This document shows, piece after piece, positions 1-64,000 of a stretch of 64,000 bases of DNA. Location of the stretch: contig JBAYIQ010000004.1 in assembly GCA_041665545.1 (NCBI GenBank), forward strand, positions 18,132 through 82,131, written 5' to 3'. How positions within the stretch are numbered: the stretch's first letter is position 1; the number at the start of each line of letters is the position of its first letter. A model generated the notes under the pieces. That model made no database searches and had not been told where the DNA came from. It was given only the letters and a program-made list of their open reading frames with translations. A program made the translations under genes and the position numbers. The DNA is from Patescibacteria group bacterium. Its GTDB lineage: Bacteria > Patescibacteriota > Patescibacteriia > UBA1558 > GWA2-36-10.

Positions 1-1410
1 TAAATCACCCGCCTTAAAATCTATTGGTTTAATGTCGGTCAACTTCAAATCAACTGTTTTATTTTCTACCACAATATTTTTGGTGACTTCGTTGCTTAGA
101 CCAGCCGAATCGGTGACTTTTAATTTAATTAAATAATTACCAGCTTTTTCGTAAACATGATTTTCTTTAGCTTCATCACCATTTTGATTATCGCCAAAAT
201 CCCAAAAATATTTTAACTCCCCTTCTTCAGGGTCAATGGACTCACTGCCTGAAAAAATAATTTTTGTATTAGCAAAAAATTTATCACCTTCAATTTTTAA
301 CATTGCTTGCGGTGCTTGATTTTCAGGCAAAACATTGGCCTGTCCTGGTGTGGGACTTGGCGTCCAAGCAAACGAACCATTTATCAAGGCCAGACTTTTT
401 CCCTCTGGCGCCGAAGCATCATAAATAGCGCTGTCTAATAAATTATTGTCCGGCGAATAAACTTTCACACTATCACCGCCAGTATTATTCAGTGATATTT
501 TTGTTTGATTTTTGTAGAGTACTAAGTACGAATTGCCAGCCAAAAGCAAACCCTGCCCAATAGTATATTGTCCGGCCGAATTATCCTGCACTTTGAAGCC
601 AGACAAGTCAACGGTATTTTGTCCTTGATTAAATAACTCTATCCATTCAGCGTCGTCACTACCTACTGGATTGGGCAACAACTCTGATATTTTTATCTGC
701 GACCAATAATTGCTTGGCGCTCTGGTGCCACCGCCAACTGGTGTTTCGGGAGCTGGCGACTGTGGTTCTTCATCATCAGGAGGATCATCATCGCCGCTGT
801 CATCATCTGGTGGCAAGACAGAGCCTTGGCTTTTGACTACACTCGGAGTGCCACCCAATACAAAGCTCTCTTGCCAGTTACTCACCGCGCTTTCTTGGGT
901 CAAATTTATTTTTTCTAGTGTTTTGCCATTGCCATTTGCTCCCCAAGCAGAATCATAATCAGAACTAATACCTTGACTCTGTCCACCATCAAAACTCAGG
1001 GCAACAGTGCTACTAGAATTGCCTAAGCTCATGACTGTATCAAAAACCGCTAATGCAAATCCCGGATGCTCGGTCAAAAAATTTTGCGCATCAGAGGCAA
1101 TGATAAAATATTCGCTCACGGCAATAGTGCTAGTGCCATTGACCAAATTCAAAATGTGATTTGAGCCATCAAAAAAACGCCAAGTATTAGCGCCCGACCC
1201 AGCCAAAACTTCGACGGCTTCCGAACCAGCATTATAGACCTCAATCCACTCACGACCGCTATCTGATCCGTCCAAATCGTACATGATTTCAGAAATCACC
1301 AAATCGCCACTCCCTGCTTGACTAGCTTGCGGACAAATCAAAACAAATATTAAAATAACAAGCGCCCAAAGGGCGGTCGCCCTTTGGGCGGAAATCGCTT
1401 TTCTTTTCAT
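1..1410 (-). CDS. Large secreted surface protein with two lamin-tail-like (LTD) domains and a PKD-like repeat; C-terminal part lies outside the window
   Basis: Minus-strand reading frame is open from the window start up to an ATG at about 1408-1410, so it is absent from the ORF track. The N-terminus (MKRKAISAQRATALWALVILIFVLICPQASQA) looks like a signal peptide. The motifs LVISEIMYDLDGSDSGREWIEVYN and ISELLPNPVGSDDAEWIELFNQGQNTVDLSGFKV resemble lamin-tail domains. The motif GELKYFWDFGDNQNGDE...KVTDSAGLSNE resembles a PKD repeat. Confidence 0.55.
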   Translation of the reverse strand, partial: MKRKAISAQRATALWALVILIFVLICPQASQAGSGDLVISEIMYDLDGSDSGREWIEVYNAGSEAVEVLAGSGANTWRFFDGSNHILNLVNGTSTIAVSEYFIIASDAQNFLTEHPGFALAVFDTVMSLGNSSSTVALSFDGGQSQGISSDYDSAWGANGNGKTLEKINLTQESAVSNWQESFVLGGTPSVVKSQGSVLPPDDDSGDDDPPDDEEPQSPAPETPVGGGTRAPSNYWSQIKISELLPNPVGSDDAEWIELFNQGQNTVDLSGFKVQDNSAGQYTIGQGLLLAGNSYLVLYKNQTKISLNNTGGDSVKVYSPDNNLLDSAIYDASAPEGKSLALINGSFAWTPSPTPGQANVLPENQAPQAMLKIEGDKFFANTKIIFSGSESIDPEEGELKYFWDFGDNQNGDEAKENHVYEKAGNYLIKLKVTDSAGLSNEVTKNIVVENKTVDLKLTDIKPIDFKAGDL

Positions 1411-1429
1411 ATTTAATTGTTAATTATAA

Positions 1430-2083
1430 TTATTGACTAAACTCTAAGGTCTCCAACATATCATTAAAAATTTTTCTATTTTTTTCGTTATATTCTTTTT
1501 CATAATAACTAAAAGTCATGACCTGATTGGTAATATTATTTAATAAATAAACCGTGTCCGAATAAACCCAATCTCGCTGACTACTGTCTCTATAATTTCC
1601 TTTAATCCTATAATCCTCTAGGCTTCTAAAATGATCTATCTTTGGATCTTTCAATAATGCCACGTCAGCAACAAGACCAATTGGATAATCAATATAGCTG
1701 TTGATTACTATTTTATTTTTATCTTTAAAAAAATCATCTACAACTCCGTCATTAAAACCAATTGATAATAGACTAGTAGATTCTATTTGTTCATTATATT
1801 CTCTATAATTCCAGTCACTTGGATATTGCACTCTAAAACAGCCCGCTTTATTTACATAAATTTTCCAACTAGCTATTTTGGCATTGCTTTCAAATCTACA
1901 ATTACCCACTATTACCGGTCTAAAAATAAAATTACTAGCGTCCTCTTGTTTTTTTTCATCGAGGATAATAATATTTTTATTTACTTGATCATTTTTAATT
2001 TTTACTTGCCACATCAAAAATAAATTTAAAAACAAAATTGGAAGCAAAACGATTAACAAAAAATATTTTTTCATAATATTCAT
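1430..2083 (-). CDS. Hypothetical membrane-anchored or secreted protein
   Basis: ORF track 1430..2149. The likely true start is the internal Met MNIMKKYFLLIVLLPILFLNLFLMW (hydrophobic N-terminus), because the first 22 codons of the tracked ORF overlap a terminator hairpin. I recognise no conserved motifs. Confidence 0.4.
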   Translation of the reverse strand: MNIMKKYFLLIVLLPILFLNLFLMWQVKIKNDQVNKNIIILDEKKQEDASNFIFRPVIVGNCRFESNAKIASWKIYVNKAGCFRVQYPSDWNYREYNEQIESTSLLSIGFNDGVVDDFFKDKNKIVINSYIDYPIGLVADVALLKDPKIDHFRSLEDYRIKGNYRDSSQRDWVYSDTVYLLNNITNQVMTFSYYEKEYNEKNRKIFNDMLETLEFSQ

Positions 2084-2151
2084 ATTTAATCTAAAAATTA
2101 TAACAAAGTTTTGGGGAGCATGAAAGGTTTTCCTCTCATGCTCCTCCACGC

Positions 2152-2871
2152 CTACGCGCCGTAGACCAACAAAGAACGAATGGTGCCGTACAATGCCCTA
2201 CTGCTCTGACCCCAAGGATCGCGAACCAGGTAATTCGTGCCATCATAGGCATAAATCACCAAGTAATGACTGGGGGTAGTGCCAAAACTGACCCTTGCAA
2301 CGACTGGCCTACCAGTGGCCAGCTCTTTATAGATTTGGGTGTAAGCAATGTTGCGGTACGGCCTACTCACATAGCCATACTGCAGCGCTTCTGGCAAGCG
2401 AATAAGATCTCCGCATTCAGAGGTGGAAAAGGCATAGTGAGCCCTACCCTGGTAACTCCAGTTGTTAAGCACAACCGGCGTCATCGATGAGTAGCCCCAC
2501 CTCTTGTACAGCATGGCCAGGCAGGTGAGGTGACAGCCATACTTACCGATGGTCGAATTGCCGCAAGGGTAATTGAAACCAAGGGCAACATCCTTCCATG
2601 CCGGATCCAGCTGGCTGAAGTAAGGCACGTTCAGATAGATGCAGGCATTGGCCTTGTTCGGACTGACCTGCTCGGACGCCGCTCTGCCAGCAGCATTAAC
2701 CTCATCGGCAGAAATGTTGAGTTCGATGGGATCGTCGACCCCAGTATTCGGGTCAAAACTTCCGACTATCGGAGCCGTGACCATCGGCTCCTCCCTGTCA
2801 CAGCCCGCCATCCACGACAGCAGGCCCAGCGCCAGCAGTACGCTGACCAACAAACTCACTCGGCTCTTCAT
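2152..2871 (-). CDS. High-GC lipoprotein with a peptidase C39-like (papain-like cysteine peptidase) domain
   Basis: ORF track 2152..2904; the probable start is MKSRVSLL, with a GGAAGGA Shine-Dalgarno about 7 nt upstream. The signal peptide ends in LSWMAGC, a lipobox-like Cys. YFSQLDPAWKD...CGNSTIGKYGCHLTCLAMLY resembles the Peptidase_C39_2 (YvpB/BtrH-like) catalytic region. Local GC is about 50-60% against a roughly 37% background. Confidence 0.5.
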   Translation of the reverse strand: MKSRVSLLVSVLLALGLLSWMAGCDREEPMVTAPIVGSFDPNTGVDDPIELNISADEVNAAGRAASEQVSPNKANACIYLNVPYFSQLDPAWKDVALGFNYPCGNSTIGKYGCHLTCLAMLYKRWGYSSMTPVVLNNWSYQGRAHYAFSTSECGDLIRLPEALQYGYVSRPYRNIAYTQIYKELATGRPVVARVSFGTTPSHYLVIYAYDGTNYLVRDPWGQSSRALYGTIRSLLVYGA

Positions 2872-3104
2872 GACAAGTCCTTCCATGAAAAAGTCCAAGA
2901 ACAAACACGCGACTTGCTTTGAGGGTAATCCGCAAATAAACCTCCTTGGTTGTAAAGAACAAGTGCTCGTTCTTTTGCCCTCACAAAAGATTGAGCCAGC
3001 TAAAAATTTTCGCTTTTCTTAGCTTGGACAAGGCCCGAAAGATACAGGCAAACTTTTTAGGCCTTGCTCCAAGATAAAAAAATATCTTAAAAAATTATGA
3101 TAAA

Positions 3105-3518
3105 TTAATTATCTTCTTCAATTTGAATTTCCTCGATGTCAATTTCTTCCTCTTTGGCGTTTTCATCCCCTTTAGATTCCTTTTTTTGACTACCACCGAG
3201 CATGATCAAGTCAGAGGCCACAATCTCGGTCATATATTTTTTGACCTTATTCTTATCTTCCCAAGATCTGTTCTGCAAACGACCCTCGATAAAAACTTTG
3301 GAGCCCTTTTTCAAATAGACGGTGATGATTTCGGCCAAATGCCCCCAAGCCACCACCCGATGAAACTCAGCTCGATTCTTTTTTTCCTTGGTCTTGGCAT
3401 CGCGCCACACATAATTGGTAGCCAAAGTCATAGTGGCCACGGCTTGCCCGCTGGGCAAATTTTTACTGATCGGGTCTTTGGTAATGTTGCCGATCATACT
3501 AACCTTGTTTAGGTCCAT
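3105..3518 (-). CDS. ssb: Single-stranded DNA-binding protein
   Basis: OB-fold SSB signatures are present: MDLNKVSMIGNITKDP, EFHRVVAWG, KGSKVFIEGRLQNRSWEDKNKVKKYMTEIVA. The acidic C-terminal tail is EEIDIEEIQIEEDN. Confidence 0.9.
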   Translation of the reverse strand: MDLNKVSMIGNITKDPISKNLPSGQAVATMTLATNYVWRDAKTKEKKNRAEFHRVVAWGHLAEIITVYLKKGSKVFIEGRLQNRSWEDKNKVKKYMTEIVASDLIMLGGSQKKESKGDENAKEEEIDIEEIQIEEDN

Positions 3519-3582
3519 ATCGCTTTTCCTTTCTTTGTCTGCCGTTTTTCGACAGAATAATTATTAAGGCCAAACCAAAAAC

Positions 3583-3612
3583 CCCTATTTAACCCATGCC
3601 AAAATAGGGGTA
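3583..3612 (-). terminator. Rho-independent terminator-like hairpin, minus-strand orientation
   Basis: CCCCTATTT-12 nt loop-AAATAGGGG is a 9 bp stem. On the minus strand it is followed by TTTTTGGTTTGG. It lies just upstream of the ssb start, i.e. downstream of the rnhB transcription unit. Confidence 0.4.
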
Positions 3613-3919
3613 GTTGGATTGACAAAAATGATTATTTATTTTAGAATTCAAATTGAGGTTAACCATTCCTTCAGGGGATATGGCAATCTCAAAATCGCTT
3701 TTCTTAACAAAGTCCCGCCCATAAAGCGGGGTTTTGTTTTTTATGTAAAATAAATAATCGTAAAAAATGTTATTAATCCAAGTGGATTTAGCAGAAAAAT
3801 TTGTTTTATTGTTAAAAATATAAAACATCGCTTTTCTTTACCTTGTTTATAGCCGTCTATAAAAACAATGACGGCTTACCATGCCGTCATATTATCACCC
3901 GTTATTTTATTGTCAAGAC

Positions 3920-4522
3920 CTAGCCCAAATATCTTCCCAAAAAACTACGCCGATGCAGCGGACACAAGCCGTGCTCTTTTATTAATCGTAAATGTTCCTT
4001 GGTGCCATAGCCCTTATGTTGATAAAAATTATAAGCTGGAAACTCTTTGTGCCAATCTGTCATTAATTTGTCGCGATATACTTTGGCAATAATTGAGGCG
4101 GCGGCAATTTCTTCATGTCTGCTTTCACCGTGCTGGAAAAATTCAAGCTTAGTGTCGGGCCAATATTTTTTGGCCGCGCCCACATAGTCAGCCACCATGT
4201 TTATTTCTCCATGATTGATGTTAATAATTTTTTTTAATAAATCATTAAGCGCTTCTTGCATGACCAAAATATTAGCCACTTGGATACCGCGTTGATCAAT
4301 AATTTGATTATCAATTATTTTGATGCTAAACAAAAAATTTTCAACTATCAATTCGCTCAAAGCTTCTCTTTTTTTCTGAGACAACAATTTGGAATCACGA
4401 ACTTGTTTTAAAATATTTTTTTGCTCCTCCGAGCCCATAGAAAAAACTGCCGCGCCCACAATTGGCCCAGCCACTGGTCCTCTACCCACTTCGTCAATGC
4501 CAATTTTATATTTACTGATCAT
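3920..4522 (-). CDS. rnhB: Ribonuclease HII
   Basis: N-terminal MISKYKIGIDEVGRGPVAGPIVGAAV is the classic RNase HII catalytic motif (GIDEVGRGP). Confidence 0.9.
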   Translation of the reverse strand: MISKYKIGIDEVGRGPVAGPIVGAAVFSMGSEEQKNILKQVRDSKLLSQKKREALSELIVENFLFSIKIIDNQIIDQRGIQVANILVMQEALNDLLKKIININHGEINMVADYVGAAKKYWPDTKLEFFQHGESRHEEIAAASIIAKVYRDKLMTDWHKEFPAYNFYQHKGYGTKEHLRLIKEHGLCPLHRRSFLGRYLG

Positions 4523-4555
4523 TAAAATACTCTAAGTACCGTTGACGAGTTTTTG

Positions 4556-5779
4556 TTACTCTTTCATAGCTTCAGCTATTCGCTCAATAGCCAGTACAAA
4601 GGCCGCTGTTCGATAATCAATTCTTTTCTCTTTGGCTATATCAAAAACTTTTTGCCAAGCATCAATCATCTTGTCTTTAAGTTTGGTGCTTACTTCTTCT
4701 TCACTCCAATATTGATCAGCTTTGTTTTGCAACCACTCAAAGTATGAAACCGTCACACCACCCGCATTAGCCAAAACATCAGGTATTACCTCCACCCCTT
4801 TAGCAAAAAGTATTTCATCGGCTTCGGGTGTAGTTGGGCCATTGCCCATCTCCAAAATTACTTTGGCTTTGATACTTGGCGCGTTGTCGGCTGTAATTTG
4901 ATTTTCCAAGGCCGCTGGCACCAAAACATCAACTGGTAAGGCAAAAAATTCTTCCAAAGAAATTTCTTTAGTATCAGGTAAACCACTCAATGATTGTTTG
5001 TTTTCTTTGCGTGTCAAAATTTCATTGATGTTTAGTCCGCCTTCTTTATAGATAACATTTTTGGAATCAGCCACGGCTACTACTTTGTAGCCCCCATCAA
5101 ATAAAAACTTGGCCATGCCACCACCGACATTGCCTAGACCTTGGATAGCCACGGACATGTTTTTTGGATTCCAAGATCTTTTGGCCACCAAGTCAGACAA
5201 GACAAACATGCCACCTTTGGCCGTGGCTGGACCCCTTCCTTTTGAGCCACCCATATCTAGGGGCTTGCCAGTGACCACTCCTAACTGTTTTTCACCAACT
5301 AATTTTGAATATTCGTCAGCCATCCAAGCCATAGTTTGAGGATTGGTGTAGACATCTGGCGCTGGGATATCTTTGTCTGGTCCGATTAAGTCTTTGAAAG
5401 CCCCAACCCAAGCGCGAGAAATTTTTTCCAACTCATTGGCGGACAGCGTTTTGGTGTCTATTACCACCCCACCCTTGGCTCCGCCCATAGGTATGTCAAC
5501 CACCGCTGTTTTGATGCTCATCCAAAAAGCCAAGGCCTTGACCTCGGCAATGTCCACCTGCGGATGAAAGCGAATGCCTCCCTTGTATGGACCGCGAGCA
5601 TTGTTGTACTGCACGCGATAGCCCTCGTATATTTCCAAAGTATTGTCGTCTTTTTTTATTGCTAAATTAGCCGTGATTATTTTGTCAGGCACGCTTAATT
5701 TTTTCAATATTTCCGGACTCAATTTAATTATAGCAGCTGCTTTTGTCAGCTGTTGTAAAGCATTGTCAAATGGATTCAT
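4556..5779 (-). CDS. gdhA: NAD(P)-dependent glutamate dehydrogenase (Glu/Leu/Phe/Val dehydrogenase family)
   Basis: ORF track 4556..5938; the probable start is the internal Met MNPFDNALQQ. YKGGIRFHPQVDIAEVKALAFWMSIKTAVVDIPMGGAKGG is the GDH catalytic and dimerisation signature, with the Rossmann motif GLGNVGG. Confidence 0.85.
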   Translation of the reverse strand: MNPFDNALQQLTKAAAIIKLSPEILKKLSVPDKIITANLAIKKDDNTLEIYEGYRVQYNNARGPYKGGIRFHPQVDIAEVKALAFWMSIKTAVVDIPMGGAKGGVVIDTKTLSANELEKISRAWVGAFKDLIGPDKDIPAPDVYTNPQTMAWMADEYSKLVGEKQLGVVTGKPLDMGGSKGRGPATAKGGMFVLSDLVAKRSWNPKNMSVAIQGLGNVGGGMAKFLFDGGYKVVAVADSKNVIYKEGGLNINEILTRKENKQSLSGLPDTKEISLEEFFALPVDVLVPAALENQITADNAPSIKAKVILEMGNGPTTPEADEILFAKGVEVIPDVLANAGGVTVSYFEWLQNKADQYWSEEEVSTKLKDKMIDAWQKVFDIAKEKRIDYRTAAFVLAIERIAEAMKE

Positions 5780-5789
5780 TTTTTTTAGT

Positions 5790-6731
5790 TTATTTACTCC
5801 AGTCTGGACCAGATACCTGGCCCTTCTGAAGATATTTATAAGCTTGCAAGGCGGCCTTGGCTCCTTCGCCAGCCGAGATGACCACCTGCTTGTAGACAAT
5901 CTGAGAAATATCACCGGCCGCAAATATGCCGGGCACATTAGTTTCGCAATCGGCGTTAATTTTAATCTCGTGCAATTCGGTCAAGTCCAACAAATCTTTG
6001 ACCCAGTCGGTTTTGGCAATGTGGCCAATTTCTACAAATACACCGTCAACCTTTATTTCTTTATTCTCGCCCTTTGATTCGTAAATCAAGCTTTCTACTT
6101 TGGAACTGCCTTTAATTTCTTTGCTAACGGCCTCAAATAATATTTCTACCTTGGGATCATGGCTGACACGCTGAATCAAAACATCCTCACCCTTAAGTTG
6201 TGGCTGGCGTACCAAAAGATAAACCTTGGCCACAATTTTACTCAAATATTCAGCTGCATCCATAGCGGAATTTCCACCACCAACCACTACTACTGTTTTG
6301 CCTTTGTATAGCGGACCATCGCAAGTAGCGCAATAGGCCACCCCCCGACCAGTAAGCTCTTTTTCGCCAGGCACGTCTAGATTTCGAGGTGTCAGGCCAA
6401 AGGCCATGATTACTGCTTTGGTCTCAAATTTTTGATTATCGGCTGTCTGTAAAATAAAAAAATCATCTTTTTTTTCGACTCTACTTATTTCCGCTGTAAC
6501 TAGTGTGGCTCCGCTTTTTTCGGCCTGAGCCAACATCTTTTGACCCAAAACCGGTCCCTCTATTTCTTCGTAACCAGGATAATTTTCAATGCTGTTGGTC
6601 AAAGCCATTTGCCCGCCAATATCCATAGAAACTATCAGGGTTTTCAAAGCTCTTCGCGCCGCATAAATAGCGGCCGTAAGCCCTGCCGGTCCTCCGCCAA
6701 CAACCACCACGTCATATTTATTGTCCGTCAT
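5790..6731 (-). CDS. trxB: Thioredoxin-disulfide reductase
   Basis: FAD motif DVVVVGGGPAGLTAAIYAARR, redox-active CATCDG, and a second nucleotide-binding motif VVVGGGNSAMDAAEYL. Confidence 0.9.
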   Translation of the reverse strand: MTDNKYDVVVVGGGPAGLTAAIYAARRALKTLIVSMDIGGQMALTNSIENYPGYEEIEGPVLGQKMLAQAEKSGATLVTAEISRVEKKDDFFILQTADNQKFETKAVIMAFGLTPRNLDVPGEKELTGRGVAYCATCDGPLYKGKTVVVVGGGNSAMDAAEYLSKIVAKVYLLVRQPQLKGEDVLIQRVSHDPKVEILFEAVSKEIKGSSKVESLIYESKGENKEIKVDGVFVEIGHIAKTDWVKDLLDLTELHEIKINADCETNVPGIFAAGDISQIVYKQVVISAGEGAKAALQAYKYLQKGQVSGPDWSK

Positions 6732-6737
6732 AAAAAA

Positions 6738-7061
6738 TTATAATTGTTTATTAATTTTTTCTAACAAAACTTTTTTGGACTGCATACCCACCATATCCTC
6801 TACTACCTTTCCACCTTTAAAAATCTTTAAGGCCGGGATAGACATTATTTCAAACTCTTGGGACTTAAGTGGGTTTTCCTCAACATTAAATTTAGCAATT
6901 TTTATATTGCTTTTGTCTTTCAGCTCTTCGGCTAGCTGGTCAATGATTGGTCCTTGCATTTTGCAAGGCATACACCAAGAGGCCCAAAAATCCACCAAGG
7001 CCACTCCCTCAAAATTTTTTATTTCTTGATCAAAGTTTTGATCGTTTAATTCTAATGCCAT
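6738..7061 (-). CDS. trxA: Thioredoxin
   Basis: A 107 aa protein with active site WASWCMPCK, a variant of WCGPCK. It lies immediately upstream of trxB on the same strand. Confidence 0.85.
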   Translation of the reverse strand: MALELNDQNFDQEIKNFEGVALVDFWASWCMPCKMQGPIIDQLAEELKDKSNIKIAKFNVEENPLKSQEFEIMSIPALKIFKGGKVVEDMVGMQSKKVLLEKINKQL

Positions 7062-7078
7062 AAATTTGTTATTAATTA

Positions 7079-7342
7079 TTAACTAGTTTTAAATAATATT
7101 TCTATTAATTTATTTAATTCTTTTTTCTTATTTTTAGTTCCCGACTGATAACAGCCATTCACCTTGTCAGTAATTAGCAAACGAGTGACCGAGTCCAGTG
7201 AAGCGCGCGCAGCCATCACCACTCGCACCACTTCTTCCACTTCTCTTTTTTCGCCGTACATTTTTTCAATCGCGCGAATCTGACCCTCAATGCGATGAAG
7301 TTGAGAATAGATTTTTTGTGGATGACAGGATTGTTTGCTCAT
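7079..7342 (-). CDS. CsoR/RcnR/FrmR-family (DUF156) metal- or thiol-sensing transcriptional repressor, atypical ligand set
   Basis: QLHRIEGQIRAIEKM...ASL matches the CsoR-family helix alpha1/alpha2. The positions of the canonical Cu ligands (first Cys and His of the C-H-C set) are replaced (REVEEVV ... KVNGC). Only one Cys is retained, plus an N-terminal Cys-His (SCHP). Confidence 0.6.
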   Translation of the reverse strand: MSKQSCHPQKIYSQLHRIEGQIRAIEKMYGEKREVEEVVRVVMAARASLDSVTRLLITDKVNGCYQSGTKNKKKELNKLIEILFKTS

Positions 7343-7351
7343 ATACCCTCT

Positions 7352-7375
7352 GGGGGTATTATATCAAACCAGTAA
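7352..7375. promoter_or_regulatory. Putative CsoR-type operator overlapping the csoR-like start
   Basis: ATATACCCTCTGGGGGTATTATAT is a pseudo-palindrome ATACCC-N5-GGGTAT with a G-tract. It resembles, from memory, described CsoR operators of the TACCC...GGGGTA type. Confidence 0.35.
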
Positions 7376-7713
7376 AAACACGTCAAGTGTGGTGGTGGAA
7401 AATCACTAACCCCTCCAACCTCCCCTTAACAGGGGAGGAACATTTAAGCCCCCCTTGTCTCGCCCACAGGGCGATCACCCTCTGGGTGAAAAGGGGGTTC
7501 CTGCCTGCCGGTAGGCAGGAAGCAATCTACAAGCTTGTGGATTGCCACGCCCCGTCGCGTCAGACGCGACGGGGCTCGCAATGACGAACCGAAAAACTAA
7601 CTTCGGATCAACAAACTTCTCGACTCCCCCTCGACCTGGCTCGGGGTCGCTCGGGATTTCGCGAGACAAACAGGAGGATACTTTTTGTTTGAAGTCATTG
7701 TTAATATTTCAGT

Positions 7714-7780
7714 GTCATTCCTGCGAAGGCAGGAATCTAGCCAGATCCCGCAACAAGTGCGGCAAGTGCGGGATAACAAC
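7714..7780. mobile_element. MITE-like palindromic element, family A, compact copy
   Basis: TGTCATTCCTGCGAAGGCAGGAATCTA ... CAGATCCCGCAACAAGTGCGGCAAGTGCGGGATAACA. Each arm is itself a hairpin. It is homologous to the copy at 9385-9468 (TGTCATTCCCGCGAAAGCGGGAATCTA ... TAGATCCTGGATCAAGTCCGGGATGACA), with terminal inverted repeats TGTCAT/ATGACA. Confidence 0.5.
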
Positions 7781-7864
7781 ATGGTTGGGGGGTTTGTTTT
7801 AAATCCTCCTTGTCAAACGGCCCTGCCCGAGCTTGCTCGAAGAAATAGACCCTTGTGCGATATT

Positions 7865-7893
7865 TGACAATAATCTTAATAGGTGATATAATA
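7865..7893 (+). promoter_or_regulatory. Exact consensus sigma70 promoter (TTGACA-17-TATAAT) for the 7923 gene
   Basis: TTGACAATAATCTTAATAGGTGATATAAT sits about 30 nt upstream of a GGGAGG Shine-Dalgarno and the ATG. Confidence 0.6.
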
Positions 7894-7922
7894 TAGTGTT
7901 TCCATAACCGGGAGGTTCTTTC

Positions 7923-8183
7923 ATGGCAGACCGTAAGGGTCCTTCGGCTGTAAGCTCGGTCTTCATCTGGCTGGCGTATTTGTCGGCAATTGCCGGCGAA
8001 TCCCTTCTTCTCTGCAAGACTTGGTGGGAGTTTGCGGCGCTTGTGGGCATTGGCGTCGCTGTTTTCTTCCTCGTCGCGTTCTTCATTGGCCTATTTAGCA
8101 TCAAGCGCCACGGCGCCGTCCATGTCCTGCTGATAGCAGTACTCGTGCTTTCGGCAATGACTCACCTGGCCATCTTCGCGTGA
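7923..8183 (+). CDS. Small high-GC membrane protein (two predicted TM helices), unknown function
   Basis: An 86 aa ORF with its own consensus promoter, Shine-Dalgarno and terminator. It has two hydrophobic segments (VSSVFIWLAYLSAIAG, VGIGVAVFFLVAFFIGLF...VLLIAVLVLSAM). GC is well above the flanking DNA. Confidence 0.5.
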   Translation: MADRKGPSAVSSVFIWLAYLSAIAGESLLLCKTWWEFAALVGIGVAVFFLVAFFIGLFSIKRHGAVHVLLIAVLVLSAMTHLAIFA

Positions 8184-8211
8184 CAACACATCACCCAGAA
8201 TGGAGAATCGG

Positions 8212-8257
8212 CCCCGTAAGTGTACGCAACGCTACGGGGTCTTAATTTTGTTTAATT
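8212..8257 (+). terminator. Rho-independent terminator of the 7923 gene
   Basis: CCCCGTAAGTGTACGCAACGCTACGGGG hairpin followed by TCTTAATTTTGTTTAATTT. Confidence 0.6.
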
Positions 8258-8274
8258 TATCATGAGTTAGCTAA

Positions 8275-8385
8275 CCCAGTTAGAAATTTACCTTAGTTGG
8301 CATATGAGATAAACTTATATAAGCAACTAAGTGACAATTTTACTAATAATACGGCATAAAATATTCAAAATAATTTCTAACTGGG
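8275..8385. repeat. Inverted-repeat element of the CCCGTTAGAAATT family (copy E1)
   Basis: CCCAGTTAGAAATT at 8275-8288 and its reverse complement AATTTCTAACTGGG at 8372-8385 flank a 83 bp AT-rich interior. The arms match copies E2-E5 at 34666-34745, 46548-46626, 47786-47889 and 47896-48044. Confidence 0.5.
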
Positions 8386-8439
8386 CTAATATTAGCCAAA
8401 AGTATTGCTTCTGTAAAGAAATGGCAGTAAATATAGGGA

Positions 8440-8468
8440 TTGACAAAATTTGATAAAGGGTGTATAAT
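8440..8468 (+). promoter_or_regulatory. Exact consensus sigma70 promoter with extended -10 (TTGACA-17-TGTATAAT) for the 8652 gene
   Basis: TTGACAAAATTTGATAAAGGGTGTATAAT. It is followed by a leader of about 180 nt containing the palindromes TATCTATTATATAGATAG and CTTTACATGGTGTAAAG, then the Shine-Dalgarno AAAAGGAGAG and the ATG. Confidence 0.6.
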
Positions 8469-8651
8469 TTTATGTTACTTTAAGTACCTTAATATTTACT
8501 TGCAAACAGCCATAATAGCCCCAGCGTTTAGATTATCTATTATATAGATAGTTTAACCGCTGCGGCTATTCGATAGTCGCTTCTACTGGTGTGCCTTGTG
8601 TCTTTACATGGTGTAAAGATAAGAGGTGTACCGAAAAAAGGAGAGAAAACC

Positions 8652-9242
8652 ATGGCTCGTCAGAAGAGTGAGTTCGTGAGTGCCCTGGGCACGGCCTTCG
8701 AGATGATCAAGCTGATCGCCGAGGAGGTCTACTTCCTGGGTGGTAACGACAACAACATGCGGACGATCCTCAAGGATCGCAAGCTGCGTCAGCAGATCGC
8801 CAAGTTGTTGGTCGCCAACACCGGTGATGTCTGCGCGTTGGACATCTTCGGCAAGAGCATCGATGAGCTGGTAAGGCAGGGTAACTACGACTGGGCCAAC
8901 AACAGCATCAACGACCACAACTTCAAGGCGGACGAGATGCACCAGACCGAAGTCTTTCTCAAGCACTTCGGCCAGAACATGAGTATGGAGGCCGTGCTCA
9001 ATGCTCTGGATGCCGACGGCCTGCGTCCGGCGACCATGTCCGAGCTGCTCGGGTTCGGCATTCGCTATCCCGAACTGCAGCGGCAGTTCCCCATCGTGGC
9101 CCTCGGCTCTGTCTTGCAGTTTACCGGTGGTGGACGTCGTGCCGGTTGCCTCTACGGCAGTGCTGACGAGCGCAGGCTCGGTCTGAACTGGGTCGACGGT
9201 GACTTGAGCGGTGCCTATCGCGTCGCTGCTGTTCGCAAGTAA
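8652..9242 (+). CDS. High-GC hypothetical cytoplasmic protein (197 aa), unknown function
   Basis: ORF track 8589..9242; the start is set at MARQKSEF, directly after a strong Shine-Dalgarno. There is no TM segment and I recognise no motifs. The clearly elevated GC gives the codon usage of a high-GC organism. Confidence 0.5.
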   Translation: MARQKSEFVSALGTAFEMIKLIAEEVYFLGGNDNNMRTILKDRKLRQQIAKLLVANTGDVCALDIFGKSIDELVRQGNYDWANNSINDHNFKADEMHQTEVFLKHFGQNMSMEAVLNALDADGLRPATMSELLGFGIRYPELQRQFPIVALGSVLQFTGGGRRAGCLYGSADERRLGLNWVDGDLSGAYRVAAVRK

Positions 9243-9313
9243 CTGGCACTTGGCCACTTGTGTCCTCGGGACTTGATTGTCCCTTTGACACTTGGCCTCG
9301 GCCAAATCGCAAG

Positions 9314-9359
9314 ACTCCGCTTTAATCGCTTCAGTGTGATGGGCGGAGTTTTCTTTTTT
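9314..9359 (+). terminator. Rho-independent terminator of the 8652 gene
   Basis: ACTCCGC...GCGGAGT hairpin followed by TTTCTTTTTT. Confidence 0.55.
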
Positions 9360-9384
9360 AAATAAAAAAACGCCAACCCCATAC

Positions 9385-9468
9385 TGTCATTCCCGCGAAA
9401 GCGGGAATCTACTATTATTATACCAATGGCAAATCAATGGTAGATCCTGGATCAAGTCCGGGATGACA
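9385..9468. mobile_element. MITE-like palindromic element, family A, full copy
   Basis: An 84 bp element with terminal inverted repeats TGTCATTCCCGCGAAAGCGGGAATCTAC / GTAGATCCTGGATCAAGTCCGGGATGACA. Each arm is a GC-rich hairpin. A second copy lies at 7714-7780. Confidence 0.5.
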
Positions 9469-9528
9469 ATGAAAAACGGCGAATTAAAAGTCTAGTATTC
9501 TTGCGAGAAACCAAAACCCCGCACCAAC

Positions 9529-9603
9529 TGGTCCCCTCACCAGGAATCGAACCTGGATCTAGAGCTTAGGAGTCTCTTGTTCTATCCATTGAACTATGAG
9601 AGG
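9529..9603 (-). tRNA. tRNA-Arg (anticodon CCU)
   Basis: A manual cloverleaf fits. The acceptor stem is CCTCTCA/TGAGGGG, followed by T8 A9. The D-stem is GTTC/GAAC. The anticodon loop CTCCTAA gives anticodon CCT. The T-arm is CCAGG-TTCGATT-CCTGG, and the discriminator A and CCA are encoded. The plus strand shows the diagnostic GGAATCGAACC. Confidence 0.8.
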
Positions 9604-9722
9604 GTCAAGTGGTGCGGGGCAAACTCCAATCCAATCTACAAAGCACACGAGTGCCCTGTTTATTAAAAATAAGGGCTAGTTGTTTGTCCCTAATATTAGC
9701 TAATAGTTTGAGTCGTAATATA

Positions 9723-9851
9723 TTACTGAAGCATTTTGGTCAAAAACTGAGTACGGCTCTCAATCATATAAACTACCAAATAAATTACTAGGATTGCTCC
9801 AACAATAATTCCCAACCTTTTTAGTTCTGCTTTAATATTTTTGTCAGTCAT
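9723..9851 (-). CDS. Possible small single-TM protein (42 aa)
   Basis: ATG...TAA ORF MTDKNIKAELKRLGIIVGAILVIYLVVYMIESRTQFLTKMLQ on the minus strand, not in the track because it is under 60 aa. It has a hydrophobic core and no obvious Shine-Dalgarno. Confidence 0.2.
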   Translation of the reverse strand: MTDKNIKAELKRLGIIVGAILVIYLVVYMIESRTQFLTKMLQ

Positions 9852-9985
9852 AATAGTGTTTATTAATTAATGCCGTGTAATTTTAGTATATACGGCTGTT
9901 TTTGTCCATGGTTTTTTGTATTTCTTTGACAATTTTGGCTCCTTAAACTAAAATTAAGGTCGTTAATTTATAATAAAAAAATAAT

Positions 9986-10429
9986 ATGTTTGGTAAAAAA
10001 GAAGCAGTAGTAAGCACAAAAAATATTGAAACAATAATCGGCCCCTCGGTAAAAGTAGAGGGTAATTTTGCGGGTGAAGGAGATTTGGTCATTGAAGGTA
10101 TGCTGGTTGGCACCCTAAACACCAAAAATAACCTCAAAATCGGCTCTAGTGCCGTAGTAGAGGCCACTGTCCGGGCCAATAACGCCTTTATTGCTGGCCG
10201 AGTCAAGGGCAATATCACTATCAAAGGGCGACTAGAAATCACTAGCTCAGCCGTAATTGTCGGCGACATCAAGGCCGCGGTTCTGTCCATAGAGAGTGGC
10301 GCCTTGATTCAGGGCAATGTGGCTATGCCTTTCGGCGAAGCAAAACACGAGGAACACCGCCCTAATCCCAAAAAAGAAGTGAAGCGAGCTGAAAATGAGT
10401 TGCCCGAAGAAAAACCTTTGGAGTCATAA
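9986..10429 (+). CDS. Bactofilin (polymer-forming cytoskeletal protein)
   Basis: Repetitive beta-helical bactofilin (DUF583) core GNFAGEGDLVIEGMLVGTLNTKNNLKIGSSAVVEATVRANNAFIAGRVKGNITIKGRLEITSSAVIVGDI, with a charged C-terminal tail. Confidence 0.7.
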   Translation: MFGKKEAVVSTKNIETIIGPSVKVEGNFAGEGDLVIEGMLVGTLNTKNNLKIGSSAVVEATVRANNAFIAGRVKGNITIKGRLEITSSAVIVGDIKAAVLSIESGALIQGNVAMPFGEAKHEEHRPNPKKEVKRAENELPEEKPLES

Positions 10430-10437
10430 ATTTTGTT

Positions 10438-11184
10438 ATGTATCTTTACATATACGATTCATTTTTGAGTGACAAAAAATATTCTGACCTCTTAGCCCAA
10501 ATTGAAAAACGCGTTACTGACTTGGGCATCAAGGGAAGAATTGCGCGTCTTTCGATTCTAAAAAATATGAAGGAGTTGATCACCGACGGAATCAAGTCTG
10601 GTGTTCAGACTGTGGTGGTCATTGGCAATGTTCAAACTTTTGCCAAAGTTATTAATATTGTGGCTGGCTTGGAAGTGGTGCTTGGTTTGATACCAGTGGA
10701 GAACGACAACAAGATTGCTAAGATGCTGGGCATACCACCAAAACTTTTGGCCTGCGATGTTATTGCTTCGCGCATTATAAAAAAAATTGACCTCGGTCTA
10801 ATCAATGGTCATTTTTTTGTGGGGCAAGCAGAAATTAATGATGCCAATGTTTTGATTGAGTATGACGGCTACAATGTGCGACCAACTACGGCTAATAATA
10901 ATATTACTATTTATAATTTTGCCGAGCGTTGTATAATACCAAATTCAACACCAGTTGATGGCGTGCTGGAGGTAGTGATCACACCAATGAAGTCTGGCGT
11001 CTTTGGTAAAAAAAATATTACTGGCACTATTTTACCTTTTTCCAAAATTAAAATAAGCACCGAGGGCGAGGAGCAGGTCTCCATCTTGACTGACGAACAG
11101 GTGATCATGAAGACGCCGGCTGAGATAAGTGTGGCGCCCCAAAAACTCCGAGTGATAGTGGGTCCAGAAAGATGTTTTGAATAA
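10438..11184 (+). CDS. Diacylglycerol-kinase catalytic-domain (DAGK_cat/YegS-like) family protein, divergent
   Basis: N-terminal fold pattern ...GVQTVVVIGNVQTFAKVINIVAG... resembles the DAGK_cat GGDGT region, with the motif degenerate. Confidence 0.4.
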   Translation: MYLYIYDSFLSDKKYSDLLAQIEKRVTDLGIKGRIARLSILKNMKELITDGIKSGVQTVVVIGNVQTFAKVINIVAGLEVVLGLIPVENDNKIAKMLGIPPKLLACDVIASRIIKKIDLGLINGHFFVGQAEINDANVLIEYDGYNVRPTTANNNITIYNFAERCIIPNSTPVDGVLEVVITPMKSGVFGKKNITGTILPFSKIKISTEGEEQVSILTDEQVIMKTPAEISVAPQKLRVIVGPERCFE

Positions 11185-11211
11185 AACCTAGTTTAGATAA
11201 CTAGTTTAGAT

Positions 11212-11251
11212 GTGCAAAAAAACCGCCTAAATTGAGGCGGTCTTTTTTTTG
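11212..11251. terminator. Bidirectional rho-independent terminator between convergent genes
   Basis: A-run, hairpin ACCGCC-TAAATTG-AGGCGGT, then TCTTTTTTTTG. It serves the plus-strand gene ending at 11184 and minus-strand yidC, whose stop lies within the stem. Confidence 0.7.
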
Positions 11252-11922
11252 AAACCCAGCACCATATATTGCTGGAGTATTGAGAAAAGTGTAGTAAATA
11301 GCCAATAAAGCGTCAAGCCAGCCGGCAAATTGCCACCGATGACGATCGTAAAAATCGGCATAAAATAAATCATCTGATTGGTCATTATTTTGGACATGCC
11401 GGTTTGTTGTGATTTGCCCATCAACATCTTGGACTGCCAAAATTGAGCCACTCCGGCTAATATAGCAATGATCCAATTCTTGCTAGCCAAATTAATAAAG
11501 CCAAAAGCAATTATGTTTAGTTGGCCGGGATTTTGAACAAAAGAATACAAGGCGCCATTGCTGTTGTCTTTGGTCAAGCCGTTTAAAAAAACTTGGTACA
11601 GGGCAATCAAAAATGGTAATTGTATTAAGGTTGGCAAACAAGAAGAAAAGGGATTTATTTTTCTTTCTTTGTAGAGGGCCATAAGCTCAGGCGCCATCTT
11701 TTCTTTGTCATCTTTGTATTTTTCTTTGATCTTTTCTATTTCCGGTTGAATGGTTTGCAATTCTTTTTGCGACTTGATGGCTTTTTGAGAAAAGGGATAT
11801 AAGGCCAATCTAATAACCAAAGTGATTAGAATGATGGCCACGCCCAAATCCTTACCAGGAACCAGGTTGTACAAAAAAATCAGTAAGTTGTAAATTGGTT
11901 GATAAAAAATTGTGTAAAACAT
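11227..11922 (-). CDS. yidC: Membrane protein insertase YidC (short form)
   Basis: AIILITLVIRLALYPFSQKAIKSQKELQTIQPEIEKIKEKYKDDKEKMAPELMALYKERKINPFSSCLPTLIQLPFLIALY matches the YidC/Oxa1 conserved core. Genomic context is rpmH-rnpA-yidD-yidC. Confidence 0.85.
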   Translation of the reverse strand: MFYTIFYQPIYNLLIFLYNLVPGKDLGVAIILITLVIRLALYPFSQKAIKSQKELQTIQPEIEKIKEKYKDDKEKMAPELMALYKERKINPFSSCLPTLIQLPFLIALYQVFLNGLTKDNSNGALYSFVQNPGQLNIIAFGFINLASKNWIIAILAGVAQFWQSKMLMGKSQQTGMSKIMTNQMIYFMPIFTIVIGGNLPAGLTLYWLFTTLFSILQQYMVLGFKKKTASI

Positions 11923-11925
11923 ATT

Positions 11926-12201
11926 TTATTTGATTGGATCAATTCCGCCCTTTGACCAGGGGTTACAGCGCGCTATGCGCCAAAGCGATAAATAAATTCC
12001 TTTTATGGTTCCGTGTTTTTCAAACGCCTGTCGACTATATTCCGAACAATGCGGATGAAAGCGACAAAAACCATGGGGGAAAAATATTTTTAAGTATCCT
12101 TGGTCTGGCGAAAATATTTTTTGATAAATTTTAATTAAAAAAATAAATATACTAGCCAACAAGTGGTCGATTATCTTTATTGCTCTTAACATTGCTTTCA
12201 A
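11926..12201 (-). CDS. yidD: Membrane protein insertion efficiency factor YidD
   Basis: A 91 aa protein with FCRFHPHCSEYSRQAFEKHG...RCNPWSKGGIDP (YidD signature). It overlaps the rnpA 3' end. Confidence 0.8.
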   Translation of the reverse strand: MKAMLRAIKIIDHLLASIFIFLIKIYQKIFSPDQGYLKIFFPHGFCRFHPHCSEYSRQAFEKHGTIKGIYLSLWRIARCNPWSKGGIDPIK

Positions 12202-12538
12202 TATACAGGCGAGTTGTTTTTAAAGCAAATTGGAATTGCTTCTGCAAATCTGGCAGAGTAAGCCCAACACAGCTTTTTTTGGCTATAAACAAAATGTCTA
12301 CTCCGACTTTAATTTTGCTTAGTTCTGGTCTAATGGCCTCCCGCATACGACGCTTGGTCTTGTTTCTAACAACGGCCCGCTTATCCACCTTAGTAGAAAC
12401 AACAAAGCCCAGACGTAGCAAATTTTGGTTATTATATTGATATTTGAGGGTTAATTGGGGTAAAAAAAAAGTTTTGCCCCCACGGACCAAGTTTTTGATA
12501 TCCTTATCTGCGTGTAGCCTAAATTTTTTAGGCAACAT
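12152..12538 (-). CDS. rnpA: Ribonuclease P protein component
   Basis: KRAVVRNKTKRRMREAI matches the RnpA RNR motif. It is positioned between rpmH and yidD. Confidence 0.85.
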   Translation of the reverse strand: MLPKKFRLHADKDIKNLVRGGKTFFLPQLTLKYQYNNQNLLRLGFVVSTKVDKRAVVRNKTKRRMREAIRPELSKIKVGVDILFIAKKSCVGLTLPDLQKQFQFALKTTRLYIESNVKSNKDNRPLVG

Positions 12539-12541
12539 AAT

Positions 12542-12682
12542 TTAGAGACTTATTTTCTTTCGGCCCCTGGCTTTTCGTCTTTTCAAGACTTTTCGACCAT
12601 CTTTGGTGGCCATGCGCTTCATAAAGCCGTGCTTTCTGGCTCTTTTTCTTTTTTTTGGTTGGTATGTCCTTTTTGTTGCCAT
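12542..12682 (-). CDS. rpmH: 50S ribosomal protein L34
   Basis: A 46 aa ORF missed by the 60 aa track cutoff: [46 protein letters not shown], near-consensus L34. It is immediately upstream of rnpA. Confidence 0.85.
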
Positions 12683-12841
12683 ATAAAATTAAATTACCTA
12701 AATAAAATAACATATTTACTTAATTTAATCAAGGGGAGTCACCAACTTGATTATACCCACATTTTATTAACAATTTATGCACTCTCGGTCTTATTTGAGC
12801 ATTTAAAAATATGTGGTATATTTACTGCAGTTTGTAAAAAC

Positions 12842-14212
12842 ATGGATAATTACGAAAAAATTTGGCAAAGTGTCCTGGGTCAACTGGAGTTATTGATCAG
12901 TAGGGCTAATTTTACCACCTGGTTCAAAAATACCTTTTTGGCCGAGTTTGATAACCAGCAAGTTGTGGTTGGGGTACCCAATTCCTTTACCAAGGTTTGG
13001 TTAGAAAAGAAGTATCACGATCACATTACTAAGGCCCTGGAAGACACCTTATCAAAAAGTAATCTACAAGTTATCTACAGGGTGGAAAATAGGGAAAGTT
13101 TAGCTAATATTAGCAAAAATGTTGAGATTGTTGACAAGCCAAGCGAGGAGCTTGTGCACAACCAAAGCCCACAGCCAAAGGCAAGTAATAAGTATGGTTT
13201 AAACCAAAATTATACCTTTAATTCCTTTGTTGTTGGCCCAGGCAATGAGCTGGCCCAGGCAGCAGCTATGGCCGCAGCCCAAAAACCCGGCGAAATGTAT
13301 AACCCTTTGTTTATATACGGGGGTGTGGGTTTGGGCAAAACCCATCTAGCCCAGGCCGTTGGTAACTATATTTTGGCTAAAAATCCACAAAAAAAGGTCC
13401 TTTATATCAATAGCGAAAAATTCACTAATGACTTTATTTTTGCTATAAAAAGGGGCCAAACAGATGAATTTAAGAACATTTATCGCAATGTGGATGTCTT
13501 ATTGATAGATGATATTCAGTTTATTGCTGGAAAAGAGCAGACCCAAGAGGAGTTTTTTCACACCTTCAACGCTCTACACCAAAATAACAAGCAAATTGTG
13601 CTTTCTTCTGATCGACCACCCAAAGCGCTGGGTGGGGTGGAAAATCGTTTGATTTCCCGTTTTGAGTGGGGCATGATTGCTGATATTTCTTTTCCTGACT
13701 TAGAAACCAGGGTGGCTATTTTGGAAATAAAATGCCAACAAAAAAATTATCATTTAGAAAAAGCCCTAGTACAACTGGTGGCCGAAAGTATTCAAGAAAA
13801 TATCCGCGAGCTAGAAGGAGCACTAAACAGGATTATTGCTTTTCATCAACTGAACAATACGCGACCTTCTTTGGAAAGTGTGCGCTCACTTTTGGGTGGC
13901 ATTTCCGCCAATCCAAAAAAAGCCGGACTAACTACTAAAAAATTATTAAAAACTGTTATTGAATTTTTTGATATTAGTATGGATGAGTTGCTTGGTGCCA
14001 GTCGCAAAAAAGAATTGGTCATGCCGCGACAAATTGCCATGTACTTGATGCGCGAACAACTAAAATCATCCTTCCCAAACATTGGACACGAAATTGGTAG
14101 TCGCGATCACACCACAGCCATGCATGCTTGTGTGAAAATATCTGAATTAGTAGCGACTGATGAACGCGTAAAAAATGATATTGCTGTACTCAAACAAAAG
14201 CTCTATGAATAA
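12842..14212 (+). CDS. dnaA: Chromosomal replication initiator protein DnaA
   Basis: ORF track 12629..14212; the start is set at MDNYEKIWQ, because the upstream part overlaps rpmH. AAA+ Walker A GVGLGKTHLAQA, sensor motifs, and a C-terminal DNA-binding domain (IAMYLMREQLKSSFPNIGHEIGSRDHTTAMHACVKI). Confidence 0.9.
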   Translation: MDNYEKIWQSVLGQLELLISRANFTTWFKNTFLAEFDNQQVVVGVPNSFTKVWLEKKYHDHITKALEDTLSKSNLQVIYRVENRESLANISKNVEIVDKPSEELVHNQSPQPKASNKYGLNQNYTFNSFVVGPGNELAQAAAMAAAQKPGEMYNPLFIYGGVGLGKTHLAQAVGNYILAKNPQKKVLYINSEKFTNDFIFAIKRGQTDEFKNIYRNVDVLLIDDIQFIAGKEQTQEEFFHTFNALHQNNKQIVLSSDRPPKALGGVENRLISRFEWGMIADISFPDLETRVAILEIKCQQKNYHLEKALVQLVAESIQENIRELEGALNRIIAFHQLNNTRPSLESVRSLLGGISANPKKAGLTTKKLLKTVIEFFDISMDELLGASRKKELVMPRQIAMYLMREQLKSSFPNIGHEIGSRDHTTAMHACVKISELVATDERVKNDIAVLKQKLYE

Positions 14213-14445
14213 ACTGTTGACTAGTTGGTGGGCGCTTGTGTAAATCTCCTGGAAAATAATTTTTTTTAAAAGACAAGATTAAAATCGCGACTTTCTGCAC
14301 AGAGTTATCAGGTGGTCGTGCACAAGACAAATAGATAAATAAACACAAAATCACTGAACAAATACTTTATACAGCTCAAACTTATCAACATATGCACCGC
14401 GCCTACTACGGCTATATAATATATATATAAATTAATAATAAGTAT

Positions 14446-15552
14446 ATGAAAATTATTTGCACGCAAGAAAATTTAAATTACGGATTGGGATTAGTTTCAC
14501 ATATCGCCAATAAAAACAGTAATTTGCCCATATTAAACAATGTTTTGATTAAAGCGGAGAAAGAGGGCATTACTCTAATAACCACTGATCTAGAAATCGG
14601 CGTAAAGGTTTTTGTGCGTAGCAAAGTAGAGGAGGAAGGCGCCTTTACCGTGGATGCTAAACTGTTAAATAGTTTTATTAATTTATTACCAAAAGAAAAC
14701 ATTACCCTGACCTTGGGCGAGGATAATAGTTTGGAAGTGAAAAGTAAAAATCAAGACACGGCCATTCGCGGCATGGAAGCCGAAGACTTTCCACTCATAC
14801 CAGAAATTTCTAAAGACAATGAAATTGAAGTGTCGTCTTTGGATCTCAAAAAAAGCTTGAGCCAAGTAATATTTGCCGCTTCACTGGACAACACTAGAAT
14901 AGAAATAAACGCGGTCAATTTTAATTTCAAGGGAGAGCAATTAACCTTGGCCGCCACTGATAGTTATCGTCTAGCCGAAAAGAAAATAAAAATTGCCAAC
15001 CAAAGTAAAGAAAGCAATTTAATAATCCCCCTAAAAACCCTACAAGAATTATTGCGCATTTTAAATGAAAATTCTGAAAAAAATCTAAAAATATATTTTA
15101 ACGAAAATCAAATAATGTTTTCACTGGATGGTGTGGAGCTAGTCTCCAGAGTAATTGACGGCAACTATCCAGACTACAAGCAAATTATTCCCGACAAATT
15201 TAATACCAACATCAAGTGCGATGCTGATAAATTATTGCCAGCCATCAAAGCAGTTTCTCTTTTTTGTAAGCAGGGGATTAACGACATTAGGGTAAGCTTC
15301 GACAACGCTACCAATGAAATTGTTATTACCACCGCCTCATCGCACGCTGGAAAAAGTCTGGCCAAGGTGCCAGCCGAAATAAGCGGAGAAAACAACGACA
15401 TTGTTTTCAATTATCGTTATATTATAGACGGATTAAACAATATTGATCAAAAAGAGGTGTTTATTAATATAAACAACAACACTTCGCCGGGATTGATAGG
15501 GCCAGTGGGCCATGACGACTATATTTACCTGGTTATGCCGATTAGACAATAG
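14446..15552 (+). CDS. dnaN: DNA polymerase III beta subunit (sliding clamp)
   Basis: N-terminal MKIICTQENLNYGLGLVSHIANKNSNLPILNNVLIKAEKEGITLITTDLEIG is the typical DnaN domain I. It follows dnaA. Confidence 0.85.
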   Translation: MKIICTQENLNYGLGLVSHIANKNSNLPILNNVLIKAEKEGITLITTDLEIGVKVFVRSKVEEEGAFTVDAKLLNSFINLLPKENITLTLGEDNSLEVKSKNQDTAIRGMEAEDFPLIPEISKDNEIEVSSLDLKKSLSQVIFAASLDNTRIEINAVNFNFKGEQLTLAATDSYRLAEKKIKIANQSKESNLIIPLKTLQELLRILNENSEKNLKIYFNENQIMFSLDGVELVSRVIDGNYPDYKQIIPDKFNTNIKCDADKLLPAIKAVSLFCKQGINDIRVSFDNATNEIVITTASSHAGKSLAKVPAEISGENNDIVFNYRYIIDGLNNIDQKEVFININNNTSPGLIGPVGHDDYIYLVMPIRQ

Positions 15553-15721
15553 CTTGTGGAAATGTTTTTTGGCAAATTATTATAAATTTGCTATAATATA
15601 TTGACACTCGAAAATACCTGCGTCGAACAGGGATTTGTCGGGCGCTATAGAGATATGTAATTTCAGAAATGAAGCAAGAAACATCCGTGCGCGATCTAGG
15701 GTGTTTTTTGTTTTATATAAA

Positions 15722-15756
15722 TGAAACCCGCCCACAGAACCGTAGTTCTGGGGCGG
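15722..15756 (-). terminator. Rho-independent terminator of the 15778..16248 gene
   Basis: ACCCGCCCACAGAAC-CGTA-GTTCTGGGGCGGGT hairpin. On the minus strand it is followed by TTTCATTTATATAAAACAAAA (T-rich). Confidence 0.55.
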
Positions 15757-15777
15757 GTGAGGGGTGGAAGTGGGGTC

Positions 15778-16248
15778 CTACTTCTTGGGCTTGATCTTGG
15801 CCAGGCTGGCGGTCTTGAAGCGCCCGAAGGCGCGCTTGACCTGGCGCTTGTAGTCCAGGCCATAGTGGACGGCCAACCACTGTCCCTGAAGCGCGAGCAC
15901 TTCGGGGTCGAGATGGAATTTCTTCCAATCCCTGAGAAGGTGGGCGGTCATGGCCGGCTTGATCCGAGTCACGCGGCGTCGGTTCTTGCTAGCGTCAGGC
16001 TTGACGCGGGCCAGCCGTTTGCGCAGCTTGCCCTGCCTGGAATGCAAGCCGCGAACCTCTTGTCGCAGACGAGAGCGCTGGGCGGATTGACGTCTGTTGG
16101 CCAACTCCAGGCGCGAGATCCTGGCCTGAGACGCTGCCAAACCGGCGGCCAGGTCTTTGAGCGCTTTGTCCACACGGCGCTCGAAGCGGGTCTGTGCTGC
16201 TGCTGTTGAGCGACGCAACGCTGGTAAGGATTGTTTTCGACGGGTCAC
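15778..16248 (-). CDS. High-GC basic coiled-coil-like hypothetical protein (156 aa), GTG start
   Basis: A strong Shine-Dalgarno (AAGGAGGA) lies 7 nt upstream of the GTG, with its own terminator and its own TTGACA-17-TATAAA promoter. GC is about 60%. The protein is very basic (RRKQSLPALRRS...RRQSAQRSRLRQEVRGLHSRQGKLRKRLARVKP). Confidence 0.5.
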   Translation of the reverse strand: MTRRKQSLPALRRSTAAAQTRFERRVDKALKDLAAGLAASQARISRLELANRRQSAQRSRLRQEVRGLHSRQGKLRKRLARVKPDASKNRRRVTRIKPAMTAHLLRDWKKFHLDPEVLALQGQWLAVHYGLDYKRQVKRAFGRFKTASLAKIKPKK

Positions 16249-16301
16249 GTAAGGTCCTCCTTGTGTTTGGGCGGAACAGCGGCTGAATTGCCGAACACTA
16301 T

Positions 16302-16330
16302 TTTATACACCATAATCACATTTTTGTCAA
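16302..16330 (-). promoter_or_regulatory. Near-consensus sigma70 promoter (TTGACA-17-TATAAA) for the 15778..16248 gene
   Basis: Minus-strand reading TTGACAAAAATGTGATTATGGTGTATAAA. Confidence 0.5.
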
Positions 16331-16372
16331 CAGTAAATTGCCCAGATATTTTAAATTTGTTATTATAAGGGC

Positions 16373-16939
16373 ATGATAGCTTATCTGAAGGGTAGTGTAT
16401 TAAAAAAAGACCAAAAAGCCACCATTATAAACGTTAATGGCGTTGGCTATGAGGTTTTTTTGAAAAATAAGGACATTGCCAATCTCCAAATCAACGAATT
16501 TGTGGAGTTTTTCATTCATTCTTATATAAAAGAAGACGCCTTAGACCTATACGGCTTTGTTAATCCAGAAGAATTAGCTTTTTTCAAGCAACTACTTCAG
16601 GTGTCTGGTGTTGGCCCAAGGACGGCCATGAGCGTCATGTCTTTGGCTGAAGTGTTGGATTTGAAGAGGGCCATTACCAGTGGCAATCCCAGCTTCTTAC
16701 AACAAGTCTCTGGTATTGGCAAAAAAACAGCCGAGCGCCTGGTGGTGGAGCTGAAGGAAAAATTTATTGATGAGGTGTCGGCCGACGGTGCTCTTATCAA
16801 CACGGACCAGCAAGTAATATCGGCCCTAGTCTCCTTGGGCTACAAAGAGCGCGAGGTCATGGACATGACCAGGGGCCTGGAACTAGAAGGCGATTTGTCA
16901 GACAAAATAAAACAAGTTTTAAAAAATACCAAAAAATAA
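16373..16939 (+). CDS. ruvA: Holliday junction DNA helicase RuvA
   Basis: MIAYLKGSVLKKDQKATIINVNGVGYEVFL (domain I), followed by the helix-hairpin-helix motifs LLQVSGVGPRTAMSVMS and VSGIGKKTAERLVVEL. Confidence 0.85.
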   Translation: MIAYLKGSVLKKDQKATIINVNGVGYEVFLKNKDIANLQINEFVEFFIHSYIKEDALDLYGFVNPEELAFFKQLLQVSGVGPRTAMSVMSLAEVLDLKRAITSGNPSFLQQVSGIGKKTAERLVVELKEKFIDEVSADGALINTDQQVISALVSLGYKEREVMDMTRGLELEGDLSDKIKQVLKNTKK

Positions 16940-16941
16940 TT

Positions 16942-17961
16942 ATGAACATAGTTGTTGACCAAGAAAAAAACTATGATAATTTGTTGTATCGAAATTTTAT
17001 TTCGAGCAACTTTTTGCAGAGCAGTATTTGGAAAGATTTTTTAAAAAGACAGAATAAAAAATATTGGCCACTAGTAGCCACAGATGACGGTGTTGTTTTA
17101 GCCCTGTGCTTAATGTATGAGACCGACCTACCATTGGGCTTGAGTTATTTGACAGCCCCCAAGGGCCCAATTTTTTTAAAAAAAATAAGTGAAGAAAAAA
17201 AACAAGAATTAAGTAAACTACTTTTATCAAAGGCCAGAGACATTTGTTTGTCAACAAAAAAAAGAGAAGAAATATTTTGTCGTTTGGAGCCAAATACGGA
17301 TATCAAAATTCCTAAATTAAGAAAAAGCAGAGACATTCACCCGCGTGATACTTGGATTTTAGACTTGCAACAAAGTGAAGAAGAAATTTTGAACAAGATG
17401 CATCCCAAAGCCAGATACAATATTTCTTTGGCCAAAAAAAATGGTGTCCAAATAAAATTTAGTAAAGAAAAAAATGATCTTAACGAATTTTTGCGCTTGA
17501 TAAAACTAACTGCGACGCGCAATCAGATTTCTGTACACAGCGAGGAGTATTATAAATTACTATGGGAAACATTGGTGGACAATCGGGCCGGCGTTTTGGC
17601 TGTGGCCGAATACCATAGCGAGGTAATTGCCGCCAACCTTTTGGTAAATTTTGGTCAGAGTTGCACCTATTTGCATGGCGGTTCAGATTATAAACACAGA
17701 CACTTGATGGCCCCACACCTTTTGCAGTGGGAGAGTATTAGGCAAGCCAAGCAGGCCGGCTTTCTGGTTTATGATTTTTGGGGTATTGCGCCCAAGGATT
17801 CAAGCCAACCTCGCTGGGAAGGCATTACGCGCTTTAAGAAGGGCTTTGGTGGGCAACGCGTAGCTTCGCCGGGGGCTTACGATTTTATTTATCATCCCAC
17901 CTGGTATCAGGTCTATCATCATGGTCGAATGTTAGCTAATAAAATAAGAAATTTCCGATGA
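16942..17961 (+). CDS. FemAB-family peptidoglycan aminoacyltransferase (FemX-like)
   Basis: C-terminal YDFWGIAP...RFKKGFGG matches the FemAB (PF02388) catalytic region. The length is about 340 aa. Confidence 0.55.
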   Translation: MNIVVDQEKNYDNLLYRNFISSNFLQSSIWKDFLKRQNKKYWPLVATDDGVVLALCLMYETDLPLGLSYLTAPKGPIFLKKISEEKKQELSKLLLSKARDICLSTKKREEIFCRLEPNTDIKIPKLRKSRDIHPRDTWILDLQQSEEEILNKMHPKARYNISLAKKNGVQIKFSKEKNDLNEFLRLIKLTATRNQISVHSEEYYKLLWETLVDNRAGVLAVAEYHSEVIAANLLVNFGQSCTYLHGGSDYKHRHLMAPHLLQWESIRQAKQAGFLVYDFWGIAPKDSSQPRWEGITRFKKGFGGQRVASPGAYDFIYHPTWYQVYHHGRMLANKIRNFR

Positions 17962-18680
17962 TCAAAAAAGTTTTGATTTCCGCCGCTGGTCGTGGCACCC
18001 GCATGCTTGATTTAGGTAAAGACAAACCCAAGCACTTAATTGAGGTTAATAATAAGCCCTTTTTGTATTATTTATTAAGTAATTTGAAAAAGGCTGGTTT
18101 TACCGACATAACCATGGTGGTTGGCTACAAGAAAGAATTTATGGAAAAATTTTTTAGTCAGCACCAGGATGAGTTTAACATTACTCTAGTGAATCAGTTT
18201 GAAATTTTGGGAGACCAGCGCTATGGTACGGCCTGTCCACTAGAGTGCGTTCGCCAACTGATGAGCGCGGACAATTTTTTGTCAGTGAATGGTGACAATA
18301 TTTATGCGGTGGAAGATTTGGCCAATCTAAACACAGACGACGGCTTTTCTTATGTGGCTGGTTTCCCGCACCCTGAGCCCCAAAATTACGGCGTCTTACA
18401 AGTAGATGAAAATGGTTTGTTAAAAAATATTATTGAAAAGCCAAAAGAATTTGTTGGCAACTTGATTAACACCGGTCTTTACAAATTTAGCTACGAGGTA
18501 TTTAATTATTTAGATAAAATTGGTTTGTCACCGCGCGGTGAGTATGAGCTGACCGACGTCGTCAATCTGATGGCCAAAGACGGCAAGGTTAAGGCAATGA
18601 GCGTCAAGGGAATTTGGTTAGATTTTGGAAAACCAACCGACATACCAAAAGTGGAAAACTATTTGAACGGGCATGATTAA
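17958..18680 (+). CDS. Sugar-phosphate nucleotidyltransferase (NTP_transferase family)
   Basis: N-terminal LISAAGRGTRMLDLGKDKPKHLIEVNNKPFLYYLL carries the G-x-G-T-R-M nucleotide-binding signature of sugar-1-phosphate nucleotidylyltransferases. It is translationally coupled to its neighbours. Confidence 0.6.
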   Translation: MIKKVLISAAGRGTRMLDLGKDKPKHLIEVNNKPFLYYLLSNLKKAGFTDITMVVGYKKEFMEKFFSQHQDEFNITLVNQFEILGDQRYGTACPLECVRQLMSADNFLSVNGDNIYAVEDLANLNTDDGFSYVAGFPHPEPQNYGVLQVDENGLLKNIIEKPKEFVGNLINTGLYKFSYEVFNYLDKIGLSPRGEYELTDVVNLMAKDGKVKAMSVKGIWLDFGKPTDIPKVENYLNGHD

Positions 18681-19983
18681 AAAAATAATAAAAAAATTAA
18701 TCGGAAAAAAAACATTGTCACGTTACCATTATTTTTTGGCGCGAACCGCCTCTTTTGTTTATGGATCGCCGAGCGAAAAAATGATTGTTATTGGTGTGAC
18801 GGGTACCAACGGCAAAACCACCACTGTAAATATTATTTCTCAATATTTGGATTGTCTGAATAAGAAAAATGGTTTGGCCTCAACGGTAAATTTTAAAATC
18901 AACGACAAGAAGTGGCTCAATAAAAAAAAGATGACCATGCTCGGTCGTTTTCAAACCCAGAGATTACTCAGACAAATGTTAAAAGCTGGTTGTGAATATG
19001 CCATCATTGAAACCTCTTCACAAGGTATTGAACAACACCGTCAGATTGGTATCAATTACGATGTGTTACTTTTTACTAATTTAAGTCCCGAGCACATTGA
19101 GGCACACGGCAGTTTTGAAAATTATCGAGCAGCCAAAGAAAAACTTTTTTCAGAATTTGCTTCCTTGCCAAAGAAAAATATCAATGGCCAGGAAATAAAA
19201 AAAATTATAATCAGCAATATTGATGATCCAGAAACAGCTCGTTTGAAAAAATATCAGGCGGACAAATTTTTAACCTATGGATTTGAAAATAGCGGTGATT
19301 ATCAGGGGAAGGATTTGCAAGCAGGAGAAGGCAGGATTTCTTTCAAGTTGGGTGGTCAGGAAATTAGTGCTAGATATTTGGGTAAATTCAATGGCTATAA
19401 TATTTTGGCTGCCCTAGCCTGTTTGGATGCCCTGGGATTAAACACCAAACAAGCAATTTCTTGTGGCCTGCGCAACATACCTGGTCGCCAAGAGTGGATT
19501 AAATTGGGGCAAAATTTCAAAATAATGGTTGATTATGCTCCAGAGCCAGAGAGCTTAAAACAACTTTATGAGGCCATCAAAGAGGTAAAGAGAAACAAAC
19601 TTATTCATGTTTTGGGCTCTTGTGGTGGTGGTCGGGATCAAGCTAGGCGCCCGATTTTGGGTAAAATGGCCGGCGAAACAGCTGATTTAGTGATAGTGAC
19701 CAATGAGGATCCCTATGACGAAGATCCGCAAATGATTATTGATAATGTGGCCCAAGGAGCATTGGAGGCTGGAAAAGAGCTTAATAAGACACTGTTAAAA
19801 TACTTAGATCGTAGAAAAGCCATTAAAAAAGCCCTGTCAGAGGCCAAGGAAAATGACCTGGTTCTAATAACTGGCAAGGGTGCCGAGCAGTTTATTTGTG
19901 TGGCCAATGAAAAAAAGATTCCCTGGGACGATAGGACAGTTGTCAAGGAAGAGCTGAAAAACCTTGATTCATCAATAAAATAG
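18673..19983 (+). CDS. Mur ligase family protein lacking the usual N-terminal domain
   Basis: The P-loop VIGVTGTNGKTTT sits at residue ~40, and MVDYAPEPESL matches the Mur ligase DYAHNP motif. The early P-loop position resembles FolC or CapB-like short forms rather than MurE. Confidence 0.55.
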   Translation: MIKKIIKKLIGKKTLSRYHYFLARTASFVYGSPSEKMIVIGVTGTNGKTTTVNIISQYLDCLNKKNGLASTVNFKINDKKWLNKKKMTMLGRFQTQRLLRQMLKAGCEYAIIETSSQGIEQHRQIGINYDVLLFTNLSPEHIEAHGSFENYRAAKEKLFSEFASLPKKNINGQEIKKIIISNIDDPETARLKKYQADKFLTYGFENSGDYQGKDLQAGEGRISFKLGGQEISARYLGKFNGYNILAALACLDALGLNTKQAISCGLRNIPGRQEWIKLGQNFKIMVDYAPEPESLKQLYEAIKEVKRNKLIHVLGSCGGGRDQARRPILGKMAGETADLVIVTNEDPYDEDPQMIIDNVAQGALEAGKELNKTLLKYLDRRKAIKKALSEAKENDLVLITGKGAEQFICVANEKKIPWDDRTVVKEELKNLDSSIK

Positions 19984-20016
19984 GGGTTTTTTAGTAAAAT
20001 AAAGTTTTTAAAGCAC

Positions 20017-20056
20017 GTGGCGGTGCTTGCACCGTTAGACGCAAGGCGTCTAACGG
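20017..20056 (+). terminator. Rho-independent terminator after the Mur-ligase operon
   Basis: GCACCGTTAGACGC-AAGG-CGTCTAACGGTGTG is a strong hairpin. A T-run (GGTTTTTGTGG) lies slightly downstream. Confidence 0.5.
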
Positions 20057-20215
20057 TGTGGATAAAGTGTGTGCAAAGAGTGGTTTTTGTGGATATTTTA
20101 GCAAAAACTAGTTAAAATTTGACAAACGTAAAAAATTGTATATACAGTATTTTTAGCTAATATTGGCGATTTATTTACAAAAAAAATATTTATAGCAAAA
20201 AAATGGGTTAAATCC

Positions 20216-20244
20216 TTGACATGGACCCTAAATTTTGTTATCAT
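20216..20244 (+). promoter_or_regulatory. Putative rpoB promoter (TTGACA-17-TATCAT)
   Basis: TTGACATGGACCCTAAATTTTGTTATCAT lies about 150 nt upstream of the rpoB ATG. Confidence 0.4.
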
Positions 20245-20395
20245 CCAGACATGAATTTTTTCGCGACTAATATAGATTAGTCAATTTGTAATCAAAGACT
20301 GACCCAAAATATATGGGTGAGCTTCTTTTTTTATGCTACAAAATAAGCAATTTTGTGACTGTTAGCTAAATATTTATTACTAAATATAAAGGTTT

Positions 20396-23300
20396 ATGTC
20401 CCAAACCAAGCTTGCGACCTCTCGTAAATATTTCACACCATTACGCGAGGCCATTCCCTTGCCCGACTTGATAGAAATCCAAAAAAAATCATATCATTGG
20501 TTTTTTCAAGATGGCTTAAAAGAATTATTTGATGAGATTTCGCCCATTAAAGATTTTATTGGTCGAGATTTAGAATTGTTCTTTTTAGAATATTATTTAG
20601 ATGAGCCGAAGTTTGATGAGGTGACTGCTAAAAGCAAGAACCTTACTTTTGAGGCGCCACTGAGGGTTAATGTTCGTTTATCAAACAAGCGCACCAATGA
20701 GGTCAAGGAGCAAGAGATTTATTTGGGAGATTTTCCTCTAATGACTGACCGAGGCACCTTCATAGTTAATGGTGTAGAAAGAGTAGTGGTGTCTCAATTG
20801 ATTCGCAGCGCTGGAGTTTTCTTTTCTTCAGAAGTACATCGTGGTCGTCGTTACTATGGCGCCAAAATTATTCCTAATCGTGGAGCTTGGTTAGAAATAG
20901 AGACCGATGCTAGCAATGTTATTTATGTAAAAATTGATCGCAAGCGCAAAGTACCAGTTACTTCGCTGTTGCGAGCTTTTGGTGTTTCTAGTGACGAAGA
21001 AATATTAAAATTATTTTCTGATGTCGATACTCACCCAGAAGTGAAGTTTATCAAAGCAACTGTTGCCAAAGATATTGCGCACAATGAAGCTGATGGTTTG
21101 CGGGAAGTATATCGTCGTATTAGACCGGGCGATCTAGCCACGGTTGATAACGCGCGCAGTTTGATCCGCTCCATATTTTTTAATTTTGATCGTTATGATT
21201 TTGGACGCGTGGGTCGCTACAAAATAAACGCCCGTTTTAGTTTGGATATTCCTAACAACAAAGAAACCAGAGTATTGCGCGTGGAAGATTTGGTTTTGGT
21301 TATTAAAGAAATTATTAGATTAAACCTGACCCAAGACGAAGCTGATGACATTGATCATTTGGGAAATCGTCGTGTCAGAGCAGTTGGCGAGTTGGTGCAA
21401 AACAGATTCCGCATTGGTTTGGCTCGTATGGAGCGCATTGTCAAAGACCGCATGAGTACTTTGGACATCAATAATTTGACACCCAGTCAATTGATTAATG
21501 CTCGACCGGTTATTGGTGTGATAAAGGAGTTTTTTATGAGCTCCCAACTTTCACAATTCATGGATCAAGTTAATCCTTTGGCCGAGCTAGAACACAAGCG
21601 CCGACTGTCAGCCATGGGACCAGGGGGCCTTTCTCGCGAAAGAGCGGGCTTTGAAGTCCGTGATGTGCACCGCACACACTATGGTCGCATTTGTCCAATT
21701 GCCACACCCGAAGGACCAAACATTGGTTTGGTGGGACACTTGGCCTCTTATGCCAGAGTCAATGATTTTGGTTTTATTGAAACACCATTTAGAAAAGTTT
21801 TGCACGACATTGAAAATGATCCAAAAATTACCGAAGGCAAGATTGCCAGAGTAGACATCAAGGATCCCAAGGGCAAAAAAGTTTTAATAAGTGCCAACGA
21901 AGTTATTAGCGCCAGCCAAGCCAGGGAACTAGCCAAAATAAAAGAGATAGAACTAGTGCCGATTAAACCACTGGTTACCAAAGAAATTGTTTATTTGGAC
22001 GCCTTTGAAGAAGAGAAATACAATACCTGCGCCTCAACCGCGGCTATAGATGAAAATGGTTATTTTGAAAATGGGTTTGCCGAAATAAGAATAAAAGGCA
22101 ACCCAACTTTTGATACAGTTGATAAAATAGACTTGATGGATGTGGCACCACATCAGATTATTAGTATTGCCACAGCATTGATTCCATTCCTAGAAAATGA
22201 CGATGCTACTCGCGCTTTGATGGGCACCAATATGCAACGTCAGTCTGTTTCCTTGATTAAGCCCGAAGCGCCAATTGTGGGCACCGGCGTTGAAGCCAAG
22301 GCCGCCATTGACTCAGGACAAGTAGTGGTGACCAAAGAGGATGGTGAAATTACCATGGTTGATGGACGTCGTATTGAGGTGACCAATAAAGATAAAGTTT
22401 CTACTATTTATCACTTGAATAAATTTGCTCGTTCCAATACCTCAACCAGCATGAATCAGCACCCTATAGTCAACAAGGGTGAGCATGTTAAAAAAGGCCA
22501 AGCCATTGCCGATGGCGCCGCCACTGATCAGGGCGAGCTAGCCCTAGGTCGCAATGTTTTGGTGGCCTACATGACTTGGGATGGTGGAAATTATGAAGAT
22601 GCTATTTTAATTTCGGAGCGAGTGGTCAAGGAAGATTTTTATACTTCAATTAGTATTGAAGATTATTCTATTGATGTGCGCGACACCAAATTGGGGCCAG
22701 AAATGGTTACCAGAGATATTCCGAACGTTAGTGAAGAAAAATTGAAAGATTTAGATCGCGAGGGGGTGGTCCGCATTGGCGCCAACGTTTCTTCCGGAGA
22801 TATTTTGGTTGGCAAGATTACGCCTAAAGGCGAGACCGAGCTTTCGGCTGAAGAAAAATTGTTACGCGCTATTTTTGGAGAAAAAGCCAAAGACGTTCGC
22901 GACACTTCATTGTATATAAAACATGGTGAGCGCGGAAAAGTAATTGATATAAAAATATTTTCCAGAGACAAGGGCGATAAGTTACCAGCTGGTGTTATTA
23001 AAACAATTCAGATTACCATTGCTCAACTTAGAAAAATTCAGGTTGGCGATAAAATGGCTGGTCGTCATGGTAACAAAGGAGTTATTTCTAGAGTAGTGGC
23101 TGATGCCGATATGCCTTTCTTGGCTGACGGTACTCCGGTGGATATTATTTTAAACCCCCTAGGTGTTATTTCTCGTATGAACCTAGGCCAGCTACTGGAA
23201 ACCCATCTTGGCTTGGCGGCTAGAACACTGGGCTACAAGGTGGCCAGCCCATCTTTAAATAGCGTGCCCGAAGAAATAATTCGCACCGAACTGAAGCGTG

Positions 23301-23833
23301 CTGGTTTACCAGAAAGCGGTAAATTACAACTTTATGATGGTCGTAATGGTCGGGCTTTTGAACACCAAACAACTATTGGTGTGGCCTACATGATGAAGTT
23401 GAATCACTTAGTAGAAGACAAGATTCACCAAAGATCAATTGGACCATACTCCTTGGTCACTCAGCAACCTTTGGGTGGTAAAGCTCAATTTGGTGGACAG
23501 CGTTTTGGTGAAATGGAAGTTTGGGCTCTTGAGGCCTATGGTGCTTCCAATACTTTGCAAGAAATGATTACCATCAAATCCGATGATGTACCTGGTCGCT
23601 CCAAGGCCTATGAATCAATTATTAAGGGTGAACCTATAACTCGTTTGAATATACCAGAGTCGTTCAATGTCTTGGTCAGGGAGTTAAAAGGCCTAGGTCT
23701 TGAAGTTGAGTTGATTGGTCAGCGAGAAAGAAAGATTGAGGAAGTAGACTACGAGACTAGAGAAATTTTGGATGAGCAGGCCCCAATCATTTTGGATGCG
23801 CCAGCTAGTGGTCCGGTTGAGAGCGAAGAATAA
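20396..23833 (+). CDS. rpoB: DNA-directed RNA polymerase subunit beta
   Basis: A 1145 aa protein with conserved RpoB blocks (GFEVRDVHRTHYGRICPIATPEGPNIGL, NMQRQSVSLI, KLNHLVEDKIHQRSIGPYSLVTQQPLGGKAQFGGQRFGEMEVWALEAYGA). Confidence 0.95.
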   Translation: MSQTKLATSRKYFTPLREAIPLPDLIEIQKKSYHWFFQDGLKELFDEISPIKDFIGRDLELFFLEYYLDEPKFDEVTAKSKNLTFEAPLRVNVRLSNKRTNEVKEQEIYLGDFPLMTDRGTFIVNGVERVVVSQLIRSAGVFFSSEVHRGRRYYGAKIIPNRGAWLEIETDASNVIYVKIDRKRKVPVTSLLRAFGVSSDEEILKLFSDVDTHPEVKFIKATVAKDIAHNEADGLREVYRRIRPGDLATVDNARSLIRSIFFNFDRYDFGRVGRYKINARFSLDIPNNKETRVLRVEDLVLVIKEIIRLNLTQDEADDIDHLGNRRVRAVGELVQNRFRIGLARMERIVKDRMSTLDINNLTPSQLINARPVIGVIKEFFMSSQLSQFMDQVNPLAELEHKRRLSAMGPGGLSRERAGFEVRDVHRTHYGRICPIATPEGPNIGLVGHLASYARVNDFGFIETPFRKVLHDIENDPKITEGKIARVDIKDPKGKKVLISANEVISASQARELAKIKEIELVPIKPLVTKEIVYLDAFEEEKYNTCASTAAIDENGYFENGFAEIRIKGNPTFDTVDKIDLMDVAPHQIISIATALIPFLENDDATRALMGTNMQRQSVSLIKPEAPIVGTGVEAKAAIDSGQVVVTKEDGEITMVDGRRIEVTNKDKVSTIYHLNKFARSNTSTSMNQHPIVNKGEHVKKGQAIADGAATDQGELALGRNVLVAYMTWDGGNYEDAILISERVVKEDFYTSISIEDYSIDVRDTKLGPEMVTRDIPNVSEEKLKDLDREGVVRIGANVSSGDILVGKITPKGETELSAEEKLLRAIFGEKAKDVRDTSLYIKHGERGKVIDIKIFSRDKGDKLPAGVIKTIQITIAQLRKIQVGDKMAGRHGNKGVISRVVADADMPFLADGTPVDIILNPLGVISRMNLGQLLETHLGLAARTLGYKVASPSLNSVPEEIIRTELKRAGLPESGKLQLYDGRNGRAFEHQTTIGVAYMMKLNHLVEDKIHQRSIGPYSLVTQQPLGGKAQFGGQRFGEMEVWALEAYGASNTLQEMITIKSDDVPGRSKAYESIIKGEPITRLNIPESFNVLVRELKGLGLEVELIGQRERKIEEVDYETREILDEQAPIILDAPASGPVESEE

Positions 23834-23854
23834 ATAAATTAGAGAATAAAATAT

Positions 23855-26800
23855 ATGCCAACTCCATCGTCAACCAAAACAACCTTTGTCGGTAATGACA
23901 AAAATACGGTTTTGGAATTTGATGCCATAAAATTACGCCTGGCCTCACCAGAAGATATTCATGGCTGGTCACATGGCGAAGTTTTAAAACCAGAGACACT
24001 GAATTATCGCACCCAAAAGCCGGAAAAAGACGGGTTGTTTTGCGAAAAAATATTTGGACCCACCAAAGATTGGGAGTGTTATTGTGGCAAATACAAGCGC
24101 ATCAGATACAAGGGCATTGTTTGCGACAAATGCGGAGTGGAAGTTACCAGAGCCGTAGTTCGTCGTGAGCGCATGGGTCACATTGATTTGGCTGCCCCAG
24201 TGTCTCACATTTGGTTTTTACGAGGCATCCCCTCAAAAATTGGTTTGGTGCTTGATTTGAGCATTCAGTCATTGGAAAAAATAATTTATTTTGCTTCTTT
24301 TATTGTGATCAAAATTGATGAGCCAGCTCGTCAAGAAACGCTAGAGCAAATAAAAACCGAATTAAAAAGTAAGCGCAAACAAATTGATAATGAGTTCAAT
24401 CAGCGCTCTCAGGAAATAAATAAAAGTAAAGTAAAAATGTTGGCCGACGGTGAAGCCAAAGAAAAAGTAGATAAAAAAACTGAACAGGAATTGTTAGCCC
24501 TAAATGTTGCTAAAATTGATAAAATTAAAACTCTAGAAGAAGCCGCTGAAACCGCCATTAAGGAGCTGAAAGATCTGCACGAATTACAAATTGTTTCTGA
24601 AAATAAATATCAAGAACTTTCTTTGCGCTATGGGCATGTTTTTGAGGCAGGCATTGGCGCGGAAGCAATTTTTGATTTACTCAAAAAAATTAGCTTGCCA
24701 AAATTGTTGAGCGACCTAGAAGAAGAAATCAAAACAGCTCTACCATCTAAGACAAAAAAACTCATTAGACGCTCACGCCTGATTAAGAGTTTGATCATCA
24801 ACAAAATCAGACCAGAGTGGATGATAATGTCAGCCATACCAGTCATACCTCCGGATTTGCGTCCTATGGTTCAGTTGGACGGCGGACGCTTTGCTTCCTC
24901 CGATCTTAATGATTTGTATCGTCGAGTAATCAATCGCAACAATCGTTTGAAGAGATTGAAGGAATTGAATGCCCCAGAAGTTATACAGCGCAATGAAAAA
25001 AGAATGTTGCAAGAGGCTGTTGACGCCTTGATAGATAATAATGCCAGACACGGCAAAACAGTTACGGCCTCAACTGGTCAAAAACGCATGCTCAAGAGCA
25101 TTGCCGACATGTTGAAGGGTAAGCAGGGTCGTTTTCGACAGAACTTACTTGGCAAAAGGGTTGACTACTCTGGTCGCTCAGTCATTGTTGTTGGTCCGCA
25201 TTTAAAATTGCACCAATGCGGTTTGCCAAAAATAATGGCCTTGGAACTATTCAGACCATTTGTAATTTCCAAATTAATCAAAGCCGAACTAGTGCATAAT
25301 GTGCGTAGCGCTAACAAATATATTGAAGCCGGACATCCAGAGGTTTGGGCCATCTTGGAAGATATTATTAAAGACGCCCACGTGCTACTTAACCGCGCTC
25401 CAACTTTGCATCGTTTGGGCATTCAAGCTTTTCGGCCAATATTAATTGAGGGCAAAGCCATACAACTGCACCCACTTGTCTGCACAGCTTTCAACGCTGA
25501 CTTTGATGGCGACCAAATGGCCGTACACGTGCCTTTGACTGAAGAAGCCAAGGCCGAAGCATCAAGCTTAATGCTTTCATCTAACAACTTATTAAAACCA
25601 GCTACTGGTGAACCAGTAACCATGCCAACACAAGACATGGTCTGGGGTGGCTACTATATGACCTATATTCGTAAAGACGCTAAGGTAGTTAAGGTATTTA
25701 CCGATGAAGATGAGGCCGAGAAAGTTTTTACCCTGGGTTTGATAAAATTGCAAGATTTGATAAAGGTAAGAGTTGAAAAGATAAATGATCAAATTATAGA
25801 AACCTCAATTGGTCGTATTTTATTTAATAAAATTTTGCCAAAAGAAATTTCTTTTGTGAATCACGCTGTGGACAAGAAAGCTATGAAAAATATTGTGGCC
25901 GAAGCTTTCCGCATTTTGCCACACGACAGAACCGTTCGCTTGTTAGACGACATTAAAGATTTGGCCTTCCGCTATATTACTGATTCTGGTATGTCCTGGG
26001 GCATGGATGATATACCGCGGGTAGAAGCCAAAGCGGCCCTGATCAAGGAAGCGGAAAAACAGGTGGAAGAAATAAAGGAACAATATAATAATGGTTTGTT
26101 GACTAACCACGAGCGTTATATAAAAGTAATTGAAGTTTGGAATGAAATTAAAAATCGTATTAGTGAACAGTGCAAATTAGTGTTTAACCAAGAAAATTCC
26201 ATTGCTTCAATCATTAACTCTGGTGCCCGCGGTACTTGGTCACAGATGTTGCAGATCATGGGTTTGAAGGGCACGGTTATTAATCCAGCTGGTGAGGTTA
26301 TCGAATTACCCATCAAGGCCAGTTTCCGAGAAGGTTTGGACGTTTTGGAATATTTTATTTCCACTCACGGCACTAGAAAAGGACTTTCTGATACGGCCTT
26401 GCGTACGGCCAGCGCTGGTTATTTGACCAGACGCTTGGTTGATGTTTCTCAAGACGTGGTGGTTTTGGAAGAAGACTGTGGAGACAAGGAGGGTTTACTT
26501 ATCGACAGAGAGGAGAGTGCCAATTTTAATGAGCCGTTGCATGAGCGCATTATTGGTCGTACTTTGGTGAATGATATCAAGGATCCAAATAGCAAAAAAG
26601 TTTTAATTAAAAAAGGAATATTAGTTACCAAAGAATTGGCCGATCATGTTGCCAAAGTCGACTTAGAATCTATCCGTATTCGTTCTGTCTTAACTTGTAA
26701 AGCCATACGTGGCGTGTGTCAAAAGTGCTATGGTTATGACCTGGGTTACAATCGTTTGGTAGAAAAAGGCACGGCCGTTGGTATCGTGGCCGCTCAAAGT

Positions 26801-27745
26801 ATTGGTGAGCCCGGTACGCAGTTGACTATGCGCACCTTCCACACTGGCGGTGTGTCCGAAGGTGACATCACCCAAGGTTTGCCTAGGGTTGAAGAATTAT
26901 TTGAAGCCCGCTTACCAAAGAAGCCGGCTATCATTGCTCCAGTCAATGGTGTGGTTTTGATTACGGAAACAAACAAATTGATTAGCAAGGATAATCAAGT
27001 TATTAAAATAGAACCACAGGGTGCGCGTATTGCTAGGTATGATTTGGACAAGTCCACAGAGCTCAAAGTCAAAGACGGAGAAGAAGTGGCCAAAGAACAA
27101 TTATTAATCATCAATGAAGAGCAAGAAATAAGAGCCACCTTTGCTGGTGTTGCCAAATTGACAGACGATCAATTACAAATAATCAGTCACAAAAATGAAG
27201 TGATTGACGTTATTATACCAGCCGGCTACAAACTTTATGTAAAAAATAAAGACATAGTAGTTGAGGGTCAATCCATGACCGAGGGTAGTGTTGATTTGCA
27301 CGAATTGTATCAGATCAAGGGCCAGTTGGCAGTGCAAAAATATATTATTAAAGAGATTAAAAGTATTTATTCTTTGCAAGGTCAAAATTTAAATGATAAG
27401 CACGTCGAGCTTATTGTTAAACAAATGTTTTCTCGAATTTTTATCAAGGATATTGGTGATACCGATTTATTACCCGGAGAAATTATTACCAGTACGCAGT
27501 TTAGTGAGGCCAATCTCAAGACCAAGGGCCAAGAGGCCAAGGGAGAGGTTTTATTGATGGGTATTACTAAGGCCGCCTTGACCTCAGATTCATTTTTGTC
27601 AGCGGCCTCGTTTCAAGAAACAGCCAGGGTCTTAATTGATGCCGCTATTTCTGGTCGCGTTGATCATCTCAAGGGATTGAAAGAGAATGTGATTATTGGT
27701 CGTAAAATACCAGCTGGCACAGGATTTATAGATAAGACTAAATAA
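23855..27745 (+). CDS. rpoC: DNA-directed RNA polymerase subunit beta'
   Basis: A 1296 aa protein with zinc motif [23 protein letters not shown], catalytic [15 protein letters not shown], and trigger-loop regions. Confidence 0.95.
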
Positions 27746-27747
27746 AA

Positions 27748-27777
27748 AAAGCCCCCAATATTGGGGGCTTTTTTGTT
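27748..27777 (+). terminator. Rho-independent terminator after rpoC
   Basis: AAAAAAAGCCCCCAATATTGGGGGCTTTTTTGTT. Confidence 0.8.
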
Positions 27778-27852
27778 AGGGATGGGTTTTATTTTTATAC
27801 TAGATTGTGATAAAATACACTGATAAGATAGCTGTATAATAAGCTTTTTATT

Positions 27853-30084
27853 ATGTCTAGAAAAAACAAGCGAAAGCAGGAGGAAAAATTGAACCAAGAT
27901 CTGGCCGCGGGCTTTAGTATGTCGCCAGATACCAAGGGCGCCATAATTACTATTGTGGTATTTTTGGTGGCTTTTTTGTCCATCTTGTCATTTTTTAATT
28001 TAGCCGGACCATTTGGCCGAGCGCTAAATTATGGTCTGGGGTTTTTATTTGGTTGGGCCGATTGGTTGTTTATTATCATTCTATTGTTAGTTGGTTATTT
28101 TCTTTTGCGTAGCCAAAGCCATCGCCTGAAGTTTGTAACCTACTTAGGTTTATTTTTATTGATATTGGCTCTCACTGGTTTACTTAATTTTCTGGTGCCA
28201 GATTATACCTTTTCTGAAATCAGCAAAACTGGGATTGGCGGCGGTTCTTTGGGCTTTGGGGTTGCTTATCTTTTTTCTACTTTTTTAGGTTTTTGGGGGT
28301 CGTTGGCAGTCTTGGTGGCCATGATGATTATTGGTTTGTTTATTAGTTTCAATACCTCATTCAAGGATATTAGCGCCAGAGCCAGATCCTTTGGTTTGTT
28401 GAAAGAAAAAATAATTCCCCCCACTCCTCAAGAAGAGGAAGACGAGGAAGAATTTGTGCCCGAAGAAATATTGAACACAGAAAAAGAAGCGTCTCTTGAG
28501 CCCGAAGAAATAATTAGAGCTGATAGTGGTGGCGAGACAAACGTTGAACCAAATGAGCCCAGTCGTAGGCCTAGGAAAAAGATTGTGATACCCATGGACC
28601 TACTGACCAGGTCAAATACCAAACCAGACTCCGGAGACATCGACGCTAACACTCAAAAAATAAAAAAAACATTTGAGAATTTTGGTATTGAAGTCACTAT
28701 GGGCGAAGTCAATGTTGGTCCAACCGTCACTCAATATACTTTGCGCCCAGCTGAGGGGGTGCGCTTGGCTCAAGTTTTGACCTTACAAAATGATTTGGCC
28801 TTGGCTTTGGCCGCGCATCCTATCAGAATGGAAGCCCCTATCCCCGGAAAATCTTTGGTGGGCATAGAGGTACCAAACCAGAGTATTTCTATAGTTAAGG
28901 TTAGAGATGTGTTGGAAAGTCCAGCCTACACTAGGCGCAAGAGCAACCTGAGCATTGTCTTGGGTAAGGATGTTTCTGGTACAGCCGTAATGGCTAATTT
29001 GGCTAGCATGCCCCATCTTTTGATAGCTGGTTCCACTGGCTCAGGAAAATCTATTTGCATCAACAGCATTATTTTGAGTTTGATGTATCAAAACTCACCC
29101 GATGATTTGCGTTTTATTTTGATTGATCCCAAGCGAGTGGAGCTTTCAATTTACAATGACATTATTTATTTGGAGTCGCCAGTTATTACTGATACTGATA
29201 AAATTATTAATGCTTTGCGTTTTGTGGTTAATGAAATGCATGAGCGTTATAAATTATTACAGGCGGCCAACAAAAAAAATATTGACTCTTATAACAAAGC
29301 AGTGATCGTCAATCGTTTGCCATATTACGTGGTAATAGTTGATGAATTTGCCGCTCTGATGTCACTGGCCTCCAAAGAAGTAGAGGCAGCCGTAGTCAGT
29401 CTGGCTCAATTAGGTCGAGCCGCTGGTATTCATTTAATTTTGGCCACCCAGCGTCCTTCGGTTGATGTTATTACCGGCTTAATTAAGGCCAACATCACTT
29501 CACGCATTGCTTTTGCGGTGGCCTCGGCCATGGATTCGCGAACCATCTTAGACTCATCGGGTGCTGACAAATTACTTGGCAAGGGAGACATGTTGTTCAT
29601 GACTTCGGATTCATCAAAATTAAAACGCATCCAAGGCGCTTATGTTACTGATGAGGAAATTTCTGATGTGGTGGCCTTCTTAAAAGAACAGGGCGAGCCA
29701 CAATACAATCCCAAAGTTACTGAGCACCAAGGCGGAGCAACTATTGTTGGTGGGGGATACAACAACCAAGACGACACTCTTTCCCAAGAAGCCAAGGAAG
29801 TAGTAATCAGGGCTGGCAAGGCCTCGGCCACTCTATTACAGCGTCGTTTGAGAGTCGGCTATGCACGAGCCGCTAGGTTGCTAGATATTTTGGAAGAAAT
29901 GGGAGTGGTGGGTCCGGCTGATGGCTCCAAGGCCAGAGACGTTTTGATCAAACAAAGTGATTTGGAAGAAAATTTTTCATCGGCCTTGGACGAAGAAGTG
30001 GTGGCCGATGATGAAATAAGTGAAGATGAAAAAGAGGATGGCGGAGAAGATTATTTGGCCAGCCAAGATCATAAAAATTATTAA
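27853..30084 (+). CDS. ftsK: DNA translocase FtsK/SpoIIIE
   Basis: N-terminal TM helices, a long acidic linker, the motor domain (Walker A GSTGSGKS, ILATQRPSVDVITG), and a C-terminal gamma winged-helix (LLQRRLRVGYARAARLLDILEEMGVVGP). Confidence 0.9.
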   Translation: MSRKNKRKQEEKLNQDLAAGFSMSPDTKGAIITIVVFLVAFLSILSFFNLAGPFGRALNYGLGFLFGWADWLFIIILLLVGYFLLRSQSHRLKFVTYLGLFLLILALTGLLNFLVPDYTFSEISKTGIGGGSLGFGVAYLFSTFLGFWGSLAVLVAMMIIGLFISFNTSFKDISARARSFGLLKEKIIPPTPQEEEDEEEFVPEEILNTEKEASLEPEEIIRADSGGETNVEPNEPSRRPRKKIVIPMDLLTRSNTKPDSGDIDANTQKIKKTFENFGIEVTMGEVNVGPTVTQYTLRPAEGVRLAQVLTLQNDLALALAAHPIRMEAPIPGKSLVGIEVPNQSISIVKVRDVLESPAYTRRKSNLSIVLGKDVSGTAVMANLASMPHLLIAGSTGSGKSICINSIILSLMYQNSPDDLRFILIDPKRVELSIYNDIIYLESPVITDTDKIINALRFVVNEMHERYKLLQAANKKNIDSYNKAVIVNRLPYYVVIVDEFAALMSLASKEVEAAVVSLAQLGRAAGIHLILATQRPSVDVITGLIKANITSRIAFAVASAMDSRTILDSSGADKLLGKGDMLFMTSDSSKLKRIQGAYVTDEEISDVVAFLKEQGEPQYNPKVTEHQGGATIVGGGYNNQDDTLSQEAKEVVIRAGKASATLLQRRLRVGYARAARLLDILEEMGVVGPADGSKARDVLIKQSDLEENFSSALDEEVVADDEISEDEKEDGGEDYLASQDHKNY

Positions 30085-30087
30085 GCC

Positions 30088-30765
30088 ATGTCAAACTTTG
30101 AACGCAAAGAACTTCGGCGCACACACACCATGGCTGACAAGCTAAAAAATTTGCGGCTAAACAAGGAAATCACCGTAGAAGCTTTAGCCAAAAAAATAAA
30201 CATTCCGACTAAATATATTGTCAGTTTGGAAAATGGTCAGCACGATAATTTGCCGGGAGATATTTATGTGCGCGCTTGGCTAAAAAAAATAGCTAGTTTT
30301 TATGAAGTTGATGCTAATGGTTTGCTAGTGGACTATCATTTAGAAAAAAAGATAAATCACAAGATCAACAAAGACATAAAAACAGAAAACAAGAAGGCGG
30401 TCAAAAGCAGTCGATTTTTAAGGCCAAGAACTTTGCGTTGGTTAGTAGTCGGAGGAGTAGTTTTATCTTTGTTAGTCTATTTGGCTTTTGAAATAGTTAA
30501 TATTATTTTTCCACCATATTTAAACATCACTCAACCCAGTAACAATTTCAGAACCAAAGAAGCCAGCGTAGAAATAATCGGTCAAACAAAAAAAGAGGCC
30601 CAATTAATGATCAATGGAGAGTTGATAGCCCTAGATCAAGAAGGAAAGTTCAAAAAAGCGGTTAATTTGACGATTGGCTTGAATAATTTACAGATTAGTG
30701 CTAAAAAGAAGCATAGTCGAACCAAATATTTAGAATTATTAATTTTAAGAGAATCATTAGAATAA
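30088..30765 (+). CDS. rodZ: RodZ-like cytoskeleton-associated protein (N-terminal XRE-type HTH, single TM)
   Basis: LRLNKEITVEALAKKINIPTKYIVSLENGQHDNLPGDIYVRAWLKKIASFYEVDANGLL matches the RodZ HTH_25 region. The TM segment is LRWLVVGGVVLSLLVYLAFEI. Confidence 0.6.
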   Translation: MSNFERKELRRTHTMADKLKNLRLNKEITVEALAKKINIPTKYIVSLENGQHDNLPGDIYVRAWLKKIASFYEVDANGLLVDYHLEKKINHKINKDIKTENKKAVKSSRFLRPRTLRWLVVGGVVLSLLVYLAFEIVNIIFPPYLNITQPSNNFRTKEASVEIIGQTKKEAQLMINGELIALDQEGKFKKAVNLTIGLNNLQISAKKKHSRTKYLELLILRESLE

Positions 30766-30814
30766 TTAATAGCAAGCTTTCGCAGGCAGGTTTGCAGAAA
30801 GGAGCTATTTGTAT

Positions 30815-31840
30815 ATGGCGCAAGAGAAAGAGAAAAAAGTAAAGAATAACTTTGATCAGGCCACCAAGACGGCTATTGATCAGATACGGGAGCGTTTTGG
30901 TGAGGGCGCGATCATGAGTTTGGGTGATGCTAAAGCCATGAATGTTGACACCATTAGCACGGGTTGTTTGTCTTTGGATTTGGCCTTGGGTGTAGGTGGT
31001 GTGCCAAAGGGTAGGATTATTGAAATATATGGTCCAGAGGCCTCAGGTAAGACCACCTTAGCCCAACACATTGTGTCTGAAGCCCAAAAAGCTGGCATAG
31101 TAGCCGCCTTTATTGACGCTGAACATGCCCTAGACCCAGATTACGCTAAGCGCATTGGAGTAAATGTCAACGAGTTGTTGATTTCCCAGCCCGATACTGG
31201 TGAGCAGGCCTTGGAAATAGTAGAGGCCCTGGTCAGATCCGGAGGCGTAGGGGTCATTGTGGTTGACTCAGTGGCTGCTCTAGTGCCTAAGGCAGAGATA
31301 GAGGGTGAGATGGGCGCCCAACACATGGGTTTGCAAGCCAGATTGATGAGCCAGGCTTTGCGTAAATTAGCCGGCATAGTTAGCAAGAGCAATACTTTGG
31401 TAATTTTTATCAATCAAATTAGGATGAAAATTGGAGTATTTTTTGGCAACCCCGAAACCACTACCGGCGGTAATGCTTTAAAATTTTATTCTTCAGTCAG
31501 GATAGAAGTCAGGCGTTCGGCTCAAATCAAGCAGGGTGAGAAGATTATTGGCAATCAAGTCAAGGCCAAGGTAGTAAAAAATAAAGTAGCCGCTCCATTT
31601 AAGGCCTGTACTTTTGACATCATGTATAATGAGGGTATTTCTGTAGCTGGCGATGTCTTGGATATGGGCTTGGAATATCACATTATTAATAAGAGTGGCA
31701 ATTCTTATTCTTACGGGGAGACCAAGCTAGGAGTCGGTCGTGAAAATGCTAAGAGCTACTTGAAAGAAAATCCCGATTTGATGGCCACTATAAAAAAAGA
31801 AGTTTGGAAAGTGCATAAGGCCGCAGAAACAGAAGTTTAA
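30815..31840 (+). CDS. recA: Recombinase RecA
   Basis: Walker [10 protein letters not shown], with the L1 and L2 loops and other conserved blocks ([42 protein letters not shown]). The ORF track starts at 30809 (MYMAQ); MAQEKEK is the more likely start. Confidence 0.95.
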
Positions 31841-31867
31841 ATTTTTTTACAAAACATTCCCGCCGTA

Positions 31868-31915
31868 GTTGATCGTGCTTGACGCGATGACGCGGCGGGT
31901 TTGTTTTATTCGCGA
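31868..31915 (+). terminator. Rho-independent terminator after recA
   Basis: CCCGCCG...CGCGGCGGG is a long GC stem, followed by TTTGTTTTATT. Confidence 0.6.
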
Positions 31916-31935
31916 CAAATTAGTATAATAGACTC

Positions 31936-33357
31936 ATGTCTGTAATGAGTAAAATATTTACCAATACTATTTGGCAGATAGTAATAAGGTTTTTTGATGT
32001 TATTGTTGGGGTTGTAAACATCGGCATAATTACCCGTGTTTTGGGTCAAACACAATTTGGATTTTATACCACAATTTTTGTGTTCTTGCAGACAGTAATG
32101 ACCATAGGCGATTTTGGCCTGTATTTGACCCTATTGAACGAAGTGTCGGCTACTCAAGACAAAAAAGAGGAGAAAAAAAGGATTGATAATATTTTTACCA
32201 TTCGCTTGGTTTCATCGCTGATAATTTTTGCTCTAGCGCCACTGTTGATAAAATTTTTCCCCTACGATCAAGCAGTAAAGGTCGGGGTTATTTTTTTGGC
32301 CGGCGCATTTTTTTGGCAAAGCTTGGTTTCTACTTTGACAGCGGTGTTTGCCAAATATTTGGACATGGCCAAGGCAACGCTAGTTTATCTGATTGCAAGA
32401 TTGGTTTATTTGTGGCCCCTCATATATATTTATCAACACAGCGGTACCTTAAATCAAGTACTTTTTTGGAATACACTTAGCACCGCCGTTGGTTTTTTTG
32501 CTTTATTGATTTTTATACAAAAGCACCAGCGCTTAGGGATGGGCTGGAATTTTGCCTATTGGAAAAAAGTTTTTAAAATTGCTTGGCCATTGTCTTTGGG
32601 TGTAGTACTTAATCTGGTTTATTTCAAGGCCGACACTCTTATTTTGTCGGCCTATCATTCAGCGGAAAAAGTCGGTCTCTATGGCGCGGCCTACAAAGTA
32701 TTGGAGGTTTTGGTGACCTTCCCACACATGTTTATGGGTTTGATTTTACCCCTTTTTGTAGCCTCTTGGGTGAAAAAAGATTTTGAAAAGTTGAGAGTAA
32801 TTCAACAGAGTACTTTTAACTTTTTTTCTATCATCAATATTTGGATGATTTTGATTGTTTGGTTGATGAGCAGAAAAATAATGTTGTTAATCACTGGACC
32901 AGAGTTTGTCCAGTCAGCGCCGATTCTAAATATTTTGGTTTTGGCTGTGGTGGCCATATTTTTTGGCACCATGTTCACCTACTTAGTCGTGGCCATGGGT
33001 TTGCAGAAAAAAATGCTTAAATTTTATTTTTTGACAGCTGTTTTTGGTCTGACCGCTTATTTTTTATTTATTCCCGAATATGGCTATTGGGCCGCGGCTA
33101 TTATTACGGTGCTAGCCGAAGTTTTTGTTTGGGTAGCCGCTTACTTTTTGGTCAAAAAAAGTGCCAATTTTAGCTTAAAAACAGGAATTATGTGGCGTTC
33201 TGTGCTGGCGGCGATATTAAGTTTTGTTTTGTTTTGGCCACTGCGTGGTTGGCCAGTTATATTTTTGGGACTTGGCGTTTCAGTCTTTTATTTCTTGATG
33301 CTTTTTGTTTTGCGGGCCATCAAAAAAGATGAGCTAAAAATTATATTAAATAAGTAA
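31936..33357 (+). CDS. Polysaccharide-biosynthesis or flippase family membrane protein (Wzx/MurJ-like MOP superfamily)
   Basis: A 473 aa polytopic protein (about 12-14 TM). The N-terminus (IWQIVIRFFDVIVGVVNIGIITRVLGQTQFGFY) and overall pattern are typical of Wzx-type oligosaccharide flippases. Confidence 0.5.
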   Translation: MSVMSKIFTNTIWQIVIRFFDVIVGVVNIGIITRVLGQTQFGFYTTIFVFLQTVMTIGDFGLYLTLLNEVSATQDKKEEKKRIDNIFTIRLVSSLIIFALAPLLIKFFPYDQAVKVGVIFLAGAFFWQSLVSTLTAVFAKYLDMAKATLVYLIARLVYLWPLIYIYQHSGTLNQVLFWNTLSTAVGFFALLIFIQKHQRLGMGWNFAYWKKVFKIAWPLSLGVVLNLVYFKADTLILSAYHSAEKVGLYGAAYKVLEVLVTFPHMFMGLILPLFVASWVKKDFEKLRVIQQSTFNFFSIINIWMILIVWLMSRKIMLLITGPEFVQSAPILNILVLAVVAIFFGTMFTYLVVAMGLQKKMLKFYFLTAVFGLTAYFLFIPEYGYWAAAIITVLAEVFVWVAAYFLVKKSANFSLKTGIMWRSVLAAILSFVLFWPLRGWPVIFLGLGVSVFYFLMLFVLRAIKKDELKIILNK

Positions 33358-33358
33358 A

Positions 33359-34648
33359 ATGTTGAATTTATTTTTTATTTTAATCGCTGGATTTATCTTC
33401 GCTTACGTCGCTAAAAAAAATATTTTGTGGGGCCTGTCATTAATTATTATTTTTTTGCCAAGTTATCTTTGGCGTTTCCAGATATTGTCCTTGCCCTCAA
33501 CTTTTTTAGAGCTGATGATTTTGATATTATTTTTTATTTGGCTGATTTATTCTAAGCCCTATAAAAAAGAATTTTGGTTGGCACAAAAAATAGAAAAAAA
33601 ATGGTTTTATTTATCAATACTTTGGCTAATAGTTAGCTTTGTAGCTTGGCTGTATAATCCAACCATAAAATCTTTGGGTCTTTGGCGCGCTTATTTCTTG
33701 GAGCCGTTGTTATTTTTTGCGGTGCTTATCACCAGCTTGAAAAATGCCAAAGATTACCAGATAATAATAAAATCAACAGCCATTTTAATTTTCTGGTTGG
33801 CTATTTTTGCTATCATCCAAAATTTTACCGGCGCTAATTTACCAGCAGCCTTCGATTTCCCGAAAACCAAGAGATTAACCAGTGTCTTTTTGTATCCCAA
33901 CTCTTTGAGCCTGTTGACGGCCGGTATTAGCGGATTTTTGGTGGCCTATTATATTTATGTTCAGCGGAGGTGGGAATATTTAGCTATTGGGATCTTAGGA
34001 ATTTTTTTATCTTGGTGGGCAGTGAGCCAAGGGGCTCTAATGGCAATATTTTTCGCTTTTATTTTATTTGGGGCAGTGAAATTATATAAAAGATTAAAAA
34101 ATAAAAAACAAAAATATTTATTTTTTTTAATAATCATTTCTTTGCTGTTAATATTTTTTAATAGTCGCTTATGGACTGATGTTAATCAACAGCTTTTTCA
34201 TCCAACTCTTGATTTGCAGGCTACTTCATTAGAAATACGCAGTAGCCAGTGGCAAGAAACTTATGTTTTGCTTAAAGACAATTGGTTTAAGGGCGCAGGA
34301 CTCAATGCTTATCAAATCAAATTTATACCGTATCACAAAATAGCTTGGTTAGAAATATTTTTATATCCACATGATATATTTTTAAATTTTTGGGTTGAGT
34401 TGGGACTCCTTGGCTTGTTGACTTTTTTACTTATTTTGTATTTTATTGGTCAGGAAATAAAAAAATTGTTTTTTGAAAAAAATAATTTAGCTTGGCCACT
34501 GCTTATTTTCTGGCTTATCTGGCTGATTCAGGGTTTAGTAGATGCACCTTATTTTAAAAACGATTTGAGTTTATTGTTTTTTATATTTTTGGCTCTGACC
34601 ACGCAAGCTAGAAACATAAAAACAATTTACAAGGAAGCTGAATTTTAG
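33359..34648 (+). CDS. O-antigen ligase / O-oligosaccharyltransferase family (Wzy_C, WaaL/PglL-like) membrane protein
   Basis: A polytopic protein with a periplasmic-loop region resembling the Wzy_C domain (AYYIYVQRRWEYLAIGILGIFLSWWAVSQGALMAIFFAFILFGA). It is translationally coupled to the upstream flippase gene. Confidence 0.45.
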   Translation: MLNLFFILIAGFIFAYVAKKNILWGLSLIIIFLPSYLWRFQILSLPSTFLELMILILFFIWLIYSKPYKKEFWLAQKIEKKWFYLSILWLIVSFVAWLYNPTIKSLGLWRAYFLEPLLFFAVLITSLKNAKDYQIIIKSTAILIFWLAIFAIIQNFTGANLPAAFDFPKTKRLTSVFLYPNSLSLLTAGISGFLVAYYIYVQRRWEYLAIGILGIFLSWWAVSQGALMAIFFAFILFGAVKLYKRLKNKKQKYLFFLIIISLLLIFFNSRLWTDVNQQLFHPTLDLQATSLEIRSSQWQETYVLLKDNWFKGAGLNAYQIKFIPYHKIAWLEIFLYPHDIFLNFWVELGLLGLLTFLLILYFIGQEIKKLFFEKNNLAWPLLIFWLIWLIQGLVDAPYFKNDLSLLFFIFLALTTQARNIKTIYKEAEF

Positions 34649-34665
34649 TATAATATACACATGTA

Positions 34666-34745
34666 CCCCGTTAGAAATTCACGGGGATTAAATAATTGCC
34701 AAGCAAGTAGTATATTAGCTTATTATAATGATGATTTCTAACGGG
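34666..34745. repeat. Inverted-repeat element of the CCCGTTAGAAATT family (copy E2), ending at the galU start
   Basis: CCCCGTTAGAAATT at 34666-34679 is itself a local hairpin (CCCCG-TTAGAAATTCA-CGGGG). Its partner ATTTCTAACGGG at 34734-34745 is followed immediately by GTGAAAAAGAT. The 25-mer ATTTCTAACGGG[G/A]TGAAAAAGAT is nearly identical to the one at 46615-46639. Confidence 0.5.
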
Positions 34746-35612
34746 GTGAAAAAGATTAGGAAGGCAGTAATTCCGGTGGCGGGATTTGGCACTAGATTTT
34801 TACCAGCCACCAAGGCTCAGCCCAAGGAAATGTTGACCGTGGTTGACAAGCCGATCATCCAATATATTGTGGAAGAAGCCGTGCAATCGGGCATTGAAGA
34901 GATAATTTTTGTTACTTCAGCTAATAAACGCGCTATTGAAGATCACTTTGATCGCAATTTCGAGCTAGAATACCGCTTGCGACAAAAAGGGAAAAAAACC
35001 GAGCTGGCCGAGATGCTGAAAATTTCGGACATGGCCAAATTTATTTATGTCCGCCAAAAAACACCAAAGGGCTTGGGGCATGCCGTACTGACTGCTCGAG
35101 AGCTGATCGGCGATGAGCCGTTTGTGGTGATTGCTGGTGATGACATTATTGACTCTAAGGTGCCGGCCATAAAACAACTAATGCGGGTTTATGAAAGGTA
35201 TGAAGATATAGTTTTGGGCGTCACCAAAGTAGATAAAAAAGAAACTTACAAATACGGCATTATTGATCCTATAAAAATTGACGAGCGCACAGTCGAGATA
35301 AGAAGGCTGGTCGAAAAACCCGCTTCCAACAAAGCGCCTTCTAACTTGGCAGTCACTGGTCGCTATATATTGACCCCAGAAATATTTGATTTTTTAGCCA
35401 AACAAAAGCCCGGTGCTGGTGGTGAAATACAATTGACTGACGCCATTGCCCGCTATATCAAAGAACGGGCTGGCTACGCCTGTCTTTATGAGGGAGATTA
35501 TTATGACTGTGGTAACAAACTAGAGTTTATGAAGGCCATTATAAATTTTGGTCTAAAAAGATCGGCCTTTAAGAAAGAGTTAAAAAAATATTTACGTCAA
35601 ATAGTAAATTAA
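34728..35612 (+). CDS. galU: UTP--glucose-1-phosphate uridylyltransferase
   Basis: KAVIPVAGFGTRFLPATKAQPKEMLTVVDKPIIQYIVEEA is the GalU N-terminal signature. An alternative in-frame GTG start at 34746 directly follows the repeat element. Confidence 0.85.
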   Translation: MMISNGVKKIRKAVIPVAGFGTRFLPATKAQPKEMLTVVDKPIIQYIVEEAVQSGIEEIIFVTSANKRAIEDHFDRNFELEYRLRQKGKKTELAEMLKISDMAKFIYVRQKTPKGLGHAVLTARELIGDEPFVVIAGDDIIDSKVPAIKQLMRVYERYEDIVLGVTKVDKKETYKYGIIDPIKIDERTVEIRRLVEKPASNKAPSNLAVTGRYILTPEIFDFLAKQKPGAGGEIQLTDAIARYIKERAGYACLYEGDYYDCGNKLEFMKAIINFGLKRSAFKKELKKYLRQIVN

Positions 35613-35613
35613 T

Positions 35614-36978
35614 ATGCGTGGCTACAAAATAATTACATTATTATTAATCGGGGTGTTTGTCATTACCTCTGGTTTTGGTTGCAAGGGTTTGGGCTGTTCT
35701 ACAGATAGCGCTAGTCAGCCCGTAGCCCTTACTTACTGGGGAGTTTGGGACAGTCCCACGCAAGTTTCTGGTTTGATTCAAGAATATCAGTCCAGTCACC
35801 CGACCGTAAAAGTCATCTACAAACAACTTCGCTATGAAGAGTACGAAAGAAAACTATTGGAAGCCTGGGCTGATGATAGAGGGCCAGATATTTTTGCCAT
35901 TCCAGCCAGCTGGCTCAATAAATATCAAAACCGCATCGTGCCCATGCCCAGTGTTGTCCAAATTCCAGTGCAGGAAATAAAAGGCACATTAAAAAAAGAA
36001 ACAGTCGTGACCGTACAAACAGTAAAAGGGCTTAAGGCCGATGAGGTTAAGGACCAATACGTTGATGTGGTCTACAACAACGTTGTTAAGAACAACCAAA
36101 TATATGCCCTACCCTATTCGCTAGACACGCTAGTCACTTTTTACAATGAAGATTTACTTGATCAGGCCAGCTTGCCAGAAAAAATTGTTACCTTCAATGA
36201 TCTAGTGGATCAGACTAGCCAGCTGACCAAAGTGACTACGGACAACAAAATAGTTCAATCAGGCGTGGCCTTGGGTACGGCTGACAACATACCAAGATTT
36301 TTTGACATAGTTTCTAGTTTGATGCTTCAAACCGAGGTCAATCTGAAAGGGACAAAATTTAATCCAAGTAGTGGAGAGCAATCAGCTGCTCGTTTTCAGG
36401 AGGCCATAAATTTTTATATTAGTTTTGCTCGTCCGGGCTTGGCTTCGTATTCTTGGGACAAAAGTCTGCCCAATGCTTTTGATATGTTTAGCTCTGGTAA
36501 ATTAGCTTATTTTTTTGGCTATAGCTATCACGCGGATGCTTTGCGTAAAGCGGGCGTGCCATTTGAGTGGGGTATTACCAATTTCCCACAAACCGAAGGG
36601 TCGCAAGGCACAAAATACTACGCTGATTACTGGGTCAATGTTGTAGCCAAAAAATCCAAGAATCAAGGCGTGGCTTGGAACTTTGTGCAAAATACAGCCA
36701 GCGCCCAAAATGTCAAAAAATATTTGGATCAAAATAAAAAACCAACTGCCTTGCGCTCTTTGATTACTGGTCAAAAAAATGATCCTGACATTGCCCCTTT
36801 TGCCAATCAGGTTTTGACAGCCGACAACTGGTACACTGGCTATGATTACCCCAAAGCCGAGGCGTACATGGCCGAGTTTATCAATGGACTAGCTGACAAC
36901 AAGATTGACATCAACAACCAAGCTGATTTGAAATTATTTATTGATAGAATAAATCAAACCTATCAACCCAATCAATGA
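35614..36978 (+). CDS. Secreted or lipoprotein-like protein resembling family 1 extracellular solute-binding proteins
   Basis: Signal peptide with Cys residues (ITSGFGCKGLGCS). LTYWGVWDSP...YEEYERKLLEAWADDRGPDIFAIPASW is typical of ABC sugar-binding proteins, but no permease or ATPase genes are adjacent. The stop overlaps the next ATG (ATGA). Confidence 0.45.
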   Translation: MRGYKIITLLLIGVFVITSGFGCKGLGCSTDSASQPVALTYWGVWDSPTQVSGLIQEYQSSHPTVKVIYKQLRYEEYERKLLEAWADDRGPDIFAIPASWLNKYQNRIVPMPSVVQIPVQEIKGTLKKETVVTVQTVKGLKADEVKDQYVDVVYNNVVKNNQIYALPYSLDTLVTFYNEDLLDQASLPEKIVTFNDLVDQTSQLTKVTTDNKIVQSGVALGTADNIPRFFDIVSSLMLQTEVNLKGTKFNPSSGEQSAARFQEAINFYISFARPGLASYSWDKSLPNAFDMFSSGKLAYFFGYSYHADALRKAGVPFEWGITNFPQTEGSQGTKYYADYWVNVVAKKSKNQGVAWNFVQNTASAQNVKKYLDQNKKPTALRSLITGQKNDPDIAPFANQVLTADNWYTGYDYPKAEAYMAEFINGLADNKIDINNQADLKLFIDRINQTYQPNQ

Positions 36979-37667
36979 AATACTTTAAAATAATAATTTT
37001 AGTAGCCGTTACTTTGCCCTTGCTAGCTTTTGCCCAAACAACACCACCAGGGTTTTTGGACACCTTGGGGGGAGATTGTATGAAAAACGGCGACTGTCAA
37101 CTAGCCGACGTAGCCACTGGTTTTATTTTGTTGACCAAGTTACTGCTCGGGGCTATGGGAGCCGTGGCTTTGCTGTATTTTGTAATTGGTGGCTTCCAGT
37201 GGATGACTTCCCAAGGCAACCAGGAAAGAGTGCGTAAGGGCCAGCAGACCATGACCAACACTGTTATTGCTTTGTGTATTGCCTTTACTAGTTATTTACT
37301 ATTGAACTTTTTTGTTAATGATATTTTGGGAGTAAAAAGTGATTACATGATTGGCGATGCTCCAACTCAGTGTGAAGGTAAGTCAGATGGGACGGCTTGT
37401 AATGTGGTTGCTGGTAGCACATATATAAACCCCTATGAATGTTTTTCGGGAGAGTGCGTCACTAAGTGTAAAGTAAAAGCCAACATGACCAGTTTGAATT
37501 GGCAGTGCTATACTGTGCCAAATCCAGAATTAATATCAACAGACACTACTTATTATGAAAGAAATTTGTGCCCCGGTGATGAATACACTGTTTGCACCTT
37601 GTTAAATGCCAGTGGAGAACCAGCTGATCCAGCTTATCAAGCGTTCCTACATCGTTTTGTTCCTTGA
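36975..37667 (+). CDS. TrbC/VirB2-like T4SS-pilin-family paralog 1, with Cys-rich C-terminal extension
   Basis: Signal peptide, then the conserved core GAMGAVALLYFVIGGFQWMTSQGNQERVRKGQQTMTNTVIALCIAFTSYLLLNFF (two TM helices around a GGFxWxTSxGN loop). A roughly 110 aa tail carries 10 Cys (QCEGKSDGTACN...ECFSGECVTKCK...WQCY...NLCPGDEYTVCTLL). Confidence 0.55.
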   Translation: MKYFKIIILVAVTLPLLAFAQTTPPGFLDTLGGDCMKNGDCQLADVATGFILLTKLLLGAMGAVALLYFVIGGFQWMTSQGNQERVRKGQQTMTNTVIALCIAFTSYLLLNFFVNDILGVKSDYMIGDAPTQCEGKSDGTACNVVAGSTYINPYECFSGECVTKCKVKANMTSLNWQCYTVPNPELISTDTTYYERNLCPGDEYTVCTLLNASGEPADPAYQAFLHRFVP

Positions 37668-37785
37668 TTATAAAATTATGCACATTCACTCCGTTAAATA
37701 AAATTTAAACACAGTTTAAATTTTAAATTTGCTACATGACCACATATAAATTATACGCCAATGAAAAATATAAAAAATAAATCTG

Positions 37786-37866
37786 TCATTGCGAGTCCCG
37801 TCGAGCTGAGCTCGACGGGATGTGGCAATCCCGATGAGATTGCTTCGCTCCGCTCGCAATGACAAT
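37786..37866. mobile_element. MITE-like palindromic element, family B
   Basis: An 81 bp element with perfect 12 bp terminal inverted repeats TGTCATTGCGAG / CTCGCAATGACA. It contains an 11 bp-stem hairpin TCCCGTCGAGC-TGA-GCTCGACGGGA. A related fragment (CCCCGTCGCG-TCAGA-CGCGACGGGG followed by CTCGCAATGAC) is at 7551-7583. It lies 10 bp upstream of the pilin paralog 2 start. Confidence 0.5.
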
Positions 37867-37875
37867 CATAAATAT

Positions 37876-38205
37876 ATGAAAAAAATAATAAATTTATTTT
37901 GGTTAGCCACTCTTCCTCTATCTGCTTGGTCGGCAACAGACGGGAAAATTGAGCTTGAAAACCCCGTATCAGCAGATAGTGTGCCAGAACTTATCAATAC
38001 TGTAATTAAAGCAATTTTAGGCATAGTCGGCGCCGTAGCTTTGTTGTATTTGGTGTTGGGTGGTTTCACTTGGCTGACTTCCCAAGGCAATCCGGAAAAA
38101 GTAAAAAAAGGCCGAGAGACATTGGTTTGGGCGATCTTTGGTCTAGCTATGATTTTCTTTAGCTACGTGATATTGAATTATGTCTTTACCGAATTTTTAA
38201 AATAA
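37876..38205 (+). CDS. TrbC/VirB2-like T4SS-pilin-family paralog 2
   Basis: ORF track 37822..38205; the true start is MKKIINLF, because the upstream part is the MITE. Signal peptide LATLPLSAWSA, then the core ILGIVGAVALLYLVLGGFTWLTSQGNPEKVKKGRETLVWAIFGLAMIFFSYVILNYVF. Confidence 0.55.
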   Translation: MKKIINLFWLATLPLSAWSATDGKIELENPVSADSVPELINTVIKAILGIVGAVALLYLVLGGFTWLTSQGNPEKVKKGRETLVWAIFGLAMIFFSYVILNYVFTEFLK

Positions 38206-38223
38206 ATATAATTTTTTTGGTTC

Positions 38224-38252
38224 TTGATGTTTTGTGGTTTTTAGACTATAAT
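38224..38252 (+). promoter_or_regulatory. Putative promoter for pilin paralog 3 (TTGATG-17-TATAAT)
   Basis: TTGATGTTTTGTGGTTTTTAGACTATAAT lies about 65 nt upstream of a strong Shine-Dalgarno (AGGGGGTGA) and the ATG at 38317. Confidence 0.4.
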
Positions 38253-38316
38253 ATTATTAGTAAAAAGTACCTTGTTATTAATTATTAAAATCCTAAAAAT
38301 GAAAGGGGGTGAAGAA

Positions 38317-38682
38317 ATGAAAAAATTATTAGTTTCATTAATGCTTTTAGCGCCATCAATGGCCATGGCTCAAGCTCCTGTTGTGGAAGATGACCCATTT
38401 GGTCGAAACACCTTACAAGAGCTTTCAACAGCTGGTGAAAGTAAAGATATATTTGTGGTTATTTCAAACATTGTTAATATTATCTTGACTTTCTTAGGCG
38501 CTATTGCTGTGTTGTTATTCCTTTATGGTGGATTCAAGTGGTTCACCTCTCAAGGTAATAGTGAGCAAATTGAAGCTGCCAAGAAAATCATGGGCGCTGC
38601 CGTTGTTGGCTTGGCCATTATTTTCGCTTCATACGCCGCCGCTCAATACATCTTCGATCAGTTGTCGAATCAACTTTTATAG
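38317..38682 (+). CDS. TrbC/VirB2-like T4SS-pilin-family paralog 3
   Basis: Start MKKLLVSLMLLAPSMAMAQA (signal peptide) after the Shine-Dalgarno. Core LTFLGAIAVLLFLYGGFKWFTSQGNSEQIEAAKKIMGAAVVGLAIIFASYAAAQYIF. Confidence 0.55.
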   Translation: MKKLLVSLMLLAPSMAMAQAPVVEDDPFGRNTLQELSTAGESKDIFVVISNIVNIILTFLGAIAVLLFLYGGFKWFTSQGNSEQIEAAKKIMGAAVVGLAIIFASYAAAQYIFDQLSNQLL

Positions 38683-38756
38683 TGGTATATTTGGATTCAA
38701 GACATATAGTCTAGACTATAGTAGGCAAGCTTTTTGCCTACTAAGGTGTGAATTAT

Positions 38757-39146
38757 ATGTATAAATATATTATTTCATTATTTCTATTGTTGCCCTTTAC
38801 TGTCCTAGCAGTGAATCCTTTGGATTCTTTGAATGAGGCAGCCGGAGGCACTGGCTTGGTGAGTAATAAAACTCCGATTCAGATTGTTACTAGCATCATC
38901 AACACCATCCTTTATTTTGTGGGGGCTATAGTTATTGTCCTGATGCTTTGGGCGGGCTTCAAGTGGATGACTTCAGCTGGCAACACTGAAGCCATCAAAA
39001 AATCTAGAGAAACTATTATCAATGCCGTGATTGGCTTGGTAATTATTTTTGCGTCTTATGTGATAGTCAATTTTGTGATGTTAAGACTTATTGAGGGTAT
39101 TGGTGTTGGTGGCACTGGAGGTTCTCCGGCGACAGTTGCTGATTAA
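38757..39146 (+). CDS. TrbC/VirB2-like T4SS-pilin-family paralog 4, Gly/Thr/Ser/Pro-rich C-terminal tail
   Basis: ORF track 38748 (GTG); the ATG at 38757 has the better Shine-Dalgarno (AAGGTG). Signal peptide ISLFLLLPFTVLA. Core LYFVGAIVIVLMLWAGFKWMTSAGNTEAIKKSRETIINAVIGLVIIFASYVIVNFV. Tail GIGVGGTGGSPATVAD. Confidence 0.55.
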   Translation: MYKYIISLFLLLPFTVLAVNPLDSLNEAAGGTGLVSNKTPIQIVTSIINTILYFVGAIVIVLMLWAGFKWMTSAGNTEAIKKSRETIINAVIGLVIIFASYVIVNFVMLRLIEGIGVGGTGGSPATVAD

Positions 39147-39169
39147 GGGTTCTAGTTAAATTTTTATAA

Positions 39170-39215
39170 AATAAAGCGGCTCCAGTCCATTGCGACTAGA
39201 GCCGTTTTTTCGATG
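39170..39215. terminator. Bidirectional terminator between pilin paralog 4 (+) and the 39230 lipoprotein (-)
   Basis: CGGCTCCAGTCCATTGCGACTAGAGCCG hairpin with an A/T-run on the upstream side and GTTTTTTCG on the downstream side. Confidence 0.5.
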
Positions 39216-39229
39216 AGGTGTGTGTTTTT

Positions 39230-39913
39230 TTATAGCCTGATACAGCCACCCCTGTCCAGCAGCATACCCTGATTGTTGTTGGGGATAAAGTCATTGATCA
39301 AGAAGACAGCGTCAACTGACCGACCCTGCCACGGCACCTTGTGTCCGGGCGCAAGATTTCGACAGCCACGGATGACTCGTCCTCTGTCTTCCCAAACCAG
39401 TACGAAGTCGCCAGCTGCGATGAAGATGATTTTCTCTTCGTGGGGACGAAGAGTAAACACCGGCCCTTGTATGTTTTGGAAGGTTTTGGTCTGAGAGCTG
39501 ATGTTTTTTACCACTACCTCTAGCCGCGCCCAGCCTTGCACGAGGAATTCATCAACGATAATTGGCTCGCCAGTGTACAGACCGACTACGTGGTTTTCTT
39601 CCCCGTGTAGCACCTGGTCATTTCCTACCCATGGAGCCGTCCAGATTTCGTAACGTATGTATTTTTGTGCTCTCGTTTCTACAGGGAAGTCCCTTCCGTA
39701 GGGGAGTGGGATCTTGGGTCCACCGTTGACTGACACAACGGCCCAGCCAATGTAGTGCCGTTGGAAGGTCAATGTGACGGTGGGTGGGTTATCGCCGTAG
39801 GGATGATCGAGAGCGCGACCCTGTTCGTCGCGGAACTCGGTGCCGAGGCCCAAGCAGCCACAAAGGGGCAACAGGGCCATCAGGCACAGGGAGATAAGCA
39901 CATAGCGACGCAT
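39230..39913 (-). CDS. High-GC lipoprotein, unknown function
   Basis: ORF track 39230..39925 (GTG); the ATG at 39913 (MRRYVLISLCLMALLPLCGC lipobox-like) is preceded by Shine-Dalgarno GTGAGGTG. GC is about 53%. It has its own exact TTGACA-17-TATAAT promoter. I recognise no domain. Confidence 0.5.
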   Translation of the reverse strand: MRRYVLISLCLMALLPLCGCLGLGTEFRDEQGRALDHPYGDNPPTVTLTFQRHYIGWAVVSVNGGPKIPLPYGRDFPVETRAQKYIRYEIWTAPWVGNDQVLHGEENHVVGLYTGEPIIVDEFLVQGWARLEVVVKNISSQTKTFQNIQGPVFTLRPHEEKIIFIAAGDFVLVWEDRGRVIRGCRNLAPGHKVPWQGRSVDAVFLINDFIPNNNQGMLLDRGGCIRL

Positions 39914-39976
39914 ATAGCACCTCACTTGTTGAATGTTCTTTTTTTAGGCCCAAAATAGGGCTTTTACTAACACTAT

Positions 39977-40005
39977 ATTATACACCACATAGCCAAAATT
40001 GTCAA
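39977..40005 (-). promoter_or_regulatory. Exact consensus sigma70 promoter (TTGACA-17-TATAAT) for the 39230..39913 lipoprotein gene
   Basis: Minus-strand reading TTGACAATTTTGGCTATGTGGTGTATAAT. Confidence 0.6.
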
Positions 40006-40042
40006 TGTCTAGTTTTGAAAACAACCCGTCGGGTTGAATTAG

Positions 40043-41950
40043 TTGTGCTATAATTATTGTATGAATTTTGTTAGTAAAATAAAATTGGCTATAGCCAAAC
40101 ATAGCCAAAGATATTTGTGGGTTAGCATTTTAGCTTTTATTTTGCTATTTACTTTTTTGGTTCTTAAGAAATATTATTATTTTGGCTACAATATTTCTGA
40201 TTTGGGAATTTTTAATCAAACCTTTTTTAATACTTTGCAGGGGCGCTGGTTTGCTGAAACTATTACTTTGAACAATTATCTAGCTGATCATTTTTCACCT
40301 GGCTTGATTTTTTTATTGCCATTTTACGCTATCAAGCCATCAGCTATTACTCTGTTAATTATTCAGGTAGTGATTACCGCCCTATGCGCTTGGCCAATTT
40401 ATCTTATTGCCAAAAAATATTCCAGCAATGTTATTTTCGCTTATGGTGCAGCTTTTTTGTGGCTGATTAATCCTTTTGTTCATCGTCAGGTGTTATTTGA
40501 GTTTCACATGTTGCACCTGATGGTCTTTTTATTTTTTTGGGCTTTTTATTTTTATCAACAAAAAAAGATTAAGTGGTTTGTATTATTTTTTATTCTTACC
40601 CTACTTACTCGTGAAGATGCTGTTTTTTTATTTTTGGGTCTGGCCCTGTTTAATGTGCTAGAAAAAAGATCACTAAAGTTTAGTGTTAATATTTTTACTT
40701 GTTCACTAATATATTTTTTTGTGGCCACTTATATTATTCATTTGATTTCGCCAGCTGGTAGTTTCAAATTTTTGGTATATTATGATTGGCTAGGAGGCAA
40801 TAGTTTTGTTAGCATTATTTTTAATTGGTTAAAGCACCCTCTGGCCGTGCTTGGCCATATTTTTACCATAAATAATATTATTCTTATTTTTTATTATTTT
40901 TTGCCATTTCTTTTTATTCCTTTTTTAGCCAAGAAATATTTACTTTTGTCATTAGTTCCATTTTCGCTATATCTGATGAAGAACGGCGGTATCAATGGTG
41001 TCCAGTTACAAACGCATTATGTCATGTTTTTGATGCCCGGAATTTTCTTGGCCTATATTTTTGGGCTTTGGGGTATATTTAGTAAAAAAAATGATCGAAA
41101 ATTAAGATTGGTTTATAAGCACCAGCCGTTTTTTATTGCTTTATTTATTTTTTCGATTTTATTTTTTTTGATATTTGACACACCCATTCCTTCATTATTT
41201 AGCAAGAAATTTTTACCAAATTATCACCAAGATCGGCAAAAAATAATTGACTTGATTCCACCCCAGTCAGCAGTATGCGCCGATTCATCATTTTTGCCGG
41301 CCCTGAGCTTACGCGAGAAGCTTTATAATATTGATTATGCTTATTATGGCAAAACAATATTTGCGGAAAGAGATTTTAGCTTGCCAAAAGTAGACTATAT
41401 ATTGATGGACATGAGCCAGTTTATTTCCACCAAAAATGACAGTAATGGTCCACTGTATTGGAAGCACGGTGATCCGCTGACTATGCCGGATCGTTGGGGG
41501 GCTGTTTTGGCAGATTATGATTTGACTTATGCTCAAGACAATATTTTTTTGTGGCAGAGCAAAGATGCTTTTGTTAGAAAAAGCTTGCCGTATTTTGAGC
41601 TTAGACCAGTGGAGGGCGGAGAAGGTGATCTGCTCACAAATTGGTCATTGACCCAGTCGGCTGAGGCGCAGATATTGAAAATAAATTACAACAAGTTGGA
41701 CACCAATTATTATTTAGTTAGATTTTATCAGAATGATCAATACTGGGAAACACTTTTTGATTATGGGCTTTACTCAAAAGCGCAAAATGAAGCTGGTCAA
41801 ACAGCAACAGTTTATTATTATTTAAACAGTGCAGTGGATTCTTTTGAGATTTATCATTATGAAAGTCGCAATGTTTTGGGTGACTGGAGTAATCTTGGTC
41901 TGCTTATCAAAAGAGAAAAAGTATTTGATAGGACTTATTTTAGTAAATAA
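40043..41950 (+). CDS. Large polytopic membrane protein (about 14 TM), DUF2079-like; possible GT-C-fold glycosyltransferase
   Basis: A 635 aa protein with N-terminal FGYNISDLGIFNQTFFNTLQGRWF, then many TM helices and a about 250 aa extracytoplasmic C-terminal domain. The family assignment is from memory of DUF2079-type N-termini. Confidence 0.35.
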   Translation: MCYNYCMNFVSKIKLAIAKHSQRYLWVSILAFILLFTFLVLKKYYYFGYNISDLGIFNQTFFNTLQGRWFAETITLNNYLADHFSPGLIFLLPFYAIKPSAITLLIIQVVITALCAWPIYLIAKKYSSNVIFAYGAAFLWLINPFVHRQVLFEFHMLHLMVFLFFWAFYFYQQKKIKWFVLFFILTLLTREDAVFLFLGLALFNVLEKRSLKFSVNIFTCSLIYFFVATYIIHLISPAGSFKFLVYYDWLGGNSFVSIIFNWLKHPLAVLGHIFTINNIILIFYYFLPFLFIPFLAKKYLLLSLVPFSLYLMKNGGINGVQLQTHYVMFLMPGIFLAYIFGLWGIFSKKNDRKLRLVYKHQPFFIALFIFSILFFLIFDTPIPSLFSKKFLPNYHQDRQKIIDLIPPQSAVCADSSFLPALSLREKLYNIDYAYYGKTIFAERDFSLPKVDYILMDMSQFISTKNDSNGPLYWKHGDPLTMPDRWGAVLADYDLTYAQDNIFLWQSKDAFVRKSLPYFELRPVEGGEGDLLTNWSLTQSAEAQILKINYNKLDTNYYLVRFYQNDQYWETLFDYGLYSKAQNEAGQTATVYYYLNSAVDSFEIYHYESRNVLGDWSNLGLLIKREKVFDRTYFSK

Positions 41951-41954
41951 TCAA

Positions 41955-43556
41955 CTAGTAAGTTATTTTATAAATTAGAAAATATTTATCTTCATAAGAC
42001 AGGGAAATATTCCGGTCTTTTTTTATATTGGCAATCAGGTTTTCGTGTCGATTTTTTTCCACGAAAATATAGCTACTCTTGAAATTACTTTTAATTTCCC
42101 AAGCCAAGTTGTCTTTTAGGTCACCCCTGGCGATATCAATGTATTTTTTTTGTAAATCAGGATGCGAAAAATACATAAAAGAAAAGTCTAAACCAACAAT
42201 GTAATAATTGTGGTCGTTATAATAAAAAAGCATTGGCCACTCATCCCAATCTTCGTGAAAGACTATACTATTTTTGGGGGTATTATTTTTTAACCAATTA
42301 GCGCTTGGCTGATAGCGATCAATTGGGAGATCTTTAGGCGTTTTGGTATCCAAGATTTTTTTGTAAATATTTGGTTGCGCAAGAATACAAAAAATAGCTA
42401 AATAAATTAGCAAGAAAGTTTTTTGCCACCTCAGTAGAGATTTGAAATACTTAGTAATTGTTTTAAGGCCAATTTTTTTTATAATATCGGTCCAAGCGCT
42501 GGCTGTAAAAATTAATAAAAAAGGCAGATAATATTCAATAAAACGATATGATTTTATGGTCAATAACAAAAATAAAAAACTTAGTAAAAAACTGAACCAG
42601 CTCAAATGGCTTATTTTTTTGTAGTTGAAAAACAAAATTATTATAGCAATTACCCCTAGGATAAAAAAATAGTCTCCCGCAGAGATTACTTGCGGAATTG
42701 AGCGACCATACCACTCACCGCCAACGGAAAAAAGATAGCCATAGTTGATGACGCCAATTAGAAAAAATTGCTCGTAATAAAACTTTAAATTGTGGGGGAA
42801 ATAGGGGTTGATTATTACTCCTGCTAATAAACCACCCACCAAGAATAGCAAGGTTTTTTTATCAGCAATGAATTTATTTTTATCATCCCAAGATATGAGC
42901 AGGCGTTGGTGAAAAAGCTTGATTTTTTTGTGGTGTATAAAATCATAAATAGCCGTAGCCAGCAAAAAAATAAGGCCTATTAACATGGCGATTGGCCAGC
43001 CACCATATAGCCAGACAAAAAGAAAACACAGAATGAAAATTAGCCAGCGTTTTTTGTAATATAAGGCATAAATTAAAAAACAGACAAATATTAAAGACAA
43101 GCTATTTACCTTGATTAAGGTCAGGCGAAAAGTAAGGTCAGGCAAGCTGATGAGTAAAAAAGTCCACAGCCATGGCCAGATAATACTTAGCTTTTTAAAC
43201 AGCCAGTAGAAAGTGAGTCCCATTAAAGCGGCAAAAAATATTGTGGCCACCTTGACTCCGATTAGCGGTGATTGGATATAAGTAAAAGGCACTAATAATA
43301 AGTGATAAAGCAGGTGATGGTCAGTAAAGTGCTCAGTAATTGAGCTGTATTGCATCCACGGCAAGCTTTTGAGTAATATACCGTGTCTTAGGAAATCAGC
43401 CACCTTGGCGTGGTAAAAGCCGTCAGGATCGCCTATATAGCCACCCCACTGCAAACAAGCATAATAAAACGCTAAAACCAAAAAAATCAGCCAATAATCT
43501 AATTTGAGCTGGAAGAATATTTTTTTAAATTTTAGCCATTTTTCTTCAGCTGTCAT
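41955..43556 (-). CDS. Large polytopic membrane protein, GT-C-like (PMT/ArnT-type) candidate glycosyltransferase
   Basis: A 533 aa protein. The first extracytoplasmic loop carries a GDPDGFYHAKVA acidic motif reminiscent of the GT-C DxD/DE...Y motif. It has many TM helices and a C-terminal soluble domain. Confidence 0.35.
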   Translation of the reverse strand: MTAEEKWLKFKKIFFQLKLDYWLIFLVLAFYYACLQWGGYIGDPDGFYHAKVADFLRHGILLKSLPWMQYSSITEHFTDHHLLYHLLLVPFTYIQSPLIGVKVATIFFAALMGLTFYWLFKKLSIIWPWLWTFLLISLPDLTFRLTLIKVNSLSLIFVCFLIYALYYKKRWLIFILCFLFVWLYGGWPIAMLIGLIFLLATAIYDFIHHKKIKLFHQRLLISWDDKNKFIADKKTLLFLVGGLLAGVIINPYFPHNLKFYYEQFFLIGVINYGYLFSVGGEWYGRSIPQVISAGDYFFILGVIAIIILFFNYKKISHLSWFSFLLSFLFLLLTIKSYRFIEYYLPFLLIFTASAWTDIIKKIGLKTITKYFKSLLRWQKTFLLIYLAIFCILAQPNIYKKILDTKTPKDLPIDRYQPSANWLKNNTPKNSIVFHEDWDEWPMLFYYNDHNYYIVGLDFSFMYFSHPDLQKKYIDIARGDLKDNLAWEIKSNFKSSYIFVEKNRHENLIANIKKDRNISLSYEDKYFLIYKITY

Positions 43557-43859
43557 GGGTCAATTCTAGCAGAAAAAAAATAAACAATAAAGAAAAAATA
43601 TCTCCGCCCATTCGATCTGGTTCGACTTCGCTCACCACAAGCCACTCAGGGCGTCGATAACAAAATATCTCCGCCAGGCATGGGCGCGGAGATATGGTAG
43701 TTTTGGGATATGGGCGTTTTGCTCAAGAGCAAGGAGTTTGTAACTGCTTCTAGTTTATTATTATTCAAAAGCGAAGTCAAGTGCATAAGTAAAAATGGTT
43801 GATTTTTTACCCCAATATTGTTAAGATACCTACATAAATTAAGATTATATTTTTCTTTT

Positions 43860-44564
43860 ATGAGCGGACATTCCAAGTGGGCAACAACCAAAAGAGCCAA
43901 ATCAGCCATTGACGCTAAGCGGGGCAATATTTTTACTAAATTGTCCAAAAATATCACCATTGCTGCCAGGAGCGGTGTTGATCCGGAAACAAATTTTAAA
44001 TTGCGCATTGCCATTGATAAGGCCAGGGGTTTTAATATGCCCAAAGACAATATTGAGCGGGCTGTCAAAAGAGCCACCGGAATAGGTGGTGATAGCAATA
44101 TTGAAAATTTATTGTACGAAGCTTATGGTCCAGAGGGAGTCGCTATATTGATAGAAGCCATTACTGATAATAAAAACCGAGCCGTGGCTACTCTCAAGCA
44201 GTCATTGGGAAAACACGACGGTAGCTTGGCCGGCAGTGGTAGCGTGTTGTGGATGTTTGATATGAGAGGCGAGATAATTTTGAATAAAAAAAACCTCAAT
44301 GAGCAAGAGGAACTGCAAGTCATTGAAATGGGTATTATTGATGTTGTCAATGAAGAACCAGTCAAGCTGATTACAGAAATAAATGACTTAGAAAAAATAA
44401 AAAATAATTTGCAAGCCAAGGGTTTTGAAATCAGTTCTTCGGAAATGGTTTATTTATCAAAAAATAAAGTAGAAGTAAAGGATAGTGAAAAATTGATAAA
44501 ATTATTGGATGAATTAGACGAGCTGGATGATGTCAACAACATCTACACCAACGCCAATATATAA
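43860..44564 (+). CDS. yebC: YebC/PmpR-family transcriptional regulator
   Basis: MSGHSKWATTKRAKSAIDAKRGNIFTKLSKNITIAARSGVDPETNFKLRIAIDKARGFNMPKDNIERAVKRATG is a near-consensus YebC N-terminus. The ORF track starts at 43818. Confidence 0.85.
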   Translation: MSGHSKWATTKRAKSAIDAKRGNIFTKLSKNITIAARSGVDPETNFKLRIAIDKARGFNMPKDNIERAVKRATGIGGDSNIENLLYEAYGPEGVAILIEAITDNKNRAVATLKQSLGKHDGSLAGSGSVLWMFDMRGEIILNKKNLNEQEELQVIEMGIIDVVNEEPVKLITEINDLEKIKNNLQAKGFEISSSEMVYLSKNKVEVKDSEKLIKLLDELDELDDVNNIYTNANI

Positions 44565-44567
44565 ATC

Positions 44568-45062
44568 ATGACAAAAAAATTTACTATTTTAGGATTTGAT
44601 CCGGGTCTGGCTGATACTGGTTTTGGTGTGATTTGTCGGGAAAACAATAAATTGCAGTATTTGACCTGTGGTAGTATAAAAACCAGAGCTGGGGAAAGTT
44701 TTTCTAGCCGAATATTGGAGATATATCAAGAAGTGAGTGGATTGCTTGGGGAATATAAACCAGATTTGGTGGCTGTAGAAAAGCTTTTTTTTGCCAAAAA
44801 CACTAAGACAGCCATTGATGTCAGTCAGGCCAGAGGAGTGCTGTTGCTAGCCATCGTTGAGCAGAAAAAAACTTTGGTAGAACTGACGCCTTTGCAGGTG
44901 AAGCAGGCAGTGACTGGCTCGGGGCAGGCCAGTAAACGGCAGATTGGTGTCATGGTCAAGACTTTGCTACAGTTATCAGCCGTGCCAAAGTCCGATGATG
45001 CGGCCGATGCTTTGGCCATTGCTATTGCTGGCGCTTCGTTTAATACATTGTTAAGAAAATAA
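44568..45062 (+). CDS. ruvC: Crossover junction endodeoxyribonuclease RuvC
   Basis: ILGFDPGLADTGFGVI (catalytic Asp), and C-terminal DDAADALAIAIAG. Confidence 0.85.
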   Translation: MTKKFTILGFDPGLADTGFGVICRENNKLQYLTCGSIKTRAGESFSSRILEIYQEVSGLLGEYKPDLVAVEKLFFAKNTKTAIDVSQARGVLLLAIVEQKKTLVELTPLQVKQAVTGSGQASKRQIGVMVKTLLQLSAVPKSDDAADALAIAIAGASFNTLLRK

Positions 45063-45076
45063 TTTATCCTATTAGG

Positions 45077-46555
45077 ATGAAAAAATTAAAAATAGTTTCA
45101 ATTTCAGCCGAGGTCCATCCCTATTCCAAGACCGGTGGTTTGGGTGATGTAGCTAGATCACTGCCCAAGGCCTTTCATCGTTTGGGGCACGAGGTTATTA
45201 TTATCACTCCGTTTTATGCTAAGGTCATAGATCAGGGAAAGTTTAAGATTGAAAAAATTTTTAGCGATGTCAAATTAAGTATTGATGCCGAAAATGAAGA
45301 ATCGGTCAGCTACTATCGCACCGAATTATTGTCCGGATTGAAAGTATATCTTATTGGTAATGAAAAATATTTTTCTCGTCACAAAAAATTATATGGTTCG
45401 GAGCACGAAAATGCCCGTTTTTATCTTTTTGACATAGCGGCTCTCAAGTTGATATCGTTGTTAAAATTTAAAGCGGACATTATTCATTGTCACGACTGGC
45501 ACTCAGGACTAGTGCCCTATTTGAAACAAAATCGTTTCAAAAAAAGCGAAACACTGTCTAAGGCGGCCACGGTTTATACTATTCATAATTTAGTATTTCA
45601 GCTGGGGCACAATTGGTGGGAAGTGCCAGAGAAATATAAGGACAAAGGAGTCAAATCTTTGCCACTATTTGATGATAAAAAAATTGAGTATATCAATTTT
45701 GCTAAGCGGGGCATTCTCAATGCCGATGTTATCAACACGGTTTCCGAAACTTACGCCGAAGAAATATTGCGACCAAGTTTTGGACAGGATTTACATCGTA
45801 TTTTGAGGAACAGAAAAGAAAATTTATTTGGCATCGTCAATGGTATTGATTACAAGGATTATAATCCCATCAACGATCCTAATTTGGTGCTGAATTATGA
45901 TCACAAAAAAATTCAACGAAAAAAAGTGAACAAAGAGCACATCCAAAAATTATTTAATCTTAAAGTTGATCAAGATGCGCCAGTGTTGTGCACCACTTCG
46001 CGAGTCACTTACCAGAAGGGTTTTGAATTAATATTGAATACCATCAATAATATCATGGATATGGGTGCTCAGCTGATTGTCATCGGCGCTGGTGATAAAA
46101 GCTACATCAATGAATTCATGAAGCTGGCCAAAAAGTATCCCAAACAATTGGCAGTCATACCCTCACACAAGGAAAACCAAAAATATGAGACTTTAGTTTA
46201 TGCTGGCTCAGATATGTTTTTATTGCCTTCACACCATGAGCCCTGTGGCATCAACCAGCTTATTAGTTTTCGTTATGGTTGCGTACCCATTGTCAGGCAA
46301 ACTGGTGGCTTGAATGACACGGTAGAAAATTTTGAACCAAACAATGAAGCCAGTAATGGTTTTACTTTCAAAAATTACGATCAAAAAGAATTTTTGATTG
46401 CCTTGACTAGGGCCTTGGAAACCTACAAACATAAGAAGGTCTGGCGCGACTTGGCTTGTCGTGGCATGAAGGCCTCCTATTCCTGGGAAATACCAGCCAA
46501 AGAATATTTAGAACTTTATCAGCACGCCATTAAGATAAAAAATGATTCCCGTTAG
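45077..46555 (+). CDS. glgA: Glycogen/starch synthase (GT5), paralog 1
   Basis: KIVSISAEVHPYSKTGGLGDVARSLPKAFHRLGHEVIIITPFY is the GlgA N-terminal ADP-glucose-binding signature, with the C-terminal GT-B domain. Confidence 0.8.
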   Translation: MKKLKIVSISAEVHPYSKTGGLGDVARSLPKAFHRLGHEVIIITPFYAKVIDQGKFKIEKIFSDVKLSIDAENEESVSYYRTELLSGLKVYLIGNEKYFSRHKKLYGSEHENARFYLFDIAALKLISLLKFKADIIHCHDWHSGLVPYLKQNRFKKSETLSKAATVYTIHNLVFQLGHNWWEVPEKYKDKGVKSLPLFDDKKIEYINFAKRGILNADVINTVSETYAEEILRPSFGQDLHRILRNRKENLFGIVNGIDYKDYNPINDPNLVLNYDHKKIQRKKVNKEHIQKLFNLKVDQDAPVLCTTSRVTYQKGFELILNTINNIMDMGAQLIVIGAGDKSYINEFMKLAKKYPKQLAVIPSHKENQKYETLVYAGSDMFLLPSHHEPCGINQLISFRYGCVPIVRQTGGLNDTVENFEPNNEASNGFTFKNYDQKEFLIALTRALETYKHKKVWRDLACRGMKASYSWEIPAKEYLELYQHAIKIKNDSR

Positions 46556-46626
46556 AAATTTTCGATATCTAGCGGGTAGATAGGCATATTTTTTAATGAA
46601 TAAATTTTACGATAATTTCTAACGGG
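46548..46626. repeat. Inverted-repeat element of the CCCGTTAGAAATT family (copy E3), ending at the ATG of the GH57-like gene
   Basis: CCCGTTAGAAATT at 46548-46560 overlaps the last codons and stop of glgA. Its partner AATTTCTAACGGG at 46614-46626 is followed directly by the ATG at 46627. Confidence 0.5.
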
Positions 46627-47778
46627 ATGAAAAAGATAACTTGGGTTAATTTTTTACACATCTACCAGCCACCATGGCAGACAGTCGGAGTGGTACAGCA
46701 GATAGCTAGTCAGAGCTACGAGTACTTGGTTTATCTTTTTAAAAAATATTCAAAATATCGAGCCACTATAAATATTAGTGGGTGTTTGCTGGACATGCTT
46801 TTCGAAATTCGACCAGACTTGGTCAAAGAATTGCAAAAATTGGTGAGTAATAAACAAATTGAATTAACAGCCACAGCTAAATTTCATCCGCTTTTGCCAC
46901 TGCTTGAGCAAGAAGAAGTAATTAGGCAAATACAATTGAACGCCGAGACCTTAAAAAAGTTTTTTCCCAATTTGAAGCCAAGTGGTTTTTATTTGCCGGA
47001 AATGGCTTACAGCTTAGGGGTGGCAAAGATTATTAAACAATTAGGTTATAAATGGATAATATTAGACCCAATATGCGCTAATGAAAAAATTGATAATAAT
47101 ACACATTACAGTATTAAAAATATTGGGTTGACAGTTGTTTTTCGCGATAGAATAATATCAAAAAAATATCCAGCTGAAGAAATTTATAATAAACTAGAGA
47201 AACTAACAGCCAATGAAACAATAATTACAGCTACTGATGGTGAAATATACGGTCATCACCATGAAGATTGGCAAGGACATATTGAAAAAGTGATTTCTCA
47301 TAAAGATTTGGAAAGCAAAACAGTGTCTCAATATATACTTGGGTTAGTCAAGAAAAAAACCATTGCCTTGCGCTCCGGAACTTGGGAGTCGACCTTACAG
47401 GAGATAAAAGCTGATAAGCCATTTGTCATGTGGGCGGATCCGCATAATAAAATTCAGCAAGATTTGTGGGCCTTAGTTAATTTGGCCAGTAAATTGCTAA
47501 AAAAATACAAAAAAGATCCAAATTTTCAATGGGCCAGAATGCACCTTGATCAGGGTTTGATTTCTTGTACTTTTTGGTGGGCTTCGGCTCGTAAACCATC
47601 AGACTTTTCACCGCTGACTTGGCATCCGGACATGATTGACAATGGCGTGGAAGAGTTGGTGCGTAGTGTGCGCTCTTTACAACGAGCAACAACTAAAGAA
47701 AAAATGCAGGCCGAGAAGTTATATCTAGAAGTTAAAAAAAATACCTGGATGACTCATTGGAAAAAATATAGCAAATAA
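46627..47778 (+). CDS. Glycoside hydrolase family 57-like alpha-glucan-active enzyme
   Basis: N-terminal FLHIYQPPWQ (GH57 H-x-HQP region), TATAKFHPLLPLL (region II-like), and EMAYS. The size is 383 aa. Confidence 0.5.
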   Translation: MKKITWVNFLHIYQPPWQTVGVVQQIASQSYEYLVYLFKKYSKYRATINISGCLLDMLFEIRPDLVKELQKLVSNKQIELTATAKFHPLLPLLEQEEVIRQIQLNAETLKKFFPNLKPSGFYLPEMAYSLGVAKIIKQLGYKWIILDPICANEKIDNNTHYSIKNIGLTVVFRDRIISKKYPAEEIYNKLEKLTANETIITATDGEIYGHHHEDWQGHIEKVISHKDLESKTVSQYILGLVKKKTIALRSGTWESTLQEIKADKPFVMWADPHNKIQQDLWALVNLASKLLKKYKKDPNFQWARMHLDQGLISCTFWWASARKPSDFSPLTWHPDMIDNGVEELVRSVRSLQRATTKEKMQAEKLYLEVKKNTWMTHWKKYSK

Positions 47779-47785
47779 TATTTAT

Positions 47786-47889
47786 CCCGTTGCAAATTCA
47801 CTACACAATGTAACGGGCAAAAATAGGAATTAGAAATAATTGTTTTACCTTTATTTTTTTAAACATTTTATCAAATAATTTGCAACGGG
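47786..47889. repeat. Inverted-repeat element of the CCCGTTAGAAATT family (copy E4), with compensatory G/C variants
   Basis: CCCGTTGCAAATT at 47786-47798 pairs with AATTTGCAACGGG at 47877-47889, both carrying the same two-base variant. An internal hairpin CCCGTT-20 nt-AACGGG is present. An ATG follows at 47890, opening a 21-codon ORF. Confidence 0.5.
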
Positions 47890-47895
47890 ATGGAT

Positions 47896-48044
47896 CCAGT
47901 TAGAAATTCACGATATTTAGCCATTGTGGTAAGGTGTAGTGGTATAAGATAAATTTACATTACCACATAAGAGACAAGCTAATGCTTAGAAACAATTATT
48001 TTACTTTAATTTTTTAAATATTTTATTAGATAATTTGTAACTGG
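47896..48044. repeat. Inverted-repeat element of the CCCGTTAGAAATT family (copy E5), ending at the ATG of the kinase-like gene
   Basis: CCAGTTAGAAATT at 47896-47908 pairs with AATTTGTAACTGG at 48032-48044, with a compensatory CCAG/CTGG change. It is followed directly by the ATG at 48045. Confidence 0.5.
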
Positions 48045-49106
48045 ATGGAAATCACAAGCATCAAACGATACATGGACAAATTGCTGAACTTGGATTTTAT
48101 TACTACTTTGTTTAATCAAGGTCTTAATAAATTTTATCCAGATTTCAAGCAAGTGGATGGTCTGGTTTTTCACCCCTACAAGCGCCATGTTGGCAAAACC
48201 AGCATGATAATGGTGGTGGAATATGTCTTGAGTTATTTAACAATTGATGAAAAAATAAAAACAATCAGTCTATTTTCTTCAGCGCACTCGGACGGCTCTA
48301 GAACTAGGTCTTTTTATGGTCAAAGTTATTTATATGATCACGGTTTTGGTCAAGGCAATTTCTTAGTTGGTCGACCCCTGTTTTATCTTGATGAGCAGTT
48401 TGCCTTTTTTTATGAAGCAGTGCTGGGTCGTACTTTTCGTAAAGTTATGCAGGAAAAACCAAATGAAGATTTTTCCGTTATTTTGGATTTGGCAGCTAAG
48501 TGGATAAAAAAAATGCACGATTGTCCCATTGATAAAGAAAATAAATTTGTCTCTTTTGATTTCAGTGAAATGTCGCCCAAGCCACAAAGATTTTTGGATG
48601 ATATGACCAAAGTTTATCCAGAATTAGGTCAGCGTCTGGACAGCACCTTTCATCGTTTAGCTGATTTGAAGAAAAAAAATTTCAATACCTTTCCGGTGTC
48701 GATTATACACGGCGATTATCATCCAGAAAATATTATTGTAAAGAGCGCGGAGCCAGATAAAATAAAAGTTATTGACTTTACTGATTTATCTTTGGGTGAT
48801 CCTATGGTGGACTTGGGGTCATTCATCCAGCAGATAGATTTTATGGGCTTTGAGTGTTTGAGTAGAGGTAATATAAATAAGTATAAAACTATTTTTTTGG
48901 AATATTATTTTAATAAAAAATTTGAGGACATTGATATTAACGATTTAAACAGAATAAATTTGTATCAAGCTTGGGTAGTTTTGCGCACTACTTTGTTGCT
49001 TTTTTATGCTAAGTCAGCCAGTCACCCGCTTGGCGAGTTGATTGAAGAGATAGATCGCTACTTGAGCTTGGCGGAGGGCAGTCAAAGAAAAATAAACTTG
49101 TATTAA
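48045..49106 (+). CDS. Protein-kinase-like (APH/maltokinase-type) phosphotransferase
   Basis: Catalytic loop IIHGDYHPENIIV (HGDxHxxN) and activation motif VIDFTDLSLGDPMVDLG (DFxxxxxGDPxxDL), as in aminoglycoside phosphotransferase and maltokinase-fold enzymes. Confidence 0.5.
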   Translation: MEITSIKRYMDKLLNLDFITTLFNQGLNKFYPDFKQVDGLVFHPYKRHVGKTSMIMVVEYVLSYLTIDEKIKTISLFSSAHSDGSRTRSFYGQSYLYDHGFGQGNFLVGRPLFYLDEQFAFFYEAVLGRTFRKVMQEKPNEDFSVILDLAAKWIKKMHDCPIDKENKFVSFDFSEMSPKPQRFLDDMTKVYPELGQRLDSTFHRLADLKKKNFNTFPVSIIHGDYHPENIIVKSAEPDKIKVIDFTDLSLGDPMVDLGSFIQQIDFMGFECLSRGNINKYKTIFLEYYFNKKFEDIDINDLNRINLYQAWVVLRTTLLLFYAKSASHPLGELIEEIDRYLSLAEGSQRKINLY

Positions 49107-49115
49107 TTTTTAGCT

Positions 49116-50612
49116 ATGCCAAACAAAAATAAAACTAATACTACCAGCCAAGTGAAGCGAATAAAAATACTATTTTGCGCTGCCGAAGCCAACCCTCTAG
49201 CCAAGGTGGGTGGTTTGGCAGACGTGGTTGGTTCTCTGCCCAAAGCGCTCAATAAGATCGGCCTAGAAGTGCGCTTGATTTTGCCATATTATGCTGTCAT
49301 CAGAGGAAAATATAAAACCAAGTTAGTAAAAAAAGATTTGCCCATTAGCTTGGATGGTCAGCAACAGCGTTTTGATCTTTATCAAACTACATTGCCAAAT
49401 AGCAAAGTACCAGTGTATTTAGTCAAACACAAATTTTTTGATTATCCAGAAATATATTTTGGCACTAAAAAAATTAGTTTAAATAAAAGATTAATAGGCG
49501 ACGTCGAGCGCTATACTTTTTTTTCTAAGGCCGTGGTTGAGGTTATGAAAGCGCTCAATTGGCAAATAGACATAGTTCACTGCCATGATTGGCACACTGC
49601 TTTAGTGCCAACTTTCATTGATGAATACTCGGTGAAATATAGTAGTTTTCCCAATACCAAGACACTGCTGACTATACACAATTTAGCTAATCAAGGTCTT
49701 AGCCCTTTGGACATATTAGACTACGCTGGTTTGCATCACGATCTGACTCCGGCCGTGATGGAAGATTATTATGATCAAGATGGTCAGATTTTGGATTTGA
49801 TGAAAATCGGCATTTTGTCGGCTGACCACATAAATACGGTCAGTCCCAGCTATGCCCAAGAAATATTGACCAAGCAATATGGCGAGCATTTGGAAAAGTA
49901 TTTACTGAGGCGCCATAAAAATCTTAGTGGTATAGTCAATGGTATTGATGTTGATTTTTTTGATCCCAATAAAGACAAATTAATTTATCAAAAATATAAT
50001 TACAAAAATTTTGGAACTGGCAAGAAAACAAATAAACAAAAATTACAAAAATCTCTGGACTTAAGCCCTGATCAGAGCGTACCGCTATTTGGTCTGGTGA
50101 CACGCCTATTTAAGCAAAAGGGTTTGGACATTATACTTCCGGCCATTGAAGAGCTTTTGAAAAAAACCAAGTTTCAACTAGTGGTCTTAGGTTCTGGCCA
50201 AGCAGAGTATGAAAAAGCTTTGCAAAATTTGCAAATCAAATACCCAAAAACAGTGGCTGTCAAAATTGGCTTTGATGCTCGTTTGGCGCAAAAAATTTAC
50301 GCAGCTTCGGATTTTTTCTTAATGCCTTCTTTTTTTGAGCCCTGTGGCTTGGGACAGATGATTGCCATGCGCTATGGCTCTATACCCATTGTCAGGGCAA
50401 CTGGCGGTCTCAAAGACACAGTCACCAGCCAGAGCGGTTTGGTTTTCAAAAATTATAGCCAAAGCGAATTACAAAGAATGATTAAAAAAGCCCTAAGACT
50501 ATATAGCGCCCCTCGGATGTTTAATGGTATGGTAAAATACGATATGCAGTTGGATTTTTCTTGGAAAAAATCAGCCCTCGCTTACCAAAAACTTTATCAA
50601 AAATTAATTTAG
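49116..50612 (+). CDS. Glycogen/starch synthase (GT5), paralog 2
   Basis: ILFCAAEANPLAKVGGLADVVGSLPKALNKIGLEVRLILPYY is the GT5 signature. About 25-30% identity to paralog 1 by eye. Confidence 0.75.
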   Translation: MPNKNKTNTTSQVKRIKILFCAAEANPLAKVGGLADVVGSLPKALNKIGLEVRLILPYYAVIRGKYKTKLVKKDLPISLDGQQQRFDLYQTTLPNSKVPVYLVKHKFFDYPEIYFGTKKISLNKRLIGDVERYTFFSKAVVEVMKALNWQIDIVHCHDWHTALVPTFIDEYSVKYSSFPNTKTLLTIHNLANQGLSPLDILDYAGLHHDLTPAVMEDYYDQDGQILDLMKIGILSADHINTVSPSYAQEILTKQYGEHLEKYLLRRHKNLSGIVNGIDVDFFDPNKDKLIYQKYNYKNFGTGKKTNKQKLQKSLDLSPDQSVPLFGLVTRLFKQKGLDIILPAIEELLKKTKFQLVVLGSGQAEYEKALQNLQIKYPKTVAVKIGFDARLAQKIYAASDFFLMPSFFEPCGLGQMIAMRYGSIPIVRATGGLKDTVTSQSGLVFKNYSQSELQRMIKKALRLYSAPRMFNGMVKYDMQLDFSWKKSALAYQKLYQKLI

Positions 50613-50624
50613 CCGGATACAAAT

Positions 50625-51113
50625 ATGGATCAAAATTTGATTGTTGTAAATGAAAATAACGAAGTTGTTAAAATAGTTGATTCAGTTGAAGTACATCATA
50701 GCAATTTATTACATCGCTCAGTACACGTTATTGTTGTTGGCAAAGGAGAAAAATTTTTTTGTCGGCAAATTAGTTCCACCAGTTCCCTTTATGCAAATTA
50801 TTGGTCAACGGCCACAGGTGCTCATATATTGGCTAATCATGAGCCACTTGAGACAGCGCAGTATTCTTTAAAAGATTTATTGGGCATATCTATGGATTTA
50901 GAATTTATTGGAGATGTACGCATTAACGATGGTGTTGAAAATGAAATAAGTTCAACATACGTGGGTTATTACGATGGGATATTTAATTTAAATAAGAGTA
51001 AGTTGACCGACGGCAAATTTTTTACCGATGAAGAATTAAGTATTCTTTTTGAGTCAGAAAAAGTTACACCACACTTAGTTAAATCAATTGAATTATATAG
51101 AAAAATTAAATAA
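50625..51113 (+). CDS. NUDIX-fold protein (IPP-isomerase-like), Nudix box degenerate
   Basis: LHRSVHVIVVGKGEKFFCRQIS...YANYWSTATGAHILANHEPLETAQYSLKDLLGI matches the Nudix-fold topology. The catalytic REx2EE positions are not conserved. Confidence 0.4.
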   Translation: MDQNLIVVNENNEVVKIVDSVEVHHSNLLHRSVHVIVVGKGEKFFCRQISSTSSLYANYWSTATGAHILANHEPLETAQYSLKDLLGISMDLEFIGDVRINDGVENEISSTYVGYYDGIFNLNKSKLTDGKFFTDEELSILFESEKVTPHLVKSIELYRKIK

Positions 51114-51121
51114 ACAAAAAT

Positions 51122-52054
51122 ATGCGTTCAGAATTTAGAAAAGATTATATTCAAGAAAAATATGTAATCATTGCTCCACGGCGGATAAGGCGCCCCAATG
51201 ATGTCAGGGTACCAGTCGATCAAACTACCAAGCAATTTGATGATGCTTGTCAGTTTTGCCCTGATCATCTGAAAGGCGAAAAACTTCTCTATCATCTTGG
51301 ACCAGCCAAAAATTGGCGCATTGCCACCAAGGCCAACAAATATCCAGTAGTGACTCTCAATAACCCCTTGGCCTATGGTCAGCAGGAAGTGGTTATAGAA
51401 ACACCAGATCATCTTAGGGAGCTTGAAGACTTGCCAGTGGAGCATTTGGCCGAGTTGCTGACAACTTATGCGGAAAGAACCAAGGCCATTACCAAAAATA
51501 AAAAAATTGAATATATTTTGATATTCAAAAATAATGGTGGCACAGCTGGCGCCTCTCTACAACACTCGCATTCGCAAATTTTTGCTACTAATTTTCTACC
51601 GCCACATTTGGCTGACAAATCACAGCGCCAGCAAGCTTATAAATTGCAAAAAGGTACTTGTGTTTATTGCGATGTAATAAAAAAAGAAAAAAAGGGTCCG
51701 CGCTTTGTCTGGCAGGACAAAAATATTATTGCCTTCACGCCTTATGCTTCGATGTTTAATTATGAAATATGGATTATGCCCAAAAGGCACATTGATAATA
51801 TTACTTTACTTACTGCCGAGGAAAAGTTATCTTGGGCTAAGATTTTAAAACACAGCTTGAAAAAAATCAGTTTGCTCAACCTGCCTTACAATTATTATTT
51901 TCATCAGGTGATTCACGATGAGGACCAGCATTTATATATGAAGATAGTGCCTCGTGGCTCGGTCTGGGCGGGAGTAGAGATTGGTTCAGGATTGATAATC
52001 AATCCAATTGCTCCAGAGGAAGCGGCTAAGTTTTATAGATTGGGATTGAAATAA
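51122..52054 (+). CDS. Galactose-1-phosphate uridylyltransferase family (GalT-like, HIT superfamily) protein
   Basis: Zinc-knuckle CQFCPDH, and the histidine motif LQHSHSQIFA (HxHxQ) as in GalT-type nucleotidyltransferases. Confidence 0.55.
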   Translation: MRSEFRKDYIQEKYVIIAPRRIRRPNDVRVPVDQTTKQFDDACQFCPDHLKGEKLLYHLGPAKNWRIATKANKYPVVTLNNPLAYGQQEVVIETPDHLRELEDLPVEHLAELLTTYAERTKAITKNKKIEYILIFKNNGGTAGASLQHSHSQIFATNFLPPHLADKSQRQQAYKLQKGTCVYCDVIKKEKKGPRFVWQDKNIIAFTPYASMFNYEIWIMPKRHIDNITLLTAEEKLSWAKILKHSLKKISLLNLPYNYYFHQVIHDEDQHLYMKIVPRGSVWAGVEIGSGLIINPIAPEEAAKFYRLGLK

Positions 52055-52221
52055 TACCGCCCATAGGGCGACCGTCCTTTGGACGGGAAAGTTGAAAGTA
52101 AAAAGTAGAAAGTTAATAGCTTTCTACTTTTTTTGGCTAATATTAGGTAAATATTTATTTAATATTATCAATAGTTATTATATAATCCTTAAAATCTATA
52201 TAATTATTTTTTTGGTATTTT

Positions 52222-52650
52222 TTATTGGTTAATATTTTGAGCAATAAATTGATAAAGCGCCATTGCAGCGTATTCTGCATAGGTATTGTTGGTGCAACTG
52301 AAGCGATAGTAATCATCGATTGATCGTATAATATTATCGGGAGCAGTAGACCCTATTCTTTTGGTCCGCTCTAAAATATAATTAAGCTTTTCAATGATTT
52401 TTTCTATAGTCGTGCCAGAGTCTTTTTCTTTTTGTAATTCAGCAGTAACTTCTTGAATAATGTTTAGATATTTTTGGTAAATTGGTTTTAAATGTTTTTC
52501 TATTAGCAAGTCTTTTTCACTCGCCTGAATCCACCCGATATCTAGAGCATAAGTAAGGCATTCTTCGTAATATGTATTTTCATCCAGGATTTTTCCCCTG
52601 TCTTCATTTTGTATTTCTGGCCATTGTCCTGGTAATCTTGTTTTTTCCAT
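52222..52650 (-). CDS. Hypothetical cytoplasmic protein (142 aa)
   Basis: The ORF is preceded by a 104 bp sequence identical to the one upstream of the 52745..53308 gene. I recognise no motifs. Confidence 0.4.
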   Translation of the reverse strand: MEKTRLPGQWPEIQNEDRGKILDENTYYEECLTYALDIGWIQASEKDLLIEKHLKPIYQKYLNIIQEVTAELQKEKDSGTTIEKIIEKLNYILERTKRIGSTAPDNIIRSIDDYYRFSCTNNTYAEYAAMALYQFIAQNINQ

Positions 52651-52745
52651 ATTTTATTATTTCACTTTTCCAAATTTCCTTTTTCCAGCTTGCACCACAT
52701 CGCCGGATTTGATGATGATATCTTTGTCCCAAGCTGATATTTTTT
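52642..52745. repeat. 104 bp perfect direct repeat, copy 1 (contains a duplicated fragment of the tyrS 3' end)
   Basis: Identical to 53300-53403. It comprises the last ~29 codons of tyrS (...SGDVVQAGKRKFGKVK*), plus the intergenic ATAAAAT and a start codon. Confidence 0.8.
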
Positions 52746-53308
52746 TATATTACCATTGCTATCCCCATAGCCATTAGAGTATTCCACCATATATATAAAT
52801 AAGCAAATCCTATTTCAGGATGCAATTCCTTATATTCTAAAAAATCATTAATAGTACTTGTATAGATGGGGTTCTGTAGAGGGGTTGTGTTATATTCAGC
52901 TAGTAGCCACACAAAAGCAATTACCCCAGCCAATAAAGATAAAAATATTATACTGTTTTTTGAAATTTTGGTTATAGATCCTAAGCCAATAAGCATAATC
53001 AATCCACCCACAAAACCAGCTACTAGGAAAGAAAAAGGTGGTTTTATAATAGCTTCAGCTATGACCACCCAAAAAGATGCATGATAAGCAATAGCGCAAC
53101 AGGCGAGCCATATTAAGGTATTCTCAGGATTCTTTTTTTCTTTTTTAATAATAAATATGGCCGGAAATATAAAAATCCCAAAAATTAATCCTGGCAATAG
53201 AGATAAGGCATAAAAGTTATGGGTAACATCAAAGAGCAGAATATAGTTAACTACTAGTGCGGACATAAGGCCAAACAGTGGCAAAATAATAAATTTTAAT
53301 TTTTCCAT
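52745..53308 (-). CDS. Hypothetical polytopic membrane protein (187 aa, about 6 TM)
   Basis: The gene is flanked by the two copies of the 104 bp direct repeat. It has a hydrophobic profile throughout. Confidence 0.45.
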   Translation of the reverse strand: MEKLKFIILPLFGLMSALVVNYILLFDVTHNFYALSLLPGLIFGIFIFPAIFIIKKEKKNPENTLIWLACCAIAYHASFWVVIAEAIIKPPFSFLVAGFVGGLIMLIGLGSITKISKNSIIFLSLLAGVIAFVWLLAEYNTTPLQNPIYTSTINDFLEYKELHPEIGFAYLYIWWNTLMAMGIAMVI

Positions 53309-53403
53309 ATTTTATTATTTCACTTTTCCAAATTTCCTTTTTCCAGCTTGCACCACATCGCCGGATTTGATGATGATATCTTTGTCCCAAGCTGATATTT
53401 TTT
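53300..53403. repeat. 104 bp perfect direct repeat, copy 2 (authentic tyrS 3' end plus downstream start region)
   Basis: Identical to 52642-52745. Confidence 0.8.
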
Positions 53404-54523
53404 CGTGGTTTAATTTAAAACCACCACCATCAATCAGGCGCCTGGCTTCACCTTTTGAATTTACTAATTTCATTTGTAATAGCAAATCAATAGGATTTAT
53501 TTTATTTTTGCCAATAATAAATTCAGGCATTTCGTCAGGATTGGCTTTTTTAGCAAAAATGTTGGTGAATTCTTGGCCAGCTTTTGTAGCCACATTTTCA
53601 CCAAAATAAATTTTTACAACTTCATTGGCTAGCTGGAATTTTATGTCGCGGGGATTTTTGCCAGCCCGCAAATCTTTAGCAAGCTGTTTTATTTCATTCA
53701 GCGGCACTCTAGTACAGAGCTCAAAGCCGGAAATAATCATACCGTCAGTCCAAGACATAATTTTGCCAAACATATCTTGAGCTGTATCTGATAGGGCGAC
53801 CATGTTGCCCTCGGATTTACCCATTTTTTTGCCACTGGTGTCAGTCAGTAGGCGCATGGTAATGACAAACTTTTCCTTGTGTTTCAGTTCTTTCATAAGA
53901 TCGCGGCCAGCCAACATATTGAAAGTCTGGTCATTGCCACCTATTTCGCCATCAACATCCATAGCCACGCAGTCATAGGCCTGCAGGACTGGATACATGA
54001 ATTCGTGTAAGTAGATCGGCTTAGCTGATTTGATGCGCTCTTGGAACATATCTCGCTCTAGCAAGCGCTGGACAGTAAAGTGTTTGGCCAAATCCATGAC
54101 TTGATTAAAATTCATTTTGCTCTGCCACTGGCTATTGAATTTTATTTCCGCCTTATTACTGCCCGAAAAGTTTATTAGTTTGCTAGCTTGATTTTTGTAG
54201 CTTTTGGCATTTGTCAAAACCTGCTCCCTAGTCAAGGCTTGGCGGGCGGCTGTTTTATCTGTCGGGTCACCAACCATGCCAGTAAAATCGCCAATCAATA
54301 ATATTATTTTATGACCCAATTCTTGGAATTGTCGGAGCTTCTCTATGGTTATGGCATGACCCAAATGCAGTGTCGGGCCAGTAGGATCAACACCCAAATA
54401 CAAGGTTAGCTGTTTGCCAGAGGACAACTGTTTTTTTAGGTATTCCTTATTAGGGTAGACATTTTCCATACCCCTTTCCAATAGTTCTTGAATTTTTGCT
54501 TGATCCGTGCTAATTTTAGCCAT
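53315..54523 (-). CDS. tyrS: Tyrosine--tRNA ligase
   Basis: Class I motifs HLGH (HIGH) and KMGKSEGN (KMSKS), and a C-terminal S4-like domain. Confidence 0.9.
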   Translation of the reverse strand: MAKISTDQAKIQELLERGMENVYPNKEYLKKQLSSGKQLTLYLGVDPTGPTLHLGHAITIEKLRQFQELGHKIILLIGDFTGMVGDPTDKTAARQALTREQVLTNAKSYKNQASKLINFSGSNKAEIKFNSQWQSKMNFNQVMDLAKHFTVQRLLERDMFQERIKSAKPIYLHEFMYPVLQAYDCVAMDVDGEIGGNDQTFNMLAGRDLMKELKHKEKFVITMRLLTDTSGKKMGKSEGNMVALSDTAQDMFGKIMSWTDGMIISGFELCTRVPLNEIKQLAKDLRAGKNPRDIKFQLANEVVKIYFGENVATKAGQEFTNIFAKKANPDEMPEFIIGKNKINPIDLLLQMKLVNSKGEARRLIDGGGFKLNHEKISAWDKDIIIKSGDVVQAGKRKFGKVK

Positions 54524-54680
54524 AGTTTCGATTTTTCTTAATTTCAGCCCGTGGAATAATCCCGCCTAAGCGGGATTAGTGCCACGTTATGATTATTAAT
54601 TATATTTTATTTTACATTACTATAAAACCCAAATTTAGCAAAATAGTGTTCAGTGGCACTATTCCACGGGCTAAAGTATA

Positions 54681-54714
54681 TTCAAATTATAGCTTATTTT
54701 TGCTATAATTCAAA
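54681..54714. promoter_or_regulatory. Overlapping divergent promoters for tyrS (-) and the PBP gene (+)
   Basis: Plus strand reads TTCAAA-17-TATAAT (54681-54709), with a about 13 nt leader to the ATG at 54729. Minus strand reads TTGAAT-16-TATAAT (54687-54714). Confidence 0.4.
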
Positions 54715-54728
54715 TACTAATTACAAAT

Positions 54729-57611
54729 ATGCCTATCCCCCAATTAGAACCAACTTTTCAACATAAAAAAATAGACCAAAAGCCAAGTTTTTTTTCCAAA
54801 GGACTGGTCGGCTCTGGTCACAGACAATCCAAGGCCCCGAAGAAGGGATTTTTTGGAAGATGGTTTAAAAAATATTGGCTACATATTGTTGCCCTGATTT
54901 TGTTACTGGGCATTGCTTTTATTGCTCTGGTGGCCTGGTATTCCAAGGACTTGCCAGATGTCAACAAATTGATTGACCGTAGCTCACCTTTGAGCACCAA
55001 GATTTATGACAGCAAGGGCGAGACACTGCTTTATGAAGTGCATGGACCAGAGCAAAGAACTTTGGTGACTATTAGCGAGTTGCCCGACTATATCAAACAA
55101 GCCACCATTGCTATTGAAGATAAAGATTTTTATAACCATAGCGGAATTTCTATCAAGGGGATTATTCGCGGGCAGATTGTACCCCGCTTAAGCGGACAAA
55201 GAGCGCAGGGTGGCTCGACCTTGACTCAGCAATTTGTAAAAAATGCTATTTTGACTAATGAGCGTCGCGTGTCCAGAAAAATAAAAGAATGGGTTTTGTC
55301 TTATCGCATTGAACAAAAATTTACCAAAGATGAAATCCTACAAATGTATTTGAATGAAATTCCTTATGGCGGATCAGCTTATGGCATTGAGTCTGCGGCG
55401 CATTATTATTTTGACAAGTCAGCCAAAGATTTGACCCTAGGCGAAGCCGCAGTGTTGGCTGCTCTACCGCAGTCACCAACATATTTGTCGCCATTTGGCA
55501 ACAACAAAGATAAATTAATTACTCGTCAGCACACAGTTTTGAATTTGATGGTTGATCAAGGATATATTACTAAAGAAAAAGCCGAAGAAGCCAAACAGCA
55601 AGAATTAAAATTTAAAAAAAGAGCGGAGAATATGCGCGCCCCGCATTTTGTCACCTATGTCAAACAGCAGTTAGAGGAAGAATATGGTACTACCATGGTT
55701 GAACAAAGCGGTTGGAAAATAACCACTTCGCTAGATTGGGAAATGCAACAAGCTGCCGAACGAGCTGTGGCTGAAGTGGCGCCAAAGAATAAAGAAAAAT
55801 ACGACGCTGATAATGCCGCTCTAGTGGCTATTGATGTGGCTACTGGTGATATCAAGGCCATGGTGGGCTCCAAAGACTTTTTTGATGATACGATTGATGG
55901 ACAGGTCAATGTGGCCATAGCCGATAGACAGCCCGGTAGCTCCATCAAACCAATTGTCTATTTAACAGCTTTTATCAAGGGTTATAGACCTGACACTATT
56001 CTTTTTGACTTGGCTACCAAGTTTGGCATCAAGGCCGATGGCACACCCTACAAGCCACTGGACTACGACGGCAAAGAAAGAGGCCCAGTTTCTATTAGGC
56101 AGGCCTTAGCCGGCTCATTGAATATTCCAGCAGTTAAAGTACTGTATCTAGCTGGAGTAAAAAGTGTCACTGATTTGGCTACTCAACTCGGCTATACTAC
56201 CCTGACCAATCCAGATCGTTATGGCTTGTCACTAGTCTTGGGAGGAGCAGAAGTGAAATTATTGGAGCACGTCAATGCTTATGCGGCTATTGCCAGAGAA
56301 GGAGTAGCTCAAGATTATCGCTCGGTATTGAAGATAGAAGACTCTAAGGGTGAGATAGTCAAAGAAAATAAAGAAAACAAAGGACGCCGAGTAGTTGATA
56401 AAAAATATACTAGAATTTTGTCTGATGTTATGTCAGACAATTCAGCTCGCGCCTTTATTTTTGGGGAAGCAAACTTTTTAACCTTGCCAGATAGACCAGT
56501 GGCGGCCAAGACTGGTACTACCAATGATTACCATGATGCTTGGACAGTGGGCTTTACGCCTGATATTGCGGCTGGCGTCTGGGTGGGCAACAGTAATAAT
56601 CGAGCTATGAAGCCAGGGGCTGATGGTTCGATTGTGGCGGCGCCAATTTGGAACAAATTTATGCGCGAGGTGACAGCCAAAATGCCGGTCAAGGGTTTTG
56701 AAAAAGAAGTTTTGGAGCCCTGTGACAAAACTATGCTTTGCGGTCAGCTAGCCAAAGAACAAATTGTAAAAATTGATAAAGTCACTGGCAAACTAGCTAC
56801 GGCCTATACGCCCTATGACCAAATTGAAGAAAAAAAATATTTGGAAGTGCATGAAATTTTACAATATGTAAATATCAACGATCCGTTTGGTCCACCACTT
56901 GATAATCCTAGCAACGATCCACAGTATATGGCTTGGGAAGAGCCAATCAAAAAATGGGCCACCGATAATGGGTACAATACTGATCCCGTGCCAACAGAAT
57001 TTGATGATACTCATAAGCCAGAGAATCAGCCGAGCATCAGCATCCTGTCCCCCAGCGAAAACCAAACCATCAATTCCACTAGTGTTAATATTTCCGTGCA
57101 AGTTAGCGCTCCACTTGGCGTAACAAAAGTAGAATACTTTTTGGACAATGATAAAGTTGGCGAAAGCATTAGCGCGCCGTTTGGTTTGAATTACAGTATC
57201 AATCCATTTGTCAGCAATGGCTCGCATCGTTTGCGGGCAATTGCTTCAGATGATATTGGTGATTACAAAGAAGTTAGTATCAATATCAATATCCAACTTG
57301 ACCCGTCATTAAGACAATTTAATTTGCAATGGGTTGATCCGCAAAATAATGCCAACATCTCTGCTACCAGTCTACCCTACAATCTGCGAGTCAGTTTAGA
57401 CAAGCCACAAAATATAAAAAAAATAGATTTTTATTATAAAGATCAGAGTAATAATTCTCAGTGGTTTGCTTATATTGAAAATCCAAGCAATTCACCGAGC
57501 ACGCTCTGGGGCAAGGGCTTGTTGCCTGGCACTTACCGGCTTTATATGGTGGTTCAGGATCAGGGTAATAGTTTAATGACTACACCGGAAATAAGCGTCA
57601 ATATACAATAA
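54729..57611 (+). CDS. Class A penicillin-binding protein (glycosyltransferase GT51 + transpeptidase) with a about 300 aa C-terminal extension
   Basis: N-terminal TM. GT51 motifs (EDKDFYNHSGISIKGI, QGGSTLTQQFVKN, RKIKEWVLSYRIE). Transpeptidase motifs SSIKP and KTGTT. The C-terminal about 300 residues are Ser/Asn-rich and Ig-like. Confidence 0.85.
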   Translation: MPIPQLEPTFQHKKIDQKPSFFSKGLVGSGHRQSKAPKKGFFGRWFKKYWLHIVALILLLGIAFIALVAWYSKDLPDVNKLIDRSSPLSTKIYDSKGETLLYEVHGPEQRTLVTISELPDYIKQATIAIEDKDFYNHSGISIKGIIRGQIVPRLSGQRAQGGSTLTQQFVKNAILTNERRVSRKIKEWVLSYRIEQKFTKDEILQMYLNEIPYGGSAYGIESAAHYYFDKSAKDLTLGEAAVLAALPQSPTYLSPFGNNKDKLITRQHTVLNLMVDQGYITKEKAEEAKQQELKFKKRAENMRAPHFVTYVKQQLEEEYGTTMVEQSGWKITTSLDWEMQQAAERAVAEVAPKNKEKYDADNAALVAIDVATGDIKAMVGSKDFFDDTIDGQVNVAIADRQPGSSIKPIVYLTAFIKGYRPDTILFDLATKFGIKADGTPYKPLDYDGKERGPVSIRQALAGSLNIPAVKVLYLAGVKSVTDLATQLGYTTLTNPDRYGLSLVLGGAEVKLLEHVNAYAAIAREGVAQDYRSVLKIEDSKGEIVKENKENKGRRVVDKKYTRILSDVMSDNSARAFIFGEANFLTLPDRPVAAKTGTTNDYHDAWTVGFTPDIAAGVWVGNSNNRAMKPGADGSIVAAPIWNKFMREVTAKMPVKGFEKEVLEPCDKTMLCGQLAKEQIVKIDKVTGKLATAYTPYDQIEEKKYLEVHEILQYVNINDPFGPPLDNPSNDPQYMAWEEPIKKWATDNGYNTDPVPTEFDDTHKPENQPSISILSPSENQTINSTSVNISVQVSAPLGVTKVEYFLDNDKVGESISAPFGLNYSINPFVSNGSHRLRAIASDDIGDYKEVSININIQLDPSLRQFNLQWVDPQNNANISATSLPYNLRVSLDKPQNIKKIDFYYKDQSNNSQWFAYIENPSNSPSTLWGKGLLPGTYRLYMVVQDQGNSLMTTPEISVNIQ

Positions 57612-57646
57612 TAAAAAACCCGCGTAAAAAGCGGGTTTTTTGACAA
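57612..57646 (+). terminator. Rho-independent terminator after the PBP gene
   Basis: AAAAAACCCGCGTAAAAAGCGGGTTTTTTG. Confidence 0.8.
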
Positions 57647-57738
57647 ATTTAATTTATAGATTTAAGATACTTTCGGTGTCTTGACGACTGGTTCTAGCGT
57701 CTTGACCGTTTGACCACCCATAACGCGGGAGAATAGAC

Positions 57739-58235
57739 ATGTTGGATTTGACTCGGCCCCGCACTTCGGATGAGGTCTATGTTTCTGGCGCATTGACCAA
57801 TGCCAAGTTGAAAGGAGGAGTCGATCCCAGGGAGCTTTATAAGCTGATCGGCGATCTCTGTCGGCGTAAGGGTCTCAATCCCTACGTACCGCATTTGCAC
57901 ACCGATCCGGTCTTGCACAAGGACATTCATCCCACGTACGTCTACGAAATGGACCATCAGAAGGTGCTGGATGCCTGCCTGCTCATTGCCTATGTGGGCC
58001 AGGCCAGTGGTGTGTTGGTATGGAGATGGAGATGGCCAGAGCCAATTTCACCCCGATCATCGTGCTGTACGAGGCCGATGTTCCGGTCACCAACATCTCA
58101 CGCATGTATCGGGGAAATCGGGCTGTGAAGGCAGTGGTCCGCTTCATGGACATGGATGACGCTTTGGCTAAGCTGGAGCTGGCCATTGAAGTGGTGCTGG
58201 CAAGGTGGGTTCGGTCTCAACCGCTGATCTTCTAG
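57739..58235 (+). pseudogene. High-GC nucleoside 2-deoxyribosyltransferase-family gene, interrupted by a -1 frameshift
   Basis: Two overlapping ORFs in different frames (57739..58128 and 58020..58235) together reconstitute an NDT-like protein. The N-terminus is VYVSGALTN, the catalytic region is ...YVGQASGV(L)GMEMEMARANFTPIIVLYEAD (compare GLGMELGYA...VLLVIPDED), and the frames join at GGTGTGTTGGTATGGAGATGG. GC is about 55-60%. Confidence 0.55.
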
Positions 58236-58282
58236 CGTTTTCTCGAACAAGTTCTTAACCACAGGACACAGTCCTGACCACA

Positions 58283-58322
58283 AGGAGCTCGTCCGCACGG
58301 GCTCCTTTGATTTTGTTTAACA
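58283..58322 (+). terminator. Rho-independent terminator after the NDT-like cassette
   Basis: GGAGCTCGTCCGCACGGGCTCC hairpin followed by TTTGATTTTGTTT. Confidence 0.55.
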
Positions 58323-58361
58323 CTTGCCACATAGCCCAAAAAACACTATTATATCTTAGAT

Positions 58362-60326
58362 ATGGACTTCAAATTGGTTTCACAATTTAAGCCAGCCGGC
58401 CACCAAGCTCCAGCTATCAAAAAGTTGATGCAAGGACTAAAAGCTGGCTATCAGGATCAAACATTGCTGGGAGTCACGGGCTCAGGCAAGACTTTTACTA
58501 TTGCCAATGTGGTAGCGCAAATCAACAAGCCGACTTTAGTAATTTCTCACAACAAGACTTTGGCCGCCCAGCTGGCTTCTGAGTTTCAGGATTTTTTTCC
58601 GGAGAACGCCGTTCATTATTTTGTTTCCTATTATGATTATTATCAACCCGAGGCCTACATACCATCTTCAGATACATATATAGAGAAAGAAACGCAAATC
58701 AATGAAGAAATTGATCGTCTGCGTCATGTCAGTACCCAGAGTTTGTTGACTAGACGCGATGTTTTGATTGTGGCTTCGGTTTCTTGTATTTATAATTTAG
58801 GCAATCCAGCCGAGTATCAGAATTTTAGGATAAATTTGAAAGTCGGTGAGAGCTACAATAGATTTAAGTTGCTCAAGAATTTGAATAATTTACAATATCA
58901 CCGCAATGATTTAGTTTTGACGCGTTCCAATTATACAGTCAAAGGTGAGATCATTGATATTTTTGCTTCCGGTCAAGAAAAAGAATTCTATCGACTAACT
59001 TTTTTTGCTGATGTCTTAGAAAGCATAGAAACAATCAATTTGTTGGGTCACAAAGTAATAGACAAGCCCCAAGAAATATTTATTTTTCCAGCCAAGCATT
59101 TTATGGTCAGTCCGGAAAATATAAAAGACATTGTAGCGGAGATAAGATATGATTTAGATTTGGAATTAGCCGAATTTCAAAAGCAGGGCAAAATTTTGGA
59201 AGCCGAAAGATTGAAAACCAGAGTCAACAATGATTTGGAAATGATTTTGGAAACTGGTTTTTGCAATGGCATTGAAAACTACTCTCGTTATTTTGATGGT
59301 CGGCAAAAAAATGATTCACCCAATAGTTTGATGGATTATTTTCCCGATGATTTTCTATTGATTGTTGATGAATCGCATATGACCTTGCCCCAAATTGGTG
59401 GCATGTATTTGGGAGATAGAGCCCGCAAGAAAAATTTGATTGACTTTGGCTTTCGTCTGCAAGCGGCTTATGACAATCGTCCTTTGAATTTTGAAGAATT
59501 TAATCAACAGTACAAGCAAGCCATATATATTTCCGCTACACCAGCCGAGTATGAATTAAATAAATCGCAAAGTATTGCCGAGCAATTAGTGCGACCGACT
59601 TTTATTTTGGATCCGACTATCGAAATTCGTCCCAGCAAAGATCAGCTGGATGATTTGATTAAAGAAATTAAAACCAGAGTGGCCAAAAAAGAAAGAGTTT
59701 TAGTAGCCACTATCACCAAGAGATTGTCAGAAGATTTGACTGAGATATTGTTGGAAAAAAACATTAAAGTTCAGTATTTGCATTCCGAGGTAAAGACCCT
59801 AGACCGCATTCAGATTTTACATGATTTACGCAGTGGCAAATATGATGTTTTGGTGGGTGTCAATTTATTGCGCGAGGGCTTGGATTTGCCTGAGGTTTCA
59901 CTGGTGGCTATTTTGGATGCGGATAAAGAGGGCTTTTTACGCTCGCGGATGTCATTGATACAGGTAATGGGTCGCGCCGCTAGACACAAAGATGGGCGAG
60001 TGATTATGTATGCTGATAACATTACTGGCTCCATGCAAGCAGCTATTGATGAGACTAATCGCCGAAGAAAAGTGCAGGAGCAATACAATAAAGATAATAA
60101 AGTAGAGCCACAGTCTATCTCCAAGTTGCTTAAGGAAGTTGGCTTGAAAGAACTAGATACCAAAACCAGTTTTGCGGAAAGCATCAAACTGATGTCCAAA
60201 CAGGAAAAACAAGCTCTGTTAGAAACTTTGCGTCAGGAAATGGAGTTGTCAGCCGACAATTGGGACTTTGAAAAAGCTATAATTTTGAGAGACCAGATAG
60301 ACATACTGGCCAATAATAAAAAATAA
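58362..60326 (+). CDS. uvrB: Excinuclease ABC subunit B
   Basis: Walker A GVTGSGKTFT, helicase motifs, and the C-terminal UvrB-UvrC interaction domain. Confidence 0.95.
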   Translation: MDFKLVSQFKPAGHQAPAIKKLMQGLKAGYQDQTLLGVTGSGKTFTIANVVAQINKPTLVISHNKTLAAQLASEFQDFFPENAVHYFVSYYDYYQPEAYIPSSDTYIEKETQINEEIDRLRHVSTQSLLTRRDVLIVASVSCIYNLGNPAEYQNFRINLKVGESYNRFKLLKNLNNLQYHRNDLVLTRSNYTVKGEIIDIFASGQEKEFYRLTFFADVLESIETINLLGHKVIDKPQEIFIFPAKHFMVSPENIKDIVAEIRYDLDLELAEFQKQGKILEAERLKTRVNNDLEMILETGFCNGIENYSRYFDGRQKNDSPNSLMDYFPDDFLLIVDESHMTLPQIGGMYLGDRARKKNLIDFGFRLQAAYDNRPLNFEEFNQQYKQAIYISATPAEYELNKSQSIAEQLVRPTFILDPTIEIRPSKDQLDDLIKEIKTRVAKKERVLVATITKRLSEDLTEILLEKNIKVQYLHSEVKTLDRIQILHDLRSGKYDVLVGVNLLREGLDLPEVSLVAILDADKEGFLRSRMSLIQVMGRAARHKDGRVIMYADNITGSMQAAIDETNRRRKVQEQYNKDNKVEPQSISKLLKEVGLKELDTKTSFAESIKLMSKQEKQALLETLRQEMELSADNWDFEKAIILRDQIDILANNKK

Positions 60327-61084
60327 TGTTAGCCCAAAAGACCAACCAGAAAAAAATTGAGGCAATATTGACTGACGAAAAGGCCGGCCTATATTTAGTC
60401 GATAAACCAAAAAGTTTGCAATCTTTTAGTATTGTGTCTAAAGTCAGAAAAATATTAAATACCAGTCAGGTGGGATTTTCTGGCACCTTAGATCCCTTGG
60501 CTTCTGGCTTGATGATAGTGGCTAGCGGACAAGCTACTAAGCTGTTGGATTTGTTCCACATTTTACCCAAAGAATACGAGGCCGATATTATTTTTGGTAA
60601 AAGTAGTCCTTCTTTTGATTTGGAGCTGGCTACTACCACAAATGAATCAGCCGAAAAATTCAATCAGGCACAACTCAAAGAATCAATAACAAAATTTACA
60701 GGTGAACAATGGCAACAAGTGCCAATATACTCGGCCATAAAAGTAGCTGGCCAAAAATTGCACGAGTCAGCACGACGTGGTAAAAAAGTCGTGGCGCCAA
60801 AAAAGAAAATAAATATTTACAAGATTGATATTTTACAGTTTGATTATCCCAAGGCCAAAATTTTAGTAACTTGTTCAGCTGGCACTTATATCAGAAGTTT
60901 GGTCAATGATTTGGGTCAGGATTTAAAAACCGGAGCGGTTTTGAGTGATCTGCGGCGTACAGCCATCGGCGATTTATCAATAAAAAAAGCCGCCAAATTT
61001 GACGACTTGGATAAAGATAAGCTACTCGGTAGTAGAGTGCCCGAAGAAAAGATTAGAGACTATCTAAGTGAATATTTTGTTTAG
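60326..61084 (+). CDS. truB: tRNA pseudouridine(55) synthase
   Basis: Catalytic motif GFSGTLDPLASGLMIVASGQATKL (TruB Asp). The start overlaps the uvrB stop. Confidence 0.85.
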   Translation: MLAQKTNQKKIEAILTDEKAGLYLVDKPKSLQSFSIVSKVRKILNTSQVGFSGTLDPLASGLMIVASGQATKLLDLFHILPKEYEADIIFGKSSPSFDLELATTTNESAEKFNQAQLKESITKFTGEQWQQVPIYSAIKVAGQKLHESARRGKKVVAPKKKINIYKIDILQFDYPKAKILVTCSAGTYIRSLVNDLGQDLKTGAVLSDLRRTAIGDLSIKKAAKFDDLDKDKLLGSRVPEEKIRDYLSEYFV

Positions 61085-61322
61085 TGACATCGTGGATATG
61101 CTGTTGAATTTGGTGGTGTTCGAAGTGGGGCTTTATGGTGCGAGCAAAATCATGAAGTGACATAGTAACCTTGCCTATGTGATCATTGCCAATTTTGGCT
61201 CTCAAATTGTGTATGGCACTAACGCCATCATCTGAATTATAAAGCATTTTTACGACTTTTTCTTGTTGATCTGGGCTTATTTCTTGGGTCGACATAGTAT
61301 TTTGGCCCGTAAAATCCCGCAA
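61053..61322 (-). CDS. Possible small His-rich hypothetical protein, convergent with and overlapping the truB 3' end
   Basis: An 89 aa ORF with no recognisable motifs. The C-terminal part is His-rich (HFEHHQIQQHIHD). It may be spurious. Confidence 0.2.
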   Translation of the reverse strand: MRDFTGQNTMSTQEISPDQQEKVVKMLYNSDDGVSAIHNLRAKIGNDHIGKVTMSLHDFARTIKPHFEHHQIQQHIHDVTKQNIHLDSL

Positions 61323-61478
61323 TGGATTTTTTCGGGCAAATTAATGATTAAATATTTAGATAATTGTTTATTTTTGTAAAATCTTATTTTCAGGCGGGTA
61401 TTACTGGGCTTGACTAAATTAATTAATTATGTTAATCTCTGGAGAGTCTTATTAATATTATAAGTTAAAAATCGAATT

Positions 61479-61751
61479 ATGCCAAATAAACAAGCTTCTA
61501 TCAAACACCTCAGACAGACTGTGAAACGCACCAAGAGCAATAACTTGGTTAAGCGTAATATTAAACAATTGATAAAATCTGGCCACAAAGCAATTATTGA
61601 GGGCTCAATCAAGGATCAGCATCAAGAAATGGCCAAAAAGCTCCAGAAAGCCGTTGATAAGGCCGTTAAAGCTGGTATTATTAAGAAAAATACCGGCAAT
61701 AGAAAGAAGGCCAGATTTATGAATAGTTTAAATAAAACGGTGGTTAAATAA
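61479..61751 (+). CDS. rpsT: 30S ribosomal protein S20
   Basis: MPNKQASIKHLRQTVKRTKSNNLVKRNIKQLIK... is the typical S20 basic N-terminus. The size is 90 aa. Confidence 0.8.
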   Translation: MPNKQASIKHLRQTVKRTKSNNLVKRNIKQLIKSGHKAIIEGSIKDQHQEMAKKLQKAVDKAVKAGIIKKNTGNRKKARFMNSLNKTVVK

Positions 61752-61769
61752 TAAATTTTTCTAAATAAA

Positions 61770-61803
61770 AATACCCCTTGAATAGTAGGGGGTATTTTTT
61801 TAT
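61770..61803. terminator. Bidirectional rho-independent terminator (rpsT + / holA -)
   Basis: AAAATACCCCTTGAATAGTAGGGGGTATTTTTTTA. Confidence 0.75.
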
Positions 61804-62750
61804 AAATTATTAATCAACTTAGTAAATAGTAGAGAATCGTTGACAGCTGATGATTTTAGTTGCTGATCAAGCTCTAATAATTCCGAATAGATTTTTTTTA
61901 GTTTATCCATGGTATAGAGCTGACTTTGCCGAAAGGCCTTGTCAGCTAGCCAAGGTGGTAATTTCAAGGCCTGGGCTATGGCGCCTGGGTAGCTGGCTTG
62001 TTTGGACAGAGCCTTGACTTTTATAAGCAGTCGATATTGCCTGACCACCATGCTCAAAAGATATTGAGCATTTGTGCCACTGTTAAATTTTTCATCCAAA
62101 AGTTTCAAAGCCAAAGCTTTGTTTTGTTGGCCCAAGGCCTCGACTAAATTAAATATATTATCATCGATTTTGGATACCACAATATTTTTAATATCTTCCA
62201 CGGTAATCTTTTCTTCAGCTAGATGCACCAACTTATCTAGTTCTTGGCTTAATGACCACATATCATTGCCAACATAAGCAATAAGCACATTGGCCGTTTC
62301 ATTATCAAGAGTTCTTTTTTTTAGTTGAGCTTGTTTTTTTAGCCAAGTGATTAGTTCGGCACTGGAAAAATTTTTGAACTCTTCTACAAAGCGAAATTTT
62401 TTTAAAGCTTTGTAGAGCTTAGTGCGTACATCGGGCTTGTCAGTCTGCCAAAAAATAATATAATTTTCATCAGCCGTATCTTTTTGTTGGCTCAAAAAAT
62501 TAAGCAAAGAATCTTGCCAAGCGCTGAGCTTTTTGTTATTAAAAATATTTTTGACAATGATTAGTTTTTTGCTAGCTAAAAATCCATTAGCCGAAGCGGC
62601 TTCAAAAAAATTAGCGGCGCTTATTTCTTCGCCGTCCATATTCAAAATATTGTGACCTTGGGGGTCAACATCTGTTTGGAATTTTTTTTTGATGGCTCGG
62701 ATTTTTTGTCGAGCCAGCCAAGAATTTTCGCCGTAGTAGAAAAAAATCAT
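61800..62750 (-). CDS. holA: DNA polymerase III delta subunit
   Basis: N-terminal MIFFYYGENSWLARQKIRAIKKKF with the HolA-like domain organisation; 316 aa. Confidence 0.65.
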   Translation of the reverse strand: MIFFYYGENSWLARQKIRAIKKKFQTDVDPQGHNILNMDGEEISAANFFEAASANGFLASKKLIIVKNIFNNKKLSAWQDSLLNFLSQQKDTADENYIIFWQTDKPDVRTKLYKALKKFRFVEEFKNFSSAELITWLKKQAQLKKRTLDNETANVLIAYVGNDMWSLSQELDKLVHLAEEKITVEDIKNIVVSKIDDNIFNLVEALGQQNKALALKLLDEKFNSGTNAQYLLSMVVRQYRLLIKVKALSKQASYPGAIAQALKLPPWLADKAFRQSQLYTMDKLKKIYSELLELDQQLKSSAVNDSLLFTKLINNL

Positions 62751-62751
62751 A

Positions 62752-64000
62752 CTATTTAATTTTTTCTAAATTACCCCAATTATCTCCAGTTTCTATATCA
62801 ACTACCAGTGGCACAGTCAAAGTATAAATATTTTCCATGCTGGTTTTGACAAAATTAGCCACTTTTTTTACGTCATTTTTTGGCACTTCCAAGACCAACT
62901 CATCATGAACTTGGAGTATTAGTCTACTTTGGGCACTAATTTTTGGCAAGCCAGCTTGGATGGCAATCATGGCCATTTTCATTAGATCGGCTGCTGTGCC
63001 TTGCAAAGGCATATTGATAGCCATGCGTTCGGCCGCTGATCGCAACATAGGCATAGAAGAGTGAATGTCTGGCAGGTAGCGACGTCGACCAAAGATGGTT
63101 TGAGCATAACCTTGCTGGTAGGCAATTTTTTTGCTGTCGTCAATGTAATCTTTAATTTTTTTGTAAATTGTAAAATATTTTTCTATAAATTCTTTGGCCT
63201 CAGTGCGACTCAAGCCCGTGCGCTGAGCCAGACCCAAAGAGCCCAAACCATAAAGAACACCAAAATTAACTTCTTTGGCTGTGCGGCGAATATCTTTGGT
63301 CACCGCAGTCAGTGGGATTTTGTGAATTTCAGCGGCAGTGCGAGCATGGATGTCTTCATTGTTTTGGAAACTGGCTAGCATTATCGGATCCTTGGACAAA
63401 GCAGCCGCCAAGCGCAGTTCTATTTGTGAATAATCAGCTGATAACAAAATAAAATTTTTGGGGGCCACAAAAGCTTTGCGAATTTCGCGTCCTAATTCGG
63501 TGCGAATAGGAATGTTTTGCAGATTAGGGTCAGAAGAAGATAAACGGCCAGTGGCTGTAATAGTCTGATTGAAGCTGGTATGCACGCGGTGAGTTTTTTG
63601 GTCAGCAATAGCTGGCAGGGCAATGATGTAGGTAGACTGGAGTTTAGTTAATTCACGGTATTCAATTATAAGTGGGATAATAGGGTGAGCGTCAAACATT
63701 TTATCCAATTCTTGGGCGGCAGTTGATAGGCCGGTTTTATTTTTTTTGATACCAACTATACTGATTTTCAAGTCCTCAAAAAGTATGGCTTTTAGTTGCA
63801 GGGGAGAAGAGATGTTAAACTCTTTACCGGCCAGATCATATATTTTTTGGCTGATTTTTTTTATTTCCGACTCAAATTTGACAGCCATTTTTTGTAAGAA
63901 AGGCACATCCAGTAAAATGCCATGTATTTCCATGTCAGCTAAGACTGGGATTAGAGGAATATCAATATTTTCTAGTAAATCAAAGTTTTTGTTGGTTTTG
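62752..64000 (-). CDS. polA: DNA polymerase I, C-terminal polymerase domain (N-terminal part outside window)
   Basis: Family A motifs: motif A region LLSADYSQIELRLAA, RRTAKEVNFGVLYG, and motif C VHDELVLEV. The reading frame continues open past 63933 to the window end. Confidence 0.85.
   Translation of the reverse strand, partial: KTNKNFDLLENIDIPLIPVLADMEIHGILLDVPFLQKMAVKFESEIKKISQKIYDLAGKEFNISSPLQLKAILFEDLKISIVGIKKNKTGLSTAAQELDKMFDAHPIIPLIIEYRELTKLQSTYIIALPAIADQKTHRVHTSFNQTITATGRLSSSDPNLQNIPIRTELGREIRKAFVAPKNFILLSADYSQIELRLAAALSKDPIMLASFQNNEDIHARTAAEIHKIPLTAVTKDIRRTAKEVNFGVLYGLGSLGLAQRTGLSRTEAKEFIEKYFTIYKKIKDYIDDSKKIAYQQGYAQTIFGRRRYLPDIHSSMPMLRSAAERMAINMPLQGTAADLMKMAMIAIQAGLPKISAQSRLILQVHDELVLEVPKNDVKKVANFVKTSMENIYTLTVPLVVDIETGDNWGNLEKIK

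Follow-up and report, generated by a model that had tools for sequence, protein, structure and literature searches.

A GC-rich lipoprotein gene beside ssb in a Patescibacteria genome as a candidate slot for recombination-swapped papain-fold hydrolases

Introduction

Few CPR/Patescibacteria are in cultivation, and to our knowledge host recognition, attachment and exploitation by these ultra-small bacteria are largely unknown. The window analysed here, a 64-kb stretch of DNA from a Patescibacteria group bacterium, contains beside ssb a gene whose GC content stands far above that of its surroundings. The original prediction, made from the sequence alone, took this gene for a high-GC single-gene islet encoding a C39-like cysteine-peptidase lipoprotein. 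The locus raises the questions of what kind of enzyme it encodes, how it came to lie next to ssb and whether its composition marks a recent import. The window was compared with about 25 related Patescibacteria loci.

Results

A GC-rich lipoprotein gene lies within a present/absent island next to ssb

The gene and its neighbours are arranged as follows.

3105-3518, minus strand: ssb (PF00436, E=1e-34)
2878-2884, minus strand: Shine-Dalgarno-like GGAAGGA, 6 nt upstream of the ATG
2152-2871, minus strand: coding region of a 239-aa lipoprotein, a C39_2-like cysteine peptidase (GC 0.54, GC3 0.65)
2115-2144, minus strand: GC-rich 3' hairpin (13-bp stem with one G-U pair, 4-nt loop), which moves with the catalytic part, or head, of the gene
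1430-2083, minus strand: AT-rich accessory gene (GC 0.28) for an N-terminally membrane-anchored, weakly PsbP_2-like protein
1408-1410, minus strand: ATG start codon of an LTD/PKD surface-protein gene

The gene sits between ssb and the AT-rich gene, as had been described, and starts at a conserved ATG at 2871, with a product that begins MKSRV. It does have a Shine-Dalgarno sequence of its own, and an equivalent GGAGGA is kept in relatives. In the signal peptide, the basic n-region MKSR is followed by a hydrophobic core and the lipobox W-M-A-G-C24, which fits the pattern [LVI..][ASTG][GAS]C and whose Cys is retained in nearly all homologues. The lipobox-like signal of the original prediction was therefore correctly called, and the product is a predicted membrane-tethered lipoprotein, lipidation being assumed from the motif. 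The downstream hairpin is likewise real and better than described: the 76-nt stretch that includes it (2085-2160) folds at -31.4 kcal/mol (z=-5.7 against shuffles). A U-run is missing directly after the hairpin, so it is no textbook intrinsic terminator, and a terminator scan did not list it.

Sliding-window GC and tetranucleotide profiles bore out the compositional anomaly. In 300-nt windows, GC is at least 0.50 from 2101 to 3050 and peaks at 0.573, against a mean of 0.397 (sd 0.062) for the whole window. The coding region has GC1/2/3 of 0.51/0.45/0.65, compared with a GC3 of ~0.38-0.42 for typical genes of the window and an overall GC of 0.43 for ssb, and the tetranucleotide distance of 2126-2875 (z=3.7) is exceeded at only one other place in the window. 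An assembly chimera was ruled out, since the identical sequence is present in three assembly records (the locus is found in NCBI MAG GCA_041662385.1, ENA and Logan) and more than 12 other MAGs and contigs have an orthologous GC-rich gene at this site.

Comparison with relatives showed that the predicted single-gene islet holds one GC-rich gene indeed, but that the unit that is present or absent is larger. It is an island of ~1.6 kb between ssb and the LTD/PKD gene, comprising a leader, the GC-rich gene, the hairpin and the AT-rich accessory gene. In the closest relative (L011, with SSB 99% identical) ssb is followed directly by the LTD/PKD gene and homology resumes at window position 1422; nine further relatives likewise have an empty site, and the accessory gene is missing from empty sites. 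Homologues of the accessory protein in loci L004 and L006 match PF18933 at E=1.4e-4, below the cut-off, and its N-terminal half is hypervariable, with identity to L004 dropping to 0.33-0.60 over 2029-1732. No integrase, transposase, attC or tRNA target was found among the called genes within 10 kb.

The lipoprotein has a papain-fold peptidase domain

The predicted catalytic domain and its active-site codons lie at these positions.

2212-2634, minus strand: papain-fold catalytic domain, residues 80-220 (limits from Pfam)
2611-2613, minus strand: Gln87
2533-2535, minus strand: Cys113
2266-2268, minus strand: His202
2218-2220, minus strand: Asp218

The peptidase_C39_2-like motif noted at the outset was substantiated by a match to PF13529, Peptidase_C39_2 of the papain-like clan CA, which scores 56.9 bits (cut-off 24; E=4.4e-15) and covers residues 80-220 and profile positions 1-143 of 143. 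Across 33 homologues, Gln87, Cys113 and His202 do not vary and Asp218 is kept in at least 90%; among the 12 closest homologues, Asp218 is invariant too. An AlphaFold model built on the alignment of 33 sequences reached a pLDDT of 86, as against 43 with 12 sequences, and has a papain-like alpha+beta fold. Its fold matches are generic papain-like proteins of 13-24% identity, which include proteases and toxins with non-wall substrates as well as PeiR. The gene thus appears to encode an extracytoplasmic cysteine peptidase with a Gln-Cys-His-Asp active site, as part of the fuller explanation given below, which we hold to be probable.

A structured leader RNA marks the occupied loci

Between ssb and the start codon, as well as at the far end of the island, the following elements were recognized.

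3023-3073, minus strand: terminator-like hairpin of ssb, part of the resident backbone and outside the island
2914-3022, minus strand: structured 5' leader of the lipoprotein gene (conserved alignment of 12-13 loci)
3000-3022, minus strand: leader hairpin P0
2965-2997, minus strand: leader hairpin P1, with loop UGAGGGC
2938-2949, minus strand: Shine-Dalgarno-like AAGGAGG of the leader
2917-2928, minus strand: CCCUC box, complementary to the P1 loop
3010-3020, minus strand: left copy of an 11-nt direct repeat, AAGAAAAGCGA, where island and leader begin
1395-1405, minus strand: right copy of the same repeat, in codons 2-6 of the LTD/PKD gene

All occupied loci, and also the empty-site relative L011, have a hairpin homologous to that of ssb after this gene. 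A covariance model of the leader (R1) matched strongly in occupied loci only, and an Rfam search of the leader gave no family match. The 11 pairs of P1 are 96% paired, five of them with compensatory changes; its covariation score was reached by 0 of 500 shuffles, and slid controls pair at 53-71%. Complementarity between the loop and the tail (GAGGG/CCCUC) is present in all three sequence groups, and a pseudoknot is suggested by it, only tentatively because two of the three groups need a 2-column register shift. The AAGGAGG motif, ~65 nt upstream of the start, falls within the conserved RNA region; an upstream open reading frame served by it was rejected, as relatives do not keep the reading frame that follows the motif.

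The 11-nt repeat occurs four times in 64 kb (0.12 expected), always on the minus strand and between 1395 and 3838. Its left copy is found in most occupied loci and is degenerate in L013, L029 and L028, and empty sites retain only the copy at the LTD start, at the ssb-LTD junction. Excision between the 11-nt repeats would delete the LTD start codon, therefore the empty sites are not simple repeat-mediated deletions.

Catalytic heads are exchanged on a constant N-terminal module

The first 34 codons of the gene form a module that occurs once in the window.

2770-2871, minus strand: N-module, codons 1-34 (signal peptide, lipobox and DREEPMVTAP; Cys24 at 2800-2802)

Three head types were found at the slot: C39_2 type A, as in the window, a second C39_2 type B and a CHAP-like type C. 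The N-module is 97-100% identical in the window, L004, L005 and L006, which carry heads A, A, C and B, respectively, and nucleotide homology to L005 and L006 ends exactly at 2769. Alignment of head-A and head-C proteins with hhalign found only residues 1-55 in common. L004 and L006 have flanks that are 96.2% and 99.3% identical and differ by head A versus head B plus one extra gene, and the 3' breakpoint of this swap falls just past the 3' hairpin. The exchanged unit is smaller than the gene, running from after codon 34 to after the 3' hairpin, and alternative heads bring different GC-rich hairpins at the same place. The N-module is also common to L013 (head C) and to L016 and L029 (both head A). 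The N-module and the structured leader track host lineage; the N-module also follows flank identity, whereas head identity does not. Mosaicism extends into the heads, where identity ranges from 33% to 100% in 60-nt windows. In head C, a Cys, a His and a Glu/Asn do not vary; one of the four head-C proteins matches CHAP weakly (E=0.0055), and searches with head C gave no match in sequence to solved structures and none in NCBIfam.

A phage or plasmid origin was rejected, as tblastn against phage and plasmid collections returned only distant C39 proteins of 26-33% identity. Scans of IMG/VR gave weak partial matches for head A and none for head C, and PHROGs and PADLOC searches gave no meaningful match. 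In JGI metagenome contigs, a DNA-pattern scan for the N-module found none and a protein-profile scan yielded five loci.

A similar arrangement would be expected of a polymorphic toxin with immunity, in which the swapped C-terminus is an antibacterial or anti-host toxin carried on a lipoprotein and the small membrane proteins encoded downstream are its cognate immunity. The constant N-terminus, polymorphic C-terminus and sharp breakpoints agree with this, and papain-like C39 toxin domains (Tox-PLC39) have been catalogued in polymorphic toxins (PMC3482391). All four head-C loci encode a ~340-aa accessory protein after the head, and a 162-aa gene comes with head B. However, head A precedes a PsbP_2-like protein in three loci and the ~340-aa protein in four (few and phylogenetically non-independent loci). 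One accessory family can thus stand behind more than one head, and a strict pairing of toxin and immunity is not apparent in this small sample. Furthermore, no other GC-rich head fragments, orphan cassettes, delivery domains or systems, or releasing peptidase were found at any compared locus, no match was obtained in defence or immunity libraries, and the lipobox implies tethering rather than release. A toxin-immunity pair is thus unlikely in our view.

Papain-fold domains of the C39_2, CHAP and NlpC/P60 types are common wall hydrolases. The gene might accordingly be an ordinary autolysin that hydrolyses the cell's own peptidoglycan for growth or division, with its GC anomaly and variability incidental. 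The weak CHAP match in head C and tethering on the outside of the membrane suit such a role, and the family is widespread in Patescibacteria, where NCBI names it 'C39 family peptidase'. It is nonetheless missing in the closest relative and nine others, and in near-identical strains it is replaced by unrelated heads. Its dN/dS is ~0.20, compared with 0.01-0.09 for the neighbours, and one lineage retains a copy without the nucleophile Cys. We give an autolysin the same low probability as a toxin.

The GC excess persists across diverged relatives

The deviant composition stands, but a foreign islet is only part of the picture: relatives that have diverged deeply also have the family in the post-ssb slot, and in all of them it stays GC-rich. 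The family member is GC-richer than the host DNA in all low-GC contexts examined (at least 12), the excess ranging from +0.03 to +0.17 among relatives, and matches its surroundings where contigs have 59-64% GC. Just one copy is fully ameliorated, and it has lost the catalytic Cys. For one GC-rich relative, L065, an enolase search gave mixed best named matches (Parcubacteria and Uhrbacteria 57-58%, other phyla 55-57%). The neighbouring AT-rich accessory genes are equally variable, yet not GC-rich.

One recent horizontal acquisition from a GC-rich donor, now ameliorating and without continuing exchange, would account for the strong compositional outlier, for homologues that match their context in GC-rich contigs and for the graded excess, which is expected from amelioration. 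Horizontal transfer and genomic islands are also reported to be frequent in Patescibacteria (PMC12455944). Against such an event, the family adjoins ssb across lineages whose flank dS exceeds 2 (synonymous saturation), with GC3 ~0.6 on both sides of the split; the three unrelated heads at this slot are all GC-rich; and strain-level replacement is observed. A one-off import is therefore still less likely than a toxin or an autolysin. The dS of the gene is near that of the flanks (0.65 vs 0.45-0.79 for L004; 1.2-1.3 vs 1.4-3 for L016 and L029), so that much of its history could be vertical descent. If descent was largely vertical, the persistent GC3 needs another cause, for instance selection at the codon or mRNA level, or biased gene conversion.

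Processing of bacteriocins or double-glycine leaders by a classical C39 peptidase is highly improbable. The fold does resemble the PCAT1 and ComA peptidase domains, and PF03412 (true C39) gives a weak match, which at 15.1 bits falls short of the cut-off of 22. The lipoprotein stands alone instead of forming the N-terminal domain of an ABC transporter, and no ABC exporter/transporter or small precursor genes were found within 10 kb, so that the domain is of the stand-alone C39_2 type.

Discussion

The explanation that we favour, and consider probable, is that the gene encodes a surface-anchored, recombination-swapped papain-fold hydrolase that probably acts on the cell wall or the host surface. 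A hypervariable slot directly 3' of ssb would be either empty or filled by an anchor module with one of several papain-type heads. The constant export and anchor module would consist of the leader RNA, signal peptide, lipobox and a short linker, and the heads would be replaced by homologous recombination. Leader and N-module, both conserved, would provide its 5' homology arm, and accessory or LTD genes further downstream its 3' arm. The piece exchanged would be the GC-rich head with its own 3' hairpin. High GC would then be the mark of a pool of heads that do not follow the host genome in composition, so that the gene would not be a one-off recent import; the reservoir is probably GC-richer genomes, possibly GC-rich Patescibacteria. 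The enzyme presumably cleaves at the cell surface, where its targets may be surface proteins or the peptide bonds of a cell wall, which could be that of the bacterium itself but more likely belongs to a host or partner. Action on the cell wall is suggested by the weak CHAP match in head C and the fold match to PeiR. Points that weigh against the explanation are the generic character of the fold matches, a dS of the gene near that of its flanks, accessory genes that vary as much without being GC-rich, and the mixed taxonomic signal of the GC-rich relative L065. Head diversity may be kept by diversifying, strain-level selection. Because the catalytic half is exchanged between strains, the gene is a candidate strain-specific factor of the cell surface or host contact and not a housekeeping gene.

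Several known systems resemble the locus in part. Stand-alone PF13529 C39-like peptidases (e.g. PDB 3erv, putative, from Bacillus anthracis) belong to the same HMM family and share the Gln/Cys/His/Asp residues and secreted architecture. Compared with PF13529 at large, the proteins described here are a narrow subfamily of lipoproteins (of 2432 matches, 28 cluster representatives reach E<=1e-30). They have one more conserved helix (ISADEVNAAGR) ahead of the domain and occupy a swappable slot. PeiR/PeiW pseudomurein endoisopeptidases and CHAP-type hydrolases are related through the PeiR fold match and the Cys/His/Glu-Asn residues and single CHAP match of head C, but identity is only 19%, wall-binding repeats are absent here and the activity is a prediction.

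Polymorphic toxins (Zhang et al. 2012, PMC3482391) likewise combine a constant N-terminal trafficking part with C-terminal catalytic domains replaced by recombination, and have papain-like heads and small adjacent genes. Here, in contrast, the N-terminal part is merely a signal peptide, lipobox and short linker, RHS/filamentous repeats, a releasing peptidase and an orphan cassette array are missing, and no strict co-variation of neighbouring genes and heads is apparent in the few loci compared. Amoebophilus asiaticus, also a reduced-genome symbiont, has lipobox-anchored effectors with APD1/APD2 N-domains that are predicted to stay on the symbiont surface (PMC3482391) and share with the present family a signal peptide, lipobox, conserved N-terminus and polymorphic C-terminal effector domains. 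They exist as many parallel paralogues per genome, whereas here there is one slot per genome with alleles between genomes, and the N-modules are not homologous by name. Genomic islands of Patescibacteria, exchanged mostly among Patescibacteria (PMC12455944), are similarly compositionally deviant, present/absent DNA. The present island differs in being tiny, in lacking an integrase or tRNA at the site, and in being a mosaic of a GC-rich and an AT-rich part with replacement within a gene. On our best reading, the locus is a variant of the polymorphic-effector principle that is new in form.

A bolder and unlikely extension would make the post-ssb slot an idiomorph-like locus of an episymbiotic CPR lineage, with heads kept as trans-lineage alleles by frequency-dependent selection and determining which host wall is attached to or breached. 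High GC would come from continual re-import out of a GC-rich pool or from biased gene conversion at a recombination hot spot, and the leader RNA, with its P1 hairpin and GAGGG/CCCUC loop-tail interaction, would be a previously undescribed one that gates expression.

Under the favoured explanation, a strain-variable tethered peptidase with exchangeable heads at a fixed, easily recognised post-ssb locus is a concrete candidate determinant of specificity at the host interface. Allele frequencies and host co-occurrence allow the locus to be traced in metagenomes, and the protein can be expressed in vitro. The locus is also a clean natural case of cassettes being replaced inside a gene at defined breakpoints, and a GC-rich family within AT-rich genomes bears on how long compositional 'foreignness' lasts and what causes it.

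The gene had also been counted as one of five similar GC-anomalous cassettes. Including its own, there are six stretches of at least 575 nt with GC of at least 0.50 in the window.

2101-3050: GC-rich stretch of the lipoprotein gene
7276-8300: GC-rich stretch
8551-9450: GC-rich stretch
15601-16375: GC-rich stretch
39176-40000: GC-rich stretch
57676-58350: GC-rich stretch

Other GC-rich stretches thus exist, but the similarity is in composition only and the products are unrelated. Family searches with the products of the other stretches gave no match. The product of 39230-39925, in one of them, is also lipoprotein-like.

A predicted papain-fold lipoprotein encoded after ssb

The window sequence occurs in three assembly records (NCBI MAG GCA_041662385.1 contig JBAZSO010000004.1, ENA and Logan), and both its gene content and its relatives assign it to the Patescibacteria (CPR), with nearby MAGs labelled Komeilibacteria or Parcubacteria. 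The gene under study, as the original prediction had it, carries its own Shine-Dalgarno-like motif and a downstream hairpin, and lies between an AT-rich gene and ssb:

1430-2083: AT-rich membrane-protein gene, downstream of the lipoprotein gene
2115-2144: 3' hairpin, 13-bp stem and 4-nt loop, 8 nt past the stop codon
2152-2871 (-): lipoprotein CDS, 239 aa, begins MKSRVSLLVSVLLALGLLSWMAGC
6 nt 5' of the conserved ATG (-): Shine-Dalgarno-like GGAAGGA, read from the sequence
3105-3518: ssb, upstream of the lipoprotein gene

The 76 nt holding the 3' hairpin (2085-2160) fold at -31.4 kcal/mol (z -5.7). The protein matched Pfam Peptidase_C39_2 (PF13529) end to end (E 4.4e-15), in agreement with the proposed C39_2-like motif, and its score against classical C39 (PF03412) was under the cut-off. 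The lipobox-like signal was also borne out and is carried by nearly all named family members. Gln87, Cys113 and His202 are invariant in 33/33 homologues and Asp218 in the 12/12 closest (at least 90% of the 33), and an AlphaFold model on the 33-sequence alignment reached a pLDDT of 86 and a pTM of 0.77. Sequence and model together establish the product as a predicted papain-fold thiol hydrolase, secreted and lipobox-bearing, of a known enzyme family; the fold and family matches do not tell its substrate. Among 1.84 billion representatives searched by profile, 2432 relatives were found with only 28 clusters at E<=1e-30, so the subfamily is small. Its named members are 'C39 family peptidase' proteins in Patescibacteria, Parcubacteria and Kerfeldbacteria. 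On the Kerfeldbacteria contig JACQHF010000007.1 (L063, 1-12780), GC steps sharply inside a histidine-kinase gene region from about 0.35 (1-3900) to 0.5-0.6 beyond, and the C39_2 homologue lies on the GC-rich side.

The gene belongs to a present/absent island

With the SSB protein as query, species-representative genomes yielded about 20 loci from Patescibacteria that share the window's backbone (trxB, gdh, rnhB and ssb, followed by the gene of an LTD/PKD surface protein). Ten of these are empty, with the LTD/PKD gene directly after ssb; one of the ten is L011, which has a 99% identical SSB. An island running from the ssb terminator hairpin to the LTD start codon occupies the window and 12 other distinct loci (duplicates of L006 and L005, namely L007 and L012, being left out); in the window it spans about 1.6 kb, from roughly position 3020 down to 1406. 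Its parts are the conserved leader, the lipoprotein gene, which is GC-rich and followed by its hairpin, and 1-3 AT-rich genes whose N-terminally anchored products fall into three families (one of about 340 aa, one of about 166 aa, and a PsbP_2-like one). These accessory proteins (1732-2029 (-) in the window; L004-L029) are hypervariable, and their gene order and content are shuffled between genomes. Because more distant homologues (L067, L070) also lie directly after ssb, the association with ssb is old.

No integrase, transposase or tRNA was found at the island site. An 11-nt direct repeat, AAGAAAAGCGA, borders the island on both sides:

1395-1405, 3010-3020, 3695-3705 and 3828-3838 (all -): AAGAAAAGCGA, 4 copies in 64 kb vs 0.12 expected

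All four copies fall in one 2.5-kb stretch: 1395-1405 is in LTD codons 2-6, 3010-3020 opens the island leader, and of the other two one precedes a 79-aa ORF and one is in the ssb leader. Distant relatives keep the motif at the same positions. It may be the scar of a recombination event, an operator or an element shared by initiation regions. The LTD/PKD gene contains, in its first 16 codons, a GC-rich hairpin with a perfect 12-bp stem and a 4-nt loop, CGCCCAAAGGGCGACCGCCCTTTGGGCG (1363-1390, -), which is 28/28 identical in L004, L005 and L006, where the surrounding DNA is 86-88% identical.

Catalytic heads are exchanged on a constant N-terminal module

Lipoproteins in this slot have in common a lineage-specific N-module (codons 1-34) and carry one of three kinds of C-terminal head: A, the C39_2 type of the window; B, another C39_2 type about 33% identical to it; and C, which has no significant Pfam match. 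In head C, Cys93, His157 and Glu173/Asn175 are invariant, with a weak CHAP match in 1/4 members, and profile-profile comparison confined the homology of A and C proteins to residues 1-55. Nucleotide homology between the window and either L005 (head C) or L006 (head B) ends exactly at 2769, past codon 34 (...VTAP). L004 and L006 have flanks that are 96.2% identical upstream and 99.3% downstream of a differing segment (3152/3848 in L004 vs 4786/5947 in L006) that holds head A with its hairpin in one and head B with its hairpin and a 162-aa gene in the other. In a second lineage, one N-module is shared by head C (L013) and head A (L016, L029). Head identities (0.64-0.86 for A, 0.60-0.69 for C) do not track flank identity (LTD 0.48-0.90), as the N-module does, and head A is a mosaic between the window and L004, ranging from 33% to 100% identity among 60-nt windows. 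The island is present in some loci and absent from others, and the head is replaced by recombination with defined arms. The protein also evolves faster than its neighbours (dN/dS vs L004 about 0.20; 0.01-0.09 for ssb, rnhB, gdh and the LTD gene).

The GC excess is family-wide

The GC anomaly first noticed in the sequence was confirmed by computation. In 300-nt windows, GC is at least 0.50 throughout 2101-3050 and peaks at 0.573 (64-kb mean 0.397, sd 0.062), and the tetranucleotide distance of 2126-2875 is 3.7 sd over the mean, exceeded in the window only by 8501-9250. The CDS has a GC of 0.54 and a GC3 of 0.65, compared with a GC3 of 0.36-0.46 in ordinary genes and a GC of 0.28 in the downstream neighbour. 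Its GC2 is raised (0.45 vs about 0.32 elsewhere), so amino-acid content contributes to the excess, of which the synonymous part is larger. Family members exceeded their surroundings in all low-GC contexts examined (gene/context 0.53/0.42, 0.58/0.41, 0.53/0.36, 0.55/0.38, 0.48/0.37 and 0.45/0.38) and equalled them, at 0.62, on two contigs of 59% and 64% GC, one of which may itself come from a GC-rich member of the Patescibacteria, although its enolase gives mixed best named hits.

This richness may stem from a GC-rich allele pool by repeated import. Alternatively, a resident force may be at work, such as selection on codons or mRNA, or biased gene conversion where recombination is frequent (a hot spot); against a purely recombination-driven rise, the hypervariable accessory genes are nonetheless AT-rich. 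A single old transfer followed by simple neutral amelioration does not fit, since the flanks of the window and L021 are synonymously saturated and both copies keep a GC3 of about 0.62-0.64 (neighbours 0.27-0.41). The sole copy at genome-level GC3 (0.26) is the homologue that a 34%-GC relative carries in this slot (L024, 6588-7307); in it, Gly replaces the catalytic Cys113. This may be a decaying or non-catalytic copy, and the coincidence of ameliorated GC3 with loss of the catalytic Cys is suggestive but seen in a single case.

A structured leader precedes the gene

The leader (2914-3022, -; roughly 110 nt) has been conserved over deep divergence in every occupied locus and matches no Rfam family. 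It contains a covarying hairpin:

2965-2997 (-): hairpin P1, 11 pairs, 5 with compensatory changes

P1 pairing is 96.6% vs 53-71% in slid controls, and its covariation score was reached by 0/500 shuffles. A covariance model gave strong matches in occupied loci only, with weak echoes 5' of ssb. Together with the U-rich run that follows it, P1 could be an attenuator. Further downstream, a CCCUCA complements the P1 loop UGAGGG, and two other lineages have UUGGG/CCCAA and UGGGC/GCCCA; because each shows a small register shift, this loop-tail pairing is only suggestive.

Relation to known systems

Overall, both observation and interpretation in the original prediction were sound. An episymbiotic lifestyle is typical of Patescibacteria. 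The lipoprotein is probably tethered at the cell surface, where it would act on cell-wall or surface peptide bonds, and head diversity may be kept by diversifying selection tied to that lifestyle. The nearest concept is the polymorphic toxin/effector principle, including Tox-PLC39 heads and the lipobox-anchored, N-terminally constant Amoebophilus effectors (PMC3482391). Neither orphan cassettes nor delivery modules were found at the post-ssb loci, nor was a strict pairing of heads with cognate immunity genes seen in this small set of related loci, where the roughly 340-aa family follows head C in 4/4 cases and head A in 4, with the PsbP_2-like family after head A in 3 more; we therefore liken the locus to a polymorphic toxin system and do not class it as a member. 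In Patescibacteria, HGT and genomic islands are already documented as frequent (PMC12455944). Here the known principle takes the form of an intragenic, allele-like exchange, in which GC-rich heads are swapped on a lipoprotein stalk that tracks the lineage, in a fixed post-ssb slot with a structured leader. As a candidate for CPR surface or host-interface specificity the locus is tractable, and its persistent compositional foreignness is a small puzzle that does not overturn current understanding.

Other GC-rich stretches in the window

The gene had been taken as one of five similar GC-anomalous cassettes. Five other long GC-rich stretches do exist, but their ORF products are unrelated to the C39_2 lipoprotein and to each other, and have no convincing Pfam, NCBIfam, PHROG or PADLOC family. 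A second cassette slot holds a 196-aa GC-rich gene (8652-9242, +; GC3 0.79) adjoining tRNA-Arg(CCT) (9529-9603, -); L005 has an unrelated 187-aa GC-rich gene there (GC3 0.81), and in L011, the closest relative, the slot is down to about 166 nt. No family matches either of the two proteins. Nearby, a gene for an 86-aa small hydrophobic protein (7923-8183, +; GC3 0.67) is conserved and equally GC-rich in L005, with matching DNA also in L011; its nucleotide identity of 75-79% vs 83-91% in the flanks indicates faster divergence. The replication-origin region (7000-15600) has rnpA and yidC (11.2-12.5 kb), dnaA (12629-14212) and dnaN (14446-15552); cumulative GC skew falls up to about 7-10 kb and rises from there on. 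GC-rich stretches (0.54-0.63) at 15601-16375, 39230-39925 (-) and 57739-58128 (+) hold ORFs without known family; the product of 39230-39925 begins with a lipoprotein-like signal (…LPLCGC), and at 15.7-16.2 kb, where long ORFs occur on both strands, GC3 favours the minus strand.

Follow-up and report, generated by a model that had tools for sequence, protein, structure and literature searches.

In the 64,000-nucleotide (64-kb) stretch of Patescibacteria DNA analysed here (the window), the spacer between a gene for a CsoR-like repressor and a tRNA-Arg gene harbours two open reading frames (ORF1 and ORF2) together with several palindromic sequences, which raises the question whether these form a single mobile unit or came together independently. 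A preliminary description of the locus had proposed a two-gene mobile cassette bracketed by MITEs or the remnant of a genomic island at a tRNA 3' end. The reading considered best overall, with a probability of roughly 0.8, is that of a hotspot spacer composed of several pieces, one of them a stand-alone target module of a diversity-generating retroelement (DGR) with a fixed variable region (VR). The spacer would represent a variable intergenic hotspot that gathered independent pieces: firstly ORF1, which is resident, evolves fast, encodes a putative small membrane protein and has a consensus promoter of its own; secondly three small palindromic elements, presumably non-autonomous, namely E1, E2 and one rich in AT; and thirdly a self-contained ORF2 module (about 8440–9380) that runs from its promoter through a structured leader, the gene and the inverted repeat flanking the VR to the terminator.

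The two exact TTGACA-N17-TATAAT promoters claimed for the locus were found (Table 1); this string has three matches in the 64-kb window, where 0.02 are expected. Hairpin terminators are present behind both ORFs as described, each with a T-run; they were recognised in the sequence itself and by being conserved in relatives, and a simple terminator scan called neither of them. ORF1 has the reported length of 86 aa, and ORF2 comprises 196 rather than 197 aa.

Table 1 Features of the region from the CsoR-like repressor gene to tRNA-Arg (positions refer to the window)
Feature	Position	Strand	Basis or remark
E1, MITE-like two-hairpin element (TGTCAT-hairpin ... hairpin-AACA)	7713–7778	+	Repeat search, alignment to L136
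P1, promoter of ORF1, exact match to the sigma-70 consensus	7864–7892	+	TTGACA-N17-TATAAT; kept in L136 and L139
ORF1, small membrane protein, 86 aa	7923–8183	+	ORF call; homologue at the same site in L136
ORF1 terminator, hairpin and T-run	8211–8249	+	Read from sequence; conserved in L136
AT-rich MITE-like insertion, inverted ends CCCAGTTAGAAATT	8277–8386	.	Repeat search; missing from L136
P2, exact consensus promoter, left edge of ORF2 module	8440–8468	+	TTGACA-N17-TATAAT
HP1, leader hairpin, about 25 bp	8514–8570	+	Conserved across family loci
HP2, leader hairpin, ending 20 nt before the start codon	8588–8632	+	Covariation
ORF2, 196 aa, N-terminal helical part and C-type-lectin-fold domain (predicted)	8652–9242	+	Member of DGR variable-protein family
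VR, counterpart of relatives' template repeats; 3' end GCTGTTCGCAAGTAA conserved, IMH-like	9105–9239	+	Alignment
Inverted repeat 3' of VR, GTGTC..GGGAC-TTGATT-GTCCC..GACAC	9260–9291	+	Within conserved 9245–9300 element
ORF2 terminator, hairpin and T-run, right end of module	9313–9359	+	Conserved in L009 and L004
E2, second MITE-like two-hairpin element	9385–9468	+	Repeat search, alignment to L136
tRNA-Arg(CCT), resident neighbour, no duplicated att-like repeat	9529–9603	-	60 nt from E2

ORF2, previously taken for a protein of unknown function, is placed by homology in a large family of Patescibacteria DGR variable proteins, which comprises 7,275 cluster representatives at 50 % identity and is missing from Pfam; a "hypothetical" protein without annotation thereby finds its place. 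Neither ORF1 nor ORF2 matched an entry in Pfam, PHROGs, PADLOC or NCBIfam, and since IMG/VR contained no relative of ORF2, a phage origin of the latter is unsupported. Among 135 family loci, tblastn detected a reverse transcriptase (RT) at 46 and the accessory protein Avd at 47, typically 0.5–1 kb downstream of the family gene. At locus L001, the family gene adjoins bAvd and RVT_1 genes; the Avd scores 72 bits against NCBIfam DivGenRetAVD, under the cut-off of 80. The RT sequence contains LGNLTSQ, taken to be a DGR-type motif. Where the 3' end of the gene is present a second time (n = 55), about 45 of these copies are template repeats of ~105–170 nt. In ORF2 homologues these repeats pair with the last ~135 nt of the gene, and mismatches occur almost only at template adenines (24/24 in L018, 25/25 in L059, 23/23 in L063 and 22/23 in L001). 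Such confinement of template/variable mismatches to adenines is the hallmark of a DGR. Likewise, the family protein alignment combines an invariant scaffold with a C-terminus that is hypervariable, and the predicted structure of ORF2 has the C-type-lectin fold expected of a DGR variable protein. No signal peptide or membrane segment was detected in ORF2, and its product is therefore probably cytoplasmic; it may bind a ligand. The last ~45 residues of ORF2 correspond to the variable region of this family, into which, in relatives, the Avd/RT pair would copy the template repeat with adenine-specific errors and so rewrite the ligand-binding surface.

The window copy retains a VR and the sequences at its 3' side. 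Template repeats of L009 and L001 are alignable with this VR, inclusive of its conserved end and of the repeat that follows, and both the IMH-like 3' end GCTGTTCGCAAGTAA and the 9245–9300 element are shared with L001, L004, L009 and L058. When the template repeat of L009 serves as reference, the VR departs from it at 67 % of the A positions but at only 27 % of the non-A positions, and dN/dS relative to the closest relative amounts to 0.23–0.33 outside and 1.4 inside the VR. The reading frame is intact, and purifying selection acts on it outside the VR. According to the family protein alignment and the VR/template-repeat alignment, the window protein is the sole one of 21 to have lost the otherwise invariant W185 and F191, by way of G>T and T>G changes, which are beyond adenine mutagenesis. 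Searches by tblastn and HMM revealed neither RT nor Avd in the 64-kb window, which has no template repeat either, nor were any of the three present in the 8.75 kb past its right end; the 72.75 kb thus covered belong to a contig of 113,935 bp and reach from 18 kb behind its left end to 23 kb short of its right end. The adjacent RT and Avd of a typical DGR variable protein are accordingly lacking next to ORF2 within this span. Because no DGR component lies nearby and because the scaffold changes are not of the adenine type, ORF2 is probably a stand-alone or frozen copy, and it may currently not be diversified. Its scaffold substitutions could have been copied from a diverged template instead of reflecting decay.

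The alternative that survives best, which we regard as quite possible though not as the expected case, holds that ORF2 is an active remote target whose VR is rewritten in trans by an RT, Avd and template repeat encoded elsewhere in the genome. It draws on the retention and conservation of the IMH-like end and the downstream inverted repeat, on the intact, selectively constrained gene, and on the related assembly CAYRIU01 (L141 and L009), which possesses a full DGR and two targets 65 % identical to ORF2. Among the 62 family loci with enough flank, 23 have a DGR-adjacent family gene and 39 have no DGR within up to 10 kb on each side, so that action in trans may be common; this proportion bears on the frequency of trans diversification versus fixed variants. 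Remote targets of cellular DGRs are moreover documented, and Treponema DGR targets lie far from the RT (PMC5758913). Against this stand the DGR-free 72.75 kb and the loss of W185 and F191, as homing would overwrite such changes. The fixed, stand-alone module is therefore preferred: it would have kept the cis elements for cDNA homing with no template repeat, RT or Avd nearby, and would most likely be expressed from its strong promoter under control of an RNA leader.

This leader measures about 177 nt, close to the 180 nt estimated earlier, and its two palindromes, formerly called perfect, are imperfect hairpins (HP1 and HP2). The suspicion that it might be regulatory is borne out insofar as it forms a conserved, apparently structured 5' untranslated element, with compensatory changes and a fixed position. 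Its RNA folding z-score is -6.1. In the HP2 alignment, whose sequences were taken from matches to a structure-aware model (which favours structure somewhat), 95 % of the cells are paired, 11 of 14 pairs show changes on both sides and none of 500 shuffles performed as well; the G-U pairs are compatible with the mRNA strand only. A search of 1.39 Mb located HP2 at 45 places in 43 loci, in every case immediately 5' of a family gene and mostly 19–22 nt from its start codon. No Rfam 15 family matched the leader, and neither such a conserved leader RNA nor GC3-rich coding was mentioned in the DGR literature examined; this RNA is apparently undescribed so far. It may act on translation or mRNA stability and, as a covarying leader located solely in front of these genes in the 1.39 Mb searched, offers a concrete handle on the expression control of hypervariable proteins. 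Promoter and leader travel with the gene: in other genomes the ORF2 module recurs in different surroundings, conserved from -35 box to terminator, and has no E-type element there. A further-reaching proposal, that HP1-HP2 constitutes a new class of regulatory RNA for Patescibacteria DGR variable-protein genes and that the extreme GC3-rich recoding of this subfamily, preserved even next to AT-rich RT and Avd genes, is selected at the nucleic acid level, is viewed as doubtful. If true, the HP1-HP2 leader would tie the expression of a hypervariable binder to a signal or protein partner, and the GC3-rich, A3-poor recoding might limit adenines in a transcript running into the template repeat, or stabilise the transcript.

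Elevated GC content, reported for the whole segment between E1 and E2, applies to both genes (56 % in ORF1 and 59 % in ORF2 versus 39.7 % in the window), not to the spacer separating them (8241–8651, 32 %); furthermore, the GC-rich zone begins at about 7380, left of E1, due to a hairpin cluster there. Neither is high GC a sign of recent foreign origin. ORF2 has a GC3 of 0.80, and its closest relatives are equally GC3-high in low-GC genomes, even where their own RT has a GC3 of 0.21; the ORF1 homologue in L136 is equally GC3-rich. Being common to the relatives of ORF2, high GC is therefore not evidence of recent import. At one family locus, a GC3-high gene is found next to AT-rich Avd and RT genes, a compositional signal within a single cassette. 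Family-wide adenine avoidance at synonymous sites was rejected as the cause: low-GC members have an A3 like that of their hosts, and the GC excess is therefore specific to some clades.

Comparison with the corresponding site in relatives separates the fate of ORF2 from that of ORF1. The close relative L136, with a neighbouring DAGK protein 97 % identical to that of the window, is devoid of E1, E2 and the whole ORF2 block and retains ORF1; ORF2 is likewise missing in L139. The presumed absence of the segment from relatives consequently holds for the ORF2 part, whose presence beside the tRNA is strain-specific, and fails for the segment as a whole, since ORF1 stays in L136. Sequence resembling L136 gives way to that of the module inside ATTGACAA. 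In place of the module, L136 contains 33 unrelated bases, and the event was therefore not a clean insertion. Whether insertion or deletion occurred was judged from these two relatives only, and loss by deletion of a module ancestral at the site appears unlikely. In its favour, TTGACAA and TGACAAT are 33 nt apart at the module site of L136, and the intervening bases weakly resemble the right half of E2; moreover, small-genome bacteria are prone to deletion. Against it, two independent relatives that differ elsewhere in the spacer both lack the module, and the same module is found in unrelated contexts elsewhere. In its simplest form, deletion between direct repeats, the model does not fit L136, as a single TGACAA would be left and both copies remain.

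Far less probable is a remnant island inserted by an integrase at the 3' end of tRNA-Arg. The minus-strand tRNA-Arg gene does lie about 60 bp from the right end, as had been noted, and tyrosine recombinase genes adjoin family members in L005 and L001. No relative of these two recombinases was detected in the window by tblastn, in agreement with the absence of an integrase stated before, and the search for a partial tRNA 3' repeat at the far boundary, suggested earlier, yielded no tRNA-derived direct repeat longer than 13–14 nt at 85 % identity. The left junction is situated in the -35 box and the right one at the end of E2, neither of them in the tRNA, and family genes show no preference for tRNAs (7 of 108 loci versus about 7.6 expected, i.e. 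chance level).

The flanking elements were correctly recognised as two homologous copies in the same orientation. E1 and E2 share a 27-nt arm (TGTCATTCCyGCGAArGCrGGAATCTA; 7713–7739 and 9385–9411) with 89 % identity and 0 occurrences expected by chance, of which no further copy exists in the 64-kb window. Both close with a second hairpin and (G/A)ACA, and complete relatives built of two hairpins in the same way are found on another Patescibacteria contig (L060); E1 and E2 are hence homologous. With terminal inverted repeats, small size and several homologous copies, they are MITE-like. Their junctions with respect to L136 are not clean and no target-site duplication is visible; E1 sits inside the hairpin cluster (7520–7860), itself missing from L136, and similarity to L136 resumes at the last bases of E2 (TGACAAT). 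The AT-rich insertion has a related copy near 47.9 kb of the window.

ORF1 is resident, since L136 holds a homologue (62 % identity) together with the promoter at the same site, and is restricted to the window lineage. A large protein database yielded a single further close relative (P0143, 68 % identity), and in L139 the retained P1 is followed by a 96-aa membrane ORF distantly like ORF1 (47 % identity over 30 aa). That ORF1 and ORF2 moved together in a composite non-autonomous cassette with E1 and E2 as its termini is the least credible proposal, for although these two elements are the sole copies in 64 kb, lie 1.67 kb apart in the same orientation around both genes and are jointly missing from L136, the bracketed segment is not present or absent as a unit: in L136, ORF1 occurs at that site complete with its promoter and terminator although both elements (which therefore do not bracket a mobile unit) are missing, L139 keeps P1 and its ORF1-like ORF, none of the 135 ORF2-family loci contains an ORF1 homologue, the ORF2 module does without E-type elements elsewhere, and no target-site duplication is seen. 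Given the empty site in a close relative, the suspected genomic island resolves into unrelated pieces.

The MITE-like elements, ORF2 and the leader can each be compared with known systems. Bacterial MITE or REP-doublet elements are exemplified by the Neisseria Correia elements and the Rickettsia palindromic elements. E1 and E2 resemble them in size (66–84 nt), imperfect terminal inverted repeats (TGTCAT(T)CCCG), hairpins, intergenic location, variable presence among close relatives and recurrence in another genome; they differ in having only two copies in 64 kb, no target-site duplication and no cognate transposase identified. With the Bordetella phage BPP-1 and its variable protein Mtd, ORF2 shares a conserved 3' end of the IMH type and, behind the VR, an inverted repeat (PMC5758913). 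The repeat of ORF2 differs in that its GC content is not particularly high and its loop measures 6 nt; sequence identity of ORF2 to Mtd and to TvpA of Treponema denticola is about 8 %, and ORF2 is much smaller, without secretion signal or tail-fibre context. The leader compares to RT-10, an RT-associated RNA motif in the TR-RT spacer of BPP-1 (Weinberg et al. 2017, PMC5737381), as a DGR-associated structured RNA found by comparative analysis; unlike RT-10, it is not RT-adjacent, forms part of the target gene's 5' UTR and is also present in loci without a DGR. Among the systems compared are also the cell-encoded variable proteins of CPR/Patescibacteria (DGR clade 2; Roux et al. 2021, PMC8144416). 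Although the window copy, in contrast to these, has no adjacent DGR, ORF2 is similarly small, with a C-terminal VR, a predicted lectin-type fold and no recognisable transmembrane or other Pfam domain, and its homologues reside beside Avd and RT with adenine-specific template/variable mismatches.

All sequence features listed in a preliminary description for positions 7714-9603, i.e., consensus promoters, two GC-rich genes and flanking palindromes beside a tRNA-Arg gene, are present as described. Exact TTGACA-N17-TATAAT promoters occur three times in the 64-kb window versus 0.02 expected from shuffled sequences. GC content amounts to 56 % in ORF1 and 59 % in ORF2, to 39.7 % in the window and to 32 % in the spacer 8241-8651. 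The third such promoter (39977-40005, minus strand) precedes a 227-aa lipoprotein-like ORF (39230-39913, minus strand; GC 54 %, GC3 0.61) and shares TATAATATAGTGTT past the -10 box with P1. The tRNA gene is enclosed by a 23-nt inverted repeat (9517-9539/9597-9619) which would lengthen the acceptor stem of the precursor; its region yielded a weak Y-RNA match below threshold, and similar sequences flank tRNA-Arg in L136, a locus from a close relative.

Features of the segment adjoining tRNA-Arg (window positions)
Feature	Position	Strand	Remark
E1	7713-7778		palindromic element
P1	7864-7892	+	promoter of ORF1, exact TTGACA-N17-TATAAT
ORF1	7923-8183	+	86 aa
AT-rich MITE-like element	8277-8386		inverted ends CCCAGTTAGAAATT
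P2	8440-8468	+	promoter of ORF2, exact TTGACA-N17-TATAAT
HP1	8514-8570		leader hairpin
HP2	8588-8632		leader hairpin
ORF2	8652-9242	+	196 aa
Variable region (VR)	9105-9239		3' part of ORF2
E2	9385-9468		palindromic element
tRNA-Arg(CCT)	9529-9603	minus	

Relatives of the locus were found via the neighbouring diacylglycerol-kinase-like protein, which has many close relatives and is 97 % identical in L136. There, genes for a CsoR-like repressor, an 86-aa ORF, tRNA-Arg, a 42-aa ORF and bactofilin follow one another. Window positions 6700-7519 and 9516-10500 align to L136 at 86-88 %, and 7861-8274 (P1, ORF1 and terminator) at 75 %, the ORF1 proteins being 62 % identical; in this alignment, 7520-7860 (hairpin cluster including E1) is without counterpart, and 165 nt stand in place of 8275-9515. 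Since positions 8386-8446 can still be aligned to the L136 spacer upon reading of its sequence, the window contains three extra pieces there, namely the AT-rich MITE-like element, the ORF2 block and E2. At the left junction, L136-like sequence changes to module-like sequence inside ATTGACAA, the -35 box; at the right one, similarity starts again at TGACAAT, the final bases of E2. The loci L139 and L140 (kinase 87 % identical) differ in spacer content and retain P1, followed by a 96-aa membrane ORF distantly resembling ORF1. These comparisons indicate that ORF1 is resident, that E1 and E2 would be separate small insertions, and that the ORF2 block alone represents a putative strain-specific gene gain, loss in the relatives appearing less likely. 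The central idea of a single MITE-bracketed foreign islet is thus wrong, because L136 possesses P1, ORF1 and terminator but neither E1, E2 nor ORF2; a strain-specific gene block does exist, ORF2 being missing from L136, L139 and L140.

The interpretation of the flanking elements as MITE-like repeats proved correct. A 27-nt hairpin arm is common to E1 (7713-7739) and E2 (9385-9411; 89 % identity, 0 expected by chance) and has no further copies in the window, and each element closes with another hairpin and then (G/A)ACA. As the same two-hairpin layout (TGTCATTCCCGCGAAAGCGGGAATCyAG ... CTGGATCCCCG-loop-CGGGGATGACA) recurs in three full-length copies in the unrelated Patescibacteria contig L060, both belong to one small MITE-like family. 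Their inner parts (7730-7742, GGAATCTAG; 9443-9456, GATCCTGGATC) show similarity to the T-arm region of the neighbouring tRNA (9541-9562, CAGGAATCGAACCTGGATC), which could be due to chance or to a tRNA-related origin. The AT-rich element is missing at the same spot in L136 and has a related copy at about 47896-48026. Left of E1 (7380-7712) lies a cluster of GC-rich perfect hairpins (e.g., 7498-7521, 7522-7545 and 7549-7575), partly shared with L136, one of which recurs at 37785-37831.

ORF2 had no match in Pfam, PHROG, PADLOC or NCBIfam. A word-indexed search retrieved 21 relatives, all from Patescibacteria, and pattern scans added 127 loci; a full profile search yielded 7,275 representatives at E<=1e-3 (909 of them at E<=1e-30), many of about 200 aa and some in tandem, and none was found in IMG/VR. 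In the Nomurabacteria contig L001, the homologue is located just upstream of a bAvd gene (accessory protein) on the opposite strand and of an RVT_1 gene (reverse transcriptase, RT); in between, its 3' end recurs as a 134-nt copy. Overall, tblastn detected RT in 46 and Avd in 47 of 135 loci, the typical distance being 0.5-1 kb on the downstream side of the family gene. Second copies of the 3' end were present in 55 loci, and in about 45 cases they represent template repeats (~105-170 nt) with mismatches almost only at template adenines (24/24 in L018, 25/25 in L059, 23/23 in L063, 22/23 in L001), the remainder being paralogues or chance matches. This adenine-only pattern, together with Avd (72 bits against NCBIfam DivGenRetAVD; cut-off 80) and an RT containing LGNLTSQ, which we take to be a motif of diversity-generating retroelements (DGRs), identifies the loci with template repeats as DGRs. 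In L001 (6969-8494) as in many other loci, the target gene is followed on its own strand by the template repeat, and avd is encoded on the opposite strand, between repeat and RT gene; read-through from the strong target promoter may thus supply the template RNA. Tandemly duplicated family genes (L009 2475-4055, L056 1195-2731) each have their own leader motif, and the profile search list includes fusions of two to four family domains.

ORF2 itself belongs to these variable proteins of CPR DGRs but has no DGR next to it. Its 3' end and the template repeats of L009 and L001 can be aligned base for base; the conserved VR end reads GCTGTTCGCAAGTAA in the window and ...CGCCAGTTT in the templates, a difference in the style of IMH (conserved 3' end of VR) versus IMH*, and a conserved element of 55 nt that follows the stop codon and includes an inverted repeat (9260-9291) is kept. 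Because the VR differs from the L009 template at 22 of 33 adenine positions versus 28 of 105 others, past DGR-type rewriting from another template is indicated. For codons 1-150, dN/dS is 0.23-0.33; for the VR, it is 1.4 in comparison with the closest relative. ORF2 as an active target of a remote DGR is worth considering, if somewhat improbable. Favoured over it, at a probability of about 0.6, is a stand-alone copy no longer rewritten, because template repeat, RT and Avd relatives are lacking from the window, as is RT from the adjoining 8.75 kb on the right, and because the scaffold has changed: W185 and F191, otherwise invariant among 21 proteins, are absent from the window protein only, in which residue 156, usually W, is L and V164 is replaced by A. 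These changes (G>T, T>G, T>C) are not made by adenine mutagenesis and would be erased by homing. Family copies without adjacent DGR are common: of 62 distinct loci whose sequence extends at least 2.5 kb downstream, 39 lacked both RT and Avd over 3 kb, and L052 alone among these has an RT anywhere in its available sequence.

The ORF2 module (about 8440-9380) is found in unrelated contexts, i.e., beside an S15 and a recombinase gene (L005), beside HTH and DUF2178 genes (L004), and inside DGR cassettes (L001, L009). Its junction inside the 8-nt shared ATTGACAA suggests arrival by illegitimate or microhomology-mediated recombination. Integrase relatives were absent from the window and tRNA-derived repeats from the segment borders; 7 of 108 loci have a family gene no more than 600 nt away from a tRNA, about 7.6 being expected. 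Tyrosine recombinase genes directly downstream of the L005 family gene (1613-2407) and of the L001 RT (8656-9543) hint that some copies may travel with recombinase-bearing elements.

Elevated GC does not signal recent import in this case, because relatives show the same excess. GC3 is 0.80 in ORF2, versus 0.36-0.47 in neighbouring genes and a window median of 0.40, and A occupies only 2 % of the third positions of ORF2; close relatives have the same 55-59 % GC between flanks of 34-43 %. In 125 loci with sufficient flank, family genes are on average 11 points richer in GC than their flanks, and in 46 loci 17.6 points richer than their own RT; in L001, GC3 is 0.76 for the target, 0.33 for Avd and 0.21 for RT. 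The ORF1 homologue of L136 likewise matches ORF1 in GC3 (0.67). High GC as a family-wide rule was ruled out, since low-GC members do not avoid A; GC3-rich coding is thus a clade-specific trait. Elsewhere, a 63 % GC stretch (15570-16330) between a 368-aa ORF (14446-15552) and the next gene is entered by near-consensus promoters from both sides (15569, plus; 16330, minus); it had no Rfam match even at E<=1, and its likelier product is a basic 156-aa minus-strand ORF (15778-16248). Small ORFs with GC3 > 0.6 also occur at 2152-2886 (minus) and 57739-58128 (plus; genome median 0.40), and small accessory genes of high GC, in some cases behind near-perfect promoters, seem to be a repeated feature of this genome.

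The suspected regulatory nature of the long ORF2 leader is supported by a conserved, covarying HP2 ahead of family genes. Between -35 box and start codon, identity to the window amounts to 86 % in L005, 79 % in L009 and L004, and 68 % in L001, the proteins being 58-80 % identical. The leader folds into two long hairpins (z-score -6.1), and a two-hairpin covariance model detected the motif in about 25 further loci, immediately ahead of family genes. Across 26 HP2 sequences, 95 % of cells are paired and 11 of 14 pairs show both-side changes (77 cells versus 21 in shuffles; observed values reached by 0/500 shuffles); pairing collapses in slid registers, and frequent G-U pairs are compatible with the mRNA strand only. 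An HP2-only model gave 45 plus-strand matches at 43 loci in 1.39 Mb, all directly upstream of a family gene and usually 19-22 nt before its start codon; within the window it gave a single match. The motif occurs with and without adjacent DGR and had no match in Rfam 15. The leader is presumed to act in cis on translation or on the stability of the mRNA.

The combination of a family-specific leader RNA and maintained GC3-rich coding merits further study. Known RT-associated motifs adjoin RT genes rather than targets (PMC5737381), whereas the present leader precedes the target gene. In lacking recognisable domains, the ORF2 family agrees with the published targets of cell-encoded CPR DGRs (PMC8144416).

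Follow-up and report, generated by a model that had tools for sequence, protein, structure and literature searches.

Consensus promoters and GC-rich genes in the dnaA/rpoB region

The window, which is the whole 64 kb stretch of DNA that was analysed, comes from a Patescibacteria (CPR) MAG with a small genome and covers its dnaA/rpoB region. Four GC-rich ORFs in it, CAS1 to CAS4, share a directly observed layout in which a promoter is followed by a 5'UTR, a strong Shine-Dalgarno sequence, the ORF and an intrinsic terminator. Two further GC-rich ORFs, CAS5 and CAS6, are counter-examples, and the latter is apparently a decaying unit.

2152..2871, - strand: CAS5, C39-like peptidase lipoprotein, GC3 0.65; no good promoter
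7864..7892, + strand: CAS1 promoter, TTGACA-N17-TATAAT (12/12) with canonical extended -10 (TGa); 12/12 and nearly invariant in relatives L004 and L006
7893..7922, + strand: CAS1 5'UTR, with Shine-Dalgarno GGGAGG at 7910-7915
7923..8183, + strand: CAS1 ORF, 86 aa, small hydrophobic membrane-type protein, GC3 0.67
8211..8252, + strand: CAS1 intrinsic terminator, CCCCGTA...TACGGGG then a T-run
8440..8468, + strand: CAS2 promoter, TTGACA-N17-TATAAT (12/12); same slot 12/12 in L006 and 11/12 in L004
8469..8651, + strand: CAS2 5' leader of ~183 nt, with a conserved AT-rich start through TTACTTGCAAA, hairpin 1 (8515-8569), hairpin 2 (8593-8627) and Shine-Dalgarno (8638-8643)
8652..9242, + strand: CAS2 ORF, 196 aa, predicted C-type-lectin-fold DGR-type variable protein, GC3 0.79, A3 0.03
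9108..9239, + strand: VR-homologous C-terminal region of CAS2, from the family alignment
9268..9283, + strand: inverted repeat GGGAC-TTGATT-GTCCC, ~25 nt past the CAS2 stop, identical in the L094 DGR target
9314..9360, + strand: CAS2 intrinsic terminator, ACTCCGC...GCGGAGT then a T-run
15719..15757, - strand: CAS3 intrinsic terminator, CCCGCCCCAGAAC...GTTCTGTGGGCGGG then a T-run
15778..16248, - strand: CAS3 ORF, 156 aa, GTG start, basic Arg/Lys-rich helical protein, GC3 0.75; Shine-Dalgarno GGAGG at 16256-16260
16302..16330, - strand: CAS3 promoter, TTGACA-N17-TATAAA (11/12 against TATAAT); same slot TATAAA (11/12) in L006 and TATAAG (11/12) in L004
39167..39203, - strand: CAS4 intrinsic terminator, CGGCTC...GAGCCG then a T-run
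39230..39913, - strand: CAS4 ORF, 227 aa lipoprotein with two beta-sandwich domains, GC3 0.61
39914..39976, - strand: CAS4 5'UTR, with a small hairpin GCCC-TATTTT-GGGC (39948-39961) and Shine-Dalgarno GAGGTG
39977..40005, - strand: CAS4 promoter, TTGACA-N17-TATAAT (12/12); also 12/12, with differing spacers, in L096, L098 and L102
57640..58236, + strand: CAS6, frameshifted GC-rich pseudogene (57739-58236) with TTGACA-17-TAAGAT (10/12) at 57640-57668

Both strands of the window were scanned for TTGACA-N17-TATAAW. Exactly four matches were found, against a chance expectation of 0.03, which was the mean of the dinucleotide-preserving shuffles; none of the 100 shuffles reached four. Each match is followed after 30 to 185 nt by a Shine-Dalgarno sequence with the start codon of a GC-rich ORF. 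The scan thus reproduced what the sequence-only reading had reported, namely four perfect promoters with 17-bp spacing, each ahead of a GC-rich gene and expected well below once by chance. Three of its positions were exact, and the first site moves by one base, from 7865-7893 to 7864-7892. The extended -10 that it placed at the 8440 site was misassigned, since the TG there abuts the hexamer and the canonical TGn sits at the 7864 site. Its claim that such promoters occur specifically at GC-anomalous genes holds in that the matches are concentrated at four of the six GC-rich ORFs, against none of ~49 native genes (Fisher p = 4e-5, the gene tallies being our own count within the window), but CAS5 and CAS6 have no perfect promoter. 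The native promoters it had described as imperfect, those of rpoB (TTGACA/TATCAT) and tyrS (TTGAAT-16-TATAAT), were both recovered.

Few natural cellular promoters match the consensus exactly. Our analyses indicate true promoters of the primary sigma factor (sigma-70-type) at all four sites, each heading a compact monocistronic unit. Three of them share GGTG[T/A]TATAA[T/A]ATAGTGTT. This extended motif also occurs at apparently ordinary genes on unrelated metagenome contigs.

An alternative that we regard as quite unlikely is sampling coincidence, in which this organism would use consensus promoters as a rule wherever expression is strong, and their association with GC would be peculiar to the window. 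Promoters at 11/12 do precede several native genes (csoR, 7358-7386; bactofilin, 9926-9954; rpoB, 20216-20244; and a gene whose start is at 34728), seemingly ordinary genes elsewhere carry the extended motif, and the comparison spans just ~118 kb of the clade (64 kb of this genome and ~54 kb from relatives, with no rRNA or ribosomal-protein operon included). Against this reading, no native gene has a 12/12 promoter in the window or in the ~54 kb of relatives' sequence, where all 12/12 promoters stand at cassette orthologues; every cassette orthologue has a promoter at 12/12 or one mismatch away.

Conservation of the units in related genomes

Three or four related genomes carry the cassettes in corresponding slots. 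The hexamers and the 17-bp spacing are invariant or nearly so, and the spacers and ORFs vary; the cassette proteins are 34 to 66% identical to those of relatives, compared with mostly 76 to 99% for core proteins. In three-genome alignments each conserved block starts 3 to 4 nt before the -35 and stops at the terminator, and the sequence upstream is unalignable, bearing out the earlier view that the promoter is part of the gene unit and not of the surrounding chromosome.

In CAS1, promoter and UTR together have a single substitution in ~65 nt over three genomes and 27 nt between stop codon and terminator are invariant, while the protein is 59 to 67% identical to its orthologues (omega 0.27-0.33, dS 0.63-0.91), with a 12-nt in-frame indel in L004. 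CAS3 is 63 to 66% identical to its relatives (omega 0.23-0.49, dS equal to core dS), which form just five clusters among 5.8 billion. Judged from these alignments, CAS1 and CAS3 are inherited vertically, because their dS equals core dS and their relationships match those of the genome. CAS4, which has a lipoprotein signature of signal peptide and invariant G-C, keeps a constant position in the relatives examined, with T4SS-type pilin genes on one side and a DUF2079 gene on the other. Its UTR hairpin is retained through compensatory changes in L098 and L102. Its identities of 43, 59 and 34% in three relatives are incongruent with core identities of 87-95, 61-85 and 59-84%; the alleles are out of step with core-gene relationships and the family alignment looks mosaic.

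GC-rich islands in AT-rich genomes are often structured RNAs, and the islets here carry ORFs on both strands, so they could be non-coding RNAs with chance ORFs. This is highly improbable given the direct evidence of coding: omega is 0.23-0.49 (CAS1 and CAS3), GC3 exceeds GC1 and GC1 exceeds GC2, the Shine-Dalgarno sequence and start codon are conserved, the 12-nt indel is in frame, AF2 models reach a confident pLDDT of 81-87 and give CAS2 a CLec fold, and there were no Rfam matches, including for the CAS2 leader.

The abrupt changes in GC and the textbook layout of promoter, RBS and terminator give a synthetic first impression, and the sequence-only reading had offered engineering or assembly as an alternative. 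That the units are an assembly chimera, contamination or engineered DNA is negligibly probable. Independent Logan assemblies from other sequencing runs match the loci at 100% identity, junctions at the islet borders included, and at least four other genomes carry the units in synteny and with natural divergence, which bears the evolutionary signatures of omega below 1 and compensatory hairpin changes.

Insertion of the cassettes is deduced from composition and boundaries because all relatives examined already carry them; no empty site and no informative outgroup was found. The searches returned no donor for CAS1, CAS3 or CAS4, no phage, plasmid or viral-contig homologues of the cassettes and no named homologue of their accessory proteins outside Patescibacteria. 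CAS1 has no Pfam, PHROG or PADLOC match.

CAS2 and diversity-generating retroelements

By its sequence and structure model, CAS2 is a DGR-type variable protein with a CLec/FGE-like fold. Its VR scaffold reads G.R..G.L...R.L.L...W....RFAAVRK, with hypervariable positions inside, and positions 9167-9240 match both the VR and the TR of the L094 DGR. There, a 58%-identical homologue is established as a DGR target, with adenines at 22 of the 23 TR/VR mismatches, and adjoins an RT, bAvd and a tyrosine recombinase. No TR for CAS2 and no RT or Avd was found in the window (tblastn E >= 0.03; Pfam, NCBIfam), and the VR is identical between two samples; CAS2 would therefore be an orphan, remote or inactive DGR target. 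The inverted repeat downstream of CAS2 is a candidate for the hairpin involved in DGR target recognition (PMC3240598), with a 6-nt loop here versus a 4-nt GRNA loop in that work.

The whole CAS2 unit, consisting of AT-rich promoter, two-hairpin leader, GC-rich ORF and 3' inverted repeat, also occurs elsewhere, at unrelated places in the chromosomes of a Nomurabacteria genome with 37% GC and of another genome with 60% GC. The homologous promoters are TTGACA-17-TATACT in L094 and TTGCAG-17-TATAAT in L101, and both retain the leader hairpins through compensatory changes. The CAS2 cassette therefore travels with its own promoter, as had been proposed for all the cassettes; recent mobility is not supported for CAS1 and CAS3, given their core-like dS. 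Depending on the genome, the CAS2 slot is occupied by one of three ORFs that are unrelated to each other, while the promoter and the first ~45 nt of the leader ahead of them are conserved. CAS2 adjoins the 3' end of tRNA-Arg(CCT).

That tRNA position, the recombinase, RT and bAvd beside the L094 homologue, and the variable slot content between close relatives would suit genes carried by a mobile element that is still active, for instance a prophage, an integron, an in-cis DGR or an integrative island at tRNA-Arg. We consider this very unlikely. Besides RT and Avd, the window lacks an integrase, attC-like shared repeats, a direct repeat of the tRNA 3' end and any phage or plasmid gene, which gives no support to an integron or to the broad-host-range context suggested earlier; no phage, plasmid or viral homologues of the cassettes were found, CAS1 and CAS3 are vertical, and the VR does not differ between samples.

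Base composition and origin of the genes

Native genes have a GC3 of 0.23-0.53, below the values of all four cassettes. At third positions of CAS1 and CAS3, GC->AT changes outnumber AT->GC by 59 to 30, compared with 298 to 266 in core genes, a sequence bias consistent with slow amelioration. The 60%-GC genome with a distant CAS2 homologue is a plausible compositional home.

It is possible, though we think it unlikely, that high GC is instead maintained by selection or by some local process and is no relic of foreign origin, with promoter perfection and GC content as parts of one high-expression design. Candidate drivers would be mRNA stability or structure, codon or amino-acid need, and GC-biased repair or conversion tied to very high transcription or to retro-conversion. 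Across all orthologues GC3 stays within 0.61-0.79 although dS is 0.5-0.9; in CAS1 and CAS3, AT->GC changes per AT site run at ~2x the rate of core genes, as derived from the substitution counts; and the CAS2 gene, at GC3 0.84, is the locus maximum even within the 60%-GC genome. CAS4 reaches deeper still, its GC3 holding at 0.61-0.73 across genomes with core proteins merely 59 to 84% identical, a persistence that simple import with neutral amelioration does not predict. What weighs against a selected GC content is that the 2:1 excess of GC->AT in CAS1 and CAS3 is not a compositional equilibrium, that the shift extends to every codon position and to amino-acid usage, as expected from a GC-rich background, that a CAS2 copy without its own promoter is down to GC3 0.51 (L100), and that rpoB and rpoC have ordinary GC3.

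Comparison with known systems

Exact TTGACA-17-TATAAT in AT-rich surroundings recalls the near-consensus early promoters of lytic phages as well as synthetic consensus promoters. The promoters here are similar in sequence but have no phage context and are resident chromosomal promoters conserved across related genomes. Integron and other promoter-bearing cassettes are likewise small single-gene units of foreign composition, and the CAS2 slot, with different ORFs behind one promoter, resembles Pc/attI followed by variable cassettes. Unlike in integrons, there is no IntI, attI, attC or cassette array, and the units are scattered, each with its own promoter and terminator.

A CPR-restricted DGR clade has targets without recognisable domains (Roux et al. 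2021, PMC8144416). CAS2 has neither a TM segment nor a Pfam domain, in line with what is reported of targets in CPR, and it resembles DGR targets in its fold, its C-terminal scaffold ending in RFAAVRK, its conserved downstream inverted repeat and its homologue with an adenine-specific TR next to bAvd and an RT. It differs in that the 64 kb contain neither a TR nor an RT nor an Avd and that its VR is the same in two samples, and just one of the four cassettes is DGR-related. In a limited literature search, a conserved consensus promoter, two-hairpin leader and strong GC contrast were not found described for DGR targets.

The closest likeness is to phage morons (the Hendrix/Juhala concept, PMC2920897), in which a single ORF of composition unlike its neighbours has a sigma-70-type promoter of its own on one side and a factor-independent terminator on the other and is placed between conserved genes; some slots are hotspots with different cargo per genome, as the CAS2 slot is here. 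The present units differ in their setting, a cellular chromosome where the neighbours are dnaA, dnaN, ruvA, rpoB and pilin genes and not those of a phage or prophage, in the lack of observed presence/absence polymorphism, and in the long vertical descent of CAS1 and CAS3. They are a variation on known themes and no new kind of system.

Proposed role of the units

We think it probable that these are chromosomal, phage-moron-like units carrying their own expression signals, with genes that probably came from GC-richer relatives, the direction of transfer being our inference. They would occupy fixed intergenic slots between housekeeping genes near dnaA and rpoB, with contents exchangeable between lineages, as the CAS2 slot and the CAS4 alleles suggest. 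Consensus -35 and -10 hexamers at the optimal 17-bp spacing would give strong, activator-free transcription by the host holoenzyme and thus high expression, and activator independence would suit a genome with few regulators. The UTR hairpins and strong Shine-Dalgarno sequences may favour mRNA stability and translation, and the intrinsic terminators may shield neighbouring genes. The cassette proteins probably work on the surface of the cell or where it interacts with others. From this strong, self-contained expression design it would follow that selection keeps the expression signals invariant while the proteins diverge fast.

Perfect promoters and the genes behind them

A pattern search of both strands of the window returned exactly four matches to TTGACA-N17-TATAA[T/A], the number given in the sequence-only reading, and dinucleotide-preserving shuffles average 0.03 matches, which bears out the chance rarity it had claimed. 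Three sites lie where it placed them, while the first is shifted by one base, to 7864-7892 from 7865-7893. A GC-rich ORF lies downstream at all four, again as described, and we refer to these promoter-headed single-ORF units as cassettes CAS1 to CAS4.

Promoters and ORFs of the four cassettes
7864-7892, + strand: CAS1 promoter, heading ORF 7923-8183
8440-8468, + strand: CAS2 promoter, heading ORF 8652-9242
16302-16330, - strand: CAS3 promoter, heading ORF 15778-16248
39977-40005, - strand: CAS4 promoter, heading ORF 39230-39913

A sigma-70-type promoter was defined by a -35 hexamer TTGACA, a -10 hexamer TATAAT and a spacing of 17 +/- 1 bp. The hexamers score 12/12 at three sites and 11/12 at one (TATAAA), with a spacer of 17 bp at all four. 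The units share a single layout, in which the promoter is followed by a short 5' UTR, a strong Shine-Dalgarno sequence, the GC-rich ORF and a GC-rich hairpin with a T-run. An extended block, GGTG[T/A]TATAA[T/A]ATAGTGTT, is common to three of the four sites, and its ATAGTGTT part is not conserved in CAS4 orthologues. The extended motif TTGACA-N15-TGnTATAAWATAGTGTT was rejected as a signature of mobile elements: its five metagenome matches are unrelated and lie at seemingly ordinary genes, and none is viral.

The third-position GC (GC3) of the cassette ORFs is 0.67 (CAS1), 0.79 (CAS2), 0.75 (CAS3) and 0.61 (CAS4), against 0.23-0.53 in native genes. Within the window a perfect promoter precedes four of the six GC-rich ORFs and none of the approximately 49 native genes (Fisher p = 4e-5), and in the roughly 54 kb covered in relatives every 12/12 promoter lies at a cassette orthologue. 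The proposal that such promoters occur specifically at GC-anomalous genes thus stands as a strong association but not as an exclusive one, since two GC-rich ORFs are without a perfect promoter: a C39-like peptidase lipoprotein gene (2152-2871, - strand), which has no good promoter, and a frameshifted pseudogene (57739-58236, + strand), whose promoter matches at only 10/12 positions. Some native genes (csoR, bactofilin and rpoB) have 11/12 promoters. Across three to four genomes the hexamers are invariant, while the spacers are approximately 50% identical and the upstream flanks unalignable. Judged by hexamers, spacing, placement and selective conservation, the four sites fit predicted sigma-70-type promoters, read by the primary sigma factor.

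Other features of these loci were recorded. The pseudogene frameshift lies near 58015-58035 (GTATGGAGATGGAGATGG) and the two frames jointly resemble one protein of about 165 aa; with its degenerate promoter, the locus reads like an acquired gene in decay. Directly after the peptidase gene and on the same strand is a very AT-rich ORF (1430-2149, - strand; GC 0.28, GC3 0.24) with no Pfam match, forming a sharp junction in the opposite compositional direction. Between dnaN and CAS3 lies a candidate small RNA (15569-15715, + strand) with a TTGGCA-17-TATAAT promoter carrying a TG (11/12). This near-consensus promoter is kept in three genomes, and the roughly 115 nt downstream of it are about 95% identical, well above synonymous sites. 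The segment has a 3' stem and U-run, is convergent with CAS3 and has no Rfam match.

Genomic setting and authenticity

The cassettes lie in a small genome of 39.7% GC, in a window that encodes dnaA, dnaN, ruvA, rpoB, rpoC, ftsK, a PBP1 gene, uvrB, polA, holA and glycan-metabolism genes. CAS2 corresponds to NCBI entry WCV69_03010, from a 'Patescibacteria group bacterium' MAG (113,935-bp contig). It had been suggested that the islets could be engineered or assembled. Identity across the cassette junctions is 100% at the dnaN-CAS3-ruvA locus in the independent Logan assemblies SRR18595301 and SRR6484324, and likewise over positions 1-9569 in SRR6484324. Because independent assemblies from other sequencing runs are identical at the islet borders, both chimerism and engineered DNA are ruled out. 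An origin of the GC islets as tRNA or structured RNA was also dismissed, as ARAGORN and Rfam return only a tRNA-Arg and the coding signatures (see below) are strong.

Several observations concern the surrounding sequence. The cumulative GC skew has its minimum near 7-7.5 kb (region about 7000-8000), at the csoR/CAS1 boundary, which suggests a replication origin or strand switch near the cassette region. DnaA boxes are not enriched by the cassettes; the sole perfect box lies at 20057 (20057-20096), upstream of rpoB, with a one-mismatch second box adjoining. Palindromic, GC-rich REP/MITE-like elements are clustered at 7390-7790, 9385-9412 and 37785-37831. Several start with GTCATT and end with AATC[C/T]A (for example GTCATTCCTGCGAAGGCAGGAATCTA), and they are missing from the matching intergenic regions of two collinear relatives, L004 (GCA_964540095.1) and L006. 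These elements explain some of the high-GC signal at 7346-7860, a stretch that is not coding. The tRNA-Arg(CCT) gene (9513-9620, - strand) lies inside a longer inverted repeat (CCCCGCACCA...TGGTGCGGGG), and the L004 allele (about 16400-16480) differs in the acceptor and T stems, even though identity among core proteins is mostly 94-99%. The entire csoR-bactofilin interval, comprising CAS1, CAS2 and the tRNA, is a variable region. Elsewhere, a 112-nt direct repeat of 97% identity (52634-52745 and 53292-53403, 658 nt apart) takes in the start of each of two neighbouring minus-strand ORFs without annotation (52222-52650 and 52745-53308), which are probably recent tandem paralogues.

Conserved signals around fast-evolving proteins

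The two collinear relatives were compared with the window. Core proteins are 88-99% identical (mostly 94-99%), against 59-67% for CAS1 and 63-80% for CAS3. In the three-genome alignment of CAS1, a single substitution occurs in the approximately 65 nt from 3-4 nt before the -35 hexamer through the Shine-Dalgarno sequence, and no change is seen in the 27 nt that follow the stop codon; identity drops to about 70% in the ORF between these blocks, and the sequence 5' of the -35 is unalignable. Synonymous divergence (dS, Nei-Gojobori) of CAS1 and CAS3 is 0.53-0.91, in the same range as the 0.29-0.90 of eight core genes, and their relationships match those of the core, with L004 and L006 nearest each other, which argues that both cassettes co-diverged with the genome. 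Their dN is approximately 5-50 times that of the core and their omega (dN/dS) 0.23-0.49, versus 0.01-0.10. Together with a GC3 > GC1 > GC2 pattern, a frame-preserving 12-nt indel and confident structure models, these alignment- and model-based values show CAS1 and CAS3 as predicted translated, fast-evolving genes.

Polarised third-position changes in CAS1 and CAS3 number 59 GC->AT and 30 AT->GC, compared with 298 and 266 in the core, an excess consistent with slowly ameliorating foreign DNA. Calculated from the substitution counts, AT sites change to GC about twice as often as in the core, and CAS4 is GC-rich throughout deep divergence; since both hold, a GC-favouring force may also be at work. 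The cassette units are present in all the relatives found, and presence/absence polymorphism is not seen among them. A contig scan with RuvA for empty sites gave only distant relatives (<=46% identity), none with dnaN adjoining ruvA.

The four families are small, with 5 to approximately 21 clusters among 5.8 billion, and the only names attached to them are Patescibacteria or Candidatus Nomurabacteria. Searches against Pfam, PHROG and PADLOC returned no meaningful match for CAS1 to CAS4; the one weak PADLOC match was uninformative, and membership in a defence system was discarded. CAS1 is a small hydrophobic protein, and we take CAS3 to be a basic, Arg/Lys-rich and presumably helical one.

Four genomes (the window, L096, L098 and L102) have CAS4 flanked by T4SS-type pilin genes on one side and a DUF2079 gene on the other, with a perfect TTGACA-N17-TATAAT promoter of variable spacer sequence in 4/4 and a UTR hairpin preserved via compensatory changes. 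Protein identity to the window copy falls to 43%, 59% and 34% in the comparison with L096, L098 and L102. These identities are out of step with core distances, the nearest genome having a more divergent allele than a farther one, and by eye the family alignment looks mosaic; the comparison suggests that alleles are exchanged while the slot stays fixed. CAS4 is a lipoprotein of two beta-sandwich domains with no specific structural match; the fold matches were generic low-TM beta-sandwiches and gave no function. Directly upstream are four tandem paralogous T4SS-pilin/TrbC-like genes (36975-39146, + strand) with the common motif GF.W[ML]TS.GN, whose order is kept in the four genomes.

CAS2 is a DGR-type variable protein gene

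The CAS2 slot holds three ORFs without detectable mutual similarity in the window, L004 and L006; homology among these cargos was rejected at BLASTP E = 0.82 and an hhalign probability below 1%. The promoter, the first approximately 45 nt of the leader (through TTACTTGCAAA) and the T-rich terminator end are common, and all between is replaced.

A homologue with 58% identity is found in L094, a Candidatus Nomurabacteria genome. Its last 134 nt are repeated 516 nt downstream, adjoining bAvd and a reverse transcriptase (RT) gene, and RT and Avd adjoin the homologue in L094/L095. Between the variable repeat (VR, 6453-6586) and the template repeat (TR, 6969-7102) of L094, 22 of the 23 mismatches fall at TR adenines. 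Mismatches concentrated at the adenines of one repeat copy are the hallmark of a diversity-generating retroelement (DGR). In the family alignment, hypervariable positions are scattered through a C-terminal scaffold, which comes after a conserved body. C-type-lectin and FGE-like folds, the DGR protein TvpA among them, match the AlphaFold model of CAS2 (pLDDT 86.9); the model places the C-terminal variable region on a predicted C-type-lectin fold. By fold and family, CAS2 belongs to the DGR variable proteins. These findings agree with the CPR-specific DGR clade of Roux et al. 2021 (PMC8144416), whose targets are without recognisable domains.

No TR for CAS2 was found in the 64-kb window, neither DGR RT nor Avd occurs in the window or in the 2.7 kb preceding it, and the window VR (9108-9239) is identical in a second sample. 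In the window, then, CAS2 is a target that is orphaned, remote or inactive. Approximately 25 nt past the CAS2 stop codon lies an inverted repeat, GGGAC-TTGATT-GTCCC (9268-9283), identical in the active L094 target. It is a candidate target-recognition hairpin, although its loop measures 6 nt, unlike the GRNA tetraloop that phage DGRs have (PMC3240598).

The two hairpins of the CAS2 5' leader (8469-8651, + strand; L094 5843-6004; L101 4838-5004) show compensatory changes across genomes of 37-60% GC and no Rfam match, and may form a so far undescribed RNA motif with a cis-regulatory or stabilising role. Another long hairpin takes their place in L004 and L006. Apart from the active DGR, the L094 genome contains a small GC-rich ORF (about 11950-12240, - strand), hydrophobic and with a strong Shine-Dalgarno sequence, in AT-rich surroundings; GC-rich mini-genes may be a wider feature of Patescibacteria.

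Transfer and comparison with known systems

The suggestion that the cassettes travel with their own promoter holds for CAS2. The whole unit (AT-rich promoter, two-hairpin leader, GC-rich ORF and 3' element) occurs at unrelated loci in two other genomes, with TTGACA-17-TATACT in a 37%-GC Nomurabacteria genome and TTGCAG-17-TATAAT on a 574-kb, 60%-GC contig (L101; ENA ERZ27247744 k141_297756). The L101 homologue has a GC3 of 0.84, near the 0.60-0.79 of its neighbours, so 60%-GC genomes are a plausible compositional home of the family. The copy in the 43%-GC genome of L100 lies close behind a co-directional gene, has no evident promoter of its own and has a GC3 of only 0.51. For CAS1, CAS3 and CAS4 the conserved block likewise begins at the -35, and a transfer event was not seen directly.

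Morons of phages are ORFs of deviant GC content, each flanked by a promoter and terminator of its own, that have inserted between conserved genes, at times at hotspots (PMC2920897). The present units resemble them in three respects: all four have their own promoter and factor-independent terminator, their composition is clearly unlike that of adjacent genes (GC3 0.61-0.79 versus 0.23-0.53), and they lie between conserved genes, the CAS2 slot holding different cargo in different genomes. Unlike morons, they lie among housekeeping genes with no phage or prophage, and have no notable PHROG match and no phage or viral homologues. By this analogy the units would work like morons yet are not members of the class, since the phage context is missing and presence/absence polymorphism was not seen. 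A phage or plasmid reservoir was rejected, with nothing in PHROGs, viral contigs, INPHARED phages or PLSDB plasmids. Integron cassettes differ in that the window has no tyrosine recombinase and no flanking repeats common to the cassettes, and tRNA islands in that the tRNA-Arg 3' segment occurs once; with neither an integrase nor an att-like repeat in the window, both models were set aside. DGR target genes are like CAS2 in fold and family; the window copy differs in having no diversifying machinery in the window.

Proposed function and significance

Consensus hexamers at 17-bp spacing would give strong initiation by the primary-sigma holoenzyme with no activator needed. The UTR hairpins and strong Shine-Dalgarno sequences would favour mRNA stability and translation, and the terminators would insulate neighbouring genes. 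Invariant signals around fast-changing proteins would make high, unregulated expression the selected trait. Moron-like self-expressing cassettes, one of them a DGR-type variable protein gene, are a variant of known themes. A bolder reading, which we consider improbable, is that Patescibacteria maintain expression slots, where the invariant promoter (with leader start and terminator) is both expression signal and homology handle for swapping GC-rich cargo between lineages, DGR-type included, and where cargo GC is kept by selection or a GC-biased, possibly RT-linked, process and is not merely inherited from the donor. If true, this would be an integrase-free cassette-exchange system for CPR surface or interaction proteins.

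The moron and DGR-target concepts are extended here to a new setting, with no basic change in understanding. The locus suggests that expression signals can be conserved far better than the proteins behind them. The perfect promoters, GC3 contrast and two-hairpin leader offer sequence handles for finding similar CPR genes, and the promoters may serve as parts in future CPR genetics.

Members of the CPR are uncultivated, reduced-genome episymbionts whose regulation and host-interaction factors are largely obscure. Their RNA polymerase probably uses the canonical TTGACA-17-TATAAT consensus, under measurable selection. The strongest-looking promoters that we found precede accessory genes that evolve fast, rather than the window's housekeeping genes. 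The products of these accessory genes include a lectin-fold binder of DGR type, a lipoprotein encoded next to pilin genes and a small membrane protein, with no named homologue outside the group, and given such promoters these proteins are candidates for abundant interaction factors.
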